Notes under the pieces: generated by a model | The model's input: only the letters and a program-made list of their open reading frames with translations | The model's database searches: none | Told to the model about the DNA's origin: nothing | Assembly (NCBI GenBank): GCA_963664705.1 | Contig: OY761556.1 | Span: 576,001-640,000 of the forward strand | DNA: 64,000 bases | From: Acidobacteriota bacterium | GTDB taxonomy: Bacteria > Acidobacteriota > UBA6911 | Direction of reading: 5' to 3' | Program-made: the position numbers and the translations under genes | Part shown: piece after piece, positions 1 to 64,000 of the stretch | Layout of the letters: every line of letters begins with the position of its first letter | How positions within the stretch are numbered: position 1 is the first letter of the stretch

Positions 1-1725
1 CTGGGCAAATATCGGTGGAAGACGGATCATTCCGATACCGAGGTGCTGCTGAACGCCTATCAGGAATGGGGGCTGGATTGCGTTAAACGATTTTACGGCA
101 TGTTCGCATTTGCTATTTATGATGCGCGAATTCCGGGCAAGCCGGTTCTCCACCTGGTCCGGGATCGTATCGGAATTAAGCCGCTGTATTTTTCCAAAAC
201 CGCCTCAGGCGAATGGGTGTTTGCCTCCGAGATACGGGCTCTGATGGCCCACCCGGACATTACACCCGAGATGGATCTCACGAGTTTCTGGCACTATCTC
301 ACATTCATCATAACGCCTGCGCCTCTCACGCTCTTTCGCGGTATCTTCAAGCTGCCCGCGGGGTACACGCTGACGATCCGGCATAATGGCGAGGCCTCGG
401 CGAATCAATACTGGGACTGCCGTCCCAGCGCCGAACGAACATTCAGTGAAAGCGAGTTGAGCGAGGATGAGGCCGTGGCCGAATTGACGCGCCTGCTGCG
501 GCTTTCGATCCATCGTCGCATGGTGTCGGACGTCCCCTTTGGTGTACTGCTATCGGGCGGAGTGGATTCCAGTCTGAACGTGGCACTCATGAGCGAGCTC
601 ATGGACCGGCCGGTCAAAACCTTCACGATCGGCTACGAGGGAGAGGAGAACACCAATGAGTTTCGCTACGCCCGCCGTATCAGCGAACGGTATCGGACCG
701 ATCACCACGAGGCGCTGATCAACCACAAAGATGCCCAGGAATTCCTGCCGCTGCTCGTGCGCCTTCAGGACGAACCCATTGCCGACAATGTGTGCATCCC
801 TTTGTATTTCCTGGCCAGGCTCGTACGGCAGAGCGGAACAACCGTAGTTCAGGTGGGAGAGGGGGCGGATGAAAACTTCCTTGGTTACTGGTGGTGCGAG
901 CATTATCGCAAAAAAGAGGTGGATGTCTACAATCCTGCCCGGCAAGGCCGACGCAGCTGGCTCAGTCATCTCTTCGGAAGAAAGGCGGCTAAAATAGCCA
1001 GGAGCCAGGAGGACCAGGATATCTGCACGCGTGCCCAACTTGGCCGGGAATTGTTCTGGGGCGGATCGGTCTGCTGGTGGGGACATCTGCGCGAACAACT
1101 CACTCCGAACAAGGCAGCCTTTGAACAAACCATCGACTGTCCGGTCCCGGGACTGCTTCCCAGTTCTTTTGCCTCCATGGACAGTCATGGCGTTGTCGAT
1201 CATTATCTCGGAAGTTTGACCAACCGCCTCGCTGAGCCCGAAGTCCTTCAGAAGATTCCCTATATGGAACTGAAACTTCGCCTTCCTGAGCACCTGCTGA
1301 TGCGGGTCGACAAACTGACCATGGCCCATTCCATCGAAGCCCGCGTGCCATACCTTGATCACGACGTCGTGGAATTCGCAGCGCGCATACCTCCATCCTA
1401 TAAGTTGAAAAACGGCCTCGGCAAATCCGTGCTGAAAAAGGCGGCCGAACCCTATCTGGACCACGACATGATTTACCGGACCAAACAGGGTTTCGGTGCC
1501 CCGATGGAAAGTTGGTTCCAGGAACCCGAATTCGGACGCAGATGTGTCGCAGCTTTTGAAAAATCGCGCATTCGAAAAGAAGGCTATTTGAACAATGAGT
1601 TCTTTCTCGACATGCTTCGCGGGCAGATGAATGGCCGTGGAGGCTACACGTTTCACCTTTGGACGGTACTCAATGCCGTGCTTTGGCATGAATCGTGGAT
1701 TTCGGGAAACGAGGACTGCTTTTAG
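1..1725 (+). CDS. asnB: Asparagine synthase (glutamine-hydrolysing)-family amidotransferase, 5'-truncated by window edge
   Basis: Frame is open from base 1 (LGKYRWKTDHSDTEVLL). Motifs GMFAFAIYD, RDRIGIKPLY, LLSGGVDSS, GEGADE, RVDKLTMAHSIEARVPYLD, KQGF. Confidence 0.93.
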   Translation: MGKYRWKTDHSDTEVLLNAYQEWGLDCVKRFYGMFAFAIYDARIPGKPVLHLVRDRIGIKPLYFSKTASGEWVFASEIRALMAHPDITPEMDLTSFWHYLTFIITPAPLTLFRGIFKLPAGYTLTIRHNGEASANQYWDCRPSAERTFSESELSEDEAVAELTRLLRLSIHRRMVSDVPFGVLLSGGVDSSLNVALMSELMDRPVKTFTIGYEGEENTNEFRYARRISERYRTDHHEALINHKDAQEFLPLLVRLQDEPIADNVCIPLYFLARLVRQSGTTVVQVGEGADENFLGYWWCEHYRKKEVDVYNPARQGRRSWLSHLFGRKAAKIARSQEDQDICTRAQLGRELFWGGSVCWWGHLREQLTPNKAAFEQTIDCPVPGLLPSSFASMDSHGVVDHYLGSLTNRLAEPEVLQKIPYMELKLRLPEHLLMRVDKLTMAHSIEARVPYLDHDVVEFAARIPPSYKLKNGLGKSVLKKAAEPYLDHDMIYRTKQGFGAPMESWFQEPEFGRRCVAAFEKSRIRKEGYLNNEFFLDMLRGQMNGRGGYTFHLWTVLNAVLWHESWISGNEDCF

Positions 1726-1778
1726 GCCTGCACCTATCGTCCGCAGCACGAATCAGCAAATCAGTGGGGAAAAGGATA

Positions 1779-3899
1779 TCACTGCTCGGCCAGCAGCTTT
1801 TCCCAACCTTCAAGCGGCGAGGCGACTCCTGTAATCTGGGCATTGATATTAACCCGCGGCGCTCCAGCCTCCTTTTGTCCTGGATAGAATACCGTGTTGA
1901 ATGGGAGTGTTTTCCAGCCATCCAGTTCAAAGGAGCGAGCGCTTACGAGCTTTATTCCCGACTGCAGGACCAAGGCAACGTCCAGTGGAGCGTCAGCCGC
2001 GCTATGCGCCAGATATTGGGTGAAAGTTGAATAAAAATATACCTCATCTTGTCCTGAGGGAATGGAGAAGGTAGCGAAAGAGGAAATGGTCGGACGCCGC
2101 ATCCAGAGTTGCAGAACCCCGCCCTGACCATAAGTGCGGATCTTCCAGCAGTAGCCTCGATCCTTCGTCAGAGTGCCCGATGGGAAACTAAGTATTGCCT
2201 TCTGCGGTGTTTTGATACTTTCGTTTGCGGGCACCCCCTTGTCGTAACGGCTTTGAATCTCGCTGAGATAATGCGATCTCACAGCGGTTGAATGCCATCG
2301 AGCCAATTCACGGCAAACCAGGAAAACAGACAAAATCACCGCGAGCACCACAAGCGCCGGCTTCCAATGTCCTTGAATGGATCGGAGTGCGGTGGAGCGA
2401 CCAGTTCCGGTTGAAAGGGAAATAATGGCACAGGCCGCAAAGGCGAACGCAACCGCAGCCGGCAAACACATCGGAGTGAGGTGTTTCTCCATTGGAAGCG
2501 TAACCCAGTAAAGCGCGGTGTAATAAAGCGAGAAGAAGGCCAACAGTAAAGCTTCCAGGCGATGGGGAGAGAAGAGCAATGCACCGGCAAAGGCCGGGAT
2601 AAGGACAATCCAATAAGACTTCATGAACTGTTGAATCAGCTTAAAAAATTCGCGTATCTTTTCCCCGTGGAGTGCGAACTGCTGCGACCCATAGGAATCG
2701 CCGCATCCTTCCCAAATTTTACTTCCCCAGAAGGCCGGGAACCCGTCAATCCAGTTGAACATGTTATACGAAGCTTCATGCCAGAGCATTTGTGCGCTGG
2801 TGCGAGCATATTCGGCATTCAGGTATGGCACGACTTTTCCGGTCCACCTATATACGTTGTTGATCACCGTGCCATCGTCAAAAAACATTTGATAGGAGTT
2901 TTCGTATTCGCCTATATTGGCGCGCGTCTCATCAGCATACACGGCAATGTGCGTAACCCATGCCGGGGAGAACTCCTGCTTCGTGACGATTTGAACCAGC
3001 AAGGAGGTGTAGACAGCGCCGACGCCGACGGCAAAGAGCATGACGGCCAAAATGCCATGCCTCAGGCTTCGGTGTTGACGGCGCAAAACAATAAGCAATC
3101 CCAGAAACGTGAGGCCGGGAATTAGAATGGCATCAGACCGCCACCCATATCCGATGAGAGACAGGACTCCGAGCAAGACATAGGAACTTCCGTTCATCCA
3201 TCGGGATTGGAATCGCCCGGCAATGCAGAGGCAGAAGGTCAGGGCCATAATGGTAAACCATGCCGGATTGGTATCCCGGATGGACCAAACCGTATGTACC
3301 ATTTCGCAAGGCAGGACGGCATAAAGCGTTGCGCCCAAAAGGCCGCACCATTTATTGCCGGTTAAGTGCGCGCAGAGAAAGTAAATGCACAGGCAACAAA
3401 TTGTGCTGACGAGAATGTAGAAGAAGGCGATCACATGCCAGGAGATGCCGAAAATCCGCCAAAGCCAAGATGCCACCCGAAATTCAAATAGCCGGTTTCG
3501 AGCAAAAACGGTCACGGGTTCCGAGGCGGGTTTGGATGCCAGGAATGCCGAGAATTCGCCCGACGTCAACGAATCCTGCTTCAGGTCCAGAAACCGGATC
3601 ACCGGCGCATGGGCTGGGACTTTGCTGTCCAGCGTGATCATCTTCAAACCGGCGCCTCCGGTCAGAGACAATGCGACATTGTAGAGATCCGGGTAAAAGT
3701 GCCTCGACTCAAGAGGCCTGTTGTAATTAACCGTACAGCGGGCACCGAAGTGTACGAGAAGCACCAAAGCCAGCAGAATCGCAATACCATACCGTCGTAA
3801 AGGGCCAGGTGGCGAATCCGGAATGCTTGAACGACTCTCCCGTTTTTGGGGCAAACTCGACTTTGGTGGACGTTTGTGCGCAGACTTGGCCACTACCAT
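1779..3899 (-). CDS. Multi-pass membrane protein, GT-C (ArnT/PMT-like) glycosyltransferase candidate with C-terminal soluble domain
   Basis: 706 aa with many hydrophobic segments. N-terminal TM is followed by a loop (HFYPDLYNVA), then GLLGATLYAVLP...SIRDTNPAWF and GYGWRSD as in GT-C proteins. Last gene of a sugar-biosynthesis operon. Confidence 0.6.
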   Translation of the reverse strand: MVVAKSAHKRPPKSSLPQKRESRSSIPDSPPGPLRRYGIAILLALVLLVHFGARCTVNYNRPLESRHFYPDLYNVALSLTGGAGLKMITLDSKVPAHAPVIRFLDLKQDSLTSGEFSAFLASKPASEPVTVFARNRLFEFRVASWLWRIFGISWHVIAFFYILVSTICCLCIYFLCAHLTGNKWCGLLGATLYAVLPCEMVHTVWSIRDTNPAWFTIMALTFCLCIAGRFQSRWMNGSSYVLLGVLSLIGYGWRSDAILIPGLTFLGLLIVLRRQHRSLRHGILAVMLFAVGVGAVYTSLLVQIVTKQEFSPAWVTHIAVYADETRANIGEYENSYQMFFDDGTVINNVYRWTGKVVPYLNAEYARTSAQMLWHEASYNMFNWIDGFPAFWGSKIWEGCGDSYGSQQFALHGEKIREFFKLIQQFMKSYWIVLIPAFAGALLFSPHRLEALLLAFFSLYYTALYWVTLPMEKHLTPMCLPAAVAFAFAACAIISLSTGTGRSTALRSIQGHWKPALVVLAVILSVFLVCRELARWHSTAVRSHYLSEIQSRYDKGVPANESIKTPQKAILSFPSGTLTKDRGYCWKIRTYGQGGVLQLWMRRPTISSFATFSIPSGQDEVYFYSTFTQYLAHSAADAPLDVALVLQSGIKLVSARSFELDGWKTLPFNTVFYPGQKEAGAPRVNINAQITGVASPLEGWEKLLAEQ

Positions 3900-3918
3900 G
3901 CCTCCGTCAAAATGTCAT

Positions 3919-4821
3919 TTACCGGACACGGCGAAACGCGCCCAGAAGAGATCCCCCGACCGGGAAACGTATCCCCATTCGGATCGCCATGCGTTCAATG
4001 CCCATGATCCAGGCACAAACAGCATTCTGCCACTGCGGCAGTAGGAGTTGTTCAGATACTGCGGTCGAAGCAGGCTTTTTCCTGGCCATCCAGCGCGTAA
4101 CCATCATGACCGGCAGCAACAGGAAAACAAAAGAGGACACCCATACGGGCTCAAGTCCGACACTTTGAGCCTTGTTCAATAGATCGGAGCGAACATATCT
4201 GCGCTGGTGTCCAAGAGCCTTATCGAAATCGCTCCAAAGCCAGGCATGCTGGGGTACCTGAATCACCAGTAGTCCCCCAGGTTTGAGTGCTCGAACGCAG
4301 CCAAGAAGAAATGGGACATCCTCCTCAATATGCTCGAGCACATCAAAAAGGCCAACCAGATCAAACTCTCCATCATAGGGCATGCGAACGGCATCTAGTT
4401 GCAAAAAATCAGCTTCGGGAGCGCGAGCCTTTGCGTATTCCAGCGGTGCCCCATAATACTCAATTCCCGTGCAGGACCATTGGGGGAACTGTTTCACTAC
4501 CTTTCGAATGAACTGGCCAAGCCCACACCCGACCTCGAGAAATCGGATGGATGGCATGCGATCGCGAACATGGGCCTGCCGCATTCCCGTCAGGTTACGT
4601 TTAAATAGCCACAGCAGGAGTTCGTCTCGTCCCCGACTCCAGAAATTCGTATCTACCGCATCCGTAAAACTGGAGAAATTTTCCTCGGGATAGTTGACGG
4701 CTTTTGAAACCGGCCCATGCAGACAAACAACGCCCTGATGCTGGACAGGTTTCCACCCACAGCGAGGACAAAGCCACTCGTCCGAATTATGGGATTGTGA
4801 GCATTGGGGGCAGATTTTCAT
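3919..4821 (-). CDS. Class I SAM-dependent methyltransferase with N-terminal CxxC...CxxC zinc-ribbon
   Basis: FLEVGCGLG, FDVLEHIEED, LKPGG, VPQHAWLWSDFD...HQRRY. N-terminal CPQC...CPRCG. Confidence 0.88.
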   Translation of the reverse strand: MKICPQCSQSHNSDEWLCPRCGWKPVQHQGVVCLHGPVSKAVNYPEENFSSFTDAVDTNFWSRGRDELLLWLFKRNLTGMRQAHVRDRMPSIRFLEVGCGLGQFIRKVVKQFPQWSCTGIEYYGAPLEYAKARAPEADFLQLDAVRMPYDGEFDLVGLFDVLEHIEEDVPFLLGCVRALKPGGLLVIQVPQHAWLWSDFDKALGHQRRYVRSDLLNKAQSVGLEPVWVSSFVFLLLPVMMVTRWMARKKPASTAVSEQLLLPQWQNAVCAWIMGIERMAIRMGIRFPVGGSLLGAFRRVR

Positions 4822-5852
4822 TTTGGCGATTGTGCCGCGGATTCAGAATCCTCGGATGCCCTTCGGGCGGCGGATTGCGCCACAAGGTCTTTCCTATCCA
4901 CGGCATACATCGGCTTCCCCTTGATGTCATCATAAATCCGCCAAAGGTATTCTCCGATCACGCCCAGCATCATCATGATCAGGCCTCCCGTCAAGAGGAT
5001 AACAATCATAAGCGGTGCCCATCCTGGGAATGGGAATTGACCGCGGATAAGCCGGTTTAAAACAATTGTCACTGCATACAGCATTCCCGCCGACGCGGTC
5101 ACAAAACCGGTTGCCGACATCATCCGGATCGGCAGAAAAGAGGAATCCAGGGTCAAATCCAGAAACGACTGCAGTTTCCGTGTGAAGGTATAAGCCGATT
5201 TCCCATGTTTTCTGCGCTTTCGAACATAGGGGAGAAATGCAGTCGGGAAACCCAGCCAAAGAACGTCTCCCTGGAAAAAGCGATGTTGGCCCCTGAATGT
5301 CTTCAAAATTTCCACCGCTCGCCGGCTCATTAGCAAATAATCGAAGCCTCCCCTCGGGATGCGTGGATTGGCGCTCCGGGCAAAGGCATAGGCGATTCTG
5401 CTGAACAAACGGGCAGTCCAGTCATCGTTCCGGCTTTCGCGATACGCGATCACCAGATCGTGGCCGTTTTCCCACTCTGAGACCATTTGCCCCATCAGTT
5501 CAACAGGGTCCTGCAGATCCGCCGAAATCATGATAACGGCATCGCCTTGCGCTGCATCATACCCGGCAAGAATCGCAGAGAGTTGGCCAAAGTTACGGGA
5601 CAGCTTCAACAGGCTTACTTGGTTGGGATATGTAGCACGCAGGCGTTCCAGCACTTCCCATGACTTATCCGGAGATCCATCGTCTATAAATAGGATTTCC
5701 AAACCGTGCTGTGGAAATTGACTCTTCCAGACGGCCAGAATTGCCGAACAGAGCTCTTCAAGGGATTCCACATTTTTATATACCGGCGTGATCACCGATA
5801 CCCATTTTGAGGGCGGAAAAGCTGGCGCTCCGATGGCAATATGCGTATTCAT
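4818..5852 (-). CDS. GT2 polyprenyl-phosphate glycosyltransferase (GtrB/ArnC-like)
   Basis: VSVITPVY, IDDGSPD, SRNFGQ, SADLQDP, two C-terminal TMs ending LGVIGEYLWRIY. Confidence 0.92.
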   Translation of the reverse strand: MNTHIAIGAPAFPPSKWVSVITPVYKNVESLEELCSAILAVWKSQFPQHGLEILFIDDGSPDKSWEVLERLRATYPNQVSLLKLSRNFGQLSAILAGYDAAQGDAVIMISADLQDPVELMGQMVSEWENGHDLVIAYRESRNDDWTARLFSRIAYAFARSANPRIPRGGFDYLLMSRRAVEILKTFRGQHRFFQGDVLWLGFPTAFLPYVRKRRKHGKSAYTFTRKLQSFLDLTLDSSFLPIRMMSATGFVTASAGMLYAVTIVLNRLIRGQFPFPGWAPLMIVILLTGGLIMMMLGVIGEYLWRIYDDIKGKPMYAVDRKDLVAQSAARRASEDSESAAQSPK

Positions 5853-6628
5853 AATGATCTCCCAATTCCTGAGGAGTCAACCGTGGTATCGGAACCTCCC
5901 TTTTCGCAAAGCAGAAAGATGCTGGCGCACAAATCCGGATAATGGTGGCCAAGTTGATAGCAGCCTTCCAGGTATTCCTTGGAAATGATGTCGGTTTTAA
6001 GGAGACGGTCCCACTGAAAGTTGGCAAGCGCCTTAAAAAATATCCCCGTTCGCAAGATTACCTTAAGTCCCGCCGCTTTGGCGTCCCGCTCAAGAGTATC
6101 CAAAGCATAAGTGATCTTGTGCCCGTGCGCGGATTCTGCCGGTGTCACCGCAGCCGGATGCGTTATGAGCCCCATTTTGACCGCGATCTGCCTGGAGGGT
6201 GCGTTGGCATTCGGGCAGACTAGAAAAAGCCGCCCACAATCGGAAAGCCATCGGTCATTTATCTTCTTGAGCAGGGCAACAGGCCGGTCCTGGTGCTCGA
6301 GAACATGTGTCAGAATGACATGGTCGTACTGCACGGGCAAATCTGCATCCTCGAAGCGGGAATGCACAAAACTAATTCTATTTCCCAGCCTCTCTTGGGC
6401 CTCTGCAATCGCATCTCCAGATGCTTCAATGCAGGTAATATCCGCAAAATGGGGGAGTAATCGCGCTGTGAAATCCCCCTTGTAGCTTCCGAGCTCAAGC
6501 AAATTTCCTTTTCGGAAGAAAGGCAGAAAGGATCTCAGCATAAAAGGATGCATGACATCAAAATCAAAATCGTAGGCGTACCTGCTATCTGCCGTATCTT
6601 TGATTTCCTGGTCGTAATCTCTATTCAT
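5849..6628 (-). CDS. Class I SAM-dependent methyltransferase
   Basis: LLELGSYKG, CIEAS, HVLEH, LVCPNA. 4-nt overlaps with both neighbours. Confidence 0.87.
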   Translation of the reverse strand: MNRDYDQEIKDTADSRYAYDFDFDVMHPFMLRSFLPFFRKGNLLELGSYKGDFTARLLPHFADITCIEASGDAIAEAQERLGNRISFVHSRFEDADLPVQYDHVILTHVLEHQDRPVALLKKINDRWLSDCGRLFLVCPNANAPSRQIAVKMGLITHPAAVTPAESAHGHKITYALDTLERDAKAAGLKVILRTGIFFKALANFQWDRLLKTDIISKEYLEGCYQLGHHYPDLCASIFLLCEKGGSDTTVDSSGIGRSL

Positions 6629-8073
6629 TGCCCGGCTTCCCGCGAAATGTCCCGCTTCATGTATAAAGTACCGGCTTTTCGGTCATAGGTTGAAAAGCGG
6701 CGCGTGCTGTACAGGCGAATGGCTCTGGAATTCTCTTCCGATACTTCCAAGCGAATGGTTTTAAAGCCTTGTTCTCCGGCATACTGCACGCATTGATTTA
6801 GCAGCGCGGCAGCAATTCCTTTCCCGGTGCAATCGTCGACAACACTCACGCTGGTGATAAAGCCGAATTCTTTCTCCGGATCATTGAAGTATGCCGCGAT
6901 CAGACCGATCAGCTTTTCCTGGTTCCAGGCTTCAAAGGTGACCGATTTTTCGGCGATCTTCCTGGCATATTCCAAAATATCGACCCGCTGACTTAGTGTT
7001 GGTACAAACTGATCCGCACATTGCCGAAGATGGATGGTTATCTGCTCCTTCGCGGCTGTGTTTATTTTGAGCTCCCAATCACACTCTGGCATCTCCAGTT
7101 CTGCCAGACCGAACCCTTGGCGGCCGAATTCACTGCCGTTATAAAGCAGGAAGATCTTTCCATCGCAACAAAAAACATGCGGGTAGCACAGCATGTCGGC
7201 ATCCCAGTCTCCTTCCGTCGGCTGGATTCCTGCCTCCTCGTCATTCCGTACCCAATGGACAAGATCAGAAGAAGAAGCATGGCCGATACGGTAAGCCCGG
7301 CTTCTGTTCCGTCTAAAGTCGAAGGAATGACGATAGCAGAAAAACATGTGGAATGATCCGCCAAAGTCAATGACGGTGGGCAGGGCTTGGCTTTCATCCT
7401 GCAACCTGTCTGAGATAATCGGCCTGCCTTCACGCTGCCAGTTTATGCCGTCAGGGGATATGGCATGGGCAATCTTATAGATCCGGTCCGGGGCTTGACC
7501 TTCGGCAAATGTTCTCCATTCAGTGCCGTAGATGTACCACATATGAAACAGACCGTCATAAATGCGTACAAAGGGATCCCCGACCAGAAATGGCTCGTGA
7601 ACACTGGAAGCGAGGATAGGCCCATCCTCGAGTTTTTGAAATGTCCATCCGTGATCGAAGCTTTCGGCAAAACCAATTGCCGTGTCTACGGAAACAGATA
7701 CTCTTCGGTTCCAGCCACAGGTATAGCCAAGGATTCTTTCGCCGTGCCGCACAACATTCATCGGGAAAATGCCGTGTTCGTCGAAGCAGCCCAATTTGCC
7801 CAGCGGGATAACCTCGTGGTGGGAGACGCGCAATACATTCCGCAAGGTTTTATCCATATCTACAAATGCGATGTGGCTCAAAACCTTGTCGTTTTTGGGA
7901 TCCTTTTTTCGAGTCGAGAAATAAATCCTCACAAAATCATCGAAGACAAGAGCCTGCGGGGACTGCGCAAACCCGGCGGATTCCTCTCCCGCCAGGTATT
8001 CATTTGGATCGAAGATCTTGCCCAGCTTTTTCCATTTCATCTTTATGCCGGCTCTTAACAATTTTTGAATCAA
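6625..8073 (-). CDS. Glycoside-hydrolase-like five-bladed beta-propeller fused to C-terminal GNAT acetyltransferase
   Basis: N-terminal ~325 aa (WKKLGKIF, FDEHGI, MLCYPHVF, LYNGSEFGRQGFGLA) paralogous to 8070-9023. C-terminal GNAT (FITSVSV...GKGIAAALL, LEVSEENSRAIRLY). Possible start at 8040 (MKWKK). Confidence 0.75.
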   Translation of the reverse strand: MIQKLLRAGIKMKWKKLGKIFDPNEYLAGEESAGFAQSPQALVFDDFVRIYFSTRKKDPKNDKVLSHIAFVDMDKTLRNVLRVSHHEVIPLGKLGCFDEHGIFPMNVVRHGERILGYTCGWNRRVSVSVDTAIGFAESFDHGWTFQKLEDGPILASSVHEPFLVGDPFVRIYDGLFHMWYIYGTEWRTFAEGQAPDRIYKIAHAISPDGINWQREGRPIISDRLQDESQALPTVIDFGGSFHMFFCYRHSFDFRRNRSRAYRIGHASSSDLVHWVRNDEEAGIQPTEGDWDADMLCYPHVFCCDGKIFLLYNGSEFGRQGFGLAELEMPECDWELKINTAAKEQITIHLRQCADQFVPTLSQRVDILEYARKIAEKSVTFEAWNQEKLIGLIAAYFNDPEKEFGFITSVSVVDDCTGKGIAAALLNQCVQYAGEQGFKTIRLEVSEENSRAIRLYSTRRFSTYDRKAGTLYMKRDISREAGQ

Positions 8074-9023
8074 TAGGCCTGGGCGAGTCCGAAGCCATAG
8101 CGACCCACCTGGTTTCCCAGGTACATCATGTATATCTTGCCATCCAGGTGGAATACATGCGGGTAGGCTACCATCTCCGAATCCCAGCCTTCATTGGAGA
8201 CATCGATTCCGGCCAGAGAGTCATTCCGGCTCCAATTCACGAGATCCGGAGAAAAAGCATATCCGATGCGGTAACTTCTATTTTTGTTCCGCCGATAATC
8301 CGTAGGATGACGATAACAAAAAAACATATGATAGGTTCCGTCATGATAGAAAACATCAGGGCTGGCCTGCGCTTCATCCTCTCCCAGTGCGTCAGCGATT
8401 AGGTCTTTATGAAGTTTCGTCCAATGGAATCCGTCTTCGGAAGTAGCCATGCGGATTTTGTATATCGGCTCGGGCCTGCCATCCGGCAGTATCCATTTTC
8501 TTCCGGCAATGTAATACAGGTACCATCGTCCATTGAATTTCCTGATTTTGGGGCCGCTCAATACGAAGGGTTCATCCGGCGAGTAGGACAAAATTGGCCC
8601 AGCGCCGGACTTTTCGAAAGTTTGTCCATTGTCATGGCTGGCGGCACATCCAATTGCCACATTGAACGGGACAGATTCGCAACGAGTCCACCCGCCGTAG
8701 TAAGCCAGTAGCCGATTCCCATCCTGAATTACGGAGATCGGATAGGTGCCAAATTCATCAAAGGTGCCAAACCCACCAAGCTTCAAGACCGGCTGCGCGG
8801 AAATGTCCAGAATCTCAAACAGATTTTCCCGATTTAGATCTATGTACGCGGAATAACTGACGTATTGGCCCTTTTCATCAGGCTTCGGCCGGCAACTGAA
8901 ATATACTCGAACAAAATCATCATGGACCAATGCACAGGGCGCCTGGGCAAATTCATGCATCCAGTCGGCATGCATTGATTCAGCGGGATTGAAGACCCTA
9001 CCTAATTTTCGCCAATTAAACAC
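8070..9023 (-). CDS. Glycoside-hydrolase-like five-bladed beta-propeller protein
   Basis: WRKLGRVF, FDEFGTYP, repeated S.DG..W Asp-box-like motifs, MVAYPHVF, YLGNQVGRYGFGLA. Confidence 0.72.
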   Translation of the reverse strand: MFNWRKLGRVFNPAESMHADWMHEFAQAPCALVHDDFVRVYFSCRPKPDEKGQYVSYSAYIDLNRENLFEILDISAQPVLKLGGFGTFDEFGTYPISVIQDGNRLLAYYGGWTRCESVPFNVAIGCAASHDNGQTFEKSGAGPILSYSPDEPFVLSGPKIRKFNGRWYLYYIAGRKWILPDGRPEPIYKIRMATSEDGFHWTKLHKDLIADALGEDEAQASPDVFYHDGTYHMFFCYRHPTDYRRNKNRSYRIGYAFSPDLVNWSRNDSLAGIDVSNEGWDSEMVAYPHVFHLDGKIYMMYLGNQVGRYGFGLAQAY

Positions 9024-9730
9024 GGTTGGTCCGATGAAACCAATTCAAATTCCGTCAACATGTGTTCCAAAGCTGCCGGACTGTTAAACATCATTACATC
9101 AACGATCGACAACCTGGGAACGAATTCATTTCCCAATTGCGGGTATGCAGATGCCTTGCTGTTCAGAAAAAGCAGCTCAATGCCGGCACTTGCAAAACTG
9201 CTCCCGGAATACAACTCGCGCCCTCCGGATGGGTTGATATATGTATGCGCGCCAAGTTTTTTGCAGATGGCAATGACCTTGTCTTGGGATTTTAGCGAAT
9301 GGTCGATTTCTATATCCGATGAAATGACTATGGGAGTTCGGATGTTCAGATAATTACAGATTTCCTGAATAGAAAAATAGATAAACCGGAATAGATTGAT
9401 CTCAGGGTTCAGCACTGTTTTCTCAAACAAGGCGAGGGTATCCCCGTAATATGGTGCCTTTCTGTACGCCTCGCGTATTTGGTTGAGCAACCTGCCTCGA
9501 CTGAAATCGGGAGCGAGTTCTCTTTGCCTCACATCGAGAAAGTCGGAATCCCCTTTGATTGGTACTGTAAAATCAGCCGCCTGACCTTGCCGGAGGTATC
9601 GGTTCCGATTGATCCAACCTTTTTTTGTGTATTTGATATTGTCGTAGACCACAAACATGTCTGCCGCGCGAAGAAGCTGAAAATACCCAATATACGGAAA
9701 GAAGTAAGGCTGCATAATGGATAACTTCAT
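9002..9730 (-). CDS. WbqC-family protein
   Basis: IMQPYFFPYIGYFQL, WINRNR, YINPSGGRELY, LSIVDVMMFN are typical of WbqC. Confidence 0.92.
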   Translation of the reverse strand: MKLSIMQPYFFPYIGYFQLLRAADMFVVYDNIKYTKKGWINRNRYLRQGQAADFTVPIKGDSDFLDVRQRELAPDFSRGRLLNQIREAYRKAPYYGDTLALFEKTVLNPEINLFRFIYFSIQEICNYLNIRTPIVISSDIEIDHSLKSQDKVIAICKKLGAHTYINPSGGRELYSGSSFASAGIELLFLNSKASAYPQLGNEFVPRLSIVDVMMFNSPAALEHMLTEFELVSSDQPCLIGEN

Positions 9731-10842
9731 TCATTCCTCTGAATAATCTCGATAATTCTATCGGCATCGGAGGTCTGCATCGCCGGGTATATTGGCAGGC
9801 ACAGTACTTGGTCTGCAATTTGTCGTGCAACGGGGAGTCTGGCCTTGGCGGCAGATCGAAGGCCCCGGTACATTGGAAAGTCGCTGATCAGAGGGAAAAA
9901 GTAGCGGCGGGCATAAATATTATTCTTGCGGAATTTGATGTAAAGCTCATCCCGTGTGATGGGATAATCGGAATTAACAAAGATCGGGAAGTAGGAATAA
10001 TTGTGCCTGATTCCCGGAACAAGCTTCCCAAGGCTGATCCCCTTGATATTGGACAAAGCACTTCTGTAATAGGTGTCGATTAACTTGCGCTCCTCAATGG
10101 CTTTGTGCACATAACGAAGCTGCAGCAAGCCAAAAGCAGCCTGGATCTCATTCATTTTGCCGTTTATGCCCGGTGCGACCACGATCGTTTCATCCGCAAA
10201 ACCGAAATTTTTCAGGTAATCGATTCGCTGTTTAGTCCGTGCATCCTGGCATACAATGGCGCCACCCTCAAAAGTGTTATAAACCTTTGTAGCATGGAAA
10301 CTTAATACGGAGAGATCGCCGTAGCGAAGAATGCTTCCGCCCTGATCCTCCACTCCGAATGAATGGGCGGCATCATAGATCACCTTGAGTCCATAATTGT
10401 CCGCAATTTGCTGGATGGCATCAACGGCACAGGGGGTTCCGTAGCAATGCACCGGCATGATGGCCGATGTCGACGGCGTAATTGCGGCTTCGATCTGAGT
10501 GGGATCCAAATTGAACGTATCCGGATCCACATCGACAAAAACAGGCTTCAGTCCATTCCACAGGAGGGAGTGGGAAGAAGCAACGAAGGAATAGGGCGTA
10601 GTAATTACTTCTCCCGTTACTCGCAGACACTGTAAGGCGCTTACCAGCGCCAGAGTTCCATTCGCGAAAAGCGATATATGGTTTATGCCCAGCATATCCT
10701 TAAGGGCATCTTCGAGCTTTTGATGAAAAGGCCCATTATTGGTCAGAATCCTTGTATTCCAGATCTCAGTCAGGTAGGGAAGGAACTCCTCAAGAGGAGG
10801 CACAAATGGTCGAGTTACATATAGTTTCTGGTCGGCGCTCAT
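9727..10842 (-). CDS. DegT/DnrJ/EryC1/StrS sugar aminotransferase (VioA-like)
   Basis: YVTRPFVPP, LTNNGP, DAAHSFG, SFHATKVYNTFEGG, GINGKMNE, ARRYF. Start placed at ATG 10842 (MSADQK). Confidence 0.92.
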   Translation of the reverse strand: MSADQKLYVTRPFVPPLEEFLPYLTEIWNTRILTNNGPFHQKLEDALKDMLGINHISLFANGTLALVSALQCLRVTGEVITTPYSFVASSHSLLWNGLKPVFVDVDPDTFNLDPTQIEAAITPSTSAIMPVHCYGTPCAVDAIQQIADNYGLKVIYDAAHSFGVEDQGGSILRYGDLSVLSFHATKVYNTFEGGAIVCQDARTKQRIDYLKNFGFADETIVVAPGINGKMNEIQAAFGLLQLRYVHKAIEERKLIDTYYRSALSNIKGISLGKLVPGIRHNYSYFPIFVNSDYPITRDELYIKFRKNNIYARRYFFPLISDFPMYRGLRSAAKARLPVARQIADQVLCLPIYPAMQTSDADRIIEIIQRNE

Positions 10843-10944
10843 AGTGGGCCTAATTTGTATCAACAAATTCAATCCAAGCACAAGTAGTTTCTGCTCTCCT
10901 GGAGCATTGGGCGGGAAGTCGCAGTGGGCAAGAAAATGACAGGC

Positions 10945-11700
10945 TCAGCGAATGAAATAAATAATGGATACAATCAATCCGATACTGACCACCGTCCAGC
11001 GCAAGGTGCCCGGTTTGATGCGGCCGGCCAGCCTTCCTCCCAGGACTCCACCTGCCAGGGATCCCGCTGCCATTACAACCGCAATCGACCAATGCACGCG
11101 GCCGGAGAACAGGAAGAAGATTGCCGCTGCGCTGTTGACGCAAAAAGCAATCGCCTGCTTTAAAGCATTCAGCCGCGTCAATGAATCCTCAATCACTACC
11201 CCGAGAATCGCGAGCACAATCACGCTCAGGCCGGCTCCAAAATAGCCGCCATAGACGCCGGCCAGAAATATGGGGATGACTGCCCAAAACTCGCGGAGAT
11301 GCGCCCGGCCGGCGCGCCGTCCAAGCCATGCACGGACGGGGTCCTGGATCGACAGCAATGCCGATGCGAGCAAGATCAGAAACGGGACTAGCGTACGGAA
11401 TACTCGCTCTCCCGTATTCAACAGGAGGATGCCGCCTGCCACTCCACCGATTATGGATGCCGGCAGTGCCATCCAAAGCCGTTTTCCCCGGCCGGATAAA
11501 TCGTGGGATTGTGCAAAGGTCGCGCCAAGATATCCCGGGCACAAGGCAACTGTGTTGGTGATATTGGCTTCTACCGCGGGAATGCCGACAGCCGTCAGCA
11601 TTGGGAACGTGATCAGCGTACCGCCGCCCGCAATAGCATTCACCACGCCGGCGGCTGCCGCCGACAAACCTACCAGAAGATAGCTCAGTCCATGGATCAT
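10945..11700 (-). CDS. TauE/SafE (TSUP) family permease
   Basis: [27 protein letters not shown], about 8 TMs. Confidence 0.9.
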
Positions 11701-11759
11701 CCGGGCTCTCCCAGTCGGGGTTCACTTCCGGAGCGTGTTCGGAATGGCGCGATGCGCTC

Positions 11760-13100
11760 TCAGTATCGGACGTGATCGAGAAAGCTGATCGTGTCTTTAA
11801 TGGTTATTCGCAGAATCTTGTCGCCGGCAACGATTTTGTCTGCGACCGGCATTCCGCTGATGACACGGCCAAAGCATGTATCGACGCCATCGCGATAGGG
11901 AAGTGGAGCCAGGGCCAGGAAAAGGCTTTTATTATTCGGATTTGCACGATCTACCGACAGGCCGAGGCTTCCGCGTTCGAAAGGTCTCATGTTAACCTCT
12001 CCGTTCATCGACCATCCAAAACCGTTGGAATCGCTCATCACCTCGCCGCCAATCTGTAGGCCGCCTGTCACCTGGTTGAAGATGAATCCCGATTTTTTCT
12101 GCTGCCAATTGTCCTGGCTCGAAAAATTGAAACGGCCGTGGCCGGCCGCGAGGATAAAATTGGCGACAGTCAAAGGCGCGTCATCGCGGAATAGTTCAAT
12201 TTCAAGAGTGCCGCGACTGGTTTCCACCACGGCAACCGTACTGTTTTTGCGGCTGGAGGCCAGCGCATAACTGGTGGTGTCGGTAATAGAGGATTCTACC
12301 GGGCCTGGATCCGAGGCATCCGAAGACAGCCCCATCCTCTGCAGAACTGCCAGCGATACTGTCGGCTGTGCATCGGAACTGGCAGGTGGTGTGGCGATAG
12401 CCAATTCCTCCTTTTGTTCAATCCGGGCTCTGGCTTCGTTGGCGCGCCGTCGAATTTCAGCATCGGTGCTTCCGGCCAATTGTTCGAGTATCGAGATGGC
12501 GGACTGATCCTTGATACGTGCCAGTGCAGTAATGGCATACTCTGCACAGGCGCGTTCTGCCGGCGATCCGTTTAAAACGAGGGGAAAGCGCTCAAGACTC
12601 TGAAGGATTGCTGCCGCTTCAGGATGGGCCCCAATCTTGCCTAAAGCTTCCATTGCCCGCATCCGAACCGAGATGGATCGATCCGAAAGCAAAGCGCGCA
12701 ATGTCGTCAAAGCTTCGGGATCCGGTGGCGACAATGAATCCCTGGGCAGCTCCCGATCAATGATCTCTCCGATGGAAAAGGCGGCTGCGGCACGAACCGA
12801 AGTGTCTCCCGCGTGTGCGGCACGGTAAAGCAACGGCAAGGCTCGTGGCGATGCTATCCTGCCCAGCGCGATAGCACACCACTCTCGCACTTCCGGATTC
12901 TGGTTGGCCAGAAGGTTGTTCTCAAAAAAGCGGTCGTTTCCGATCCAGCGACGATCTACACGCTGCAGAATCTGCGCGTAGTAGCTATTCAGCTCAAGTT
13001 CGTGACGTGCCCGGTAGCGCCCGCAGGAAATAGTCGGGAGAATGGCAAGAATCAGACCTAATATCCAGGTCCTTCGGAAGCATGTTCGATTGGGAAGCAT
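11760..13100 (-). CDS. Lipoprotein with HEAT repeats and degenerate cyclophilin-type PPIase domain
   Basis: Lipobox-like TISC. HEAT repeats (VREWCAIALGRI, VRAAAAFSIGEI, VRMRAMEALGKI). C-terminal ETSRGTLEIELFRDDAPLTVANF...FGRVISGM. Confidence 0.8.
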   Translation of the reverse strand: MLPNRTCFRRTWILGLILAILPTISCGRYRARHELELNSYYAQILQRVDRRWIGNDRFFENNLLANQNPEVREWCAIALGRIASPRALPLLYRAAHAGDTSVRAAAAFSIGEIIDRELPRDSLSPPDPEALTTLRALLSDRSISVRMRAMEALGKIGAHPEAAAILQSLERFPLVLNGSPAERACAEYAITALARIKDQSAISILEQLAGSTDAEIRRRANEARARIEQKEELAIATPPASSDAQPTVSLAVLQRMGLSSDASDPGPVESSITDTTSYALASSRKNSTVAVVETSRGTLEIELFRDDAPLTVANFILAAGHGRFNFSSQDNWQQKKSGFIFNQVTGGLQIGGEVMSDSNGFGWSMNGEVNMRPFERGSLGLSVDRANPNNKSLFLALAPLPYRDGVDTCFGRVISGMPVADKIVAGDKILRITIKDTISFLDHVRY

Positions 13101-13203
13101 TATCTCTCTCAAAAAATACGGAACCAACCTGTCAAGGGTCTCCCTTTTGGAAATGGGCTATCTCTTTTGGGGAAAATGAGATCCGTGAAATTGTTTCCGC
13201 GGG

Positions 13204-13731
13204 TTATTCGTACTTCAGTCCCGTGATTTCGTAACTGATCTGTTTTGGATTCCAATAATACTCGACGGATTCAACTCCGATGGTAAAGGGTCTTCTCTCG
13301 AGCGGAGACATCGGTTTTCCGCTGATGCCAGCTCCCGGACGCAGTGCAAATGCCGTGCGCTCCTTGGATACCTTTCCCCACGAGTCGAACAGCGTGACGT
13401 GAAGCTCGACCGCTTCCAGCGTGCGGTCGCCATCGTTGAGAATGGTGCCGTCAATAATGGCGATCCGGGCATTGTTAAAGCTGAGTCCAAGGGTTGCCTT
13501 GACATTTTCTATCCGGATCTTGGTCTTATAGTACTCAAAATTGGTATTTCCCTTGCGGAGCAACCCGGGAACGACGACCGCGCCTGAGCCGGATTTGGGT
13601 TGTGCCGTGCGCTGGTACCGCACATAGAGCAGAATACTACCCAGCAACACAACCAGCATTCCGAGCGCTATGAGGAGCTTGGTCGGGCTGAATGACCTTC
13701 GCGGCTCAGATGTGAATTCGATCATTGGCAT
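13204..13731 (-). CDS. Single-TM protein with FxLYD/DUF3426-like extracytoplasmic domain
   Basis: One TM, then IDGTILNDGDRTLEAVELHVTLFDSWGK. GGAGG precedes ATG 13731. Confidence 0.6.
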   Translation of the reverse strand: MPMIEFTSEPRRSFSPTKLLIALGMLVVLLGSILLYVRYQRTAQPKSGSGAVVVPGLLRKGNTNFEYYKTKIRIENVKATLGLSFNNARIAIIDGTILNDGDRTLEAVELHVTLFDSWGKVSKERTAFALRPGAGISGKPMSPLERRPFTIGVESVEYYWNPKQISYEITGLKYE

Positions 13732-14139
13732 ATCCTCCGTCTTGCGCTGCATTAGCGGTCTGCTCTCACAGGCTCTCAATTATATCCCTCAAGACCGGGG
13801 ACAGTCATTGAAATCCCAACGAACAGGCTTTGACAAGGGTATAGATACTGCCCATTGCCCATTAGTTCCGCTTTTTGATGGAGAGATTCACTCAGGGTTT
13901 GACAAATATGTCGTTTAAGTTTCTAATGGGTGCCAAATAGGCAGCAATAGGCTGGAGAAGTTCTTCATTTTTCGCGGCCGGTGAAAATCGGCTCGACAGA
14001 TGCAGGACCAAGGACCCGGTTTCTTGTGGCGGACTGAACTTGGCGAGTTATCCGTCACATGAAATCTGCAAACTTTTTTTCCCCGGGCCCTGCAGAATAG
14101 TACGGGTGAGTATTTGAAAAGTTTCACTCCGTACTCAAA

Positions 14140-15645
14140 ATGGCAGGGCTGGAGGAGTGGCGTAACCGGATGAACTCCTCTCGTAAGTACCTTTGGCTTG
14201 CCGCAATCCTGGCAGCCGAAGTTGTGTTGTTTGTTTGGAAGTGCAATCACTTTTTTAACGGCGACAGCCTGTTCTTCTTTTCCCACGAGGTGTCGGGTTG
14301 GTCCGACATTGGGCGCGTCTTCAGTGCCAAGGACCATCTCTGGCAATATCGACCGCTTACTTTTGTCATTTTCTCATTCCTGCTTAAGCCGCTGTTCGGG
14401 ACCAATCCCATTGGCTACAACCTTTTTCCGCTTGTGGTTCATGCCGCGAACACTCTTCTTGTGTTTGGCATTCTGCGAAGGCTTGGGCTGGCTGAACGCG
14501 CGGCGCTGATTGGCACTTTTTTCTTTGGGGCGCATTCCACTGCGTTTTACGTAACCTATTGTGTCGCGTTCCTTCCGGACCTCAGCTATTCATTTTTCTA
14601 CCTGCTTTCGATGTTCTGGTTCGTGAAATATCTGCGGCTGGAGAGATACGGCACCATGGCGATCTCTCTTCTGTTTTTCGTACTCGCGCTTTTCTGCAAG
14701 GAAGCTGCCATCACTTTGCCGGTCATTGTTTTTGCGATCGCTTTCCTGTGGGGATCGCAGGGGTTTTTCCGTCGCCCGGAATCCGTGGTGCAGGCGGCCA
14801 GGACCGCATTTATTCGATCCTTCCATTTTCTGTTCTTTGGCGCTGTGTATTTGAGTTTCCACCTGATTTCCAAGGCCGGACAGGTATATGCGCCCGGCGT
14901 GGAGCATCCTCATCATCTGGAATTGTCCCTGAGCGTCCTCCGCCTCAAGTACAAATACCTGAAGTGGGCTTTTAATCTGCCGGACGGCCTTCTTTTCAGT
15001 TTTGAAGGGATTGCCAATTACTTGATTGCATTCGCACTCCTAATATTTGTCCTTCCGTTTGTTTTGTCTCTTATTCGCAGGCTTTTTGCTTTGGATCCGG
15101 TTAGCTGGGTCGGGACGATCTGGTTTGTGGCGGCGCTCAGCCCTGTTCTTTTTCTGCGCAATCTTACAATGAATCACAACCTTTACGTGCCGGTGGTGGG
15201 GCTGGCTCTTGTTTTTGGCGCCTGGATGCATGAGACACTGGATAGTTTTGATGATAAAGGCAAAACATGGGTGCATAACGCGATCGTGGCCTACGTGCTC
15301 ATCTTCATGATCGCTGTGTTTCACCACAACCTGATCGCAGTCAGGAAATCCTGGATTGGAGAGGCTTCAACCATTGCGGAAACATCATTGCGCGATCTAA
15401 AAAGCCTGCGGCCCACCCTCCCGGATGGAGCAACACTGTATTTTGTGGACAAATCCTCGTTGGGGAGTCTCCGGTGGTTTTATGATTACGGCACGCTTGT
15501 CAGGCTATTTTACCCGGCAAAATCACTGGATATCCGGTTTGTCGATCGGGGGTATACGCTGCCCGATCGACAGGATATGCCTCCGGGAGCGATGGTTTTC
15601 GAATATGATGGATCTCACCTTTCGGAAGTTCCCGGCGGAGTATAG
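14140..15645 (+). CDS. GT-C (PMT/ArnT-like) multi-pass glycosyltransferase candidate
   Basis: FFNGDS after TM1, YRPL, HAANTLLV, ALFCKEAA, NLYVPVVG. Alternative start 14170. Confidence 0.72.
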   Translation: MAGLEEWRNRMNSSRKYLWLAAILAAEVVLFVWKCNHFFNGDSLFFFSHEVSGWSDIGRVFSAKDHLWQYRPLTFVIFSFLLKPLFGTNPIGYNLFPLVVHAANTLLVFGILRRLGLAERAALIGTFFFGAHSTAFYVTYCVAFLPDLSYSFFYLLSMFWFVKYLRLERYGTMAISLLFFVLALFCKEAAITLPVIVFAIAFLWGSQGFFRRPESVVQAARTAFIRSFHFLFFGAVYLSFHLISKAGQVYAPGVEHPHHLELSLSVLRLKYKYLKWAFNLPDGLLFSFEGIANYLIAFALLIFVLPFVLSLIRRLFALDPVSWVGTIWFVAALSPVLFLRNLTMNHNLYVPVVGLALVFGAWMHETLDSFDDKGKTWVHNAIVAYVLIFMIAVFHHNLIAVRKSWIGEASTIAETSLRDLKSLRPTLPDGATLYFVDKSSLGSLRWFYDYGTLVRLFYPAKSLDIRFVDRGYTLPDRQDMPPGAMVFEYDGSHLSEVPGGV

Positions 15646-15668
15646 GTTCGGGTGGAGAGGATAAGGGC

Positions 15669-16475
15669 ATGATGCCTTCGGAAGTTAAGCCCAGAAATGC
15701 AAAGCGGTATTCCATATCAGCCTTTTTCCCTGCCTATAATGATGCAGGTTCAATTGGGAAGGTGGTGCGGACAGCCGCCGCGTTGCTTCCCGAACTTGCT
15801 TCGGAATATGAAATCGTTGTGGTCAACGATGGTTCTGCCGATGAAACCGGGAATGTCCTCCGCTCTCTTGCCGCGGAGATCCCTTTACTCAAGGTAATTG
15901 AACATCCGATAAACCGTGGATATGGGGCAGCGCTGATTACGGGATTCTCCAACTGCTCAAAGGAACTGATATTCTACACGGACGGGGATGGGCAATACGA
16001 CGTGCGGGAGCTGGAATCCTTGCTCTCTTCGTTCGGCGAAAACATCGACCTGGTGAATGGCTATAAAATCAGCCGCTCCGATCCTCTTCATCGAATTATC
16101 ATTGGCGGTGCCTATCAGCGATTGATGCGATTTATGTTCCAGTTGAAGATCAAGGACGTCGATTGCGATTTCCGCCTCTTCCGTCGTTCGCTGCTGATTC
16201 GAACGCCCCTGACCTTTGAAAGTGGCGTGATCTGCGTCGAGATGATGAAAAGATTTGAAACGCAGGGGTGCCGGACCGTTGAGATGCCTGTTCATCATTA
16301 CCCGCGGTTCCATGGCAGCAGCCAGTTCTTCACGGTCAAACACCTTCGCAAAATATTCGGGCAGCTTTTTGTCGCCTGGTGCAAACTTGTTGCCGCCCCG
16401 GTATTTTCACGTGACTCCAAAATGCCGGAATTAAGCCTGAGGCGTGAGGGCGCGGTGCGGAGTTCGAATGAATGA
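15669..16475 (+). CDS. GT2 dolichol/polyprenyl-phosphate glycosyltransferase-like
   Basis: ISAFFPAYND, VNDGSADET, NRGYGAAL, TDGDGQYD, DVDCDFRLF. Confidence 0.9.
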   Translation: MMPSEVKPRNAKRYSISAFFPAYNDAGSIGKVVRTAAALLPELASEYEIVVVNDGSADETGNVLRSLAAEIPLLKVIEHPINRGYGAALITGFSNCSKELIFYTDGDGQYDVRELESLLSSFGENIDLVNGYKISRSDPLHRIIIGGAYQRLMRFMFQLKIKDVDCDFRLFRRSLLIRTPLTFESGVICVEMMKRFETQGCRTVEMPVHHYPRFHGSSQFFTVKHLRKIFGQLFVAWCKLVAAPVFSRDSKMPELSLRREGAVRSSNE

Positions 16476-17469
16476 AGTGCTCTCAATCTATGATGGCAAA
16501 ACAGTCCTCATCACGGGAGGGCTGGGCTTCATAGGAAGCAATGTCGCGATGCGACTGGCCGAAGCCAGCCGGGCTGAGATACGTATTGTAGATTCGCTTT
16601 CTTCCTCCTGTGGAGGGAATCCCGACAATATCCAGGGTATTTCCCGTCCTGTTCAGATCCACACCTTCGACTTGCGAGAAACCTCGCGGTTGCGGGAAGT
16701 GGTGAGTGGAGTGGATGTCATCTTCAACCTCGCAGGCCATGTCAGCCACGTGGATTCCATGCGAGATCCGCTTCAGGATTTGGGTGGGAATGCCGCGGCG
16801 CACCTTTGCCTGCTTGAAACCTGCCGGGCTGTCAATCCGCGTGTCCGGGTTATCTATTCCAGTACCCGACAGTTTTATGGCCGCCCGCAGTATCTTCCCG
16901 TGAACGAGGAGCATCCCATCCTGCCGGTCGATATCAATGGCGTGAACAAATATGCGACCGAGCTTTACCACCGGATCTATCATCAGGTTCACGGGATCGA
17001 AACCTGCTCGCTTCGCCTGACCAACACCTACGGGCCGAGGCAGTTGATTCGGAATGCCAGCCAGGGGTTCATCGGCTGGTTTTTTCACCAGATCCTCTGC
17101 AACCAGGAGATGGTACTTTTTGGTGACGGATTGCAGATCCGAGACCTGACCTATGTTGATTGCGTCGTCAATGCTCTGCTGATTGCCGGGATACATCCCA
17201 AAGCACCGGGCAAGGTATACAACCTTGGAGGCCCAGCCCCAATTACATTGCTCAAGCTGGCTGAGTTGATGATTGCTATTGCGGGCAGAGGCAGCTATCG
17301 GTTCGTGCCTTTCCCTGACGAAGGCAAGAAGATCGACATTGGGAACTATTATGGTTCATATTCCCGAATTCAGGAGGAATTGGGCTGGAGACCGGAGATC
17401 ACCCTGGAAGACGGGATCCGGCGCACGTTGAGCTACTTTGGCCGCCATCCGGCTTATATTGGGAAATGA
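16468..17469 (+). CDS. NAD-dependent nucleotide-sugar epimerase/dehydratase
   Basis: ITGGLGFIGS, FNLAGHVSH, NGVNK, RLTNTYGPRQ, RDLTYV. Confidence 0.9.
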   Translation: MNEVLSIYDGKTVLITGGLGFIGSNVAMRLAEASRAEIRIVDSLSSSCGGNPDNIQGISRPVQIHTFDLRETSRLREVVSGVDVIFNLAGHVSHVDSMRDPLQDLGGNAAAHLCLLETCRAVNPRVRVIYSSTRQFYGRPQYLPVNEEHPILPVDINGVNKYATELYHRIYHQVHGIETCSLRLTNTYGPRQLIRNASQGFIGWFFHQILCNQEMVLFGDGLQIRDLTYVDCVVNALLIAGIHPKAPGKVYNLGGPAPITLLKLAELMIAIAGRGSYRFVPFPDEGKKIDIGNYYGSYSRIQEELGWRPEITLEDGIRRTLSYFGRHPAYIGK

Positions 17470-18587
17470 CATTGCAAAACATCCCCTTCCTCGATCTCCG
17501 CAGAGGCTATCCCGCCCAGCGGGAAATGATTGAACAGATTATTGCGGGCGTGCTGGCGAGCGGAATCTATATCTTAGGCCCGCAACTGGAATCGCTTGAG
17601 CGGGAGTTTGCCGCCTCCATCGGCGTGCCATTCGCGGCCGGTGTCGGTTCGGGAACCGATGCCCTGATCCTTGCGTTGGAAGCGAGTGGCTGCGTCGTTC
17701 CAGGGCGGGGGGATGAGGTCATTACTCCCGCGATATCGGCTGCCTTTACGGCATTGGCCATCTATCGCGCCGGTGCTGTCCCACGGTTTGTGGACGTCGA
17801 GCCCGCAACTTTGCAGATTGATTCCAGCCAGATCGAAGCTGCCATTACCGATAAAACGCGCGCCATACTTCCTGTGCATTTGTATGGCTATCCCTGCGAT
17901 ATTGACCGGATTCTCCAATTGGCAGCCCGTTATGAGCTGGTTGTAGTCGAAGACGCCTGCCAGGCCCATGGGTCACGACTGTCGGGCAAATCGCTGGGGA
18001 GTTATGGAAGGGCATCCGCTTTCAGCTTCTATCCGACGAAAAACCTGGGAGCCTTCGGAGATGGCGGCATTGTGGCGACGGGAGATGAAGCCCTGGACCG
18101 GCGGGTCCGGATGCTGAGGCACGGAGGGCAGGATCGGACCTATCATCACGCTCTGCTGGGTTGCTGCTCGCGTCTCGATGAAATTCAATCCGCTCTTTTG
18201 AGAATGAAATTGGGGCAGCTGGAGCGACGCAACGAAATCCGCCGGAAACTCGCCTCTCGCTATGATGAGGCATTCAGTTCGCTGGACCTGCAACGATTGC
18301 CGTCAATACCGGATTTGATTCCCAACCGTCATTTATACCCTGTTTGCACTCCCAGGAGAGAAGAGCTGCGCAGTTTCCTGAGCGAGAACGGAGTCCAGAC
18401 GCTCGTCCACTATCCGATACCATTGCCCGATCAGCCGGCATTCAGTCATTTTGTATTGCCTGGCCAGGAGTTTCCTGTTGCCCGGAGGGTGACCCAGGAG
18501 ATCTTCTCTCTCCCGCTATATCCGGAATTTCAGGAAGAGGAACTGCAGCACACGATCCGGATGGTACGCAAGTTTTTCAAGGGTTAA
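17466..18587 (+). CDS. DegT/DnrJ/EryC1/StrS sugar aminotransferase
   Basis: GSGTDAL, PVHLYG, EDACQAHG, SFYPTKNLGAFGDGG, SRLDEIQ. Confidence 0.93.
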   Translation: MTLQNIPFLDLRRGYPAQREMIEQIIAGVLASGIYILGPQLESLEREFAASIGVPFAAGVGSGTDALILALEASGCVVPGRGDEVITPAISAAFTALAIYRAGAVPRFVDVEPATLQIDSSQIEAAITDKTRAILPVHLYGYPCDIDRILQLAARYELVVVEDACQAHGSRLSGKSLGSYGRASAFSFYPTKNLGAFGDGGIVATGDEALDRRVRMLRHGGQDRTYHHALLGCCSRLDEIQSALLRMKLGQLERRNEIRRKLASRYDEAFSSLDLQRLPSIPDLIPNRHLYPVCTPRREELRSFLSENGVQTLVHYPIPLPDQPAFSHFVLPGQEFPVARRVTQEIFSLPLYPEFQEEELQHTIRMVRKFFKG

Positions 18588-18590
18588 GCT

Positions 18591-19355
18591 ATGGAAGATC
18601 AGGAATACCTCCACATGTATGACGAGGAAGTATTCCATTGGTGGTACGAAGGAATGCGTGCCATCACACTGAAAGTGCTGCCGCCGGAATCTCTGCCATC
18701 TTCTCCCGTGGTGCTCGATGCAGGCTGTGGGACCGGGTACAACATCAGCTGGCTTCAACGGCAGTATGGCGCCGGTGTCACGGGGCTTGATTTTTCCCCA
18801 CGGGCGCTTGAATTTTGCCGGCGGCGTGGTGCGCAGGATCTGGTTCGCGCGGATATCGCTTCAATTCCTCTCGCAGGGAATATTTTTGATCTCATTTTAT
18901 GTTTTGACGTACTGACCCATTTGAAGGATGCGCCCGCCCGAGCAAGAGCTCTGCAGGAATTTCTTCGGGTGCTGAAGCCTGGAGGATGTCTTCTGCTTCG
19001 TGTGCCGGCATACCGGTTTTTGCGCAGCGGGCACGACGAGGCGGTTATGGCGTATCACCGGTACAGTCTGAGAGAACTGAAGATGGTTGCGGGAAATGCC
19101 GGATTTGAAATCGTGCGCCTGACCGGAGCGAATACTCTGCTATTCCCGGTGGCTGTTATCTGGCGGACAATGAAAAAAATCGGACTTGCTCCCGACGGAT
19201 CCGATGTCCGCTCGACGACTCGAGGTAAGAGCGGTTTGAATCAAATTCTCACCTCTATTCTGCAGTTCGAAGCATCGATCCTGGGACGCTCAGATTTCGG
19301 TTTTGGACTTTCCATCTTCCTGCTGGCGAGAAAACCGAAGCTGGATATCCAATGA
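18591..19355 (+). CDS. Class I SAM-dependent methyltransferase
   Basis: HWWY, VLDAGCGTG, LKPGG, VPAY...HD...HRY. Same subfamily as 3919-4821. Confidence 0.88.
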   Translation: MEDQEYLHMYDEEVFHWWYEGMRAITLKVLPPESLPSSPVVLDAGCGTGYNISWLQRQYGAGVTGLDFSPRALEFCRRRGAQDLVRADIASIPLAGNIFDLILCFDVLTHLKDAPARARALQEFLRVLKPGGCLLLRVPAYRFLRSGHDEAVMAYHRYSLRELKMVAGNAGFEIVRLTGANTLLFPVAVIWRTMKKIGLAPDGSDVRSTTRGKSGLNQILTSILQFEASILGRSDFGFGLSIFLLARKPKLDIQ

Positions 19356-19454
19356 GGCAGGATGGCCCCGGCCTCTTCCCGATTATTATTGCTGTGAAGC
19401 AGGTATTTGCTGATCGCTACTAGTATGATAGCCTTCCGCTTTTGGGGACGAATC

Positions 19455-20810
19455 ATGATACGACGTCGTATACAGACTCTGTGGATTGTAATCCTGTTGA
19501 TTCTCTGGGGCTGCATCCCTGCACTGGCCCAGAAACCTGTTCCATTGCCTGAACTGACCTCCAAGCGGCTTCTCAATGATTTGCATATCACGGTCGCCTC
19601 TAATCCCAGCCTTGGCGATAACATGACCATCGGGCTGGTGGTGCGTTATGGAGCGGCCTTTGATCCGTCCGATAAAGGCGGATTGGCGCACCTTGTATCC
19701 CGCATGTTCATGAGGGCAACCGACGATAAAACATCCAAGGGGATCCAGGAAGAACTCCGATATCTGGGTGCCACGCTCGACATCCAATGCGATTGGGATG
19801 GCTTCCGCTTTATACTGAACGGACAAAGCGCAAAATACGAGCGCGCTCTCCTTTTGCTTTACCAGATCATAGCGGAAGCTCAGTTTAATGAAGCCGACTT
19901 TAAGGTTGTCAAGGAATCGATCCTGCAAGACCTTCAAAAGCCTCCCGATCCCAGACAACGAATCCACCGGCAACTTGATAGTGTTCTTTTCGGAGGGACT
20001 ACCTACGGACGCCCTATCGAAGGGGATTCGCGGACCGTTGCCAATATCACGCTGGGGGATGTTCGCGGTTTCTATCACAAATTTTTCTCTCCAGGGTCTG
20101 CTTCGCTTCTGGTGGTGGGTTTTATCAATCCAAACCTGGTGCTTCCCAGGGCTACGCGCATATGGGGTATCTGGGTTCAGAATGAGGATGTACCTTTTAC
20201 CTTCATTCCTCCACGTAAGCCTGCCGGCCGTCAGATATACCTCGAGGATGATCCCGGTTCTCCCGCAGCCCAGTTCATCATCGGAAACCTCTTCCCACGC
20301 AGAGAAGATCCTGGATTTGGAAATGCCATGTTGACGGCGCAGATTCTGCAGGAACGCCTGACGAAAATGCTGCCGACCTCGCTGTTGACCGTTGGGTACG
20401 ATGGACGGCGAATGGCCAGCCCGTTTTACGTCCAGGGACAAGCGGCGGCGGACCAGGCGGCCGATCAGCTTCAACACATTCGCGAAGCCGCAAACGACTT
20501 GAAAAGCAATCCCGTTTCGAAAGAAGAGCTGGATGTCGCCCAGCAGAAGGTAATTGCCGACTTCAATCGCGAGCTATCTACATCGGCCGGAATTTGCAAT
20601 ATTCTGCTGGATGCGGAGCTCTACAAACTCGGCAGCAATTATGCCGTCTTGTTTCCGGATCAGATTCGACGCTGTGACATTGAATCAATAAAGGAAGCGG
20701 CGAACAACTATATCTTTCCCAGCGGAGAGGTGATTCTCATTCGAGGTCCGGAATCGATCCTCAAGCCTGCGCTGGAACCGCTTGGCAATACTCGACAGTT
20801 GATTCCATAG
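19455..20810 (+). CDS. Secreted M16 (insulinase) peptidase-like protein lacking HxxEH, probably inactive
   Basis: Signal peptide, LLNDLHI, GAAFDPSDKGGLAHLVSRM (HxxEH degenerate), YGRPIEG, VRGFYHKFFSP. Confidence 0.8.
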   Translation: MIRRRIQTLWIVILLILWGCIPALAQKPVPLPELTSKRLLNDLHITVASNPSLGDNMTIGLVVRYGAAFDPSDKGGLAHLVSRMFMRATDDKTSKGIQEELRYLGATLDIQCDWDGFRFILNGQSAKYERALLLLYQIIAEAQFNEADFKVVKESILQDLQKPPDPRQRIHRQLDSVLFGGTTYGRPIEGDSRTVANITLGDVRGFYHKFFSPGSASLLVVGFINPNLVLPRATRIWGIWVQNEDVPFTFIPPRKPAGRQIYLEDDPGSPAAQFIIGNLFPRREDPGFGNAMLTAQILQERLTKMLPTSLLTVGYDGRRMASPFYVQGQAAADQAADQLQHIREAANDLKSNPVSKEELDVAQQKVIADFNRELSTSAGICNILLDAELYKLGSNYAVLFPDQIRRCDIESIKEAANNYIFPSGEVILIRGPESILKPALEPLGNTRQLIP

Positions 20811-20821
20811 CCGGAAAATTT

Positions 20822-20880
20822 GTCAGGAGACAGGTCCCCCCGTCTCCTGACGTCCTGACTTCTATCTCCTGACTCCTGTC
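20822..20880. repeat. 10-bp inverted repeat followed by TCCTGAC heptamer array
   Basis: GTCAGGAGAC (20822-31) / GTCTCCTGAC (20842-51), then TCCTGAC, TTCTATC, TCCTGAC, TCCTGTC in 7-nt register (20853-20880). Confidence 0.8.
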
Positions 20881-20886
20881 CACTTC

Positions 20887-20895
20887 TGCTATACT
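20887..20895 (+). promoter_or_regulatory. Candidate extended -10 promoter of the MoxR operon
   Basis: TGcTATACT 25 nt upstream of the first DUF4159 ORF. Confidence 0.4.
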
Positions 20896-20920
20896 TCCCC
20901 TACTTTAGGTAGATATTGGA

Positions 20921-21733
20921 TTGTATAGCAAAATAAACCCCAATCTCCGGCAGCGCATAATAAGTTGCATGATTCTGGCTGTTTTCGGCTGGGTGGTGGG
21001 GTACCCCCAATCGCAACGAACTCCAGGTTTTTTGCGTGTGCCCGCACAGTCCGGAATGGTTCAGCCATCCGGGAATCCGGAATTCACGTTCGTACGTGTG
21101 GTCTATACCGGGCTTGGGCCTTATGGATATTACAAAGGGTGGTATACAGACTGGCCAAAGTCCGACCGTCAGTTCATCCTGGGAGTGCGCAGGTTGACAA
21201 ACATACGGGTTGCGGAGCAAGGCAAAACGGTTAGTCTGACGGATCCGGAAATCTATCGTTATCCTTTTATCTATTCTGTCGAATGCGGACACTGGAATTT
21301 CAGCGAGGCTGAGGCCGCCGGCCTCAGGGAATATCTGAAGCGGGGCGGTTTTATGTTCTGCGACGATTTCTGGGGCACATGGGAATGGGAGAATTTTCAG
21401 CAGCAAATATCCCGAGTTCTTCCCGGTGCCGTTATTACCGAAATTCCAATGAGCCACCCGATATTTCATTCCTACTACGACATTCGTCAGATCATCCAGA
21501 CTCCCAATGTCGGCAATGCCCTTTACTCGGAAAATACCTATGAACAGGATGGGTTTGTTCCTCACTGCCGGGGAATTTTCGATCAGGAGGGTAGACTCCT
21601 TATTGTCATAAACTGGAATACCGATTTGGGCGACTCCTGGGAATGGGCTGATCTTCCAGGGTTTCCCGCCAAGTATTCAACATACGCTTACCAGATCGGA
21701 ATCAATGCAATTGTCTATGCCATGAGCCACTAA
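20921..21733 (+). CDS. DUF4159-domain protein (exported)
   Basis: FTFVRVVY, WYTDWPKSD, YPFIY, LREYLKRGGFMFCDDFWG, NTDLGDSWEW, GINAIVYAMSH. Start uncertain. Confidence 0.85.
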   Translation: MYSKINPNLRQRIISCMILAVFGWVVGYPQSQRTPGFLRVPAQSGMVQPSGNPEFTFVRVVYTGLGPYGYYKGWYTDWPKSDRQFILGVRRLTNIRVAEQGKTVSLTDPEIYRYPFIYSVECGHWNFSEAEAAGLREYLKRGGFMFCDDFWGTWEWENFQQQISRVLPGAVITEIPMSHPIFHSYYDIRQIIQTPNVGNALYSENTYEQDGFVPHCRGIFDQEGRLLIVINWNTDLGDSWEWADLPGFPAKYSTYAYQIGINAIVYAMSH

Positions 21734-21744
21734 CTCGGGGAACC

Positions 21745-24027
21745 ATGACTGCAGTCTTCGAATGGCTGTTTAAGTTTCGGCCGCTGCTTTATGAAAAGGG
21801 CCACCTCTCTTTTCATCCAATATGGCCTTGGTATATTACTTTGCTGTTTGCCGTCGCGGCCGTCCTTGGGGCTTATTGGTTCTATCGATATCCTTCACTC
21901 CCGGGCGCCTGGCGCTTAGGGCTGTCCGGTCTGCGTGCGGCTGCATTTCTCGTCATTCTTGTCCTTTTTTTGCAGCCCGTTCTTCGTGTTCATTCCGTGA
22001 TACCGCAGAAAAACTTTGTCGCGATTGCCTATGATGGAAGCAGAAGCATGGAGATACGAGATGGCGCGGATGGACAGTCCAGAATGTCAGTGCAGCAGCG
22101 TCTCCTGCGTGCCTCAGACAATCCACTCTTGAAGGATCTCTCCTCTCGATTCAAGCTCCGGTTCTTCAGGTTTTCAAAGGCAGCGGAGCGAACAGAGGCA
22201 TTTCAGGATTTGCCGCGTCGCGGCGAGATCACGGACATTGAGAACACTCTCCGTCAGATAGAAGGAGAACTGGCGGCAGCACCTGTCGCGGGCATTGTTT
22301 TAGTCACCGACGGTGCGGATAATCACTCCACAAACCTGGATGCCGTATCCGCACAGCTGCATGCCCGGAATATCCCCATATATGCCGTTGGAATTGGCAG
22401 CACCGGTTTTCCTCGCGATGCAGAGGTGCTGCGGGTTTCCGCACCAAGGCATGTGCTCAAGGATACCCTTGTGGAAGCCGAGGTTTTCGTGCGATCGACT
22501 GGATATGCCGGGCGTCGTTCCAAGCTTCTGGTTATGGAGCGGGACCGGCAGATTCAAAGCCAGGAGATCCTGCTCGGCGGCGATGGTGAGGTGAAAACCT
22601 ACAAAGTTTATTTCAACAGCCAGACACCCGGTTCACGTGTTTTCACTTTCAGGATAGAGCCGTTCGATGATGAACTGATCCGGGAAAACAACGATCAGTC
22701 CGCGCTTGTTCGAGTTGACGATGCGCAGCCGCAGATTCTATACGTTGAAGGAGAGCCACGCTGGGAGTATGGCTTTCTCAGACGTGCCATCCTTTCCGAC
22801 AAAAACCTCCAGGTGGTGACGCTGCTTCGCCAGGCGGACGGGAAATTTCTGAGACAGGGTATTGATTCGCCATCCACATTGGAAAAGGGGTTTCCCGTCG
22901 ACAAAGCGGAATTGTTCAAGTACAGGGGACTGATTATCGGGAGTGTGGAAGCCAGTTTCTTCACTTTTGATCAGCTCCGTATGATCTCGGATTTTGTAAG
23001 TCAGCGCGGCGGCGGCTTTCTCATGCTTGGCGGCAAGAATTCGTTCGGTCAGGGCGGATATATGAACACCCCGGTCGAAGACCTTCTGCCGGTCCGGCTT
23101 GGCCCCAATAGTCGCGAAATCCCTGACTTCAGTGAGCTTGAATATAAGGTGCATTTGACATCCTATGGGGCCGAGCACCCGGTAACCAGGCTGTCCTTGT
23201 CGGAATCCGAAAACAGGAAACGGTGGGACGCCGCACCCACGCTAATTGGCTTCAATCCGACCGCCGGCCCTAAACCCGGGGCAACCGTGCTTGCCCAGGG
23301 AGGAACGCCCGACTCCCGCGGGCAAAGCCCCGTCATACTTGCATTCCAGCGATTTGGAAAGGGGAAGTCCTTAGCCTTCACAACCGCAGCCAGCTGGCGC
23401 TGGAAGATGCAGCAGGACCATGCCAACAACTTTCATGAGCTTTTCTGGAAGCAAGCCCTGCGATGGCTGGTCAGCGATTCTCCAGATCAGGTCAGTGTGG
23501 ATACGGAAAAACGGACCTATTCTTCTGACGAGCCTGTCCTGATCCGGGCGGAGGTTAATGACGCGTCATTCGGCCCTTTGAATAAGGCGCAAGTGCGGGC
23601 ACAGGTCAAGTCTCCTTCAGGGCAGAGCAGCAGCGTTCCTCTTTCCTGGGATGTCGAGTCTGACGGCGTTTATTCCGGCGCCTTTAAGGCATCCGAGGAC
23701 GGCATGTATGAAATATCCTGTGAAGCATCCCTGGGAACCCAGAGCATCGGTTCCGCAAAATCTGAGTTCTGGGTCGCTCCATCCACGGAAGAATTTCACA
23801 ATGCCCAACTGAATGCAGACCTTCTCAAGCGCCTGTCCCATGCAACGGGTGGGCGTTACTATTCTCCGGAAAACACCCGCACACTCGCAGAAGACATCTC
23901 GTACATCGATACAGGATCATCGCGGCTGGAAGAAAAGGATTTGTGGGATATGCCGTTCAATTTTCTGCTTTTGGTAGGCTTGGTTTCCGCGGAATGGATC
24001 TTAAGAAAAAGAAAAGGACTGGCATGA
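21745..24027 (+). CDS. Membrane protein with vWA, Ig-like and glutamine-amidotransferase-like domains
   Basis: Two N-terminal TMs, MIDAS-like YDGSRSM and VLVTDG, ILYVEGEPRWEY, RGGGFLMLGG, FWKQALRWL, C-terminal TM EWILRKRKGL. Confidence 0.82.
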   Translation: MTAVFEWLFKFRPLLYEKGHLSFHPIWPWYITLLFAVAAVLGAYWFYRYPSLPGAWRLGLSGLRAAAFLVILVLFLQPVLRVHSVIPQKNFVAIAYDGSRSMEIRDGADGQSRMSVQQRLLRASDNPLLKDLSSRFKLRFFRFSKAAERTEAFQDLPRRGEITDIENTLRQIEGELAAAPVAGIVLVTDGADNHSTNLDAVSAQLHARNIPIYAVGIGSTGFPRDAEVLRVSAPRHVLKDTLVEAEVFVRSTGYAGRRSKLLVMERDRQIQSQEILLGGDGEVKTYKVYFNSQTPGSRVFTFRIEPFDDELIRENNDQSALVRVDDAQPQILYVEGEPRWEYGFLRRAILSDKNLQVVTLLRQADGKFLRQGIDSPSTLEKGFPVDKAELFKYRGLIIGSVEASFFTFDQLRMISDFVSQRGGGFLMLGGKNSFGQGGYMNTPVEDLLPVRLGPNSREIPDFSELEYKVHLTSYGAEHPVTRLSLSESENRKRWDAAPTLIGFNPTAGPKPGATVLAQGGTPDSRGQSPVILAFQRFGKGKSLAFTTAASWRWKMQQDHANNFHELFWKQALRWLVSDSPDQVSVDTEKRTYSSDEPVLIRAEVNDASFGPLNKAQVRAQVKSPSGQSSSVPLSWDVESDGVYSGAFKASEDGMYEISCEASLGTQSIGSAKSEFWVAPSTEEFHNAQLNADLLKRLSHATGGRYYSPENTRTLAEDISYIDTGSSRLEEKDLWDMPFNFLLLVGLVSAEWILRKRKGLA

Positions 24028-25103
24028 GTCGAAGCCTTCGGTTGCCAATCAGCTGTTGCCAGCCTGCAGCTACCCTCCGCTGCTTGCTGTCGATGGTGGC
24101 ATGTTCGTTCCGGATCCCATTCCTGGCGATCACTGTGGGCATCCTGATGCTGCTTTCCTGCATGCCTCAACTCACCGCACAGGAAAGAGACGGACGGTGG
24201 GCCATCCTGATGGTGGGAAATAGCGGTGATCCCGATTTGCAGAAGGCATACCTGAAGGAAATAACCGATCTCCGTACGGCTTTAGAGAAGTCCATGGGCT
24301 TTCCGCACGAGCAGATTGTGGCGCTTTTTGAGGATCCCGCTTTGGCTCCGGGAATAATTGAGGGCAAATCGACGCGCGAAGAACTTCAGACAGCCTGTCG
24401 CCAAATGGCCGCGCGTGTCAGGGCAGAGGATATGGTTTTTGTCTTCATTGACGGGCACGGTACCTATGATGGCAACACCTATAAGCTGAATTGTCCCGGG
24501 CCGGATCCCACGGCCGAGGATCTGGCCTCCATGCTGTACTCCATTCCTGCGCGCCGGTTTGTGATCGTCAACGCCACGAGCAGCAGCGGCGGCAGTATCG
24601 CTTCGCTTTCCCGGGAGGGTACGGTCCTGATTGCCGCAACGAAAAGCGGCATGGAAAGAAACAGCACGCACCTGGGGCGCTATTTTGTTGATGCCCTGCA
24701 AAACAATGCGGCGGATACGGACAAAAACGGTCGCGTATCGATGCTGGAAGCATTTTTCTATGCCAGGCAGAGAGTAGAAAACTATTACGTCAGCGAAGGC
24801 AGCCTGCAGACCGAGCACCCGGTTTTGGATGATCTCGGAGAAAAAAAAGGACAGGACTTGCCTGGCCCGGAAAATGGGGCGGGATTGCTTGCGCGAACCC
24901 TATTTCTGGATAAGGAAGTGCCGCAAGCCACGGGCACGCTGACAATAGAGCAGCAGGGATTGGCGCGTGAGGCTCGGGATGTCGAACAACAGATTGAAGC
25001 CCTGAAATATTCTAAAAGCCAGATACCGGAAAACGAATACGAGCAGCGACTGGAAGCCTTATTGCTAAGGCTGGCACAAATCAATGCAAAGCTTCCGAAG
25101 TAG
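24024..25103 (+). CDS. Caspase/legumain (clan CD)-fold protein with catalytic Cys replaced
   Basis: RWAILMVG, VFVFIDGHG (His), VIVNATSSSGG where the Cys motif is expected, EF-hand-like DTDKNGRVSMLE, C-terminal coiled coil. ATGA overlap with upstream stop. Confidence 0.65.
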   Translation: MSRSLRLPISCCQPAATLRCLLSMVACSFRIPFLAITVGILMLLSCMPQLTAQERDGRWAILMVGNSGDPDLQKAYLKEITDLRTALEKSMGFPHEQIVALFEDPALAPGIIEGKSTREELQTACRQMAARVRAEDMVFVFIDGHGTYDGNTYKLNCPGPDPTAEDLASMLYSIPARRFVIVNATSSSGGSIASLSREGTVLIAATKSGMERNSTHLGRYFVDALQNNAADTDKNGRVSMLEAFFYARQRVENYYVSEGSLQTEHPVLDDLGEKKGQDLPGPENGAGLLARTLFLDKEVPQATGTLTIEQQGLAREARDVEQQIEALKYSKSQIPENEYEQRLEALLLRLAQINAKLPK

Positions 25104-27693
25104 AATTGGATTTGTGATCATCAAAGGAAGGCTTTTCGTTCTGGGCCTTTGTCTGCACTTGTTCTGTCTTCTCCCATGGTGTGCCGCCTCCATGCAGGGC
25201 AAACCCTCCACCCTCGCATCCCACGAAAACCTTGAGGCAAAGGAGCTCTTCAAATTACGGCAAGCCGGTGCCTATCGCGAAGCTTGTCGGCGTGGGGAGG
25301 AATATCTGTCGAAACGAGGCGAGTCGGCGATTCTGCGACTGGAATATGGCCGTAGCCTTGTAGCGGTTGGGGAGTACGGGCCTGGAGAGAATGCGCTTAG
25401 GGCGGCCATTGCGAATGCCCCGATAGTTTCCACGCTGAGGTTTCACGCAATTCGGACGTTGGCTGAGTTGCTTGAAGTAACGGGCCGTCAGAAGGAAGCC
25501 GTATCGCTTTGGGATCAGTTGCTGGCTCAATACAGGACCGGAGGGGTGAATGACAGTGAGACCTTGGGTGAATTGGCTGTGGCTGCCTGGCATCGAGGGT
25601 ATTTCCGGGAGGCTCAAAATATCTTCGTGGATGCAACCGACCCAGAACGGAGTGCTGTATCCGCGGAGGTGCTCACCGATTTTGGCTTTCTGCTGCTCGA
25701 AAAATACAATGCCAAGGATGCGCTCGGGGCCTTTCGCGACAGTCTGAAGTTGGACAACTCGGCGCGGGCGAAGCTTGGCATAGCGCTTGCAAAAAAGTAC
25801 GACAATGATTTCGAGGTGGAGGTGAATGCCCGCGCTGCACTCGAGATCAACCCTTACCTGGTCGGGGCGCGGAATGTATTGGCCCAGCTTGCAATTGAAG
25901 AAGAAGCCTATCCGGAGGCGCTCGAGCATATTGAAGCTGCCCTGAGGGTTAATCCTTTGGACCTGGAAACCCTCAGCCTGCAGGCATTCTGCCGCTACGT
26001 TCAGGGAGACATGTCCGGGTTTGCCAATATCGAGAAGCGCGTGCTGGGGCTTAACCCATCATACGGGGAGTTCTACCGCATACTGGCGGATAACCTTGTT
26101 TCCAGAAGAAAATACCAGGAGGCCGTAGACTGGAGCCGGAAAGCAATTGCAATTCAGCCGGCACTTTGGACTGCTCATGTACTGCTGGGAATGAATCTCA
26201 TGCGCGTCGGCAACATCGAGGAGGGACGAAAGTCCATTCAGCGGGCGTTTGAGGGAGATCCCTACAACGTATGGGCAGTCAATTCGCTGGATCTTTTTGA
26301 TCAGGTCAAATCCTTTAGCCGGATACAGAGCGAGCATTTTGCTTTCCGTATGGCCAAGGAGGATGCTTCATCTATCGGGTCTTTTGCCCCTGCATTGGCT
26401 GAAGAGGTCTATTCCAAATTGACGCAGCGCTATGGCTTCACACCCGAAGGCCCGATCCAGATTGAAATCTATCCGGATCATGGTGGCTTTGCGGTTCGAA
26501 CCCTCGGACTTCCGGGGTTGTCGGGAGTCCTGGGTGTCTGTTTTGGCAAAGTCATTGCCATGGATGCTCCCGGTACCAGACCCAAAGGAACGTATAATTG
26601 GGGATCCACCTTGTGGCATGAATTTGCGCATGTCATTACCCTTCAAATGACCAAGCATAATATTCCCCGTTGGTATTCAGAGGGCTTATCTGTTTATGAA
26701 GAACATAAAGCCCGTCCCGGTTGGGGCGAGAACCTGACCCTTGATTTCCTTCGCGCCTACAAGGCTGGAAAGCTCATGAAGGCAAGCGAATTGAACATGG
26801 GGTTCGTACGCCCGTCGAGCCCCGAACAGGTGATGCTGACCTACTACCAGGCGGGGTTGATCTGTGAAATGATCGAGGAGAAATACGGGTTTGATAAGAT
26901 ACGCCAGTCTCTCCTCCTTTTTGCGGAAAACAAATCTGCACAAGAAGTATTTCATCAAACGCTTGGAATGGATCAGGCTCAGATGGATGAAGCCTATGCA
27001 AAATATCTGGATTCGCGCGTGAAAGCGATTGCGGAACATATTCGGTTTGAAAAAGATGGATCCAAACCGGACACAGCGGATAAGGCCAGCCTGCTTCAGA
27101 AAGTGAAAGACAATCCTGGGGATTTCTGGGCCAATCTGAGTCTGGGGCGGTTGCTTCGCAAGGAAGGATCCCTCGCGGGGGCCGAAATTTATTTGAAAGA
27201 TGCCCAGCGGAGTTTCCCGCAGTACGTGGAAGAGGGGAATTCCTACCAGTTGCTTGGGGAAATCTACGGTGAGCTGAAGCGAAATGATGAGGCTTTGGCT
27301 CAGTTCAGGAATTGGAGCCTGGTGGATGGGTCTGCCCTCGATCCGCTGGCCGCTGCTGCCCGCATCTACCTGGATCGCAAGGATTGGGCTTCTGCCACGG
27401 AGGTGTTGAGCCTTTCCATTTACATAGATCCCTACGATCTGCAGGTTTTTAAGAAGCTCGGCGATGCGGCTATGGCCTGCGGGAAATGGTCCACCGCCAT
27501 AGATGCTTATCGCAGCCTTGCCGGTTCGAAAGTCGCGGATTCTGCCGGGGCGCATTTTGATTTGGCCCGTGCCCTTCTGGAATCCGGCAACCGGCCGGAG
27601 TCGAAACGAGAGGTGCTGAAGGCGCTGGAAATTGCGCCCTCCTATCGCGAGGCACAGGAGTTGCTGTTGAGCCTGAGCGGGGAAGCAAAATGA
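25084..27693 (+). CDS. TPR-repeat protein with gluzincin (peptidase MA-like) domain
   Basis: Multiple TPRs around LWHEFAHV...PRWYSEG (HExxH plus downstream E). N-terminal signal-like segment. Confidence 0.85.
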   Translation: MQSFRSRIGFVIIKGRLFVLGLCLHLFCLLPWCAASMQGKPSTLASHENLEAKELFKLRQAGAYREACRRGEEYLSKRGESAILRLEYGRSLVAVGEYGPGENALRAAIANAPIVSTLRFHAIRTLAELLEVTGRQKEAVSLWDQLLAQYRTGGVNDSETLGELAVAAWHRGYFREAQNIFVDATDPERSAVSAEVLTDFGFLLLEKYNAKDALGAFRDSLKLDNSARAKLGIALAKKYDNDFEVEVNARAALEINPYLVGARNVLAQLAIEEEAYPEALEHIEAALRVNPLDLETLSLQAFCRYVQGDMSGFANIEKRVLGLNPSYGEFYRILADNLVSRRKYQEAVDWSRKAIAIQPALWTAHVLLGMNLMRVGNIEEGRKSIQRAFEGDPYNVWAVNSLDLFDQVKSFSRIQSEHFAFRMAKEDASSIGSFAPALAEEVYSKLTQRYGFTPEGPIQIEIYPDHGGFAVRTLGLPGLSGVLGVCFGKVIAMDAPGTRPKGTYNWGSTLWHEFAHVITLQMTKHNIPRWYSEGLSVYEEHKARPGWGENLTLDFLRAYKAGKLMKASELNMGFVRPSSPEQVMLTYYQAGLICEMIEEKYGFDKIRQSLLLFAENKSAQEVFHQTLGMDQAQMDEAYAKYLDSRVKAIAEHIRFEKDGSKPDTADKASLLQKVKDNPGDFWANLSLGRLLRKEGSLAGAEIYLKDAQRSFPQYVEEGNSYQLLGEIYGELKRNDEALAQFRNWSLVDGSALDPLAAAARIYLDRKDWASATEVLSLSIYIDPYDLQVFKKLGDAAMACGKWSTAIDAYRSLAGSKVADSAGAHFDLARALLESGNRPESKREVLKALEIAPSYREAQELLLSLSGEAK

Positions 27694-28520
27694 CGGAAAG
27701 CAGATTGCGAAAGACGAATGAAAAGACGAGACCCGGTGGGTTTCGTAGCCTTCACTTTTGCATTCGCAATTCATCAGGGATCATTTTCTTCCTGCTGGCC
27801 CTTGTTGCTGTTGCTGCCGGCCACTTCTCCGGGATTGCTCAGGAATCAGAGCAGGAGTTGGCCCGGAAGGAAAGCCGTTTTACTTTCGGCAGGATTTATT
27901 TTGATTCCCCACTGACGCGAATATTCAGCGGACCGATCGGCGCCGGGAATGGTCCGCCATGGAGCCATGACTGGCCTCGGTCTGAAGAGCATTTTATGAA
28001 GATTATGGCGGAGGTTACCAGGCTGGATGTGAACCCCGGGGGGCATATTCTCTCGTTTCAGAATGATGAATGTTTCAAATATCCTATAGCGTACCTGTGC
28101 GAAGTCGGATACATGAATCTTTCAGATCAGGAAGCACGCCGGATGGCCGAATACCTTCTGCGCGGCGGGTTCCTCATTGTGGACGATTTTCGCGGGGAGC
28201 GTGAATTTGCTAATTTTCAGATGCAGATGAAACGGGTATTTCCGAAGCGCTCCCTGGAGGAATTGCCCCGGTCACATCCCATCTGGACCTGTTTTTACGA
28301 TATCTCAAAATTGATGATCGAGCCGCCCTACTCCAGGTTCCTGACTCCTCAGTATTTCGGAATGAGCGATGACACCGGACGGCTTATGATGGTTGTTGAT
28401 TACAATAACGACATCAGCGATTACTGGGAATGGTCGGATGACCCTTTGACTCCCATCGAGGAGTCCAACGAAGCTTACAAATACGGGGTCAACTACGTGA
28501 TGTATGCGTTAACGCATTAG
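27690..28520 (+). CDS. Second DUF4159-domain protein (exported)
   Basis: FTFGRIYF, WSHDWPRSE, EYLLRGGFLIVDDF, NNDISDYWEW, GVNYVMYALTH. Paralog of 20921-21733. Confidence 0.85.
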   Translation: MTESRLRKTNEKTRPGGFRSLHFCIRNSSGIIFFLLALVAVAAGHFSGIAQESEQELARKESRFTFGRIYFDSPLTRIFSGPIGAGNGPPWSHDWPRSEEHFMKIMAEVTRLDVNPGGHILSFQNDECFKYPIAYLCEVGYMNLSDQEARRMAEYLLRGGFLIVDDFRGEREFANFQMQMKRVFPKRSLEELPRSHPIWTCFYDISKLMIEPPYSRFLTPQYFGMSDDTGRLMMVVDYNNDISDYWEWSDDPLTPIEESNEAYKYGVNYVMYALTH

Positions 28521-28552
28521 GTATATCCGGTAGCTGAAAGGGAACGAATACG

Positions 28553-29578
28553 ATGGACGTTCAATCGATGGTTGCCAACGATTCAGAATTGGTGGAAAGA
28601 CTCCGTGTCGGTCATCGCGGAATTATGAAGGAACTGAGGAAGGTGATTATTGCGCAGAAAACCGTGGTGGATCAGGCGCTGATATCGCTTCTCGTCGGAG
28701 CGCATTCCATGATTACCGGCGTTCCCGGCCTTGCGAAAACGCTGCTCATCAAAACGCTTGCGCAGATTTTGGATCTAAGCTTTAAGAGGATCCAATTTAC
28801 GCCTGACCTGATGCCCGCCGACATAACCGGAACCGATATCATCCAGGAAGATGTCGGTACCGGCAAACGCGAGCTTGTATTTATGAAGGGACCGATTTTT
28901 GCGAACATATTGTTGGCCGACGAAATCAACCGCACGCCGCCCAAGACCCAGGCTGCGCTGCTTGAGGCAATGGAAGAACTGCAGGTAACCGTTCAGGGTA
29001 TTACTTACCGGATGGAACGCCCATTTTTTGTTCTGGCAACGCAGAACCCGATTGAACTCGAGGGAACATACCCTCTCCCTGAGGCCCAGTTGGACCGGTT
29101 TATGTTCAATGTCGTCATCGATTACCTTGGAGAAGAAGATGAGCATACGGTTGTAACGACAACAACGGTGCCGCAGGATATTCGGCTCGAAAGGACCGTC
29201 ACGGGTCCGGACATCATTGCATTTCAGGAACTTGTGCGCCGCGTGCCGGTTCCTGAATCCGTATCCCGATATGCGGTGGCTCTGGTGAGAGCCAGCAGGC
29301 CCGGTATCACTAACCCCCCGCAGGAGTTCATAAAGGAATTTGTCAGTTGGGGAGCCAGCCCGCGGGCAGCCCAGTATCTTATGCTTGCGGGCAAAGCTCG
29401 GGCATTGCTGCACGGTCGGTTCAATGTATCGGTGGAGGACGTCCAGGAGTTGGCCTATCCCGTTATGCGCCATCGGATTTTGACAAACTTTCATGCCGAA
29501 TCGCAGAAGGTCTCCACAGATGAGATTATTCGCCGTCTCCTGGAAGTAGTGCCTGTTCCCAAATCCGGCCTTCGCTAG
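28553..29578 (+). CDS. moxR: MoxR-family AAA+ ATPase
   Basis: GVPGLAKT, RIQFTPDLMPADITG, LLADEINRTPPKTQAALLEAM, ATQNPIELEGTYPLPEAQLDRF. Confidence 0.96.
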   Translation: MDVQSMVANDSELVERLRVGHRGIMKELRKVIIAQKTVVDQALISLLVGAHSMITGVPGLAKTLLIKTLAQILDLSFKRIQFTPDLMPADITGTDIIQEDVGTGKRELVFMKGPIFANILLADEINRTPPKTQAALLEAMEELQVTVQGITYRMERPFFVLATQNPIELEGTYPLPEAQLDRFMFNVVIDYLGEEDEHTVVTTTTVPQDIRLERTVTGPDIIAFQELVRRVPVPESVSRYAVALVRASRPGITNPPQEFIKEFVSWGASPRAAQYLMLAGKARALLHGRFNVSVEDVQELAYPVMRHRILTNFHAESQKVSTDEIIRRLLEVVPVPKSGLR

Positions 29579-29609
29579 TTGCGGGCCTTAATGATCGATT
29601 GAGATTAGT

Positions 29610-30509
29610 ATGAGCGATTTTCAGGCAACCCGTTTCCTTGATCCTCAAGCCCTGACTCGAATTGCCTCGCTGGAACTCATAGCCAGAACGGTGGTGGAGG
29701 GATTTATCTCAGGGCTGCATCGATCTCCGCACCTGGGATTCAGTGTGGATTTTGCGGAATACAGTCCCTACAGACCCGGTGATGATATTCGCAAAATTGA
29801 CTGGAAGGTGTATGCCCGAACAGATCGGTTCTTTATCAAAAACTATGAGGGGGAGACCAATACCAGCATACATCTCATTCTCGACTGCAGCCGATCCATG
29901 TCTTATGGCAGCCAGGCAGTCACCAAACTTGCCTACGGCCAGTACCTGGCTGCGTCGCTCGGCTATTTTGCATTTAAACAGAGAGATGCTGTGGGATTTG
30001 TATCCTACGATGAAGATGTTATTCGCTACGTTCCAGCGCGCGGGTCGGTGGGACATCTGAATACAGTGCTTCACGCCATTGAAAATTCCGAACCTGGGAA
30101 AAAGACCAGTTTTGTAAAACCATTGGTGAGTGTCGCCGAACGGCTTCGAAGACGCGGGATCGTTATTGTGATATCCGATCTATATGATGAGCCTGAAAAG
30201 GTCATCAGCGGATTGAGGCACCTGGCTTATCGCGGGAATGATGTTATTGTGTTTCAAATCCTGGATCCGGCAGAAATTCGATTTGATTTTCCCGAGGCGG
30301 CTCAGTTCGTGGATTTGGAAACACGGGCTGAAATGCTGGTGGTCCCGGAATATATTCGCCAGGAGTATCGCCGCGTGCTCCAGGCGCAGATTGCCGACTA
30401 TGAAAAGGAATGCCGGAAAGATCGAATGGATTTTTTTCAGATCGATACCTCGCAGCCTTTGGATCAGGCATTGTTCAACTATCTGGTGCGTAGAGAGCAA
30501 TTATATTAG
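29610..30509 (+). CDS. DUF58 (vWA-like) protein
   Basis: GLHRSPHLGFSVDFAEY..Y.PGDDIRKIDWKVYART, LDCSRSM, VVISD. Confidence 0.93.
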   Translation: MSDFQATRFLDPQALTRIASLELIARTVVEGFISGLHRSPHLGFSVDFAEYSPYRPGDDIRKIDWKVYARTDRFFIKNYEGETNTSIHLILDCSRSMSYGSQAVTKLAYGQYLAASLGYFAFKQRDAVGFVSYDEDVIRYVPARGSVGHLNTVLHAIENSEPGKKTSFVKPLVSVAERLRRRGIVIVISDLYDEPEKVISGLRHLAYRGNDVIVFQILDPAEIRFDFPEAAQFVDLETRAEMLVVPEYIRQEYRRVLQAQIADYEKECRKDRMDFFQIDTSQPLDQALFNYLVRREQLY

Positions 30510-30518
30510 CCAACACGA

Positions 30519-30546
30519 CTGACTACTGACTACTGACTACTGACTA
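30519..30546. repeat. Perfect heptamer tandem repeat (CTGACTA)x4
   Basis: Four exact copies. The last A is the A of the downstream ATG. Confidence 0.92.
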
Positions 30547-32672
30547 TGAATTTTGTGAATCCTCTTTTTCTGATTGGCGGGCTGGCGGCAGGGATTCCGA
30601 TCCTCCTGCACCTTATCAGAAGGGAGCATGCCAGGAAGATCGAGTTCTCGACTCTGATGTTTCTGCAGCGTGTTTCCAGGCGTTCTATTCGATATCAAAA
30701 ACTGCGGCACCTTCTGCTCCTGCTTTTGCGAATTCTGGCTTTCCTGCTGATCGTCCTTGCCTTCATGCGGCCCTATCGGGAAAAGGCGCAGGCGAGTGCG
30801 TCCATTGGCAGAATATCGACGGCACATATTATTGTCGTGGATAACTCGTTGAGCATGGCGTACCGCGACCATTGGGATAAAGCCAAGGAGGCCGCAGTTC
30901 GCATTATTCACAAGTCTGAGCCAGGCGATAAATTTGCGATACTCCAGTTTTCGGATAGAACGGTAGCCAGGACGGCTTTCATCGCGGGATCGTCCGAGGC
31001 TGAGAGCGAGGTCCGTCATCTGGAATTGAGTGATCAGGCGACCCGATATGCTCAAGCGCTGCGGGTGGCAGAAAGGTTTGCCCTTGATGCCGGTACCCGG
31101 AAGCGGATCATTCACCTCATTTCCGATTTTCAAAAAAACGGCTGGATGGCGGAAGAACGCGATTTTCAACTGGGCGCAGGCATTGAGCTGGATCCCATAG
31201 ATGTGGGATCCGCGGATTTCAGCAATCTCGCGTTTAGAGATGTTCACCTGGCAGGAAACGATCTGGCCCAGGGAAGCGAGATCAGCATTAACGCATCCGT
31301 CGAGAATTATGGGAAACTGGATCGCAAAAACATTTTGATAAAACTGTTTTTGGATGGACGTTCTGTCGCGGAAAAACGGGTAGATATCGGGTCCGGGGCA
31401 TCCCAGGGGATTGAATTTTCCTTGCCAGGGCTCACGTCAGGCATTCATCCTGCGGTGCTGGAGGTCGAAGACCCATATCTGGCGCGAGATAATCGGTTTT
31501 ATATGACGGTCGAGGCCAGAACCAAGACTCTCGTCCAGGTGGTCGAAACCGAAAATACGGATGAGCGGCATTCTCCAGGGTATTTCCTTTCCAAAGCCCT
31601 GAATATCGATACGCTTTCTCCATACAGGATGGCGGTTGTTTCGCCGCAAAATCCTGCGATCAGCGGGAGCCTCCTGATATGGAACAGCACCACAGGTGGA
31701 ACCGCCGGTGTTCAGGAGAAGATACGAGCCTTTGTGAAATCCGGAGGTGGGCTGGCCATAACCATGCCGGAGGGTCTGCAGGCGTCCGAATTCAATCGAA
31801 CTTTCGGCTCCTGGCTTCCCATCAGATATATGGAGGGAACCAACCCCTCGTCCTTTTCCAGGCGACCTTCGGAGGACTATGCCTTGATGACGGCTATCCG
31901 GATGGATCATCCAGTTTTCAAGCCGTTCAGTCAGCCTAATTCCGGGTCGTTCTCCGGCGTTCGATTTTTCCGACATGCTAAACTATCGGTAGGTTCTGCT
32001 GCGGATATCCTGGCTCGATTTGATAATGGTGACCCTGCGCTTATTGCTGTTGCAATCGAAGCCGGTCGCGTGCTGGTTTTCCCCTCCTCGGCCGATGATT
32101 CGTCCAACGATCTCCCCTTGAAAGCCGTTTACGCGCCTTTCTGGCAACAGGCACTTCATTTTCTGGAAAACTTTCAGGAAAGGCGACCGTGGATGGAGGT
32201 GGGCGCGACGTTGTCTCCCAAGACGCTGCTGTCAGACACAGCCCTCAGGCAAGGGAAAGGGCTTGCGAATAGCGAGGCGTCCGTTGCCATCCTCGATCCG
32301 AGAAGGCAGCGGCTCCCTTTATTGCCGGGCGATGCCGCGCTTACACTGGAAACTGCGGGGTTTTATGAAATCCGGGCAATGCATTGGAATATACCCGTAG
32401 CGGTCAATCCGGCGGCAAAGGAATCCGATTTGGAACATGGGAATGCAGAAGAAATGGCGGCAGGTTGGATGGCCTCTAATCCTTCCATGTTGCATCAGGA
32501 TGAGCGATTAGGCCTGGATGATCTGGATCGCCGGCAGCGATTATGGGTTCTGATTCTGATAGGAGCCGCAGTCCTTTTGATTGCTGAATTGATTTTATCC
32601 AACGCTCATCCTGTTTCGCGCGGACAGGAAAGGCCGGTTGGACATGTGCCCATAGCCAGGCGTCAGGCTTAA
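30546..32672 (+). CDS. BatA N-terminal domain / vWA membrane protein
   Basis: MNFVNPLFL...PILLHLI, LLLLLRILA, VVDNSLSM, HLISDFQ, DNRFY, C-terminal TM. Confidence 0.88.
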   Translation: MNFVNPLFLIGGLAAGIPILLHLIRREHARKIEFSTLMFLQRVSRRSIRYQKLRHLLLLLLRILAFLLIVLAFMRPYREKAQASASIGRISTAHIIVVDNSLSMAYRDHWDKAKEAAVRIIHKSEPGDKFAILQFSDRTVARTAFIAGSSEAESEVRHLELSDQATRYAQALRVAERFALDAGTRKRIIHLISDFQKNGWMAEERDFQLGAGIELDPIDVGSADFSNLAFRDVHLAGNDLAQGSEISINASVENYGKLDRKNILIKLFLDGRSVAEKRVDIGSGASQGIEFSLPGLTSGIHPAVLEVEDPYLARDNRFYMTVEARTKTLVQVVETENTDERHSPGYFLSKALNIDTLSPYRMAVVSPQNPAISGSLLIWNSTTGGTAGVQEKIRAFVKSGGGLAITMPEGLQASEFNRTFGSWLPIRYMEGTNPSSFSRRPSEDYALMTAIRMDHPVFKPFSQPNSGSFSGVRFFRHAKLSVGSAADILARFDNGDPALIAVAIEAGRVLVFPSSADDSSNDLPLKAVYAPFWQQALHFLENFQERRPWMEVGATLSPKTLLSDTALRQGKGLANSEASVAILDPRRQRLPLLPGDAALTLETAGFYEIRAMHWNIPVAVNPAAKESDLEHGNAEEMAAGWMASNPSMLHQDERLGLDDLDRRQRLWVLILIGAAVLLIAELILSNAHPVSRGQERPVGHVPIARRQA

Positions 32673-32689
32673 GAGGCCGGGGAGGATCT

Positions 32690-35600
32690 ATGAATGCCTA
32701 CGGGAGCCTGTTGACAACGATACGACAGGTGCGTCGGAAATGGCGCTCCCAGATTCTGGTCAAAGGAATTTCCTTGTTCCTTGCCTCCACGATTGCCTTC
32801 CTCATGCTGGGCGTTTGGGGCGCGGATCTCTTTGGATTCAAGTCTTCCGTGGTTTGGATGATCCGTATTCTAGCCGGGGCAACGGTTCTTTTTACGGGGT
32901 GGTATTTTCTCTGCGTTCCGCTTCGAGCCCGGATAACCAATGTTCAAATTGCACGGTTTGTCGAAGAGAAATATCCCCAATTGGAGGATCGACTTGTTGC
33001 GGCGGTGGAACACGGAGGGAATGCGGCAGAATCGAAGAGCATGATCGATCTTCTCATTAAAGATGCTTTGGATAAGACAGCTGCGATCGATCTGTCGGTG
33101 TTTTTGGATCGCAAACGGCTGCTGTCCTTCGCATTGACCGGGTTTTCCGCACTGCTGGGACTTTTCCTGTTGTTGAATTGGGGGCCGTCATTCTTTCCTT
33201 ACGGGTTCAGTTATCTGTATGCACCATGGACGCAAGCCTCTCTCGGTTCATCTCTGATGATCAAAATCGCTCCCGGCGATGTTGAACTGGCAAAGGGATC
33301 GGATCAGCAGATTCACGCGCAGTTGATCGGGTTTGATTCTTCCGACGTCCGTTTGCTTTCTCAGGTTGAGGGTTCCGCGACATGGAATGCTTCGGTGATG
33401 GAGCCCGAGTCGCGCGGGAGCGGTTTTCAATACCTGCTGGTGGATCTTCGGTCCTCAGTTCGTTACTACGTCGAATCGAAGGGAGTGAAATCCAAAGCTT
33501 GCCTGATTCGCGTTCAGGATCTGGCGAAAGTCGATGCCATCGATCTGACGTATCATTTCCCCGCGTATGCCGGGATGGTTGATCAGACGGTGCGAAATGA
33601 GGGGGATATTTCGGCGCTGAAAGGGACAAGAGTGGATCTGCGGATTCGTCTCAGCCGTCCAGCTGAATCGGCCCGACTCTTGTTTGACAATCAATCGGTT
33701 CTGGATCTTTCGCGAGGTACGGCACAGGACTTTGCCGGCACGCTTACTCTTCAAAGGTCAGGATCCTACGTTGTTCAAATCACCGAACCTCGCGGTTCCA
33801 CTCATCCTGGATCAGCCGAGTATGGCATCGAGGCGCTGGATGACCAGGTTCCAAAGGTGACCATAACCAGGCCGATGCGGGATGTGCGCGCCACCAGCGT
33901 TGAGGAGGTTTTTTCGGAGGTCAAAGGAGAAGATGACATCGGGGTTGGGAAGCTGGAGCTTCACTATTCAGTCAATGGTGGGGCGGAAAGATCGGTGGAT
34001 CTTTACACCGGAAAGCCTCCTAAGACTTCAGTCATCGGGTCCCATACATTCTTACTGGAGGAGTTCGGCCTGCAGCCCGGAGATGTAATTTCCTATTATG
34101 CCAAGGGCTGGGACAACAACAATGCGACCGGGCCTGGCAATGCAAGCTCAGATATCTATTTCATTCAGGTTCGCCCCTTTGAGCAGAAATATACGCAAAA
34201 CCAACAGTCGGGCATGTCCGGGCAGGGGGGAGAGCGGGAGGAAGCGCTCAGCAAGCAGCAGAAGGACATTATCAGCGCGACCTTCAGGCTGATCCGTGAA
34301 AAGAGCAGGATGGAGTCCAAAGAGTACCAGGATGGTCTGAAGTCGCTGGCCCTGGTACAAACCCGTTTGCAGCTGCAGGCGCAAAATGTGGTGGATCGGA
34401 TGCAACGCCGTGGGGCCGTGCAGGTCGATGACAAATTCCGCAAATTGTCCGAATACCTGAGGACCGCCATTCAGGAGATGGAGAAGGCAGCGGCTAATCT
34501 TGGAGCGCAGAAGCCCGACGGAGCAATGCCTAATGAACAAAAGTCCCTCCAGCAGTTGATGCGTGCCGAGAGCCTGTTTCGCGAAATCCAGGTCTCATTT
34601 GCAGCCCAGGGCGGCGGGAGTGGGGCGCAGACAAACGCCGAGGACCTGGCGGATTTGTTCGAGCTGGAATTGAACAAGCTCAAAAACCAGTACGAAACAG
34701 TGCAGCGAGGAGAAGAGCAGGCCCGGGATCAAAAAGTCGACGAGGCAATGGAAAAGCTGAAGGAACTGGCCAGGAGGCAGCAGCAACTCAACGAACGCAA
34801 TCGCATGTTGGGTCAGCAGGGGAAAAGCGCTTCGTCCGGCGGAGAACCCCAAAATCAGCAGGAGTTGATACAGCAGGCGGAGCAAATGCAACGGCAGTTG
34901 CAGCGGTTATCCAGAGAACGCAGCTCTCCTCAGATAAACGAGGCCGGCAGTCAGATCCAGAAGGCGATCGACGAGATGAAAAGGGCTCTCGGCAATTCGC
35001 AAAATCAGAATAGCGCGGAGTCCACAGCTCAGGGGATACGCGCGCTACAGCAGTTGGAAGATGCCGCACGCAAGCTATCCCAGGGTCAAAGAGCCGGATT
35101 TGCCCAGCGTCTTGACGGGGCGGTGGAGGAATCCAAAAGCCTGGTAGAGGAGCAGAAACGAATTCAGGAAGGCCTGGAGCGGCTTTCAAAGGACAAACCT
35201 CCGGCAGGCTTGTCTGAATCCGGCCGCCAGCTTCGTGAAGATATGGTCTCACGGAAAACAAGCCTGGCCGATAGACTCAGAAGTCTGAATAATCAAATTC
35301 AGGATCTCTCGAGGCAGACGCGAAAAAGCCAAAAGGAGACCAGCGACAGATTAGGCGAGGCTGCCAGAGGCATCCAGGACAGCCGCCTCCCGGACCGCAT
35401 CATGAGCGGAAATCCCATGATCCAGAATGGATATTATGACGGCCAGAAACAACGGGAGGATTTTATTCGAGGCAGCCTGGAAGCGCTGAATAAACAGCTG
35501 GAGACGGCCAGAAATAGTGCTGGGCAATCAAAAGAAGGGAAGCTCGAAGAGGCTGCATCACGGGCGCGACAGCTTGCCGAAGGATTGGAATCCATGCAGC

Positions 35601-36187
35601 AGCGCATGAACCAAGCTCAGCAGGGGAAGGAAGGGAACGGCCAGCGGCAAGGTCCACCATCAGCGCGGCAGGATAGTGGGCAGGAACCTCAGGGGCAGAA
35701 GGGTGGTTCAATGCAAACTGGTCCGATTTCAGGCGGACAGGCGGAGGCTACTGTCCGGAATGGCAGACCAAGTCCCGGCACTGATGCCCGCACGCCATCC
35801 GGGAATACGATCGGTCCGCCGATCGGTACCGGAACTCCGGGGAATGAAGAAGCTCGCCAGCTTGGCAGGGAATTACAGCAAAGGCTGACGGATGCGCGGG
35901 ATTTGAAGCCCCTGCTCGATGTGAACTCAACCCAAATGAAAAACCTGGAGAAGGTAATCGAATCGCTGCGAAGGACAGGAGATTATACAAACCAGGGCAA
36001 CCCGGAACAGATTGCCCGGTTGAAGAGCGCTATCGACTATATGCGCAAAGTGGAATTCGATTTGTCCCGGGATCTGGAAAAGCTCAATCAGAGTGAACGA
36101 TATTTGTCCGAAGAGGAGAACGGGTCCCCGGATCGCTACCGTAAGCTGGTCGAGGAGTATTATCGATCCGTTGCCAAAAGCAGGTAA
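32690..36187 (+). CDS. Large DUF4175-like membrane protein with Ig-like domains and long Gln-rich coiled coil
   Basis: Three N-terminal TMs, LEDRLVAAVE, DQVPKVTITRP, EDDIGV, LQPGDVISYYA, Q/E/K-rich helical repeats, C-terminal RYRKLVEEYYRSV. Confidence 0.78.
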   Translation: MNAYGSLLTTIRQVRRKWRSQILVKGISLFLASTIAFLMLGVWGADLFGFKSSVVWMIRILAGATVLFTGWYFLCVPLRARITNVQIARFVEEKYPQLEDRLVAAVEHGGNAAESKSMIDLLIKDALDKTAAIDLSVFLDRKRLLSFALTGFSALLGLFLLLNWGPSFFPYGFSYLYAPWTQASLGSSLMIKIAPGDVELAKGSDQQIHAQLIGFDSSDVRLLSQVEGSATWNASVMEPESRGSGFQYLLVDLRSSVRYYVESKGVKSKACLIRVQDLAKVDAIDLTYHFPAYAGMVDQTVRNEGDISALKGTRVDLRIRLSRPAESARLLFDNQSVLDLSRGTAQDFAGTLTLQRSGSYVVQITEPRGSTHPGSAEYGIEALDDQVPKVTITRPMRDVRATSVEEVFSEVKGEDDIGVGKLELHYSVNGGAERSVDLYTGKPPKTSVIGSHTFLLEEFGLQPGDVISYYAKGWDNNNATGPGNASSDIYFIQVRPFEQKYTQNQQSGMSGQGGEREEALSKQQKDIISATFRLIREKSRMESKEYQDGLKSLALVQTRLQLQAQNVVDRMQRRGAVQVDDKFRKLSEYLRTAIQEMEKAAANLGAQKPDGAMPNEQKSLQQLMRAESLFREIQVSFAAQGGGSGAQTNAEDLADLFELELNKLKNQYETVQRGEEQARDQKVDEAMEKLKELARRQQQLNERNRMLGQQGKSASSGGEPQNQQELIQQAEQMQRQLQRLSRERSSPQINEAGSQIQKAIDEMKRALGNSQNQNSAESTAQGIRALQQLEDAARKLSQGQRAGFAQRLDGAVEESKSLVEEQKRIQEGLERLSKDKPPAGLSESGRQLREDMVSRKTSLADRLRSLNNQIQDLSRQTRKSQKETSDRLGEAARGIQDSRLPDRIMSGNPMIQNGYYDGQKQREDFIRGSLEALNKQLETARNSAGQSKEGKLEEAASRARQLAEGLESMQQRMNQAQQGKEGNGQRQGPPSARQDSGQEPQGQKGGSMQTGPISGGQAEATVRNGRPSPGTDARTPSGNTIGPPIGTGTPGNEEARQLGRELQQRLTDARDLKPLLDVNSTQMKNLEKVIESLRRTGDYTNQGNPEQIARLKSAIDYMRKVEFDLSRDLEKLNQSERYLSEEENGSPDRYRKLVEEYYRSVAKSR

Positions 36188-36272
36188 GGAAGACTGTATT
36201 CTCTGAATTTGCACGCTTTCGCATGAGATCCGGCCATGCCTGGCCCGATTGTGTAGGGCCGCATTATTCTCA

Positions 36273-36300
36273 TTGCCAAGATTCCTGCCGGTGATACGAT
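36273..36300 (+). promoter_or_regulatory. Candidate sigma70 promoter for the UDP-GlcA decarboxylase gene
   Basis: TTGCCA-16 nt-TACGAT with a TG extension. Confidence 0.45.
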
Positions 36301-36356
36301 CAAGGAGATTTGATATCTCCGTTGCACACGGCATGCGTTCTTTCGGGAGGCCCTGG

Positions 36357-37298
36357 ATGCGAATAGTAATTACGGGTGGTGCGGGTTTTCTTGGCAGTCA
36401 TTTGTGTGATCGCCTGCTGAAATTGGGACACGAGGTTATCTGCCTGGACAACCTCTTGACCGGAACGGTCGACAATATCGCCCACCTGATGGGAAATGAG
36501 AGGTTTCAGTTCTTTAAGCATGATGTGACGGAATACATTTTTATCGGTCAGCCGGTTGACGCGGTTATGCATTTTGCCTCCCCCGCGAGTCCCCGCGATT
36601 ATCTCGAGTTGCCGATTCAGACTCTGAAGGTTGGAGCCCTTGGTACCCACAAGACCATTGGACTCGCCAAGCATAAGAAGGCCCGATTCCTCATGGCAAG
36701 CACCTCGGAAAGCTATGGGGATCCGTTGGTGAATCCGCAACCCGAAACCTATTGGGGGAATGTCAATCCTATTGGATTGCGCGGAGTATATGACGAGGCC
36801 AAGCGGTTTGCGGAGGCACTCGTAATGGCGTATTACCGCTATCACAAGGTGGACACGCGTATCGCGCGTATATTCAACACCTATGGCCCGCGCATGCGTC
36901 CGCATGACGGACGCGTGGTTTCCAATTTTATAGTGCAGGCGCTCAAAGGCGAACCGCTCACTGTGTATGGCAAAGGTGACCAGACACGGAGTTTCTGCTA
37001 TGTCGAGGATGAGGTCGATGGATTAATCCGGCTCCTGCTGGTTCCGGAAAGCGAAGAGGTACATCTGCCTGTCAACATTGGGAATCCGCAGGAGCTTACG
37101 GTGCTCGAAATTGCAGAGAAGGTGATCCGCCTGACCGGTTCGAGCAGCGGCATTATCCATGAACCGTTGCCGGAGGATGATCCCAAAGTGCGTCGCCCCG
37201 ATATCACCCGTGCGGGACGTTTATTGGACTGGGCTCCGCGAATACCTCTGGAAGAAGGGTTGCGCCGCACCATCGAATACTTCAGATCCAAATTATAG
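36357..37298 (+). CDS. uxs: UDP-glucuronate decarboxylase (UDP-xylose synthase)
   Basis: [72 protein letters not shown] precedes ATG 36357. Confidence 0.92.
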
Positions 37299-37427
37299 AA
37301 CCTGCTGATAAATGGCGAATCCAGTCGCAGCAGGGATATTTCGTGAGCTTCATTCAACAAATCAAGAACGTGAGAAGCGGATAGGTGCGTCGCTGTGGTA
37401 TGATCTCCGGTTTTAGGAGGTGTGGCT

Positions 37428-38600
37428 ATGAATGTGCCGCTATTGGATCTGCAGGCGCAGTACGCAACAATAAAGGATAAGGTTCATGCTGCCGTTGACA
37501 ACGTTTTTGAATCGCAGCGTTTTGTTCTTGGGGCCCAGGTGGCTGGCCTCGAGGAGGAAATCGCCCGGTTCTGCGGAGTCCCGTATGCGGTTGGAGTTGC
37601 CTCAGGTACTGATGCGTTGCTGCTTTCGCTGAAGGCTGTCGGCGTTAATCCGGGAGATGCGGTTGTTACCGTTCCGTTTACTTTTTTTGCCACGGCCGGA
37701 ACAATTGTGAATGTGGGGGCCACCCCATTTTTCGTCGACATAGAGCCAAAAGGCTTTGAGATGGATCCGGCGAAGCTGTCGGAGTTCTTTACGCGCGAAT
37801 GCACATACAATCCAGGAGCCCGGCAGACCGTTCACAAAGCATCCCAAAAAATCGTTAAGGCCATTGTGCCGGTTCATCTGTATGGACAATGCGTCGATAT
37901 GGATGAGATTCTGGAAATTGCCCGGACTTATAATGTCTCCGTTATTGAAGATGCCTGTCAAGCTATCGGGGCCACGTACAAGGATAGAAAAGCTGGCGCG
38001 ATGGGAGACCTGGGATGCTTCAGCTTCTTTCCCTCCAAGAACCTGGGTGGAGCCGGCGATGGCGGCATGGTTACATCTTCCAATCCTCAGCTTGCCGATC
38101 GTGTCCGTTTGCTCCGAACCCACGGGGCGCACCAGAGATATCTTCATGCAATTGTGGGGTTCAATAGTCGCCTGGATGAACTGCAGGCAGCCGTTCTGCG
38201 AGTAAAACTGCCGTATCTCGAAAGCTGGTCCAGCGCGCGCGCCGAAAATGCCAGGAAGTACGGCGAAAGCTTCAAGGCGGCCGGGCTGCTTTCCCGGGTC
38301 CGCCCGCCGCAGGTGCTGCAGGACCGGTCGCACATTTTTCATCAGTATGTCATTCGCTGCGAGATGAGGGATAAGCTGCTGGCCGCATTAAAGGCGGCCG
38401 GGATCGGAACCGAAGTGTATTATCCGGTTTCCTTGCACGAACAGGAGTGCTTCCAGTCTTTGGGTTATTCGGCGGCGGATCTTCCTGAATCGCACGCAGC
38501 TACCGAGGATTCGCTGGCGCTTCCGATCTATCCGGAATTGACCGATATTCAAAGGCAATATGTGGTGGACACTATTGCGGAGTTTTATCGGCAACAGTAG
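37428..38600 (+). CDS. DegT/DnrJ/EryC1/StrS sugar aminotransferase
   Basis: VPLLDLQAQY, ASGTDAL, EDACQAIG, SFFPSKNLGGAGDGG, NSRLDELQAA. RBS AGGAGG. Confidence 0.93.
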   Translation: MNVPLLDLQAQYATIKDKVHAAVDNVFESQRFVLGAQVAGLEEEIARFCGVPYAVGVASGTDALLLSLKAVGVNPGDAVVTVPFTFFATAGTIVNVGATPFFVDIEPKGFEMDPAKLSEFFTRECTYNPGARQTVHKASQKIVKAIVPVHLYGQCVDMDEILEIARTYNVSVIEDACQAIGATYKDRKAGAMGDLGCFSFFPSKNLGGAGDGGMVTSSNPQLADRVRLLRTHGAHQRYLHAIVGFNSRLDELQAAVLRVKLPYLESWSSARAENARKYGESFKAAGLLSRVRPPQVLQDRSHIFHQYVIRCEMRDKLLAALKAAGIGTEVYYPVSLHEQECFQSLGYSAADLPESHAATEDSLALPIYPELTDIQRQYVVDTIAEFYRQQ

Positions 38601-38612
38601 ATTCGGCGGTGC

Positions 38613-38650
38613 AAAAAAAATGGCTCGGAGAGCTGAATTCTCCGAGCCAT
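38613..38650 (-). terminator. Rho-independent terminator of the PBP / 422-aa gene unit
   Basis: 12-bp stem ATGGCTCGGAGA / TCTCCGAGCCAT, 7-nt loop, A8 tract on the left (U tail on minus strand). Confidence 0.85.
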
Positions 38651-38672
38651 CCTGCCTTCAAGAGACCGGATG

Positions 38673-39941
38673 CTATCTCCGCGATTTTCGCATTTCGGAT
38701 AAAAATTCCGCCGAGTTTCTTGCGATCACCTTCTTCAGAGTCCTGACGGTCAGCGGTTTTAGGGGAATCATGGGATCCGTGCCCAGCAAAGAGAAAATCT
38801 GTTTCAGGCTCTCGTCATCCGTAGATTGAGCCTTGGCTTCCAGCAGAATCCAATTCCCGCATCGGCGCAGAACAGCACGAAAATCCTCGAGTCCTTCCTG
38901 TATCCATACATTGATTTGTGCGGCAGAACTGGCGGGGTGTTGCCGCGCTGCCGGATTAAAGTTGCAGTAGCATCGAGGATACAATTCCAGAATTTGATCC
39001 ACCGGCAGATTACACTGATTGCGCTGAATCCATCGAGCCAGCAGTTTTACACGATTAAGGCAGCTCTGATCGGCATGCGGGAGTCCGGAAAGCAGCTCAA
39101 GGTTGCGCAGGGCGATAGAATCGACTTTTACTTCATCCTTCTTGAATCCGCCCATCACATGGAGAGCTTCTTCGTGCAGCAGGAAGTATGTATCCATGTA
39201 GTTCTTTTTGAATTCGAGGAACTTATTGTCGAAGTCGATCCGCACGGCCGGGTCGAGAAAACGATGAGGTTCCTCCAGGGATTGAAGCAACGACTCCTTC
39301 AGCCGATCCAGGGTTTCGTTATTCAGCGAAAAGGCTGCCGTCAGATATTCATGCGCATGCATGAAAGCCGGCATCCAGCGCTTGAGTCCGGCCAGGTTCT
39401 CCAGCCCCTGTTTCCACTTGAATAGCCTTGGTTCCTCCCACGCGAAACTGCGGCCGATGCAATCCACGGCTTCATAGAACGTCAGCGAACCGGAACGGAG
39501 GTTTTCCAAAATGGTTTTCAGGAACCGCAGCGGGCTTTCGATGATCTTGAGCTCATTCCAGAACCGAGTGGTCTGGAGAACATCGGGGAATACCTGTACG
39601 CTTCCAAGAATGCCTTCAGCCGAATGGGCAAGCCAATCGATGAACTGGTTTTTGGCAAGTTCAGCCGGCGCTCCTTCAATCCCAGTCCTGTCCATCAGAA
39701 GGGCGGCCCAACGGCGGGATCTTTCCTCCCCGGATACTCTTCTCGATGCCGACGCCGTATCCGAGCCGCCAAATTCGATCAGCAGATCGTTGAGCGATTC
39801 CTTTGCAGCGCTTGTCCCAGGCGAGGGTTTTGCGATTTCAAGCCTTGGGAGTGCGCCTCCGGGCAGGCTGGTTGCATTGCCCGTCCTGGACGCATCAGGG
39901 GATTGAGGTTCGTTGGTACTCCTTGGATCACCGATAGCCAT
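38673..39941 (-). CDS. Hypothetical helical protein resembling the C-terminal region of DUF6079 (BREX-associated ATPase) proteins
   Basis: FKKNYMDTYFLLH...LRNLELLSGL...QCNLPVDQILELYPRCYCNFNP. No P-loop. Similarity recognised from memory only. Confidence 0.5.
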   Translation of the reverse strand: MAIGDPRSTNEPQSPDASRTGNATSLPGGALPRLEIAKPSPGTSAAKESLNDLLIEFGGSDTASASRRVSGEERSRRWAALLMDRTGIEGAPAELAKNQFIDWLAHSAEGILGSVQVFPDVLQTTRFWNELKIIESPLRFLKTILENLRSGSLTFYEAVDCIGRSFAWEEPRLFKWKQGLENLAGLKRWMPAFMHAHEYLTAAFSLNNETLDRLKESLLQSLEEPHRFLDPAVRIDFDNKFLEFKKNYMDTYFLLHEEALHVMGGFKKDEVKVDSIALRNLELLSGLPHADQSCLNRVKLLARWIQRNQCNLPVDQILELYPRCYCNFNPAARQHPASSAAQINVWIQEGLEDFRAVLRRCGNWILLEAKAQSTDDESLKQIFSLLGTDPMIPLKPLTVRTLKKVIARNSAEFLSEMRKSRR

Positions 39942-39971
39942 GCCAGATCATTCTTGGGGGGAATCAAATTA

Positions 39972-42380
39972 TTAGGGCCCTTTTTTGTTATCGGCTCCGC
40001 CGCCTGTATCTTTAGAAGGAGTTGCATAAATGCTTACAGGTCCCCCCTTGCCGGCCGCCTGCTCGTAGTTATTGCCATAGCATTGAAGAGTGGGCTCGGT
40101 GCCCTTGATGAAATATTCCTTTTCTCTCTGGAGGCAATGCTCTGTAGCCAGCAGTCCGGTTGAAGGATCAATTTCCACTTCCGGAACATCGTCGGGGATG
40201 GAGAATTCTGCCCCTCTCAGAGGCCGGAGCGAGACCGCTTTCTTCATGAATTCTGTCCATATGGGAAGAGCGGATTGTGAGCCTGAAAGCCCAAGCTCCC
40301 GATTGTCATCGAAGCCCACCCAGACGATACAGAGCAGATCCGGCGTATAGCCTGCAAACCAGCCGTCATGCGATGTTCCCGTCTTGCCGGCCGCCGGGAG
40401 CCCGAATCCGCGTGACCGGGCCGCCGCCCCGGTTCCGTTGTTGATAACGGATTGCAGCAGGGAGGTTACGAGGAATGCAATCTGAGGGGTCAAAGCCTGT
40501 TTCGGCTCAGGCGGTTCCACCCTGACCGGCTTGCCGTTTGCGTCCTGTATTTGCAGGACGGGCGTCAGGTCGGAAAGCAGGCCGCCATTGGCAAAGGCGG
40601 TGTAGGCCCGAACCATTTCCAGCGGCGTTATTTCAAAACTGCCGATGGCCATCGCGGGGTATGGCTTGATTTTCTCATTCAATCCAAGCCGTTGCGCCAG
40701 CTCTGTAACCTTCTGGTATCCCACTTTTTCGGCAAGCTTGATTGTCGCGATGTTCATCGACTTGGTGATTGCCTGCCGCATTGTCACTTGTCCGAAATAT
40801 TCCTGTTTGAAATTCTGCGGCTCGTATTGGAGATCATCAAAGGTAAACTGAGTCGGTTGATCGAGGACCGTGGAGACGACGGTCAGCGGAGTGGAACTGC
40901 TATAGGCCGTTTCGAGCGCAGTTGCGTACACAAAGGGCTTGAAGATGCTTCCCGGTTGCCGCTTTGATTGTGTGATGCGGTTGAATTGACTCATTCCATA
41001 GCTTCGACCGCCCAGCATCGCGAGGATCTGCCCGTTTTTCGGATCAACCGCGACAAGGCTTGCCTGCACGGTTCCCGGCGGAACTGGTGGTTTATGCTTT
41101 GCGAAATAAGCGTCCAACTCAGCAAGTCCTGCCCTGACTGACTCAAATGCCGCCTGTTGCAGGCCGGTATCCAGGCTTGTATAGACTTTGTACTTTTCCC
41201 TGGCAAGGGTCTCATCGCCGTATTTTGCGATCAATTGATCCTGTACATAGTCCACGAAATATGGGGCATCGGAATAGTTGAGGATGGATGTCGGTTTGAC
41301 AACCAGTGGTTTTGCTTTGGCTGCGTTTCGCTCCTGTTCCGTGATCATGGAGTATTCGGCCATCTGATCCAATACCAGGTTTCGCCTGACGGTAGCCCGG
41401 TCAGGATACCGTAATGGCGTATGGCGGTTAGGCGCCGTAATCATGCCTGCAAGAGTGGCGGCTTCTTCGAGCGTTAGGTCTTTGACTCGCTTGTCAAAAA
41501 ATGTGTCTGCGGCCTCTCCAAACCCGACAATGCTGAAAGATCCCGCCTGACCCAGGTACACTTCATTGCTGTAAAGTTCGAAGATCTGCGTCTTGGTAAG
41601 GCGTTTCTCCAGCAGAATGGACATATACGCGTCGGCAAATTTTCGTCTCCAGGTCCGCTCGGGAGTCAGAAAGTAGTTTTTGACAAACTGCTGCGTCAAC
41701 GTCGAGGCTCCCTGTGCGGTGTCTCCTTCCCGGATATCCACGATCAACGCCTTGATAATGCGAATAGGATCGATGCCACTGTGGCTGAAGAACCGCCTGT
41801 CTTCAGCCGCGAGCACGGCGTTGATCAGGACTTCCGGAATTTCCTGGTAGGTGACGGCGCGGCGCTTCTCTCTGCTTCTGTCGATAGCATTGCTGAGCAA
41901 TTCGGGCCTGAGCGAGAACTGCTGCAACTCTGCTTTGGTACCGAGATCCGTTACGGATGAGATGCTTTTGCCCGAGCAGGCGACCTCAACTCTTCGATTG
42001 GAATCGACCGGAACTGCAGACTCGTTGTAAATCATCAGGCGGCCGGCCTTGTCCTGGCGGTACCAGGAGGCGCCGTCGGTAGCTTTGTCCTGATCCTGAT
42101 AGCCCAGACGCTTGAGCCTGGATTCCAGTTCCGTGCATGTGAGGACCTTGCCAGGATAGAGAAGCAGCGGTGCTGCGTAGATTTTAGTCTCCGTGATCCG
42201 GGAGCGTTTTCCGAGTTTCGCCTCAATCGTTCCATCGAAAATGTAATAGTAATGGATCAGGAACGCGGCGACAGCCACCAGCGGGATGAGCGCAAGCAGC
42301 GCAAGAATCTTGATCAGCATGCTTCGCCTGGATTTTTTTCCGGCTTTTGATCCGCGGCGTTTTGTCTTTTGTGTCGGCAT
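39972..42380 (-). CDS. Bifunctional class A penicillin-binding protein (PBP1b-like)
   Basis: TM anchor, UB2H-like region, transglycosylase EDRRF.SHSGID and GASTLTQQ, transpeptidase SIFK, SMN, KTGT. Confidence 0.94.
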   Translation of the reverse strand: MPTQKTKRRGSKAGKKSRRSMLIKILALLALIPLVAVAAFLIHYYYIFDGTIEAKLGKRSRITETKIYAAPLLLYPGKVLTCTELESRLKRLGYQDQDKATDGASWYRQDKAGRLMIYNESAVPVDSNRRVEVACSGKSISSVTDLGTKAELQQFSLRPELLSNAIDRSREKRRAVTYQEIPEVLINAVLAAEDRRFFSHSGIDPIRIIKALIVDIREGDTAQGASTLTQQFVKNYFLTPERTWRRKFADAYMSILLEKRLTKTQIFELYSNEVYLGQAGSFSIVGFGEAADTFFDKRVKDLTLEEAATLAGMITAPNRHTPLRYPDRATVRRNLVLDQMAEYSMITEQERNAAKAKPLVVKPTSILNYSDAPYFVDYVQDQLIAKYGDETLAREKYKVYTSLDTGLQQAAFESVRAGLAELDAYFAKHKPPVPPGTVQASLVAVDPKNGQILAMLGGRSYGMSQFNRITQSKRQPGSIFKPFVYATALETAYSSSTPLTVVSTVLDQPTQFTFDDLQYEPQNFKQEYFGQVTMRQAITKSMNIATIKLAEKVGYQKVTELAQRLGLNEKIKPYPAMAIGSFEITPLEMVRAYTAFANGGLLSDLTPVLQIQDANGKPVRVEPPEPKQALTPQIAFLVTSLLQSVINNGTGAAARSRGFGLPAAGKTGTSHDGWFAGYTPDLLCIVWVGFDDNRELGLSGSQSALPIWTEFMKKAVSLRPLRGAEFSIPDDVPEVEIDPSTGLLATEHCLQREKEYFIKGTEPTLQCYGNNYEQAAGKGGPVSIYATPSKDTGGGADNKKGP

Positions 42381-42521
42381 GAAATACCCGCTATAAAGGG
42401 AGCATTCTATTAGAAATTGACGGCATTCGGAATGACAATCGGCATCGATCCCGCAGCGGGAAAGGGCTGAGTTTGTAGAGATGCGGCGACTCGCAGCCGT
42501 AATTCCGGGCTGCTCAACGGA

Positions 42522-44447
42522 CTAAAGCTCCTGCAGTTTTCCTGTTTCCTCCACCTCATAGCCGCCAAGGGTGAGGACATGGTCGATGAATTTTCCGGAC
42601 CGAATGATTTCCAGGAGAAGCTGCATGCGTTCGTCCTTTAACATATTCGCTGGAAGGACAAGGTCGTATCTCTCGCGGGATACGGGAATAAAATCGAGAT
42701 CGAGAGCTTTGGCCGCGGCCATGATTCCAAGTCCAACATCCGCGCGGCCGGAGGTGACCGCCATCGCTACGCTCATGTGGGTATACTCTTCGGTCCTGTA
42801 TCCGTGGATGGCTGTTGCATCAATGTCGGCCTTTTGAAGTTCGTAATCCAGCAGGATGCGAGTGCCTGATCCCGCCTGACGATTAATCATTGCAATGTCC
42901 GGACGGGTAAGGTCGGCAATTCCACGGATATTCTTAGGATTGCCCTTGGCGATCATCAATCCCTGCCACCGATGCACCAGCGTCACCAGCGCAACCGGAG
43001 TGTTCCGGATATATCGTTTGATATAGGATCGATTATAGTCGCCGGTGCTGGTATCCAGAAGATGCGTGCCGGCAAAATGGGCGATGCCTTTTTCTATGGC
43101 AAGCAATCCTCCCATGCTGCCGACGTTGCTGGAGGAAATATTGATCCGTCCTTCGGACATCTCCTTTACTGAGCTGGCAAGTAAATCGACGGTAAGGTCG
43201 TGGGAGCCGAGCACGAGAAGTCTGTTATTGAGGGCGTTTTCCGAGGTCAGAAGCTCAACCGTGACCTTTTCTCCCTCGGAATAGCCGCTGACTTCCGGAC
43301 CGATCCGCAGGATGCCGTCGGCGCGCACCAGCGATGTCATCATGCCGGCTCCTCCGGAGAGCGGCACGGCAACAACGCGATCCGCAACCCGGCCCAGAAG
43401 AACCCGCACGTGTTCTTCGAGACCCGGTTTTGACGGGAGTTTTCTGCCCATGCAGGCTTCAATTTTATCGGGATCGGGCGGTTGGAGCCCTTGCATGTGA
43501 AACAGCAGGGGGCGCACGAATTCGCGGAAAGAAACAACGGCTGAAACCGGATAGCCCGGGACCCCGACGACCGGGCGATTCTGCACAGCGGCCAGCAATG
43601 TCGGCTTGCCGGGCATTACCGTCACTCCATGCACAAGCAGTTCTCCCAGTTCCGACATCACGGTCGGGGAGAAATCCTCGGAGCCGGCGGAGGAGCCTGC
43701 TATCGTGAGAATCATGTCATATCCGTCCGCTATTCCGGATCTGACCGCGTCTTTGATTTTATCCAATATATCGGGAACCGTACGGACAAGCGTGCTTTCC
43801 GCTCCACACTCGGAAATCATGGAGGACAGCACCTGTCCGTTTACTTCGAGAATGACCCCGGGGGGTAGCGGGTCGCTGACTTCCTCTGGAGCAATGATTT
43901 CATCTCCAGTAGGAATGATGAGCACGCGAGGCTTGCGGAATACCTGCACCTCCATGATGCCCGCGGCCAGTAGGGCTCCCTGATCGTAAGAGCGGATTCT
44001 GTGATAGGCGGGCAGAATGATCTCGCCCTTGATAATATCCTCTCCTGTTTTTCTGACGTTTTGCCAGGGGTAAACGGAGTCGCGAATTTCGCAGAGCCCT
44101 TCCGACAGCTCAACCTTCTCAATCATGACCACTGCGTCCGCGCCTTCCGGCAGAGGATCTCCCGTGTTGACCTGCACAGCCTGGCCGCCAAGCGGCAGGA
44201 TGACAGGGCTCTCCGGAAATGCCGAAAACGTGGTTGCGGCGCGGACTGCAATCCCATCCACAGCCGAGGCGTTATAAGCCGGAACCGAGCGTTCCGCTTT
44301 AATGGGGCCAACCAGAAGTCGGCCCAGCGCCTTTCGAACCGAAATACTTTCCGTCTCCATCCGCAGACTGCGGAATCGCGAAAAGAAGAGTTCCTGCGCT
44401 TCCTTGAGTGGTTTCAGATTGCGGTAAGTCTGTCGCTTTGAAGTCAT
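42522..44447 (-). CDS. moeA: MoeA fused to C-terminal periplasmic-binding-protein-like (molybdate/tungstate) domain
   Basis: SAVDGIAV, NTGDPLPEGADAVVMIE, TGDE, PGKP, PGYPVS, then GSHD, GSMGGL, NRQAGSGTR, ERYDL. Confidence 0.92.
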   Translation of the reverse strand: MTSKRQTYRNLKPLKEAQELFFSRFRSLRMETESISVRKALGRLLVGPIKAERSVPAYNASAVDGIAVRAATTFSAFPESPVILPLGGQAVQVNTGDPLPEGADAVVMIEKVELSEGLCEIRDSVYPWQNVRKTGEDIIKGEIILPAYHRIRSYDQGALLAAGIMEVQVFRKPRVLIIPTGDEIIAPEEVSDPLPPGVILEVNGQVLSSMISECGAESTLVRTVPDILDKIKDAVRSGIADGYDMILTIAGSSAGSEDFSPTVMSELGELLVHGVTVMPGKPTLLAAVQNRPVVGVPGYPVSAVVSFREFVRPLLFHMQGLQPPDPDKIEACMGRKLPSKPGLEEHVRVLLGRVADRVVAVPLSGGAGMMTSLVRADGILRIGPEVSGYSEGEKVTVELLTSENALNNRLLVLGSHDLTVDLLASSVKEMSEGRINISSSNVGSMGGLLAIEKGIAHFAGTHLLDTSTGDYNRSYIKRYIRNTPVALVTLVHRWQGLMIAKGNPKNIRGIADLTRPDIAMINRQAGSGTRILLDYELQKADIDATAIHGYRTEEYTHMSVAMAVTSGRADVGLGIMAAAKALDLDFIPVSRERYDLVLPANMLKDERMQLLLEIIRSGKFIDHVLTLGGYEVEETGKLQEL

Positions 44448-44491
44448 GGGAAATCCGTTCAGATCTCAATTAGTTCAACGAAGCATCCATA

Positions 44492-45733
44492 TCATTGCTG
44501 GGTGACCTGGACCACTTTCCCTTTTGCAAATCCCTCGGCATTCATCGGAATTGTAATGATGCCGTCGGCTTTTACCATGGTGGAAAGCATACCCGATTTG
44601 CCAAACACGGGGATGGCAATATCGGAGTTGTCCTCCGATTTTTCAATCCTCACTCGAACGTATTCTTCCAGACCGATTGTGGAATGAACAGAGGTGTTGA
44701 GCACGGCTGTGGTTTGATGCCCGACCGGGCCCTTTTCGAGTTTGTCTCCGCGTAGATATCGCAGGAATGGCGCGAGGAAAACCTGGGCGACTACGAGAGC
44801 GGAAACCGGATGGCCGGGAAGGCCAATGATCGCTTTCCCCTTTTGATCAGCCAGAAGTGTGGGTTTGCCCGGACGGATAGCTACACCGTGGGCCAGAACT
44901 TCCACGTCCGGCAGCGTAGAGACAACCTCGACCATCAAATCGCGCGCGCCCACGGAACTGCCGCCTGAGATTGTTACCACATCGGCCATCTCCAAAGCGG
45001 TCCGGAGCGTCTCCTTCATTCTGCTCGCATCATCCGGAACAATTTCAAAACTTATGGGTTCCGCTCCGCATGCTCGGATCAGCGCGGCAATGGAATGGCC
45101 ATTAGCATCGCGGATCTGGCCGAGAGAGGGCTTTCGCTCCATCGGGATGATCTCATCTCCGGAGGAAATCACCGCGACCTTGGGGACGCGATAAACCGCT
45201 ACTTTCGTTACGCCCAAGGCAGCCAGAAACCCCATTTCCTGGGGACGGAGCATACTTCCCGAAAAAAGCAGCGATTCCCCTGCCTGCGCATCTTCACCTT
45301 TTTCCAGTACATTCGTGCGGAATGTCACGGGGCGGGAGACTTCGATGGCTTCCGGACCTGCCGAATTCGTATATTCCACCATCACGACCGCATCGGCGCC
45401 ATTGGGCAAAAAACCGCCCGTCGGAATTTGGGCAGCCTCCCCCAGTCCCAGAGTGAATGAAGGCATGACTCCCATCGGAATAGCGCCAACCAGGTTCAGC
45501 AAAGCCGGGATGGAATCAGATGCGCCAAATGTATCCTCAGCGCGCACGGCAAAGCCGTCAACCGTGGACCGGGCTCCTTCCGGCAGATTCTCTTTGGAAA
45601 TGACCTCCTCGGCAAGGATTCGGTGAAGCCCCGCGTCCAGGGAGATATGTTCCGAAGTGAGCCTGGAAAATCGGCGCAGCTTTTCAATGAATTCGTCTGC
45701 CGAAATTACTTGAAAGAACTCAGTCAAAACCAC
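44492..45733 (-). CDS. moeA: Molybdopterin molybdo/tungstotransferase MoeA
   Basis: STVDGFAV, PTGGFLPNGADAVVMVE, SSGDE, SGGSSVGARD, RPGKP, LPGHPVS. Confidence 0.94.
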   Translation of the reverse strand: MVLTEFFQVISADEFIEKLRRFSRLTSEHISLDAGLHRILAEEVISKENLPEGARSTVDGFAVRAEDTFGASDSIPALLNLVGAIPMGVMPSFTLGLGEAAQIPTGGFLPNGADAVVMVEYTNSAGPEAIEVSRPVTFRTNVLEKGEDAQAGESLLFSGSMLRPQEMGFLAALGVTKVAVYRVPKVAVISSGDEIIPMERKPSLGQIRDANGHSIAALIRACGAEPISFEIVPDDASRMKETLRTALEMADVVTISGGSSVGARDLMVEVVSTLPDVEVLAHGVAIRPGKPTLLADQKGKAIIGLPGHPVSALVVAQVFLAPFLRYLRGDKLEKGPVGHQTTAVLNTSVHSTIGLEEYVRVRIEKSEDNSDIAIPVFGKSGMLSTMVKADGIITIPMNAEGFAKGKVVQVTQQ

Positions 45734-46046
45734 CCCTCACATTGAACGAATTGCCAAGGCCATCTTCACACGGCACAAAACGGGCATTATCCCGCGAGGG
45801 CTGTTGGACCGTCAAGACTGAACAACTGCAACTATTCTCAAGCCTTCCGAATAGGGAACAATTCCGCCCGTCCGGGTTATTGTGAACGCGCCTTTTGTAT
45901 GGCAAAAGCAACACAATCCGATTATATTGAAATCCGAGACGGCAGCTGCCGGGTTTAGTCGCCACGGTGGTGAATTTGCCGTTACGGGAACCGGCTATTC
46001 CCAATAGAGATAAATTCTGCAGCAATATTCACTGCGAGGATTGCCA

Positions 46047-47762
46047 ATGGCTAAATTACTAAGAATAAATATGTCTGCTCTCTCCGCAACCTTTGACGAG
46101 GTTCCGGAAGCCTATAAAAGGTTTGGAGGCAGAGGCTTAACCGATTGCATCGTAGCAACAGAAGTACCTCCGACTTGCGATCCCCTGGGTGTCGACAACA
46201 AGCTTGTCTGGGCTCCCGGAATCCTGGGTGGAACTCCTTTCCCCTGCAGCGGAAGGCTGTCGGTGGGTACAAAGAGCCCAATGACAAAGGGTATTAAAGA
46301 GGCCAATTCCGGCGGAGCAATGGGCCAGAAGCTGGCAAGGCTTGGAATCAAAGCCGTAGTTTTTGAAGGCAAGGCCAAAGAGCCTACTCTGGTTAAGATT
46401 GATAACACCGGCGTGAAGTTTTCGTCTGCCGCCGATCTTGCCGGCCTTGGAAGTTATGCAATTCTGGACAAACTCAAAGCATCCTACAGCAACAAATCCT
46501 GTATGGCGTGGACCGGGCCCGCAGGCGATCAGATGCTTACCGCGGCTTCAATCATGTTTACCACTCCGGACTTCCATATTCGCGTGGCTGCGCGCGGAGG
46601 CGTGGGCGCCGTAATGGGTTCGAAAAACCTGAAGGCCGTAGTTGTCGAAGACGGCGGAGTCAATCAGGTTGAAATCAAAGACAAACAGAAGATGAAGGAA
46701 TGCGTATCGAATGTAACCAAGCACTGCATGGCGGACCATTTCTGCCAGGGCTTGAGAGCAAAAGGCACGCCCCAAATTGTTGCCATTACCCAGTTGGCCG
46801 GAGCATTGCCGACCAAGAATTTCTCGATGGGGCAATTTGACAGGATTGACGGACTCACCGGCGAGTATATGGAGGAATTGCTGAAGGGCCGTCCGAATGC
46901 CGAAACGGTACATCGCTGCATGGAAGGATGCATTCTCAGTTGCTCCAACGTGTACACGGACGAAAAGGGCGAGATGATCGTATCCGGAATCGAATACGAG
47001 ACAATCGCCTTGATCGGACCCAACTGCCTGATTGATAACCTGGATATGGTTGCCCGCATCAATCGTGCCTGCAACGATATGGGCGTCGATACGATGGATA
47101 TCGGTGGTGCGCTCGCGGTAGCCATGGAAGGCGGCCTTCTGAAGTGGGGCGATGCGGACGCTGCCCTTAAGCTGGTCGAGGAGATTGCTCTGGGGACCGA
47201 GAACGGCCGTATGATTGGAAGCGGTGCAAAAGTTACCGGTGAAAAGCTGGGCGTGAAGAGAGTCCCCGTCGTCAAAGGACAGTCTCTGTCCGGCTACGAT
47301 CCGAGAGTCCTGAAAGGCACCGGCGTTACATTCGCCACGTCTCCTCAGGGCGCCGACCACACGGCGGGCATTGTTCTTCCCGGCCCGCACGATCCCACTT
47401 ATGTTCCGGTTGCTCCGACAGGGCAAGCTCCGAAATCCCGTTTCATGCAGTCCTGGATGGCTGCGGGCGATACCCTGGGACTTTGTATGATGATCAATAT
47501 GCCCATCATGGAGGCCGGCCCGGGGCTTCATCTGAATGCAGTAGGCGCGGTCTCCGCATTGTTGGGAGTCCCGCTGGATGAGAAATATATGTGCAACCTG
47601 GGTGCCGAGGTAATTGAGATTGAAAGGAAATTCAATGCGGCAGCCGGGCTTACCAGCGCGGATGACAGATTGCCGAAGTTCTTTGTCGAGGAAGCATTCG
47701 GTCCTGGAGCGCTGTTATATGATGTGTCCGCTGAGGAACTGGATAGCGTTCACGCGAAATAG
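46047..47762 (+). CDS. aor: Tungsten-dependent aldehyde:ferredoxin oxidoreductase (AOR family)
   Basis: GGRGL, SGRLSVGTKSP, IKEANSGG, ARGGVGAVMGSKNLKA, CMEGCILSC, EYET, MGVDTM, GADHTAG, LGLC, DDRLP. Confidence 0.93.
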   Translation: MAKLLRINMSALSATFDEVPEAYKRFGGRGLTDCIVATEVPPTCDPLGVDNKLVWAPGILGGTPFPCSGRLSVGTKSPMTKGIKEANSGGAMGQKLARLGIKAVVFEGKAKEPTLVKIDNTGVKFSSAADLAGLGSYAILDKLKASYSNKSCMAWTGPAGDQMLTAASIMFTTPDFHIRVAARGGVGAVMGSKNLKAVVVEDGGVNQVEIKDKQKMKECVSNVTKHCMADHFCQGLRAKGTPQIVAITQLAGALPTKNFSMGQFDRIDGLTGEYMEELLKGRPNAETVHRCMEGCILSCSNVYTDEKGEMIVSGIEYETIALIGPNCLIDNLDMVARINRACNDMGVDTMDIGGALAVAMEGGLLKWGDADAALKLVEEIALGTENGRMIGSGAKVTGEKLGVKRVPVVKGQSLSGYDPRVLKGTGVTFATSPQGADHTAGIVLPGPHDPTYVPVAPTGQAPKSRFMQSWMAAGDTLGLCMMINMPIMEAGPGLHLNAVGAVSALLGVPLDEKYMCNLGAEVIEIERKFNAAAGLTSADDRLPKFFVEEAFGPGALLYDVSAEELDSVHAK

Positions 47763-47795
47763 CAGGCAGTAAATAAACCGAAATCGAAAAAAGCA

Positions 47796-47825
47796 GGAGC
47801 GTCGGCACTGGGACGCCGGCGCTCC
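47796..47825. repeat. REP-like GC-rich palindrome
   Basis: GGAGCGTCGGC-8 nt-GCCGGCGCTCC downstream of aor, no U tail. Confidence 0.55.
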
Positions 47826-47884
47826 GGTGGGCGGCTTCATTTTGTTGCTCAACCTGCCGCCAGCAAATCACCAAATCATTGTCC

Positions 47885-47915
47885 AAAAAAAAGCCCCGGA
47901 AGACCGGGGCTTTTT
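47885..47915. terminator. Bidirectional intrinsic terminator
   Basis: A8-GCCCCGG-AAGA-CCGGGGC-T5 between convergent genes. Confidence 0.9.
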
Positions 47916-47946
47916 AGTTCATGCGAGGGGCTGAAGGTTTTGCTTT

Positions 47947-48957
47947 TCAGTCTGCATCCATGATCTCGATTTTTTCCACAGCCCGAACGTCGCGGTCGGC
48001 AAAATAGTCGCCGGTCGGGTATAGCATATACCTCCCCGCGCCCGGCTCTTTTTTCTCAATCAGCAGAATGTCCTGATTGTCGCTCCGGTTCATAATCTCA
48101 CTGAAGCTGAGCACCGAGCGATAGCCATCCTTCGCGCTGGCCACGACTATGGCCTTGGCTATCGCTTCCGGGCTGATCTTGAGAGTGGCGGTCACCAGAT
48201 CCTTTAGCAGGTATCCTGAAACGCTCTGCACCCCCTTGAATCCCATCCCATGGCCATACCCAATATCCGAATAGGTTCTTTTTTCAACGGAGGGAGGGAT
48301 GTCCTTGACGATAAACGATCCCATTTTCCCGGTAATGCGGACTTCCGGGGCTGTGATGTCCTGGGGCTTATCTTTGGGCACAGCTCCATGGAATGACTTC
48401 ACCGTTATTTTGGATGGATTGCTGACAAACCGCATGTTCAGCAGGTCTCCCGTGGCGACAAGCTTGGGGACATCCGGAAGCGGCCACACGGTCTTGTTCC
48501 GCGCAGGGTTGATCGCCTGAATGCCCTTTGCTATCAGGATATCGAAGCTGTTTCGGTAATAAATCTCGCCCCAACTGAAAACGGCTTTCTCGCCTTTGTC
48601 ATTTTCCACGATGGCATAAAGATCTACCGGGGGGCCAAAGGTATTTTCGGCCGACTTTTTTACTTTTTTGCTGTTCAGAATATCGTAAAGGGCATAGCCG
48701 CTGACGAAGTAGGCGCCCTTGAATCCAGGCTGGCCGTTATCAAGTCCGACTTCTTTGATGGCCACACTGCGAACCGGCAGCGCGGATAAATCCACCGGAC
48801 CCGGGTCCTGCACCTCTCCCTGCACCATGATGCTTTTCACCGGCAGAGACTTGATATCCGAGTCGTCGAAAAGGCTGTTTGTGGATTGATTTTTATCTTG
48901 GGCCGTTACACCGGCAACAGCAAAAAGGAATATGAAAAGCAATGAAGTGAGCTTCAT
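47947..48957 (-). CDS. Secreted protein with two tandem molybdopterin-oxidoreductase-like (Oxidored_molyb-like) domains
   Basis: Signal peptide. Internal repeat SGYALYDIL..DKGEKAVFSWGEI..DILIA..GD..RFV versus SGYLLKDLV..KDGYRSVLSFSEI..DILLI..GD..RDV. No cysteine. Confidence 0.6.
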   Translation of the reverse strand: MKLTSLLFIFLFAVAGVTAQDKNQSTNSLFDDSDIKSLPVKSIMVQGEVQDPGPVDLSALPVRSVAIKEVGLDNGQPGFKGAYFVSGYALYDILNSKKVKKSAENTFGPPVDLYAIVENDKGEKAVFSWGEIYYRNSFDILIAKGIQAINPARNKTVWPLPDVPKLVATGDLLNMRFVSNPSKITVKSFHGAVPKDKPQDITAPEVRITGKMGSFIVKDIPPSVEKRTYSDIGYGHGMGFKGVQSVSGYLLKDLVTATLKISPEAIAKAIVVASAKDGYRSVLSFSEIMNRSDNQDILLIEKKEPGAGRYMLYPTGDYFADRDVRAVEKIEIMDAD

Positions 48958-48984
48958 GGAACAGACCTCCGCGTACGTGGCGCA

Positions 48985-49899
48985 CTATCCTCTTTCGTAC
49001 ATGATTTTTCCCGTATCGTGGATTTCGTATCCGCCCATCCGGGAAATATTGGTTTTAAATTCCTCCGAATTCAGCACCTGCCTTAGAGCTTTTACTGTCG
49101 CGCTTGTGAAGATATCGGATGGAATGACCAGGTCAAAACGTTCCGTGGCTAAGGGGATAAAGTCGAGCCCCAGCAGTCCCACCGTCGCATAAATGCCAAC
49201 GCCCGCATCTGCCGCTCCACTGAAAACTTCCAGGGCGACTTCCATATGCGTGTGGGCAACCTTGTCATAGCCCGAAATCTCAGCCGAGTTGATCCCATTC
49301 TCCTTTAGCCTGTAATCCAGCAATACGCGCGTACCTGAGCCTTCCTGTCGATTCACAAAAGTAGCTTTTTTGTTTGCCAGGTCGCTGAGGTTCTTGATTC
49401 CAAGGGGATTCCCCTTTTTGACAATCAGCCCTTGCTCTCTATGCGCCAGATTTAAAATTACAACCTTCAGTTCCGGGAAATGCTTTTTGATGAAAGAATT
49501 ATTATATTCACCCGTTTCGAGGTCCAAAAGATGGGATGCCGCGATGTTGCAGTTGCCGTTTTTCAGCGCGATCAATCCCGCCAGGCTTCCCAGGTTGGAG
49601 ATTGAGATCGTGTATTCAGGATGCAGCAGGTTGGCATTCTTCACCAGCAATTCGAGCGCCAGATCGTTGCTGCCCGCAATAACGATCTGATTTTCGGCTG
49701 CAGTCTTTTTGCCGGGAATCGTAACGCTTTCCCGGGCGCTGCTTATGACCCACTCATCGATCAATCCCTTGGGAAACAGCCATTTTCCCGTGATCCTGGT
49801 AGCCGGTATTTTCTTTTCCTTAATCAGCCTGTATACCTGTTTTTCGTTAATGCTGAGGTATTCGGCCACTTCTTTAGTACTGAGCATTTCCTTGGTCAT
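48985..49899 (-). CDS. Excisionase-like HTH plus molybdate/tungstate-binding PBP domain regulator (TaoR-like)
   Basis: LSTKEVAEYLSINEKQVYRL..KKIPATRITGKWLFP, then GSND, GSLAGL, NRQEGSGTR, ERFDL. Confidence 0.85.
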   Translation of the reverse strand: MTKEMLSTKEVAEYLSINEKQVYRLIKEKKIPATRITGKWLFPKGLIDEWVISSARESVTIPGKKTAAENQIVIAGSNDLALELLVKNANLLHPEYTISISNLGSLAGLIALKNGNCNIAASHLLDLETGEYNNSFIKKHFPELKVVILNLAHREQGLIVKKGNPLGIKNLSDLANKKATFVNRQEGSGTRVLLDYRLKENGINSAEISGYDKVAHTHMEVALEVFSGAADAGVGIYATVGLLGLDFIPLATERFDLVIPSDIFTSATVKALRQVLNSEEFKTNISRMGGYEIHDTGKIMYERG

Positions 49900-50095
49900 A
49901 AACAATGCTCCCAATTCGTGTCAAATATTCCTATGGCGTCAATATTAACCGACTCAAAACGGGAGACGCTACCCTATTTTCTATGAAACAAGTCTCAAGA
50001 AGACCGGAGGTTCAGAAGATCAGGCAAAAACAGCGACTTCGCCTGGCTGCACGGAGCAATTGGGCCAGCAGGCCCTGTATTTTCCGGTTTTTGTA

Positions 50096-50617
50096 TTACA
50101 GCCCGGTGAAGGAGATGTCTACCATTAATTCGCTTCCGATTGTCTCCAGTTCTTTTTGGAGTGCCAAAATATCGCAGGCTTCGGGGATTTGCAGCCGCGC
50201 GACGGCTTTGAAAATTGTCTCCCCGGACATGGGCGCGCTGGTGCATTCGCTTTCAAGCTCTTCGAAGCTTACGTTCTGGTGCGCCATGGCGGCAGAGATT
50301 TCGTAAATGATCCCTGGCCGGTCATGGCCAATCAGGCTGAGGGTTGCCGCTCTCGTCTGGCTCTTTGTTGATGTGGCTTCGTCGCGACGGATAATCACGG
50401 TCAATCCCTCGGATTGCAGCGCCTCAAGAGCGCGAATGAGCGCATGCACCTCAACTTCCGGAGCGCTTGCGCTCAGAATCCCGGCAAACTCACCGCCGAG
50501 TCGGCACATGCGACTTTCCAGCCAGTTGCCGCCATGATCCGCAATCAGTCCTGCTATCGATTCCACCAGACCGGTCCGGTCCTTTCCCACAATTGTCATT
50601 ACGAGTGTCTTCTGCAT
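50096..50617 (-). CDS. GcvR-like tandem ACT-domain protein
   Basis: VGKDRTGLVE..GGNWLESRM..LGGEFAG and IGHDRPGII. Start placed at 50617 (MQKTLV). Confidence 0.88.
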   Translation of the reverse strand: MQKTLVMTIVGKDRTGLVESIAGLIADHGGNWLESRMCRLGGEFAGILSASAPEVEVHALIRALEALQSEGLTVIIRRDEATSTKSQTRAATLSLIGHDRPGIIYEISAAMAHQNVSFEELESECTSAPMSGETIFKAVARLQIPEACDILALQKELETIGSELMVDISFTGL

Positions 50618-50719
50618 AGAGCACCTCAGGGAAAGCATATAGGAAAAAAAAGGCTGAAACCAGGAACGGACGAATTTGCCGGACATCGCCCGCGCAATAC
50701 CGGGACAGGCCTCCGGTAA

Positions 50720-51607
50720 CTATGCAATCTCGGGAAGACAGAAAGATGTTTCTACTCGATGTCCGCAATGGGAGCAATCCCAGTCGACATTCAGCTTGTG
50801 GCACTTTGTTCCCTTTTCGGTCGTCCAGGCGAAATGCCAGCTTTGCCCGCATTTTGCACATGATGGGGAAACCACAATGTGGACGCCCAGTGATCTGCTC
50901 CTGGCCCTGGGATCCAGGATGCGAAGCTGCTGGATCCGAAGATTCGCAATCCGTGCCTCCCGAAGCTCGGCGAGAAGGGAACGGAAAAATCTCAATGAAT
51001 CCGATGACTTTCTGGCCGCCAGTTTCCGTCCCGCGGAGGTGTGCATGTTCAGAGGCAGGCACGAAGCGTAGGTAAGCTCTTTGCTCAGGTAACCAAGAAC
51101 CGTGGATTGAAGCGTTCTCCGGCGAAGTGCCGATTTGGTAAAGAACGCGGCAACTCCGAGAGCACCAAACTTCGAAAGAAAATCGGCATCATGAATGATG
51201 GCCGCGACCGCGTTCTTTTTGGACTTTTCGTTATACAAGGCTTTGAGCCCCGCGAGCACCTGCCGAATGTCCCCTTTGCTCATCCCCGATTCCGATAGCA
51301 GCCTTTGAGCTATCTGGGCCGATTCTTCTTCTTCGATTGTCTCTTCAGCATGGTATTTTCCTCCCGAAAATTTTCCGGCGTCGTGAAAGAGGGCGGCGAC
51401 TACCGGGACGAGAGGTTCCATTTTTTCCGCCAGGGCGAGCTGGCATGCAATGGATGCGGTGTGCTGCGTGTGTTCCCAGAGGAAGCTTTCCGAATCAGCA
51501 TTGCCTTCGTATCTGTTTTCGGATTCCTGGATGATCTCCCGGACTCTGTTCACCAGCCCGGGAAAACGGGATTCTACGATGCTCTGGTAATCCGGTGACT
51601 TCTTCAT
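50720..51607 (-). CDS. HD-domain phosphohydrolase with C-terminal zinc-ribbon
   Basis: LWEHT, AALFHDAGK, IHDADFLSKFG, C-terminal CAKC...C...CSHC...C. Start placed at 51607 (MKKSPD). Confidence 0.75.
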   Translation of the reverse strand: MKKSPDYQSIVESRFPGLVNRVREIIQESENRYEGNADSESFLWEHTQHTASIACQLALAEKMEPLVPVVAALFHDAGKFSGGKYHAEETIEEEESAQIAQRLLSESGMSKGDIRQVLAGLKALYNEKSKKNAVAAIIHDADFLSKFGALGVAAFFTKSALRRRTLQSTVLGYLSKELTYASCLPLNMHTSAGRKLAARKSSDSLRFFRSLLAELREARIANLRIQQLRILDPRARSRSLGVHIVVSPSCAKCGQSWHFAWTTEKGTKCHKLNVDWDCSHCGHRVETSFCLPEIA

Positions 51608-51773
51608 ACGAGCGGCATTATCCTGCGCAGGCCTTGATGCGGTCAAGCACTCAAAACCAGGACCATGTGAATAGGCGTTGCGTCCGCTGCATTCCAGAGG
51701 GCCCCGGCGTCCATGGTGTAAATGTGATATCCTAGAAGTGTGTCCATGGATTAGGACATGCTTCCAATAGGGG

Positions 51774-52568
51774 ATGACCAAATTAGGGCAGATCAAAATG
51801 CGTATGAGAAGCGTGCTGGTGCTGGTGGGTTTTGTTTTACTTTTCTCTCTGAATGTCCGAAGCCAGGATGAGGACATCATCAAGAAGCTGTTTCAGGATG
51901 CCATAGAGGCAATGGGCGGAGAAGCATACCTGAATGTTAAGGATATGACCTCTGAAGGGCAATTTTTCCAGTTCAACAGCCAGGGAGAGAATTCCGGGTT
52001 GATCAAGTTTGTCGATTATACCAAGCTTCCCGACAAGAGCCGTCATGAGTCCGGCAATAAAAAGAGGGACTTGGATATCTCCGTCTTCAATCTTGAGAAA
52101 AACGAAGGATGGATTCAGGAGGGGCAGAAGGATACCCGTGAAGCAAAGCCGGAAGAAATGCGGAGTTTTCGCAGTGTGGTGAAGCACAGCATCGATACAA
52201 TTTTTCATTACCGCTATAAGGATCCGGAAAACAAACTCTTTTATATGGGGCCCGGGGAAGGGAAGGATGTGACTTTGGAGCTGGTGAAAATTGTGGATCC
52301 GGAAAACGACGAGACCACGGTCTATTTCGATCGCATTTCAAAGCTCCCCGCCAGAATCGAGTACAGGGATATAAACAACCGTGGCATCCGGGTTCGTCTG
52401 GTCGACGAATTCAGTCAATGGCATGTGATCCAGGGGGTTAATACGCCCATGCGCGTGGATGGCAGTTTGAACGGCCGTCGTGCTTCGCAGACGTTTGTAT
52501 TGAAGATCAGCTACAACACAAACATTCCGGATAGCTTCTTTTCAAAACCCCTACCTCCAAAAAAATAG
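51774..52568 (+). CDS. Exported LolA-like/outer-membrane lipoprotein-sorting fold protein
   Basis: Signal peptide, AIEAMGG, TVYFDRISKLP, FSQWHVIQGVNTP, NTNIPDSFF. Alternative start 51798. Confidence 0.55.
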   Translation: MTKLGQIKMRMRSVLVLVGFVLLFSLNVRSQDEDIIKKLFQDAIEAMGGEAYLNVKDMTSEGQFFQFNSQGENSGLIKFVDYTKLPDKSRHESGNKKRDLDISVFNLEKNEGWIQEGQKDTREAKPEEMRSFRSVVKHSIDTIFHYRYKDPENKLFYMGPGEGKDVTLELVKIVDPENDETTVYFDRISKLPARIEYRDINNRGIRVRLVDEFSQWHVIQGVNTPMRVDGSLNGRRASQTFVLKISYNTNIPDSFFSKPLPPKK

Positions 52569-52590
52569 GCGGTTGGCAAGAGGGTGAGAA

Positions 52591-53211
52591 GTGGAGATTT
52601 TCGATATATCCCAGACGTTGCATCCCGGGATGGCTATCTGGCCGGGCGACCCCGAGCTTTCGCTTCAGCGGACTTTTTCCATCGGGGAAGGGCAGTCCTC
52701 CACCGTTTCCCGTATCCAAATGGGAACTCATACCGGTACGCACGTCGATGCGCCTCTGCACCTGCAGCGCCTGGGGAATGACGTGGCCCAGATCCCGCTT
52801 CAATCCTGCATTGGGCCCGTTCGTGTCATGGATTTTTCCGGAAAGACCTTTATAGGAGCCGAGGACCTTTTATCCCGGAAATGGGATACGGTGGAGAGAA
52901 TTCTGTTCCGTACCCAGCGGAGTGGTAATCAGGGGAATTCCTTTGATCCCGATTTTGCCTGGCTGGATATCGGGGCGGCTTCATTCCTGGCGGAGAAAGG
53001 TATCCTGCTGGTTGGTATGGATTCCCCGTCCGTAGATTGCTTCGATAGCACCGATCTTCCTGCTCACAACCTGCTTCTGGGGCGTGGAATTGTAGTTGTG
53101 GAAAATCTCAGACTTGGGGATGTTCCGCCCGGAGATTACAACCTTGCCTGCGTGCCTCTGAAAATTGATGGGGCGGACGGTTCTCCCGTCCGTGCCGTGT
53201 TGTGGCGATAG
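52591..53211 (+). CDS. Cyclase-family metallohydrolase (kynurenine formamidase KynB-like)
   Basis: WPGDP, HTGTHVDAPLH, GMDSPSVD, VENL, DGSPVRAVL. Confidence 0.88.
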   Translation: MEIFDISQTLHPGMAIWPGDPELSLQRTFSIGEGQSSTVSRIQMGTHTGTHVDAPLHLQRLGNDVAQIPLQSCIGPVRVMDFSGKTFIGAEDLLSRKWDTVERILFRTQRSGNQGNSFDPDFAWLDIGAASFLAEKGILLVGMDSPSVDCFDSTDLPAHNLLLGRGIVVVENLRLGDVPPGDYNLACVPLKIDGADGSPVRAVLWR

Positions 53212-53214
53212 CCG

Positions 53215-54102
53215 CTATCCCACTGCCTCGGTAAGAGCCGATTCCAATTCTTCCGCGTTACAAATCTGGTAATTGGATTTCTGCCGGATAATCTGGTCTG
53301 CGAGCGCCGTATGAATGGCATGCCCGGCCCGCTCCGCATAAAGGCGGCCGATAATCGGGTATCCTGTCAGCGAAATGTCGCCCAGCAGATCCAGAAGCTT
53401 GTGGCGCACAAATTCATTCGGGAATCGGAGCTGATCGTTGACTATGCCGGAGGAATCGAGCACAACTGCATTCTCAAGCGAGCCACCGCGAATCAGTCCC
53501 AGGCTTTTGAGGTATTCGATGTCCGAAACGAAACCAAAGGTTCGAGCCATGGCGATTTCCCGGCAGAAGGATTCCGGTGTCAGCGTGATTTCGATCTTCT
53601 GATACCCAATGGAATGATGTTCGAAATCGATCACATAAGTGGCGCTGGGTACCGGGTCCGGATACACGCCGGCAACTTTGTCTCCCTGGCGAACCTCAAT
53701 CGGGCGTTCGATCACAATGTATTTGCGCAAGGCATCCTGCTCAGCAATTCCGGCTTTCTCGATCTCGGCGACAAACTGACCGCAACTGCCGTCAAGGATG
53801 GGCACCTCCATGGAGTCGACGTCCAGGTAGGCATTATCGATGCATAGGCCATACAGCGTCGAAAGGAGGTGTTCCACGGTGGAAATCATGACACCTTTTT
53901 TCATCAGCGTTGTGGCGTAGCTGACCTTTGCTACATGATTCCGGACCGCCTCAATCTCGAAGTTCTTCAGGTCTGTGCGCCGAAAGCGTATGCCTGTGTC
54001 CGGAGGGGCGGGATTGACTGTAAGCTTGACGGCATATCCTGTGTGCAGACCGATTCCATCAAAGTGAATTTTTTTGCACAGCGTTCTCTGGAACTTAAAC
54101 AT
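53215..54102 (-). CDS. lpxC: UDP-3-O-acyl-N-acetylglucosamine deacetylase
   Basis: FQRTL, GIGLHTG, STVEHLLS, EVPILDGS, ARTFGF, GGSLENA, RHKLLDLLGD, GHAIH. Confidence 0.96.
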   Translation of the reverse strand: MFKFQRTLCKKIHFDGIGLHTGYAVKLTVNPAPPDTGIRFRRTDLKNFEIEAVRNHVAKVSYATTLMKKGVMISTVEHLLSTLYGLCIDNAYLDVDSMEVPILDGSCGQFVAEIEKAGIAEQDALRKYIVIERPIEVRQGDKVAGVYPDPVPSATYVIDFEHHSIGYQKIEITLTPESFCREIAMARTFGFVSDIEYLKSLGLIRGGSLENAVVLDSSGIVNDQLRFPNEFVRHKLLDLLGDISLTGYPIIGRLYAERAGHAIHTALADQIIRQKSNYQICNAEELESALTEAVG

Positions 54103-54164
54103 GCATCAATCCCTGTATCAAAAGTGCATTTGTATTTGCGAAAGGCAAAAAAACATTTAAGGAT

Positions 54165-54180
54165 AGCAAATTTCGTGCCA
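54165..54180 (-). promoter_or_regulatory. Sigma54 (-24/-12) promoter upstream of lpxC
   Basis: Minus strand reads TGGCAC-GAAAT-TTGCT, a perfect TGGCAC-N5-TTGCW, about 62 nt upstream of the lpxC ATG. Confidence 0.82.
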
Positions 54181-54382
54181 TCTTCGGCCGCGACGACGAA
54201 AGACTGGGAAGTGGTTTTGGTCGAGTTATTTATGGGCTGTTTGATGGAAATCTGCCTATCATGTCATGGAGATGTTGTTGCATTTAAGACACAGTGGAGG
54301 CTTGCGGGAACACTCCTATGTTCATAGTCGTTGCGGAAGAAGTACAATGTATGATAATTGTTAATGGACTTAAGGCGGACTG

Positions 54383-54472
54383 ATGAGCAGCAAAGCAAAT
54401 GTTCAGATCGATGTTTGGTGTTGGTGGCGCTCGGACACCTGTGCCCGGGTCGGTTGGCCGCCACTCCCCTGA
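54383..54472 (+). CDS. trpL: trp operon leader peptide (29 aa, MSSKANVQIDVWCWWRSDTCARVGWPPLP)
   Basis: Short ORF with TGG-TGT-TGG-TGG cluster directly upstream of a terminator and trpE. Not in the ORF track. Confidence 0.85.
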   Translation: MSSKANVQIDVWCWWRSDTCARVGWPPLP

Positions 54473-54494
54473 ACTGCTTTGCCAAGGGATAAGG

Positions 54495-54534
54495 AAGCCG
54501 TGAACGACTCGAGGCGTTCACGGCTTTTTTGTTT
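54495..54534 (+). terminator. trp attenuator terminator hairpin
   Basis: AAGCCGTGAACG-8 nt-CGTTCACGGCTT followed by TTTTGTTT, 20 nt before trpE. Confidence 0.88.
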
Positions 54535-54554
54535 ATACGCGGGTTTTCCGGAGA

Positions 54555-56039
54555 GTGGATATGATTCAGCCATCATTATCGGAATTAAAAAAACTGGCAG
54601 AGAAGGGATCCGTCATCCCCGTTTGTAAGGACATATTGGGGGATTTGATTACTCCTGCCGCTGCGTTTTTGAGAGTCGCTCACGGTCGGCGCCGGGCGTT
54701 TCTTCTGGAAAGCGTGGAGGGCGGAGAGCATCTGGCGCGCTATTCTTTTATTGGCTGGGACCCCTTCCTGGTCGTGCGGGGGAAAGGGGATTCGGTTTCC
54801 ATTGAACGCCAGGGCGAGATCAGCCACGAATCCACACGCGGCTTCGATAAGCTCCGTGAGATATCCGCAGGCTTCGCTCCCGTACAGATTCCCGACCTGC
54901 CGCCATTTCTGGGCGGTGGAGTCGGCTATTTTGCGTACGACCTGATCCGGCAATTTGAAAAGCTCCCGAGTATTGCCGAAGATGACCTCAAAATGGATGA
55001 CTACCAGGTGATGTATTTTTCCACGCTTCTTGCTTTCGATCACCTGCGGCACAGGATTCACATCATCACCAACATATTCAACGATCGAGGTACGGATAAC
55101 CTGGAAGGCAAGTATCAGGACGCGCTTCTCAGAATTGAGCAGATTGAAAAGCGCCTGACGGTTCCCATTTCTTTGCCGTCTCCCGCCGTTCAGACCACTA
55201 TCCCGGATCCGGTTTCCAATTTGAGCGAATCCACGTATTACGAAAATGTTGCCACGGCGAAATCACACATCTTTGCGGGAGACATTTTTCAGGTTGTGTT
55301 ATCGCAGCGCTTCGCCATGGACGTGACCTGCGATCCCTTTGATATCTACCGTGCGCTTCGTTTTGTGAATCCTTCCCCGTATATGTTCTTTTTGAGAATG
55401 GATAACCTTCACCTGGTGGGAGCTTCGCCGGAGATGCTGGTTAAGGTGCAGGACGGCCATGTCGAGTACGGACCGATTGCCGGGACCCGGCCACGGGGCA
55501 AGACGCCGGAGGAAGATGCCCGCTTGACGCGTGAACTGCTGGACGACGAGAAGGAACGGGCGGAACATATTATGTTAGTGGACCTGGGACGAAACGATTT
55601 GGGACGGGTCTGCAACTTCGGTACGGTCAAGGTGACCGATCTTATGCGTATCGAAAAATATAGCCATGTGATGCACCTGGTCAGCAGCGTGGAAGGAAGT
55701 TTGCGGGGCGATCTGGACTGCTTCCATGCCCTGGAATCCTGTCTTCCGGCCGGAACCGTGTCAGGAGCCCCAAAAGTTCGAGCTATGGAGATTATTGATG
55801 CCCTGGAACCGAAACGGAGGGGCGTGTACGGAGGAGCGGTAGGCTATATCGATTTCTCCGGCAATCTGGATACCTGCATTGCACTTCGTACTCTTGTCAT
55901 AAAAGACGGAGTGGCCTATATCCAGGCAGGAGGCGGCATTGTGGCCGATTCCCACCCGCAGCGGGAGAGGGAGGAATCGGTGAACAAGGCAAGCGCGCTG
56001 ATCCGCGCCGTGCGCTTTGCCCACGAAGGGCTGAAGTAA
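54555..56039 (+). CDS. trpE: Anthranilate synthase component I
   Basis: FLLESVEGG, GDIFQVVLSQR, NPSPYMF, ASPEMLV, IAGTRPRG, EHIMLVDLGRND, GTVSGAPK. Confidence 0.96.
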   Translation: MDMIQPSLSELKKLAEKGSVIPVCKDILGDLITPAAAFLRVAHGRRRAFLLESVEGGEHLARYSFIGWDPFLVVRGKGDSVSIERQGEISHESTRGFDKLREISAGFAPVQIPDLPPFLGGGVGYFAYDLIRQFEKLPSIAEDDLKMDDYQVMYFSTLLAFDHLRHRIHIITNIFNDRGTDNLEGKYQDALLRIEQIEKRLTVPISLPSPAVQTTIPDPVSNLSESTYYENVATAKSHIFAGDIFQVVLSQRFAMDVTCDPFDIYRALRFVNPSPYMFFLRMDNLHLVGASPEMLVKVQDGHVEYGPIAGTRPRGKTPEEDARLTRELLDDEKERAEHIMLVDLGRNDLGRVCNFGTVKVTDLMRIEKYSHVMHLVSSVEGSLRGDLDCFHALESCLPAGTVSGAPKVRAMEIIDALEPKRRGVYGGAVGYIDFSGNLDTCIALRTLVIKDGVAYIQAGGGIVADSHPQREREESVNKASALIRAVRFAHEGLK

Positions 56040-56099
56040 ATGACGAATTAAGGCTGACGAACTGGAAATGGCGACAAGCGGTCTTTGGGGAGTTTCATC

Positions 56100-56666
56100 A
56101 TGATACTGGTCATCGACAATTATGATTCTTTTACCTTCAACCTTGTGCAGTACCTCGGTGAAATGGGGCAGGAGTTGAAGGTTTTTCGCAACGACGCCAT
56201 CGGGCTGGATGAGATTGGAAAGCTCGCCCCACAAAGCATTTTGATCTCCCCGGGCCCCGGCCGTCCTGAGGATTCCGGCATCATTATGGATGTTATCAAG
56301 GAGTTTTCCGGGAAGATCCCAATTCTCGGCGTGTGTTTGGGGCATCAGGCGATTGGGGCTGTCTTCGGTGGGCAGGTGGTTTCCGCTCCGGGAATCATGC
56401 ATGGGAAGACAAGCGAAATTTTTCATGATGGCAAGACGATTTTTAAGGATCTGCCCAGCCCATTTCGCGCAACGCGTTATCACTCGCTGGTGGTGGCGCC
56501 TGAGACCTTTCCGGATTGCCTTGAGATATCGGCCCGAACCTCCGATGGCGTGATTATGGGATTGCGTCATCGTGAGCTGCTTGTCGAGGGGGTTCAGTTT
56601 CACCCCGAATCGATTTTGACCGACAGCGGGATGAAGCTGCTTTCCAATTTTGTCGGTTTGGGATAG
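56100..56666 (+). CDS. trpG: Anthranilate synthase component II (glutamine amidotransferase)
   Basis: [34 protein letters not shown]. Confidence 0.95.
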
Positions 56667-56687
56667 ATAGATATTTGCGGGTGCCAT

Positions 56688-57506
56688 ATGTCAGGAATAA
56701 CGACCGATTACGCAATACCGGAAGACTTGAGCGGGACCATTCTTGAAGAAATCATGTACTCCAAAGTGCATGAGCTGAGGGGGGCCAAGAAGAAATTTCC
56801 CGCCGTCTGTATCGAGAGCGTTTTGGAAAGAGCTCCGGAAATCCGCTCTTTCAAAAAAGCCCTGACGGGGAAAACGCCGGCAATCATTGCGGAAGTAAAG
56901 AAAGCATCCCCTTCAGCCGGATTGATTCGCCAGGATTTTGATCCTGTGAGCATCGTTCGGGAATACCAGGAATCGGGGGCGGCCGCGGTTTCGGTTATTA
57001 CCGAAGTGCAAAACTTTCAGGGCGGATTGGAAATACTGGCAGCGTTGCGCTGGAATAGCACCATTCCACTGCTGCGCAAAGATTTTATCATCGACAGATA
57101 CCAGGTTCTGGAAGCGCGCCACGCCGGGGCGGATGCTATTCTGCTCATCGCCGCGTTGCTGGATACTGCTTCCTTGAAAAATCTGCGCATCGAGGCTGAA
57201 AAATATGGGATGGATGCGCTGGTGGAAGTTCACAACGAGCCTGAACTGGTACGCACCCTGGAATCGGGTGCAACTCTTGTTGGCGTCAACAACCGGGACC
57301 TGCGCACATTTGAAGTAACGCTGGAAACATCCCTGAGCCTTGTGCGAAAAATGCCCAAAGATGTGTTGCCGGTTGCGGAAAGCGGTATCCGGACATCCAC
57401 GGATTTGCGGAAACTCAGAGATGCGGGATTCAAGGCGTTTCTTGTGGGAGAGCAGCTTATGCGGGCGGAGTCGCCCGGTCGTGCATTAAGAGAGTTGATC
57501 CAATAG
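56688..57506 (+). CDS. trpC: Indole-3-glycerol phosphate synthase
   Basis: IIAEVKKASPS, LRKDFIID, GADAILLI, LVEVH, GVNNRDL, AESGI. Confidence 0.96.
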   Translation: MSGITTDYAIPEDLSGTILEEIMYSKVHELRGAKKKFPAVCIESVLERAPEIRSFKKALTGKTPAIIAEVKKASPSAGLIRQDFDPVSIVREYQESGAAAVSVITEVQNFQGGLEILAALRWNSTIPLLRKDFIIDRYQVLEARHAGADAILLIAALLDTASLKNLRIEAEKYGMDALVEVHNEPELVRTLESGATLVGVNNRDLRTFEVTLETSLSLVRKMPKDVLPVAESGIRTSTDLRKLRDAGFKAFLVGEQLMRAESPGRALRELIQ

Positions 57507-57543
57507 GATCAAAGAGCCTATCCAAAGCGAAGACATTACCGGT

Positions 57544-58179
57544 ATGAAAGTAAAGGTCTGCGGCATAACCAGCTATGAAGATGCAGCCATGGTGCTGGAC
57601 ATGGGCGTGGATGCGTTAGGGTTCAATTTCTTTCCGCGCAGCTCCAGGTATATTGATCCGGCGGCTGCCCGGCGCATTCTTGATCGGCTTCCTCCGTTTG
57701 CGGTGAGCGTTGGACTTTTCGTCAATGTATCACGCCCGGTGGAGGTCATGGAGATGGCGCGTACTGCCGGCGTACAGGTTTTACAGCTGCATGGCGGCGA
57801 AAGTCCCGAGTATTGCCGGGATCTCCAGGGCTGGCCGTTAATCAAGGCCATCCGCATCGGAGAAGGTCCCATAGAGGAAAACCTCGATGCCTATTCGGTG
57901 CGGGCCTTTCTACTCGATGCCAGGGATGATGTGCTTTTCGGCGGAACCGGCCGAACCTTCGATTGGGTTCGGGCTCTAGAAGTTAAAAAAATTCGGCCTG
58001 TGATTTTGGCCGGGGGGCTGCGGCCGGAAAATGTCGGGGATGCGATCCGGACGGTGGGCCCGTATGCGGTCGATGTATGCAGCGGCGTGGAGTGTGCTCC
58101 AGGGAAAAAGGATGCGCAAAGACTGAAAGAATTCATGAATGAGGTGAGGCATGGCAGTGACCCCATACAGCGGCCCTGA
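57544..58179 (+). CDS. trpF: Phosphoribosylanthranilate isomerase
   Basis: [31 protein letters not shown]. Confidence 0.96.
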
Positions 58180-59356
58180 TGCTCGCGGTCGCTTTGGCGA
58201 TTATGGCGGCAGGTTTGTCCCCGAGACTCTGATGGGGCCCCTGCAGGAACTCGAAGCAGCCTATCGGAAGGCAATCAAGGATCCGGATTTCCAGAGGGAA
58301 CTGGATACTCTGCTGAGGACCTATGCCGGACGGCCGACGCAATTGACGCGGGCACACCGCCTTGCGGCTCATATTGGAAAGGGACGCATCTATCTTAAGC
58401 GGGAGGATTTGACCCATACCGGTGCCCACAAGATCAACAACGCAATTGGTCAGATCCTGCTTGCCCGCCGGATGGGGAAGCAGCGGATCATTGCCGAAAC
58501 CGGTGCCGGACAGCATGGAGTGGCTACCGCGACGGTCGCCGCTCTCTTCGGAATGGACTGTGATATTTACATGGGCACAGAGGACATGCGTCGCCAGTCG
58601 CTGAACGTTTTCAGAATGCGTCTGCTGGGAGCCAAGGTCCGACCGGTCGATTCGGGAAGCTGCACGCTCAAAGATGCCATCAATGAAGCAATGCGTGATT
58701 GGGTCACGAATGTTGCATCCACCTATTATCTGCTTGGCTCTGCGCTGGGCGCCCACCCATATCCATGGATTGTCCGGGATTTCCAATCGGTCATCGGGCG
58801 AGAGGCGCGGGCTCAGATTCTGGAAGCGGAGGGCCGTTTGCCCGACCTGCTCATCGCCTGTGTCGGAGGGGGAAGCAATGCCATCGGGCTTTTCCACCAG
58901 TTTCTCGATGATGAGCAAGTGCGCATGATCGGCGTGGAAGCCGGCGGGAAAGGAACGGCATTGGGCGAGCATGCCGCGCGATTCGGCGGCGGACGAAAAG
59001 GCGTACTCCAGGGAACATACAGCTACGTGCTTCAGGATGAAGATGGCCAGATTGCCGCAACCCATTCGGTATCTGCCGGGCTGGATTATGCGTCCGTCGG
59101 TCCGGAACATGCCTGGTTGCATGACCGAGGCCGTGTGCAGTACACCGCCATCTCGGATGAACTGGCATTACAGGCTTTCCAATTGCTGAGCCGGATGGAA
59201 GGGATCATTCCGGCGCTGGAGAGTTCCCATGCGATTGCGGAATTGCTTCGAATCGGGCCAACGTTGGACAAGGATGCGGTGGTGATTGTAAATCTCTCCG
59301 GTCGAGGAGATAAGGATGTGAACCAGGTTGCCCAGATACTGGGTGGGATGGATTGA
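58151..59356 (+). CDS. trpB: Tryptophan synthase beta chain
   Basis: [47 protein letters not shown]. Confidence 0.97.
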
Positions 59357-59362
59357 TGGGTA

Positions 59363-60169
59363 TTGTTCGAGGATGACAACCAGATGCGACGAATTGCTGA
59401 TAAATTCAATAAACTTGAAGCGACAGGGAAAAAAGCCTTCATCCCATTTATCATGGCCGGAGATCCGGACCTGGACACCACCATCCGTCTGGTTCCGGAA
59501 TTGGAGCGCGCCGGTTCTCACGTCATAGAATTAGGCATTCCATTTTCTGATCCGGTTGCCGACGGCCCTACGATCCAGCGTGCGGGTGCCCGAGCCCTTC
59601 AGCATCGATATCACATGGCGGACTACCTGCAGGCTGTCAGGGATATCCGCCGAGTTAGCGAGGTTCCGATCCTCCTGTTCAGCTACTTTAATCCTGTTCT
59701 GCAATACGGGCTTGATGCGCTGGCGAGCGATGGGCACAAAGCAGGAATTGACGGCATATTGGTTACGGACGTGACGCCGGAAGAAGGATCTCAATATTGT
59801 GCCTGTATGGAATCGAATCAAGTGGACACAATCTTCCTGGTTGCGCCCACCAGCGATGATGAGAGAATCGCCAACATTGCCGCCTGCTCACGCGGCTTTG
59901 TTTATATCGTATCCCGCACGGGAGTTACCGGGACGCAGTCGGATCTTTCCGGCTCGATAGTGCCTACCGTCGAGCGCGTCCGCCGCCATACCAAACTTCC
60001 GGTGGCAGTTGGCTTTGGAATTTCAAGGCCGGAACATGTGCGTGAGGTCTGGAAGATCGCGGATGGCGCCGTAGTAGGGAGCGCCATTGTTGCGGAAATG
60101 GAGAAAATTGCGCGACCTGGAGATATTCCATCCGCGGTGGCAAAGTTCTGTACGTGGATGACCTCCTGA
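59363..60169 (+). CDS. trpA: Tryptophan synthase alpha chain
   Basis: IELGIPFSDPVADGPTIQ, SRTGVTG, VGFGIS, ADGAVVGSA. Alternative start 59384. Confidence 0.96.
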   Translation: MFEDDNQMRRIADKFNKLEATGKKAFIPFIMAGDPDLDTTIRLVPELERAGSHVIELGIPFSDPVADGPTIQRAGARALQHRYHMADYLQAVRDIRRVSEVPILLFSYFNPVLQYGLDALASDGHKAGIDGILVTDVTPEEGSQYCACMESNQVDTIFLVAPTSDDERIANIAACSRGFVYIVSRTGVTGTQSDLSGSIVPTVERVRRHTKLPVAVGFGISRPEHVREVWKIADGAVVGSAIVAEMEKIARPGDIPSAVAKFCTWMTS

Positions 60170-60398
60170 ATTTTCGGATTGTCAGAGATCACGCGCCATT
60201 CGCTGCCGGCGAATGAGAAAGCGTTGATGAATCCATCGGACGCCTTCACTCCATCGCGAGCCCGACGCGATATGTCGGCTGCGGCAGTCTTGGTAGGGAA
60301 AGATTCCTGCCCATCCTGCGCTTTTGCGTGCTGCTTTCATATCCTCGCCGGTTCGAACATGCTGATATTCCAATTATTTGGCCAAAAATGATCTCTCC

Positions 60399-60414
60399 TG
60401 GCACGCCTGTTGCA
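60399..60414 (+). promoter_or_regulatory. Sigma54 (-24/-12) promoter upstream of 60490
   Basis: TGGCAC-GCCTG-TTGCA perfect consensus, 75 nt upstream of the ATG. Confidence 0.82.
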
Positions 60415-60489
60415 CTCCACAGCATGTCACTGTGCGGCTGGAACGAAGTAATGTCCGGCCGAGGCATGTGATTATGCAAAGGAGAAAGA

Positions 60490-61077
60490 ATGAAAAAGAC
60501 GCTAATAACATTGTCTCTGTTGTTGGCCTGCAGTTTGACTGCGGCTTTTGTGCTGGCATCGAACCCGTTGCAAACGGATCAGCAGAGCACTTCTTCTTCA
60601 GCATCCGACATGGGGAAGACCGTAACAATTACAGGCTGCCTGCGGTCCGGAACATCGCCCAATTCCTATGTGCTCAATAACGTAATGTCGAGTGATATGA
60701 GTCGGCAGTCATATCAGCGCGGCAAGGACCAAAGCGAGAATCAGACTCACGGGGAATATGGAGATCAGGGATGGAATCGGAGTACGGATACTCCGGATCT
60801 TCAGCATTCGGCGCAGTCAGGATCCACACCTTCCGAGATGGCGAGAGCAGAAACCTCGTATACACTGATTCCAGGTAAACAGGTAGATCTGAAAAGCCAC
60901 ATCGGCCAAAAGGTTGAGGTTACCGGAATGATGGCGGAGGCAAGTTCACAGATGTCTCCGAACCGGACCCCTTCGACCACGGAGAGATCGTCGGCAAACC
61001 ACGATACCCACTGGATGTCCGGACAGCCACATTTCAAAGTCAGTTCCATTCGGCAACTTTCCGGTTCCTGCCAATAA
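60490..61077 (+). CDS. Secreted Ser/Gln-rich hypothetical protein, probable OB-fold core
   Basis: Signal peptide, TVTITGCL...YVLNN...YTL...DLKSHIGQKVEVTG...SGSC (two Cys in the mature part). RBS AAGGAG. Confidence 0.65.
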   Translation: MKKTLITLSLLLACSLTAAFVLASNPLQTDQQSTSSSASDMGKTVTITGCLRSGTSPNSYVLNNVMSSDMSRQSYQRGKDQSENQTHGEYGDQGWNRSTDTPDLQHSAQSGSTPSEMARAETSYTLIPGKQVDLKSHIGQKVEVTGMMAEASSQMSPNRTPSTTERSSANHDTHWMSGQPHFKVSSIRQLSGSCQ

Positions 61078-61086
61078 CTATTCCCG

Positions 61087-61128
61087 CTCCTTTCCCGGCA
61101 GAAGCCGGGAAAGGAGTACCCTCTTTTT
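61087..61128 (+). terminator. Intrinsic terminator after the secreted protein gene
   Basis: 13-bp stem CTCCTTTCCCGGC-AGAA-GCCGGGAAAGGAG, T-rich tract slightly downstream. Confidence 0.7.
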
Positions 61129-61283
61129 ATTCATTTTCCTCCAAAAACTCTATAAAATAGCTACTATCTGCTGATCGGCGGCTATTGGGTGCAGTATTAG
61201 GCGTGCATCTGCCTGCGATGCCAGGGCCTGCGCGTGATGACCTGAAAAACAGCCAGAAACAGCGCCACGCGAGGAGAGCCATA

Positions 61284-63101
61284 TTGTTTGCCGTCGATTT
61301 TGAACCGGTAGGACGCCGAGGAAAGTTTCCCCCCGATCAGTCGCTTCTAGCCTGTGCCCGCCAATTGAATGTGTCTCTGGTCAGCATTTGCGGAGGTATG
61401 AGTTCTTGCCATCGCTGTAAGGTGCAGATCATCTCGGGCGAAGTAAACGAGATCACTGCAGATGAGAAGGCGATTTTTAGCGAGAATGAACTGAAGAAGA
61501 ACTATCGGCTGGCCTGCCTGACCTATCCTTGCGGCAATGTGAAGATTCACGTTCCTCCGGAGTCTCTGTCGGCGCCGCAGCGCACGCAGGTGGAAGGTCT
61601 GGAACTGGACGTAAAACCGGAACCGCTAGTTCAGGGATTGACTGTCCAGCTGACGCCTCCTTCGCTCGGCAGCCCCGAGTCCGATGACCAGAATCTCTGG
61701 GCGGCACTTGCCTCACAGCATAACGTTCCGAGCGGGGTAGTCGACCTGATGGTGCAGCAGAGCCTTCCGCGGCAGCTGCGAATGTCCGACTGGAAGGTGC
61801 GCGTTGCCCTGCGCGGGAATGAGATCGTTGCGCTGAGCCAGTCCGCGACGCAGTGGCTCGGCCTTGCGGTGGACATCGGCACAACCAAAATTGCGGTTTA
61901 CCTGGTGGATATGGAAACCGGCAAAACAGTAGCGGCCCGGGGCCTGATGAACCCGCAGATTTCCTACGGTGAGGATGTTGTGTCGCGCATCTTTGCTGCA
62001 GGAAAGTCGGCTGAAAATGCTTTGAGACTTCAGACGGTTCTCGTCGATGCTTTGAATGAAACCGTGGAGGCCCTGTGCTCGGAAATCCATGCCGTTCCCT
62101 CCTCGGTGGTCGACGCATCGATCGTCGGCAACACTGCTATCCACCACCTGTTTTTGCGGCTTCCCGTGATGCAGTTGGGGATGTCTCCCTATGTGCCGGC
62201 CGTTCGATCGGCCGTCGACATCAAGGCGAGGGATCTCGGACTTCGGATTGCTCCAGGGGCGTATGTCCATCTGCTTCCGAATATTGCAGGATATGTCGGT
62301 GCGGATCATGTGGCAATGCTGCTTGCAACAAGAATTGCCGATGCCCGGCACCCGGCGCTCGCCATTGACATCGGCACCAATACCGAAATTTGCATGGCAT
62401 ATAACGGAAAGCTGGCCAGCGTTTCGTGCGCTTCCGGCCCTGCTTTCGAGGGAGCGCATATCAAATTTGGTATGCGTGCCGCTCCCGGCGCCATTGAACA
62501 TGTTCGTTTGTCCGGCAATCGACTGGTGATCCAGACCATTGGAGAACAGCCGCCGGTCGGGATCTGCGGATCCGGCCTGCTGGATGCCGTTGCTCAGTTG
62601 CGCGTCAATGACGTATTGGATATTACGGGCCGGATGAAGTCCCACCCATTGGTGCGCAGGGTAAACGGCAATACGGAATTTGTGCTGGTTGAGCGGGACA
62701 ACCAGGATGCGATCACGGTTTCGCAAAAGGATGTGCGGGAGATTCAAGCCGCCAAGGCAGCCATTCGTGTCGGCATCGATGCGCTGGTGGAGGCGGCCGG
62801 CCTGTCCGAAGAGGATATTGCCGAGGTGGTGATTGCGGGAGCGTTCGGCACATTCATCGATGTGGAAAGCGCCATTGCCATAGGCATGCTGCCTGCGCTT
62901 CCACTGGACCGATTCAAGCAGGTGGGTAATGCCGCCGGTACTGGGGCACGCCTGGCCCTTGTGTCTCGAAGCCAGCGCCTCCAGGCGGAGAAAATCGCCT
63001 TGCGCGATGGCTATATTGAATTGGCAGGCGTGGATAAGTTCAATCTCAAATTCGCTAAAGCCTGTTCCATGTCTGCATCGTTAGTATCCAGAAGAGCGTA
63101 G
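61284..63101 (+). CDS. RACo/RamA-type ASKHA ATPase with N-terminal 2Fe-2S domain (reductive activator of corrinoid proteins)
   Basis: CGGMSSCHRCKV...RLAC, AVDIGTT, GEDVVSRI, IDIGTNTE, GPAFEG, GICGSG, AGAFG. TTG start 61284 follows AGGAG (ORF track start 61185). Confidence 0.9.
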   Translation: MFAVDFEPVGRRGKFPPDQSLLACARQLNVSLVSICGGMSSCHRCKVQIISGEVNEITADEKAIFSENELKKNYRLACLTYPCGNVKIHVPPESLSAPQRTQVEGLELDVKPEPLVQGLTVQLTPPSLGSPESDDQNLWAALASQHNVPSGVVDLMVQQSLPRQLRMSDWKVRVALRGNEIVALSQSATQWLGLAVDIGTTKIAVYLVDMETGKTVAARGLMNPQISYGEDVVSRIFAAGKSAENALRLQTVLVDALNETVEALCSEIHAVPSSVVDASIVGNTAIHHLFLRLPVMQLGMSPYVPAVRSAVDIKARDLGLRIAPGAYVHLLPNIAGYVGADHVAMLLATRIADARHPALAIDIGTNTEICMAYNGKLASVSCASGPAFEGAHIKFGMRAAPGAIEHVRLSGNRLVIQTIGEQPPVGICGSGLLDAVAQLRVNDVLDITGRMKSHPLVRRVNGNTEFVLVERDNQDAITVSQKDVREIQAAKAAIRVGIDALVEAAGLSEEDIAEVVIAGAFGTFIDVESAIAIGMLPALPLDRFKQVGNAAGTGARLALVSRSQRLQAEKIALRDGYIELAGVDKFNLKFAKACSMSASLVSRRA

Positions 63102-63232
63102 CGTCGACCCGGGACAGTCACCGAATTCGATGATCGTGCAGTCCGTTCCTCGTTTGCGCAGTCCGGTGCGGGGCTGCGGTGATTATCCCGTCATTCTCTG
63201 TTTTATCCGTTTTTTTACGACAGGAGATTCCC

Positions 63233-64000
63233 ATGCAGAAGAACTGGTTGGAATTGTCCCGTGAGCAAAAGCGGGAAGAAAGAATGAAAAACTGGCTTGC
63301 CGGAACAGGAATCGCCTTCCGCGATGCCAAGGCGGCAAGATTGTACAAAGAACGAGTCACCCGCCAGAAATTGGCAATGATGTGTGAAGTGCCGGATAGA
63401 GTGCCGGTGCAGATACCATCCGCAAATTTTCCTGCCTATCATTCCGGCTACACCATGAAGAGAGTGATGAACGATTACGAGGCGCTCGAAAAATCGTGGC
63501 TGAAATTCATGGAGGATTTTTATGATGACATGGACAGTTTCATGGGGCCCGGCTTTGTGCATTCGGCTCCGGCCATGGAAATCATAGATTATAAATCCTA
63601 TAAATGGCCGGGACACGGATTGGGAGACGATGTCAATGCCTACCAGTTTGTGGAAGAAGCCATCATGGAGCCGGAGGAGTATGATGCGCTGATTGAAGAT
63701 CCCTCGGATTTTTCCTTCAGATTCTTGCTGCCCCGCACCGTCGGGACATTGAAGCCTCTCACCAAGTTGCCGGCTTTGAACACGATGCTGTTTCTTTCTT
63801 TGATGATTGCGTATCCGTTCGCCGATCCCGAGGTGCGCGCCGCATTCCAGTCTCTGATTAAGGCCGGGGAAGAGTTGGAAAGATGGCAAAAACACGTGTT
63901 TACGGTCAATAAGGCATCTCTGGAAGCCGGATTCCCAGGGGCATTTGGAACGCTGGCAATCGCTCCATTCGATGTGATTGCGGATTTTTTGCGCGGAACC
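63233..64000 (+). CDS. Uroporphyrinogen-decarboxylase-like (MtaA/CmuA-superfamily) protein, 3'-truncated
   Basis: AGGAG then ATG 63233. Frame is open to the window end: MQKNWLE...PDRVPV...YKWPGHG...YQFVE..IMEPEEYDALIEDP...APFDVIADFLRG. Not in the ORF track. Confidence 0.8.
   Translation, partial: MQKNWLELSREQKREERMKNWLAGTGIAFRDAKAARLYKERVTRQKLAMMCEVPDRVPVQIPSANFPAYHSGYTMKRVMNDYEALEKSWLKFMEDFYDDMDSFMGPGFVHSAPAMEIIDYKSYKWPGHGLGDDVNAYQFVEEAIMEPEEYDALIEDPSDFSFRFLLPRTVGTLKPLTKLPALNTMLFLSLMIAYPFADPEVRAAFQSLIKAGEELERWQKHVFTVNKASLEAGFPGAFGTLAIAPFDVIADFLRGT

Follow-up and report, generated by a model that had tools for sequence, protein, structure and literature searches.

In a 64,000-nucleotide stretch of the Acidobacteriota bacterium contig OY761556.1 (positions 576,001 to 640,000, hereafter the window), nine closely packed genes make up a real operon that is conserved and so far unstudied. 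It enlarges on the MoxR operons of the Bat, Cmd and Mxa type, themselves poorly understood, and is predicted to control an exported protease pair in the periplasm. The genes are designated g1 to g9:

g1, 20921-21733, + strand: putative exported DUF4159 protein, 270 aa, first of two copies
g2, 21745-24027, + strand: predicted membrane vWA-Ig-GATase1-like protein, 760 aa
g3, 24024-25103, + strand: putatively exported legumain-fold (C13-like) protein, 359 aa
g4, 25084-27693, + strand: putatively exported TPR - gluzincin (Peptidase_MA_2) - TPR protein, 869 aa
g5, 27690-28520, + strand: putative exported DUF4159 protein, 276 aa, second copy
g6, 28553-29578, + strand: MoxR AAA+ ATPase, 341 aa, predicted cytoplasmic
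g7, 29610-30509, + strand: DUF58 vWA protein, 299 aa, predicted cytoplasmic
g8, 30546-32672, + strand: BatA-type membrane protein, 708 aa
g9, 32690-36187, + strand: DUF4175-type membrane protein, 1165 aa

As the initial annotation had described, all nine genes at 20921-36187 are co-directional and either overlap or are separated by at most 36 nt: the successive spacings from g1 to g9 are +11, -4, -20, -4, +32, +31, +36 and +17 nt. The longest open reading frame of g3 starts at 23943; with the ATG at 24024 as its start, g3 shares an ATGA with the stop codon of g2. The domains assigned in that annotation were all reproduced, and the weak Pfam calls for g2 and g9 were firmed up by family comparisons.

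The cluster is kept in many soil Acidobacteriota and Gemmatimonadota. The order g2 to g9 is retained in all 12 same-class loci. Among 80 named loci of the two phyla, g2 and g3 are neighbours in 76 of 76, g3 and g6 have g4 between them in 61 of 67, and the g6-g7-g8-g9 run is kept in 51 of 52. Across 301 Acidobacteriota genomes a g9-type match is found in 77, including every one of the 75 with a strong g3 match. The spread is patchy: of 24 further genomes from the same genus, 13 carry the cluster, as does roughly one in four of the phylum sample. Given the kept gene order, the arrangement is far above chance; the order and the agreeing phyletic profiles of g3 and g9 (75/75) bear out the proposal that the genes form one system. 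The layout with nine genes and two DUF4159 copies, from which the system had been defined, is a minority form rather than the standard one (5 of 51 full loci). The g5 position is occupied by DUF4159 in 11 of the 12 same-class loci; the g1 copy is variable, missing from most of these loci and leaving a remnant in L019 only. An upstream DUF4159 gene is present in 28 of the 51 loci that span g2 to g9: upstream only in 20, upstream and middle in 5, upstream and downstream in 3.

The claim of a single extended system stands in that the genes act as one unit, but the unit is modular, and one part of it can be missing or occur alone. The core module comprises MoxR, DUF58, the vWA-Ig-GATase1-like paralogues g2 and g8, the DUF4175-type protein and DUF4159. 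The second module is an exported pair, the TPR zinc peptidase and the legumain-fold protein, present or missing as one unit. Five loci, designated type II, carry g2, DUF4159, MoxR, DUF58, g8, g9 and DUF4159, without g3 and g4. Type III loci are permuted (g4, DUF4159, MoxR, DUF58, g8, g9, g2, g3): the full set of eight is visible in two of the five fetched loci (L112 and L114), and the upstream end of L113, L115 and L116 lies beyond the fetched stretch.

Within the core, g6 matches AAA_3 (209.1 bits) and AAA_lid_2 (65.2 bits) in Pfam and shows 58-83% identity among the fetched loci; the genome has two other AAA_3 genes. The g7 protein matches DUF58 (157.7 bits) and VWA_2 (31.1 bits). Neither has hydrophobic segments in a hydropathy scan, consistent with the cytoplasmic placement suggested for both. 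Conserved MIDAS sites occur in three cluster proteins, g2, g7 and g8. At that of g7 (DCSRS at residue 92), all 70 sequences have the D and the first S, and 68 of the 70 have the last S.

The g2 protein has two hydrophobic segments in its N-terminal part, then a vWA domain and a GATase1-like domain (GATase1_like, 49.6 bits) with an Ig-like domain on either side of the latter, and a hydrophobic tail at the C-terminus. Its Pfam VWA match (19.6 bits) is under the cut-off of 23.8 and an MG2 match is also weak; the MIDAS motif (DGSRS at residue 97) follows DxSxS in all 84 ungapped rows of an 87-row alignment, 3 rows being gapped. An N-terminal double anchor, which includes a basic loop, holds g8 in the membrane; after it come a vWA domain, a CARDB/Ig domain and a GATase1-like region, with a further membrane segment at the C-terminus. 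The protein matches BatA (66.5 bits), VWA_2 (55 bits) and CARDB (21.4 bits) in Pfam and TIGR02226 (68.6 bits) in NCBIfam. Its MIDAS motif (DNSLS at residue 99) is kept in 66 of 66 sequences, and P18, H22, L23, F34 and L37 are invariant (alignment A6). Profile-profile comparison with hhalign finds the g2 and g8 families homologous (probability 99.8%, E 6e-28, 532 columns), by which the two are paralogues.

The DUF4175 match of g9 (19.1 bits) is under the cut-off of 27.3; 28 of 32 homologues match this family at E 0.01 or better, the best at 4.6e-13. Three membrane helices are predicted in g9, with a cytoplasmic helical segment at about 84-138 in which E92 is invariant. Next come Ig-like domains in a tandem row of three (about 190-495) and a Q/E/R/K-rich region of about 650 aa, these residues making up about 40% of the composition from residue 500 on. 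An AlphaFold model of residues 1-520 has a pLDDT of 84.6, and its Foldseek matches are tandem Ig/FN3 proteins. Hydropathy reveals membrane segments in g2, g8 and g9, in agreement with the earlier picture of membrane vWA proteins and a long membrane protein, and large parts of all three are predicted to be periplasmic. The K/R-rich g8 loop and K/R-rich tails would place the big domains outside; this topology comes from a simple hydropathy scan and K/R counts, which leave the orientation of g2 residues 1-50 unsettled. A Borrelia BatA-type protein has its vWA domain in the periplasm (PMC5700661).

The N-termini of g1, g3, g4 and g5 resemble signal peptides in the hydropathy scan and in the sequences themselves, which for g3 and g4 fits the earlier suggestion of an exported protease and pseudo-protease. 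All localisations given here are predictions from hydropathy and N-terminal sequences. The envelope-spanning reach suggested earlier finds no support here; the cluster encodes no outer-membrane component. In Pfam, g4 matches TPR families and Peptidase_MA_2 (48.8 bits), with the motif HEFAH at residue 512 and Glu533. The HExxH motif noted before is intact, and because all 81 aligned sequences keep H512, E513, H516 and E533, the zinc peptidase is probably active.

The g3 protein matches Peptidase_C13 (29.3 bits), and its AlphaFold model (pLDDT 90.7) has legumain 4awb_A as top PDB match in Foldseek (E 3.7e-9, TM 0.59 normalised to the target). It shares the fold of legumain and its relatives (peptidase family C13; PDB 4awb) and keeps the catalytic His-Gly within an invariant Gly-His-Gly stretch. 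It differs from legumain in an added EF-hand-like loop (D231-E242) and C-terminal helical hairpin, in being partnered or fused with a zinc peptidase, and in the position of the catalytic Cys, which is labile in the family. For the window's genome the description of a Cys-less caspase-fold protein holds: this position is Ser187, which aligns with the Cys of the caspase-like structure 3bij. Among 212 family sequences the column contains C in 122, A in 67 and S in 21; close homologues mostly have Cys there (107 of 120), the named loci mostly Ala (58 of 80), and the type III paralogues A, S or V. Because it varies among C, A and S, with at least 21 state changes on a 122-row tree, g3 is, by conservation, not a cysteine protease. 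Gly-His and D231/E242 are each kept in 212 of 212 sequences. The loop sits between two helices in the AlphaFold model; we take it to be EF-hand-like from its fit to the EF-hand consensus, and none of the EF-hand families in Pfam matches it with an E of 0.01 or better. We read g3 as a non-catalytic, probably Ca-binding legumain-fold protein.

The g3 and g4 proteins go together: each of three full-length natural g4-g3 fusions (1156, 1160 and 1159 aa) is one signal-peptide-bearing chain. The fusion recurs in 4 metagenome loci, and 2 more have an adjacent g4-then-g3 gene pair. The fused genes of L121, L123 and L124 have no MoxR, DUF58, g2, g8 or g9 match within 10 kb on either side, and the neighbours of the stand-alone fused gene are housekeeping genes. 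Since the fusion occurs away from MoxR genes, the pair may work without the core.

Literature searches found no paper describing the cluster, in keeping with the earlier statement that this extended architecture has no assigned function. It is not of a wholly undescribed kind: it extends a known plan, that of the MRP-type MoxR-DUF58-BatA operons (Bat, Cmd, Mxa). The cmdA-D operon (RL3499-RL3502) of Rhizobium leguminosarum is said, after Vanderlinde et al. 2011, to be a broadly conserved MRP-type MoxR operon with links to envelope integrity and cell morphology. DUF58 and membrane proteins of the BatA-N/DUF4175 type are also ascribed to it. By its description it differs from the window in having four genes and no protease pair. 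Among the control genomes, DUF4159 matched Caulobacter and DUF4175 did not. The Bat operon (MoxR, DUF58, hypothetical, BatA, BatB, BatC, BatD, BatE) resembles the cluster in that genes for vWA membrane proteins with the BatA-type double anchor, and for a TPR protein, come after MoxR-DUF58. The window cluster lacks BatD and the SH3 domain, and adds DUF4159, DUF4175 and GATase1-like domains, the zinc peptidase and the legumain-fold protein. The same genome has a canonical Bat operon with BatD and TPR+SH3 genes (L106:9343-17974), so the window cluster is a separate paralogous system. For Bat, a complex in the periplasm has been proposed (PMC3557215, PMC5700661).

In MxaRSACKL, as in the window, a MoxR ATPase, a DUF58-type vWA protein and more vWA proteins are encoded beside an exported metalloprotein; all are needed for loading Ca2+ into periplasmic methanol dehydrogenase (PMC12276312). 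Mxa is the only known module of the MoxR-vWA kind with a defined biochemical output, and the DUF4159, DUF4175 and GATase1-like domains of the window are not reported for it. The window has no PQQ dehydrogenase; the candidate clients are the zinc peptidase and the legumain-fold protein.

Our preferred reading, a tentative one that we would not yet call probable, is that the core is an ATP-driven assembly or metal-loading chaperone that switches on or holds the protease pair at the inner membrane. A cytoplasmic MoxR-DUF58 motor would act on cytoplasmic loops of g8, g2 and g9, and the inner-membrane vWA proteins would pass its action on to the exported pair, with ATP, we infer, coupled across the membrane. 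Periplasmic MIDAS sites might bind the pair or give it a divalent cation, so that the pair would be assembled, metal-loaded or switched by analogy with MxaRSACKL, and held or switched on where the inner membrane faces the periplasm. The physiological output might be envelope-protein processing or quality control. Other MoxR systems mature particular complexes (PMC3893208). Against the chaperone reading, the Bat and Cmd operons have no known client, and their phenotypes are pleiotropic, or absent in Leptospira (PMC3557215). Moreover, the g4-g3 pair is not always close to a MoxR gene (L121, L123, L124) and the core occurs without the pair in type II loci, because of which a chaperone-client relation is only one reading of the adjacency.

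Type II loci speak for a Bat/Cmd-like envelope-integrity scaffold, a possible though less favoured account. Here MoxR would remodel a periplasmic lattice, dependent on cations and built of the membrane vWA proteins, the DUF4175 protein and DUF4159, with g3 and g4 as optional quality-control accessories and not clients. The Ig-like domains and long Q/E/R/K-rich region of g9 would suit such a lattice. In Rhizobium, RL3499 (MoxR) is important for cell morphology and an intact membrane (PMC3893208), a listing has RL3499 and RL3500 impaired in growth on complex medium (PMC5118466), and the seven-gene Arc2 cluster of Pseudomonas aeruginosa (PA4317-PA4323), with a MoxR-like ATPase and a vWF-domain protein, protects the envelope against a predicted inner-membrane pore-forming toxin (PMC8926400). 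The comparison with Arc2 covers MoxR and vWF, and no peptidase or C13-like gene is reported for it. However, Pfam finds no outer-membrane or peptidoglycan-binding domain in the nine proteins, and a scaffold leaves unexplained why the core is accompanied by the pair in types I and III.

It is unlikely that the cluster is at heart an exported protease system, in which g4 serves nutrition or surface-protein turnover and the remaining proteins anchor or regulate it. The invariant gluzincin motif and the fused pair standing alone beside housekeeping genes agree with this, as does an M16 peptidase gene just upstream of the cluster in the window and near relatives. Yet the M16 neighbour is limited to close relatives (3 of 12 same-class loci, 4 of 80 named loci), and this reading leaves unexplained the strict order in which two phyla keep a cytoplasmic AAA+ ATPase together with three MIDAS proteins. 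Still more doubtful is a sorting or transpeptidation machine in which g3 cleaves and attaches envelope proteins like C13 transamidases. The g3 fold also matches peptide asparaginyl ligases and a human GPI transamidase subunit in Foldseek, its His is invariant and Cys is the commonest state in its family, but the Ser in the window, the Ala of most named loci, the type III residues and the repeated flips of the column all speak against it. It is highly improbable that the cluster is a MoxR-vWA system for NTP-dependent conflict or defence against phage: a weak bpMoxR match of g6 (29.1 bits, cut-off 27) and the presence of a caspase-fold protein, as putative effector, and TPR repeats stand against an AAA_3 score of 209 bits, 0/9 proteins matching PADLOC at E 0.001 or better, a missing beta-propeller partner, export signals on the caspase-fold and TPR proteins, a nucleophile column that is not conserved, and gene order and content stable over two phyla.

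The two DUF4159 proteins score almost equally in Pfam (g1, 163.4 bits; g5, 162.9 bits), share 36% identity and are the sole DUF4159 genes of the genome; the g1 N-terminus reads as hydrophobic. Comparison of g5 with the GATase1-like part of g8 gives a weak profile similarity (probability 59.8%, E 8.8e-5).

A single 6.89-Mb contig holds the window at its positions 576001-640000. The stretch 20921-36187 (+) is filled by nine open reading frames with successive spacings of +11, -4, -20, -4, +32, +31, +36 and +17 nt. The initial annotation had described nine co-directional, tightly packed genes, and the frames bear this out, with gaps of at most 36 nt or overlaps. The start of g3 was taken as the ATG at 24024, in an ATGA overlap with the g2 stop codon. 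A Pfam check reproduced every domain assignment made earlier, and beyond Pfam, NCBIfam recovered only the TIGR02226 double-membrane anchor, in g8.

Genes of the cluster at 20921-36187 (+ strand), in order, with their Pfam matches
g1: DUF4159 (PF13709), full-length match, 163.4 bits
g2: GATase1_like, with weak VWA and MG2 matches
g3: Peptidase_C13
g4: TPR and Peptidase_MA_2
g5: DUF4159 (PF13709), full-length match, 162.9 bits
g6: AAA_3 and AAA_lid_2
g7: DUF58 and VWA_2
g8: BatA (66.5 bits), VWA_2 (55 bits) and CARDB
g9: DUF4175, match below threshold

The core of the cluster (the MoxR protein g6, the DUF58 protein g7, the membrane vWA proteins g2 and g8, the DUF4175-type protein g9 and the DUF4159 proteins) looks like a machine, and the pair formed by the legumain-fold protein g3 and the TPR zinc peptidase g4 looks like its cargo or tool.

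The genome carries two further AAA_3 genes besides g6. A canonical Bat operon lies about 3.3 Mb from the window (L106:9343-17974, on the same contig, G000:C1) and encodes MoxR, DUF58, a 355-aa protein with no Pfam match, BatA-vWA, a second vWA protein, TPR, BatD and TPR+SH3 proteins. The third AAA_3 gene (L105:6102-10463, minus strand, about 150 kb beyond the window) belongs to a module in which MoxR is joined by a long DUF58 protein and a transglutaminase membrane protein of the TgpA type, adjoining ruvA and ruvB. Because the same genome has both this Bat operon and this MoxR-DUF58-TgpA cluster, the window cluster is a third, paralogous MoxR module and not the Bat operon of this organism. It resembles Bat in that g8 is of the BatA type, with a BatA N-terminal anchor and a vWA domain, but none of the nine proteins matches BatD (PF13584) or SH3 in Pfam. 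Like the Mxa module, it brings together MoxR, DUF58-type and membrane vWA proteins (g6, g7, g2 and g8); unlike it, it has no PQQ dehydrogenase (the MxaF/MxaI client) among the nine proteins and six flanking proteins scanned with Pfam. In the titles and abstract openings of the MoxR/DUF58/Bat-type literature we found no description of the nine-gene architecture, and a literature search for DUF4159 yielded nothing beyond the Pfam database paper.

The named relatives of the window proteins come from Acidobacteriota. Matches to g3 occur in 25 of the 41 genomes of the relatives set, the window's own genome included, and in 13 of 24 other genomes of its genus. A scan of species genomes recovered g3 relatives encoded in at least 576 stretches, the best 80 of which lie in Acidobacteriota (Terriglobia, Bryobacterales, Blastocatellia, Vicinamibacteria) and Gemmatimonadota. 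Searching 1.84 billion proteins with the g3 profile yields 1419 representatives at E 1e-30 or better. For the phylum to which the Gemmatimonadales genome with locus L050 belongs, g3 matches at E 1e-40 or better occur in 57 of 151 genomes. Two loci, L036 and L075, place the operon on contigs binned as 'Heliobacteriaceae' and 'Bifidobacteriaceae' MAGs; these contigs are probably mis-binned, since their g3 sequences nest among Acidobacteriota on the tree.

The initial annotation had proposed gene-order conservation and phylogenetic profiling as checks, and both favour a coherent system. All 12 same-class loci keep the order g2 to g9, with g5 missing in one and g1 absent save for one remnant. Among the best 80 of at least 576 named loci, g2 adjoins g3 in 76 of 76, g4 is placed between g3 and g6 in 61 of 67, and g6-g7-g8-g9 is kept in 51 of 52. 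The DUF4159 genes are the variable element: the 51 loci running from g2 to g9 within these best 80 of at least 576 have none (11 loci), one (32), two (5) or three (3), located upstream only in 20, in the middle only in 11, downstream only in one, upstream and in the middle, as in the window, in 5, and upstream and downstream in 3. Of 301 evenly drawn Acidobacteriota genomes with a completeness of at least 90%, 89 have a match to the g3 profile at E 0.001 or better, 75 of them at E 1e-60 or better. The profile of the g9 N-terminal part matches 77 of the 301 at E 1e-10 or better, namely the same 75 genomes plus one strong contig-end match and one weak partial match.

Following genomes with two g9 genes revealed further layouts beside the window-like arrangement (type I). 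Type II (5 loci, L107-L111) consists of g2, DUF4159, MoxR, DUF58, g8, g9 and DUF4159, without g3 and g4; L110 has no DUF4159 gene between g2 and MoxR. Type III (5 loci, L112-L116) runs g4, DUF4159, MoxR, DUF58, g8, g9, g2, g3, with all eight genes in 2 of the 5 loci and the upstream end lying outside the examined stretch in the other three. Two layouts can share one genome, as types II and III do in G298.

The AAA+ protein g6 scores 209.1 bits on AAA_3 (cut-off 27) and 65.2 bits on AAA_lid_2 (cut-off 22.7). Strict regular expressions matched neither of its Walker motifs; GVPGLAKT and LLADE are present by eye and presumably represent the MoxR forms of Walker A and B. Its vWA partner adjoins it, with the DUF58/VWA_2 gene g7 starting 31 nt downstream, and all 12 same-class loci keep the MoxR-DUF58 order. 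The three positions of the MIDAS motif DxSxS of g7 are kept in 70, 70 and 68 of 70 sequences. A hydropathy scan found no membrane segments in g6 or g7.

The same scan gives g8 two N-terminal and one C-terminal hydrophobic segments, with a K/R-rich loop between the first two, g9 three hydrophobic segments, and g2 two N-terminal ones, its C-terminal tail, ending RKRKGLA, falling below the scan threshold. Under the positive-inside rule, large parts of g2, g8 and g9 would be periplasmic, the orientation of the first 50 residues of g2 being unsettled. This predicted topology agrees with experiments on Borrelia BB0173, whose vWA domain is periplasmic (PMC5700661). The MIDAS motif DxSxS is present in all 84 ungapped rows of g2 and in 66 of 66 g8 sequences. 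Pairwise comparison of g2 with g8 detects no similarity; at the level of family profiles they align over 532 columns (probability 99.8%, E 6e-28). By this profile match the two are paralogues, with a predicted common plan of anchor, vWA, Ig-like, GATase1-like and Ig-like domains. In the g8 loop, H22, L23, F34 and L37 are invariant.

A model of g9 residues 1-520 (pLDDT 84.6) has three membrane helices, a cytoplasmic helical segment, in which E92 is invariant, and three tandem beta-sandwich domains whose PDB neighbours are generic Ig/FN3 arrays. About 40% of the remaining 650 residues are Q, E, R or K. The window g9 scores 19.1-21.8 bits on DUF4175 (PF13779; cut-off 27.3) and covers profile positions 206-334 of 825 only; DUF4175 matches 28 of 32 g9 homologues at E 0.01 or better, the best at 4.6e-13, and has no match in Caulobacter among the control genomes.

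The two DUF4159 proteins, g1 and g5, share 36% identity. Profile comparison detects a weak similarity of DUF4159 to the GATase1-like part of g8 (probability 59.8%, E 8.8e-5) and none to g2 (probability 12.6%). A search for longer fused forms of DUF4159, rated as weak evidence by the tool itself, scored none. Among plasmids DUF4159 occurs in two records only, from Gemmatirosa (unannotated) and Corynebacterium. A single hydrophobic stretch lies at the N-terminus of each of g1, g3, g4 and g5; Ala-x-Ala-like sites follow it in g3 and its homologues.

The AlphaFold model of g3 (pLDDT 90.7, pTM 0.84) has its best Foldseek PDB matches in legumains (4awb_A, E 3.7e-9); metacaspases, MALT1 and a GPI transamidase subunit come next. 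The protein thus has the caspase-haemoglobinase fold of peptidase family C13. A profile search of PDB sequences with g3 gave a marginal match only, to the caspase-like GSU0716 (3bij, E 0.22), in whose alignment the catalytic His is matched by the family Gly-His-Gly and the catalytic Cys by a variable column. We counted residues in 212 sequences, comprising 120 close homologues, 12 same-class and 80 named loci (the best 80 of at least 576). The catalytic His of C13 is retained, with G144-H145 kept in 212 of 212. The catalytic Cys is not retained in the window protein, which has Ser187 in this column, where the 212 sequences have C in 122, A in 67, S in 21 and G and R in one each. Cys prevails among the close homologues (107 of 120), and Ala in the named loci (58 of the best 80 of at least 576). 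The label 'Cys-less' given to g3 earlier is therefore correct for the window genome and fails for the family. With the column itself excluded from the alignment, we built a FastTree of 122 g3 rows (all 92 locus rows and every fourth close homologue, 90 close homologues being left out), on which at least 21 changes in the column are needed. Because of these repeated changes, the column is, judging from the alignment, a small-residue position with no conserved nucleophile.

The remaining invariant residues of g3 are T206, E211, D231, E242, E264, H265 and D270. Two of them, D231 and E242 (each in 212 of 212 sequences), belong to the loop DTDKNGRVSMLE between model helices 217-228 and 240-258. The EF-hand loop consensus has 12 residues between two helices, with D at position 1, D/N at 3 and 5, G at 6, a hydrophobic residue at 8 and E at 12, and we take DTDKNGRVSMLE to fit it; no Pfam EF-hand family matches g3 at E 0.01 or better. 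The g3 paralogues of type III loci keep Gly-His-Gly and the EF-hand-like loop, and have Arg in place of H265.

Its partner g4 scores 48.8 bits on Peptidase_MA_2 (cut-off 32.4), and the gluzincin motif residues H512, E513, H516 and E533 are kept in 81 of 81 sequences. A PDB sequence search with the peptidase part returned only a chance-level match (E 0.96). Conservation points to g4 as a probable intact zinc peptidase with TPR arms, and to g3 as a protease fold that has lost the nucleophile and keeps the His and a probable Ca2+ loop.

Two of the best 150 g3-profile representatives (of 1419) are long forms with TPR, Peptidase_MA_2 and TPR ahead of the g3 domain. A reading of P0260 and P0261 as g2-g3 fusions was rejected, as the alignments identify them as g4-g3 fusions: P0260 matches residues 194-863 of g4 (E 3e-84) and residues 45-340 of g3 (E 6e-44). 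Full-length fusions occur in three forms (1156, 1160 and 1159 aa) of different origin, all of which start like a signal peptide and contain HExxH, GHG and the loop motif; identity between P0260 and P0272 is 68%. In a metagenome scan, four loci had the fused gene, L121 (10001-13471, ~1160 aa), L122, L123 and L124, and L125 and L126 had g4 followed by g3 as separate adjoining genes. Within 10 kb of the fused gene, the three fused loci with full flanks have no MoxR, DUF58, g2, g8 or g9 gene, and in L121, the one such locus scanned for this, the neighbours are housekeeping genes. Since fused and adjacent genes occur, and the fused ones lie without the core nearby, g3 and g4 would work together, probably in contact, and their genes can lie away from the core. 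In four loci, L117-L120, long open frames (1021-1186 aa) around g3 were rejected as fusions; they are stop-free overlaps of ordinary type I loci from Gemmatimonadota at 67-69% G+C, in which frames of 1100-1160 aa cross g2 and g3 in another reading frame.

The most likely mechanism, which we put forward tentatively on the analogy with Mxa, is ATP-driven assembly, metal loading or switching of the exported pair for envelope protein upkeep. The cytoplasmic AAA+ motor g6 with its MIDAS adaptor g7 would drive the core, the three membrane proteins would reach the cytoplasm only by short conserved loops (the g8 loop and the g9 segment), and the MIDAS, Ig-like and GATase1-like domains would sit in the periplasm. 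At the membrane, the core could then assemble, metal-load or switch the pair, with envelope protein upkeep as the output. The authors of the Mxa work expect the Mxa accessory proteins to form a MoxR/VWA complex (PMC12276312). The main rival, rather unlikely in our estimate, sees the cluster as a structural integrity scaffold to which g3 and g4 would be optional accessories; the type II loci, which have no pair, and the free-standing fused g4-g3 gene both speak for it. A nutritional protease fits less well and is improbable, and a transpeptidase even more so. A conflict system is scarcely credible: its MoxR-vWA-beta-propeller representatives have a cytoplasmic effector, whereas the caspase-fold and TPR proteins of the window carry predicted export signals, g6 scores 29.1 bits on bpMoxR against 209 on AAA_3, none of the nine proteins has a beta-propeller domain in Pfam, and PADLOC returned 0 matches to them.

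Assembly, metal loading or switching of the pair could also be one instance of a wider scheme, which we regard as doubtful. The MoxR-DUF58-BatA-type core would be a general machine coupling cytoplasmic ATP to divalent metal loading or switching of periplasmic clients, the client here being a two-part protease whose legumain-shaped subunit would act as a non-catalytic, calcium-sensing regulator of the zinc peptidase. If true, the operon would give the unexplained Bat/Cmd family as a whole its first enzymatic read-out. Operons of the MRP-type MoxR kind (Bat, Cmd, Arc2, Mxa) are spread over many bacterial phyla and have effects on envelope integrity, stress tolerance and fitness; the Mxa module, which has been reconstituted in E. 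coli, alone has a defined output. In the respective reports, Bat mutants of B. fragilis have reduced aerotolerance and bat deletions in Leptospira have no phenotype (PMC3557215), RL3499 is important to the membrane integrity and cell morphology of Rhizobium (PMC3893208), RL3499 and RL3500 appear in a listing as growth-impaired on complex medium (PMC5118466), and Arc2 of P. aeruginosa is a MoxR/vWF cluster defending against a predicted pore-forming toxin (PMC8926400). The window-type cluster is common in two major soil phyla and includes an intact zinc peptidase and its partner, sometimes fused, and therefore offers a measurable activity for probing the ATPase and the membrane vWA proteins. In the g3 family, a legumain fold may also have been retained for a function other than catalysis.

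An M16 (insulinase-like) peptidase gene at 19407-20810, co-directional with the operon, ends 110 nt upstream of g1. It has the same place in L018-L020, and an M16 match precedes the cluster in L025, L027, L028 and L032; the remaining loci (of the 12 same-class and the best 80 of at least 576 named) have no M16 match. Sugar-modification genes flank the operon on both sides (16444-19355 and 36249-38600), each flank having an epimerase/dehydratase and a DegT-type aminotransferase, with an additional methyltransferase upstream. The downstream ones recur in two same-genus loci (DegT in L018, the epimerase in L020). Scans recovered 9 promoter-like sites against 13.5 expected by chance, and 34 terminator-like sites, scattered within genes, against 20.9 expected. 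The AT skew rises to 0.30 at 34001-36000, which is likely an effect of codon composition, since this stretch is the Q/E/K/R-rich part of g9.
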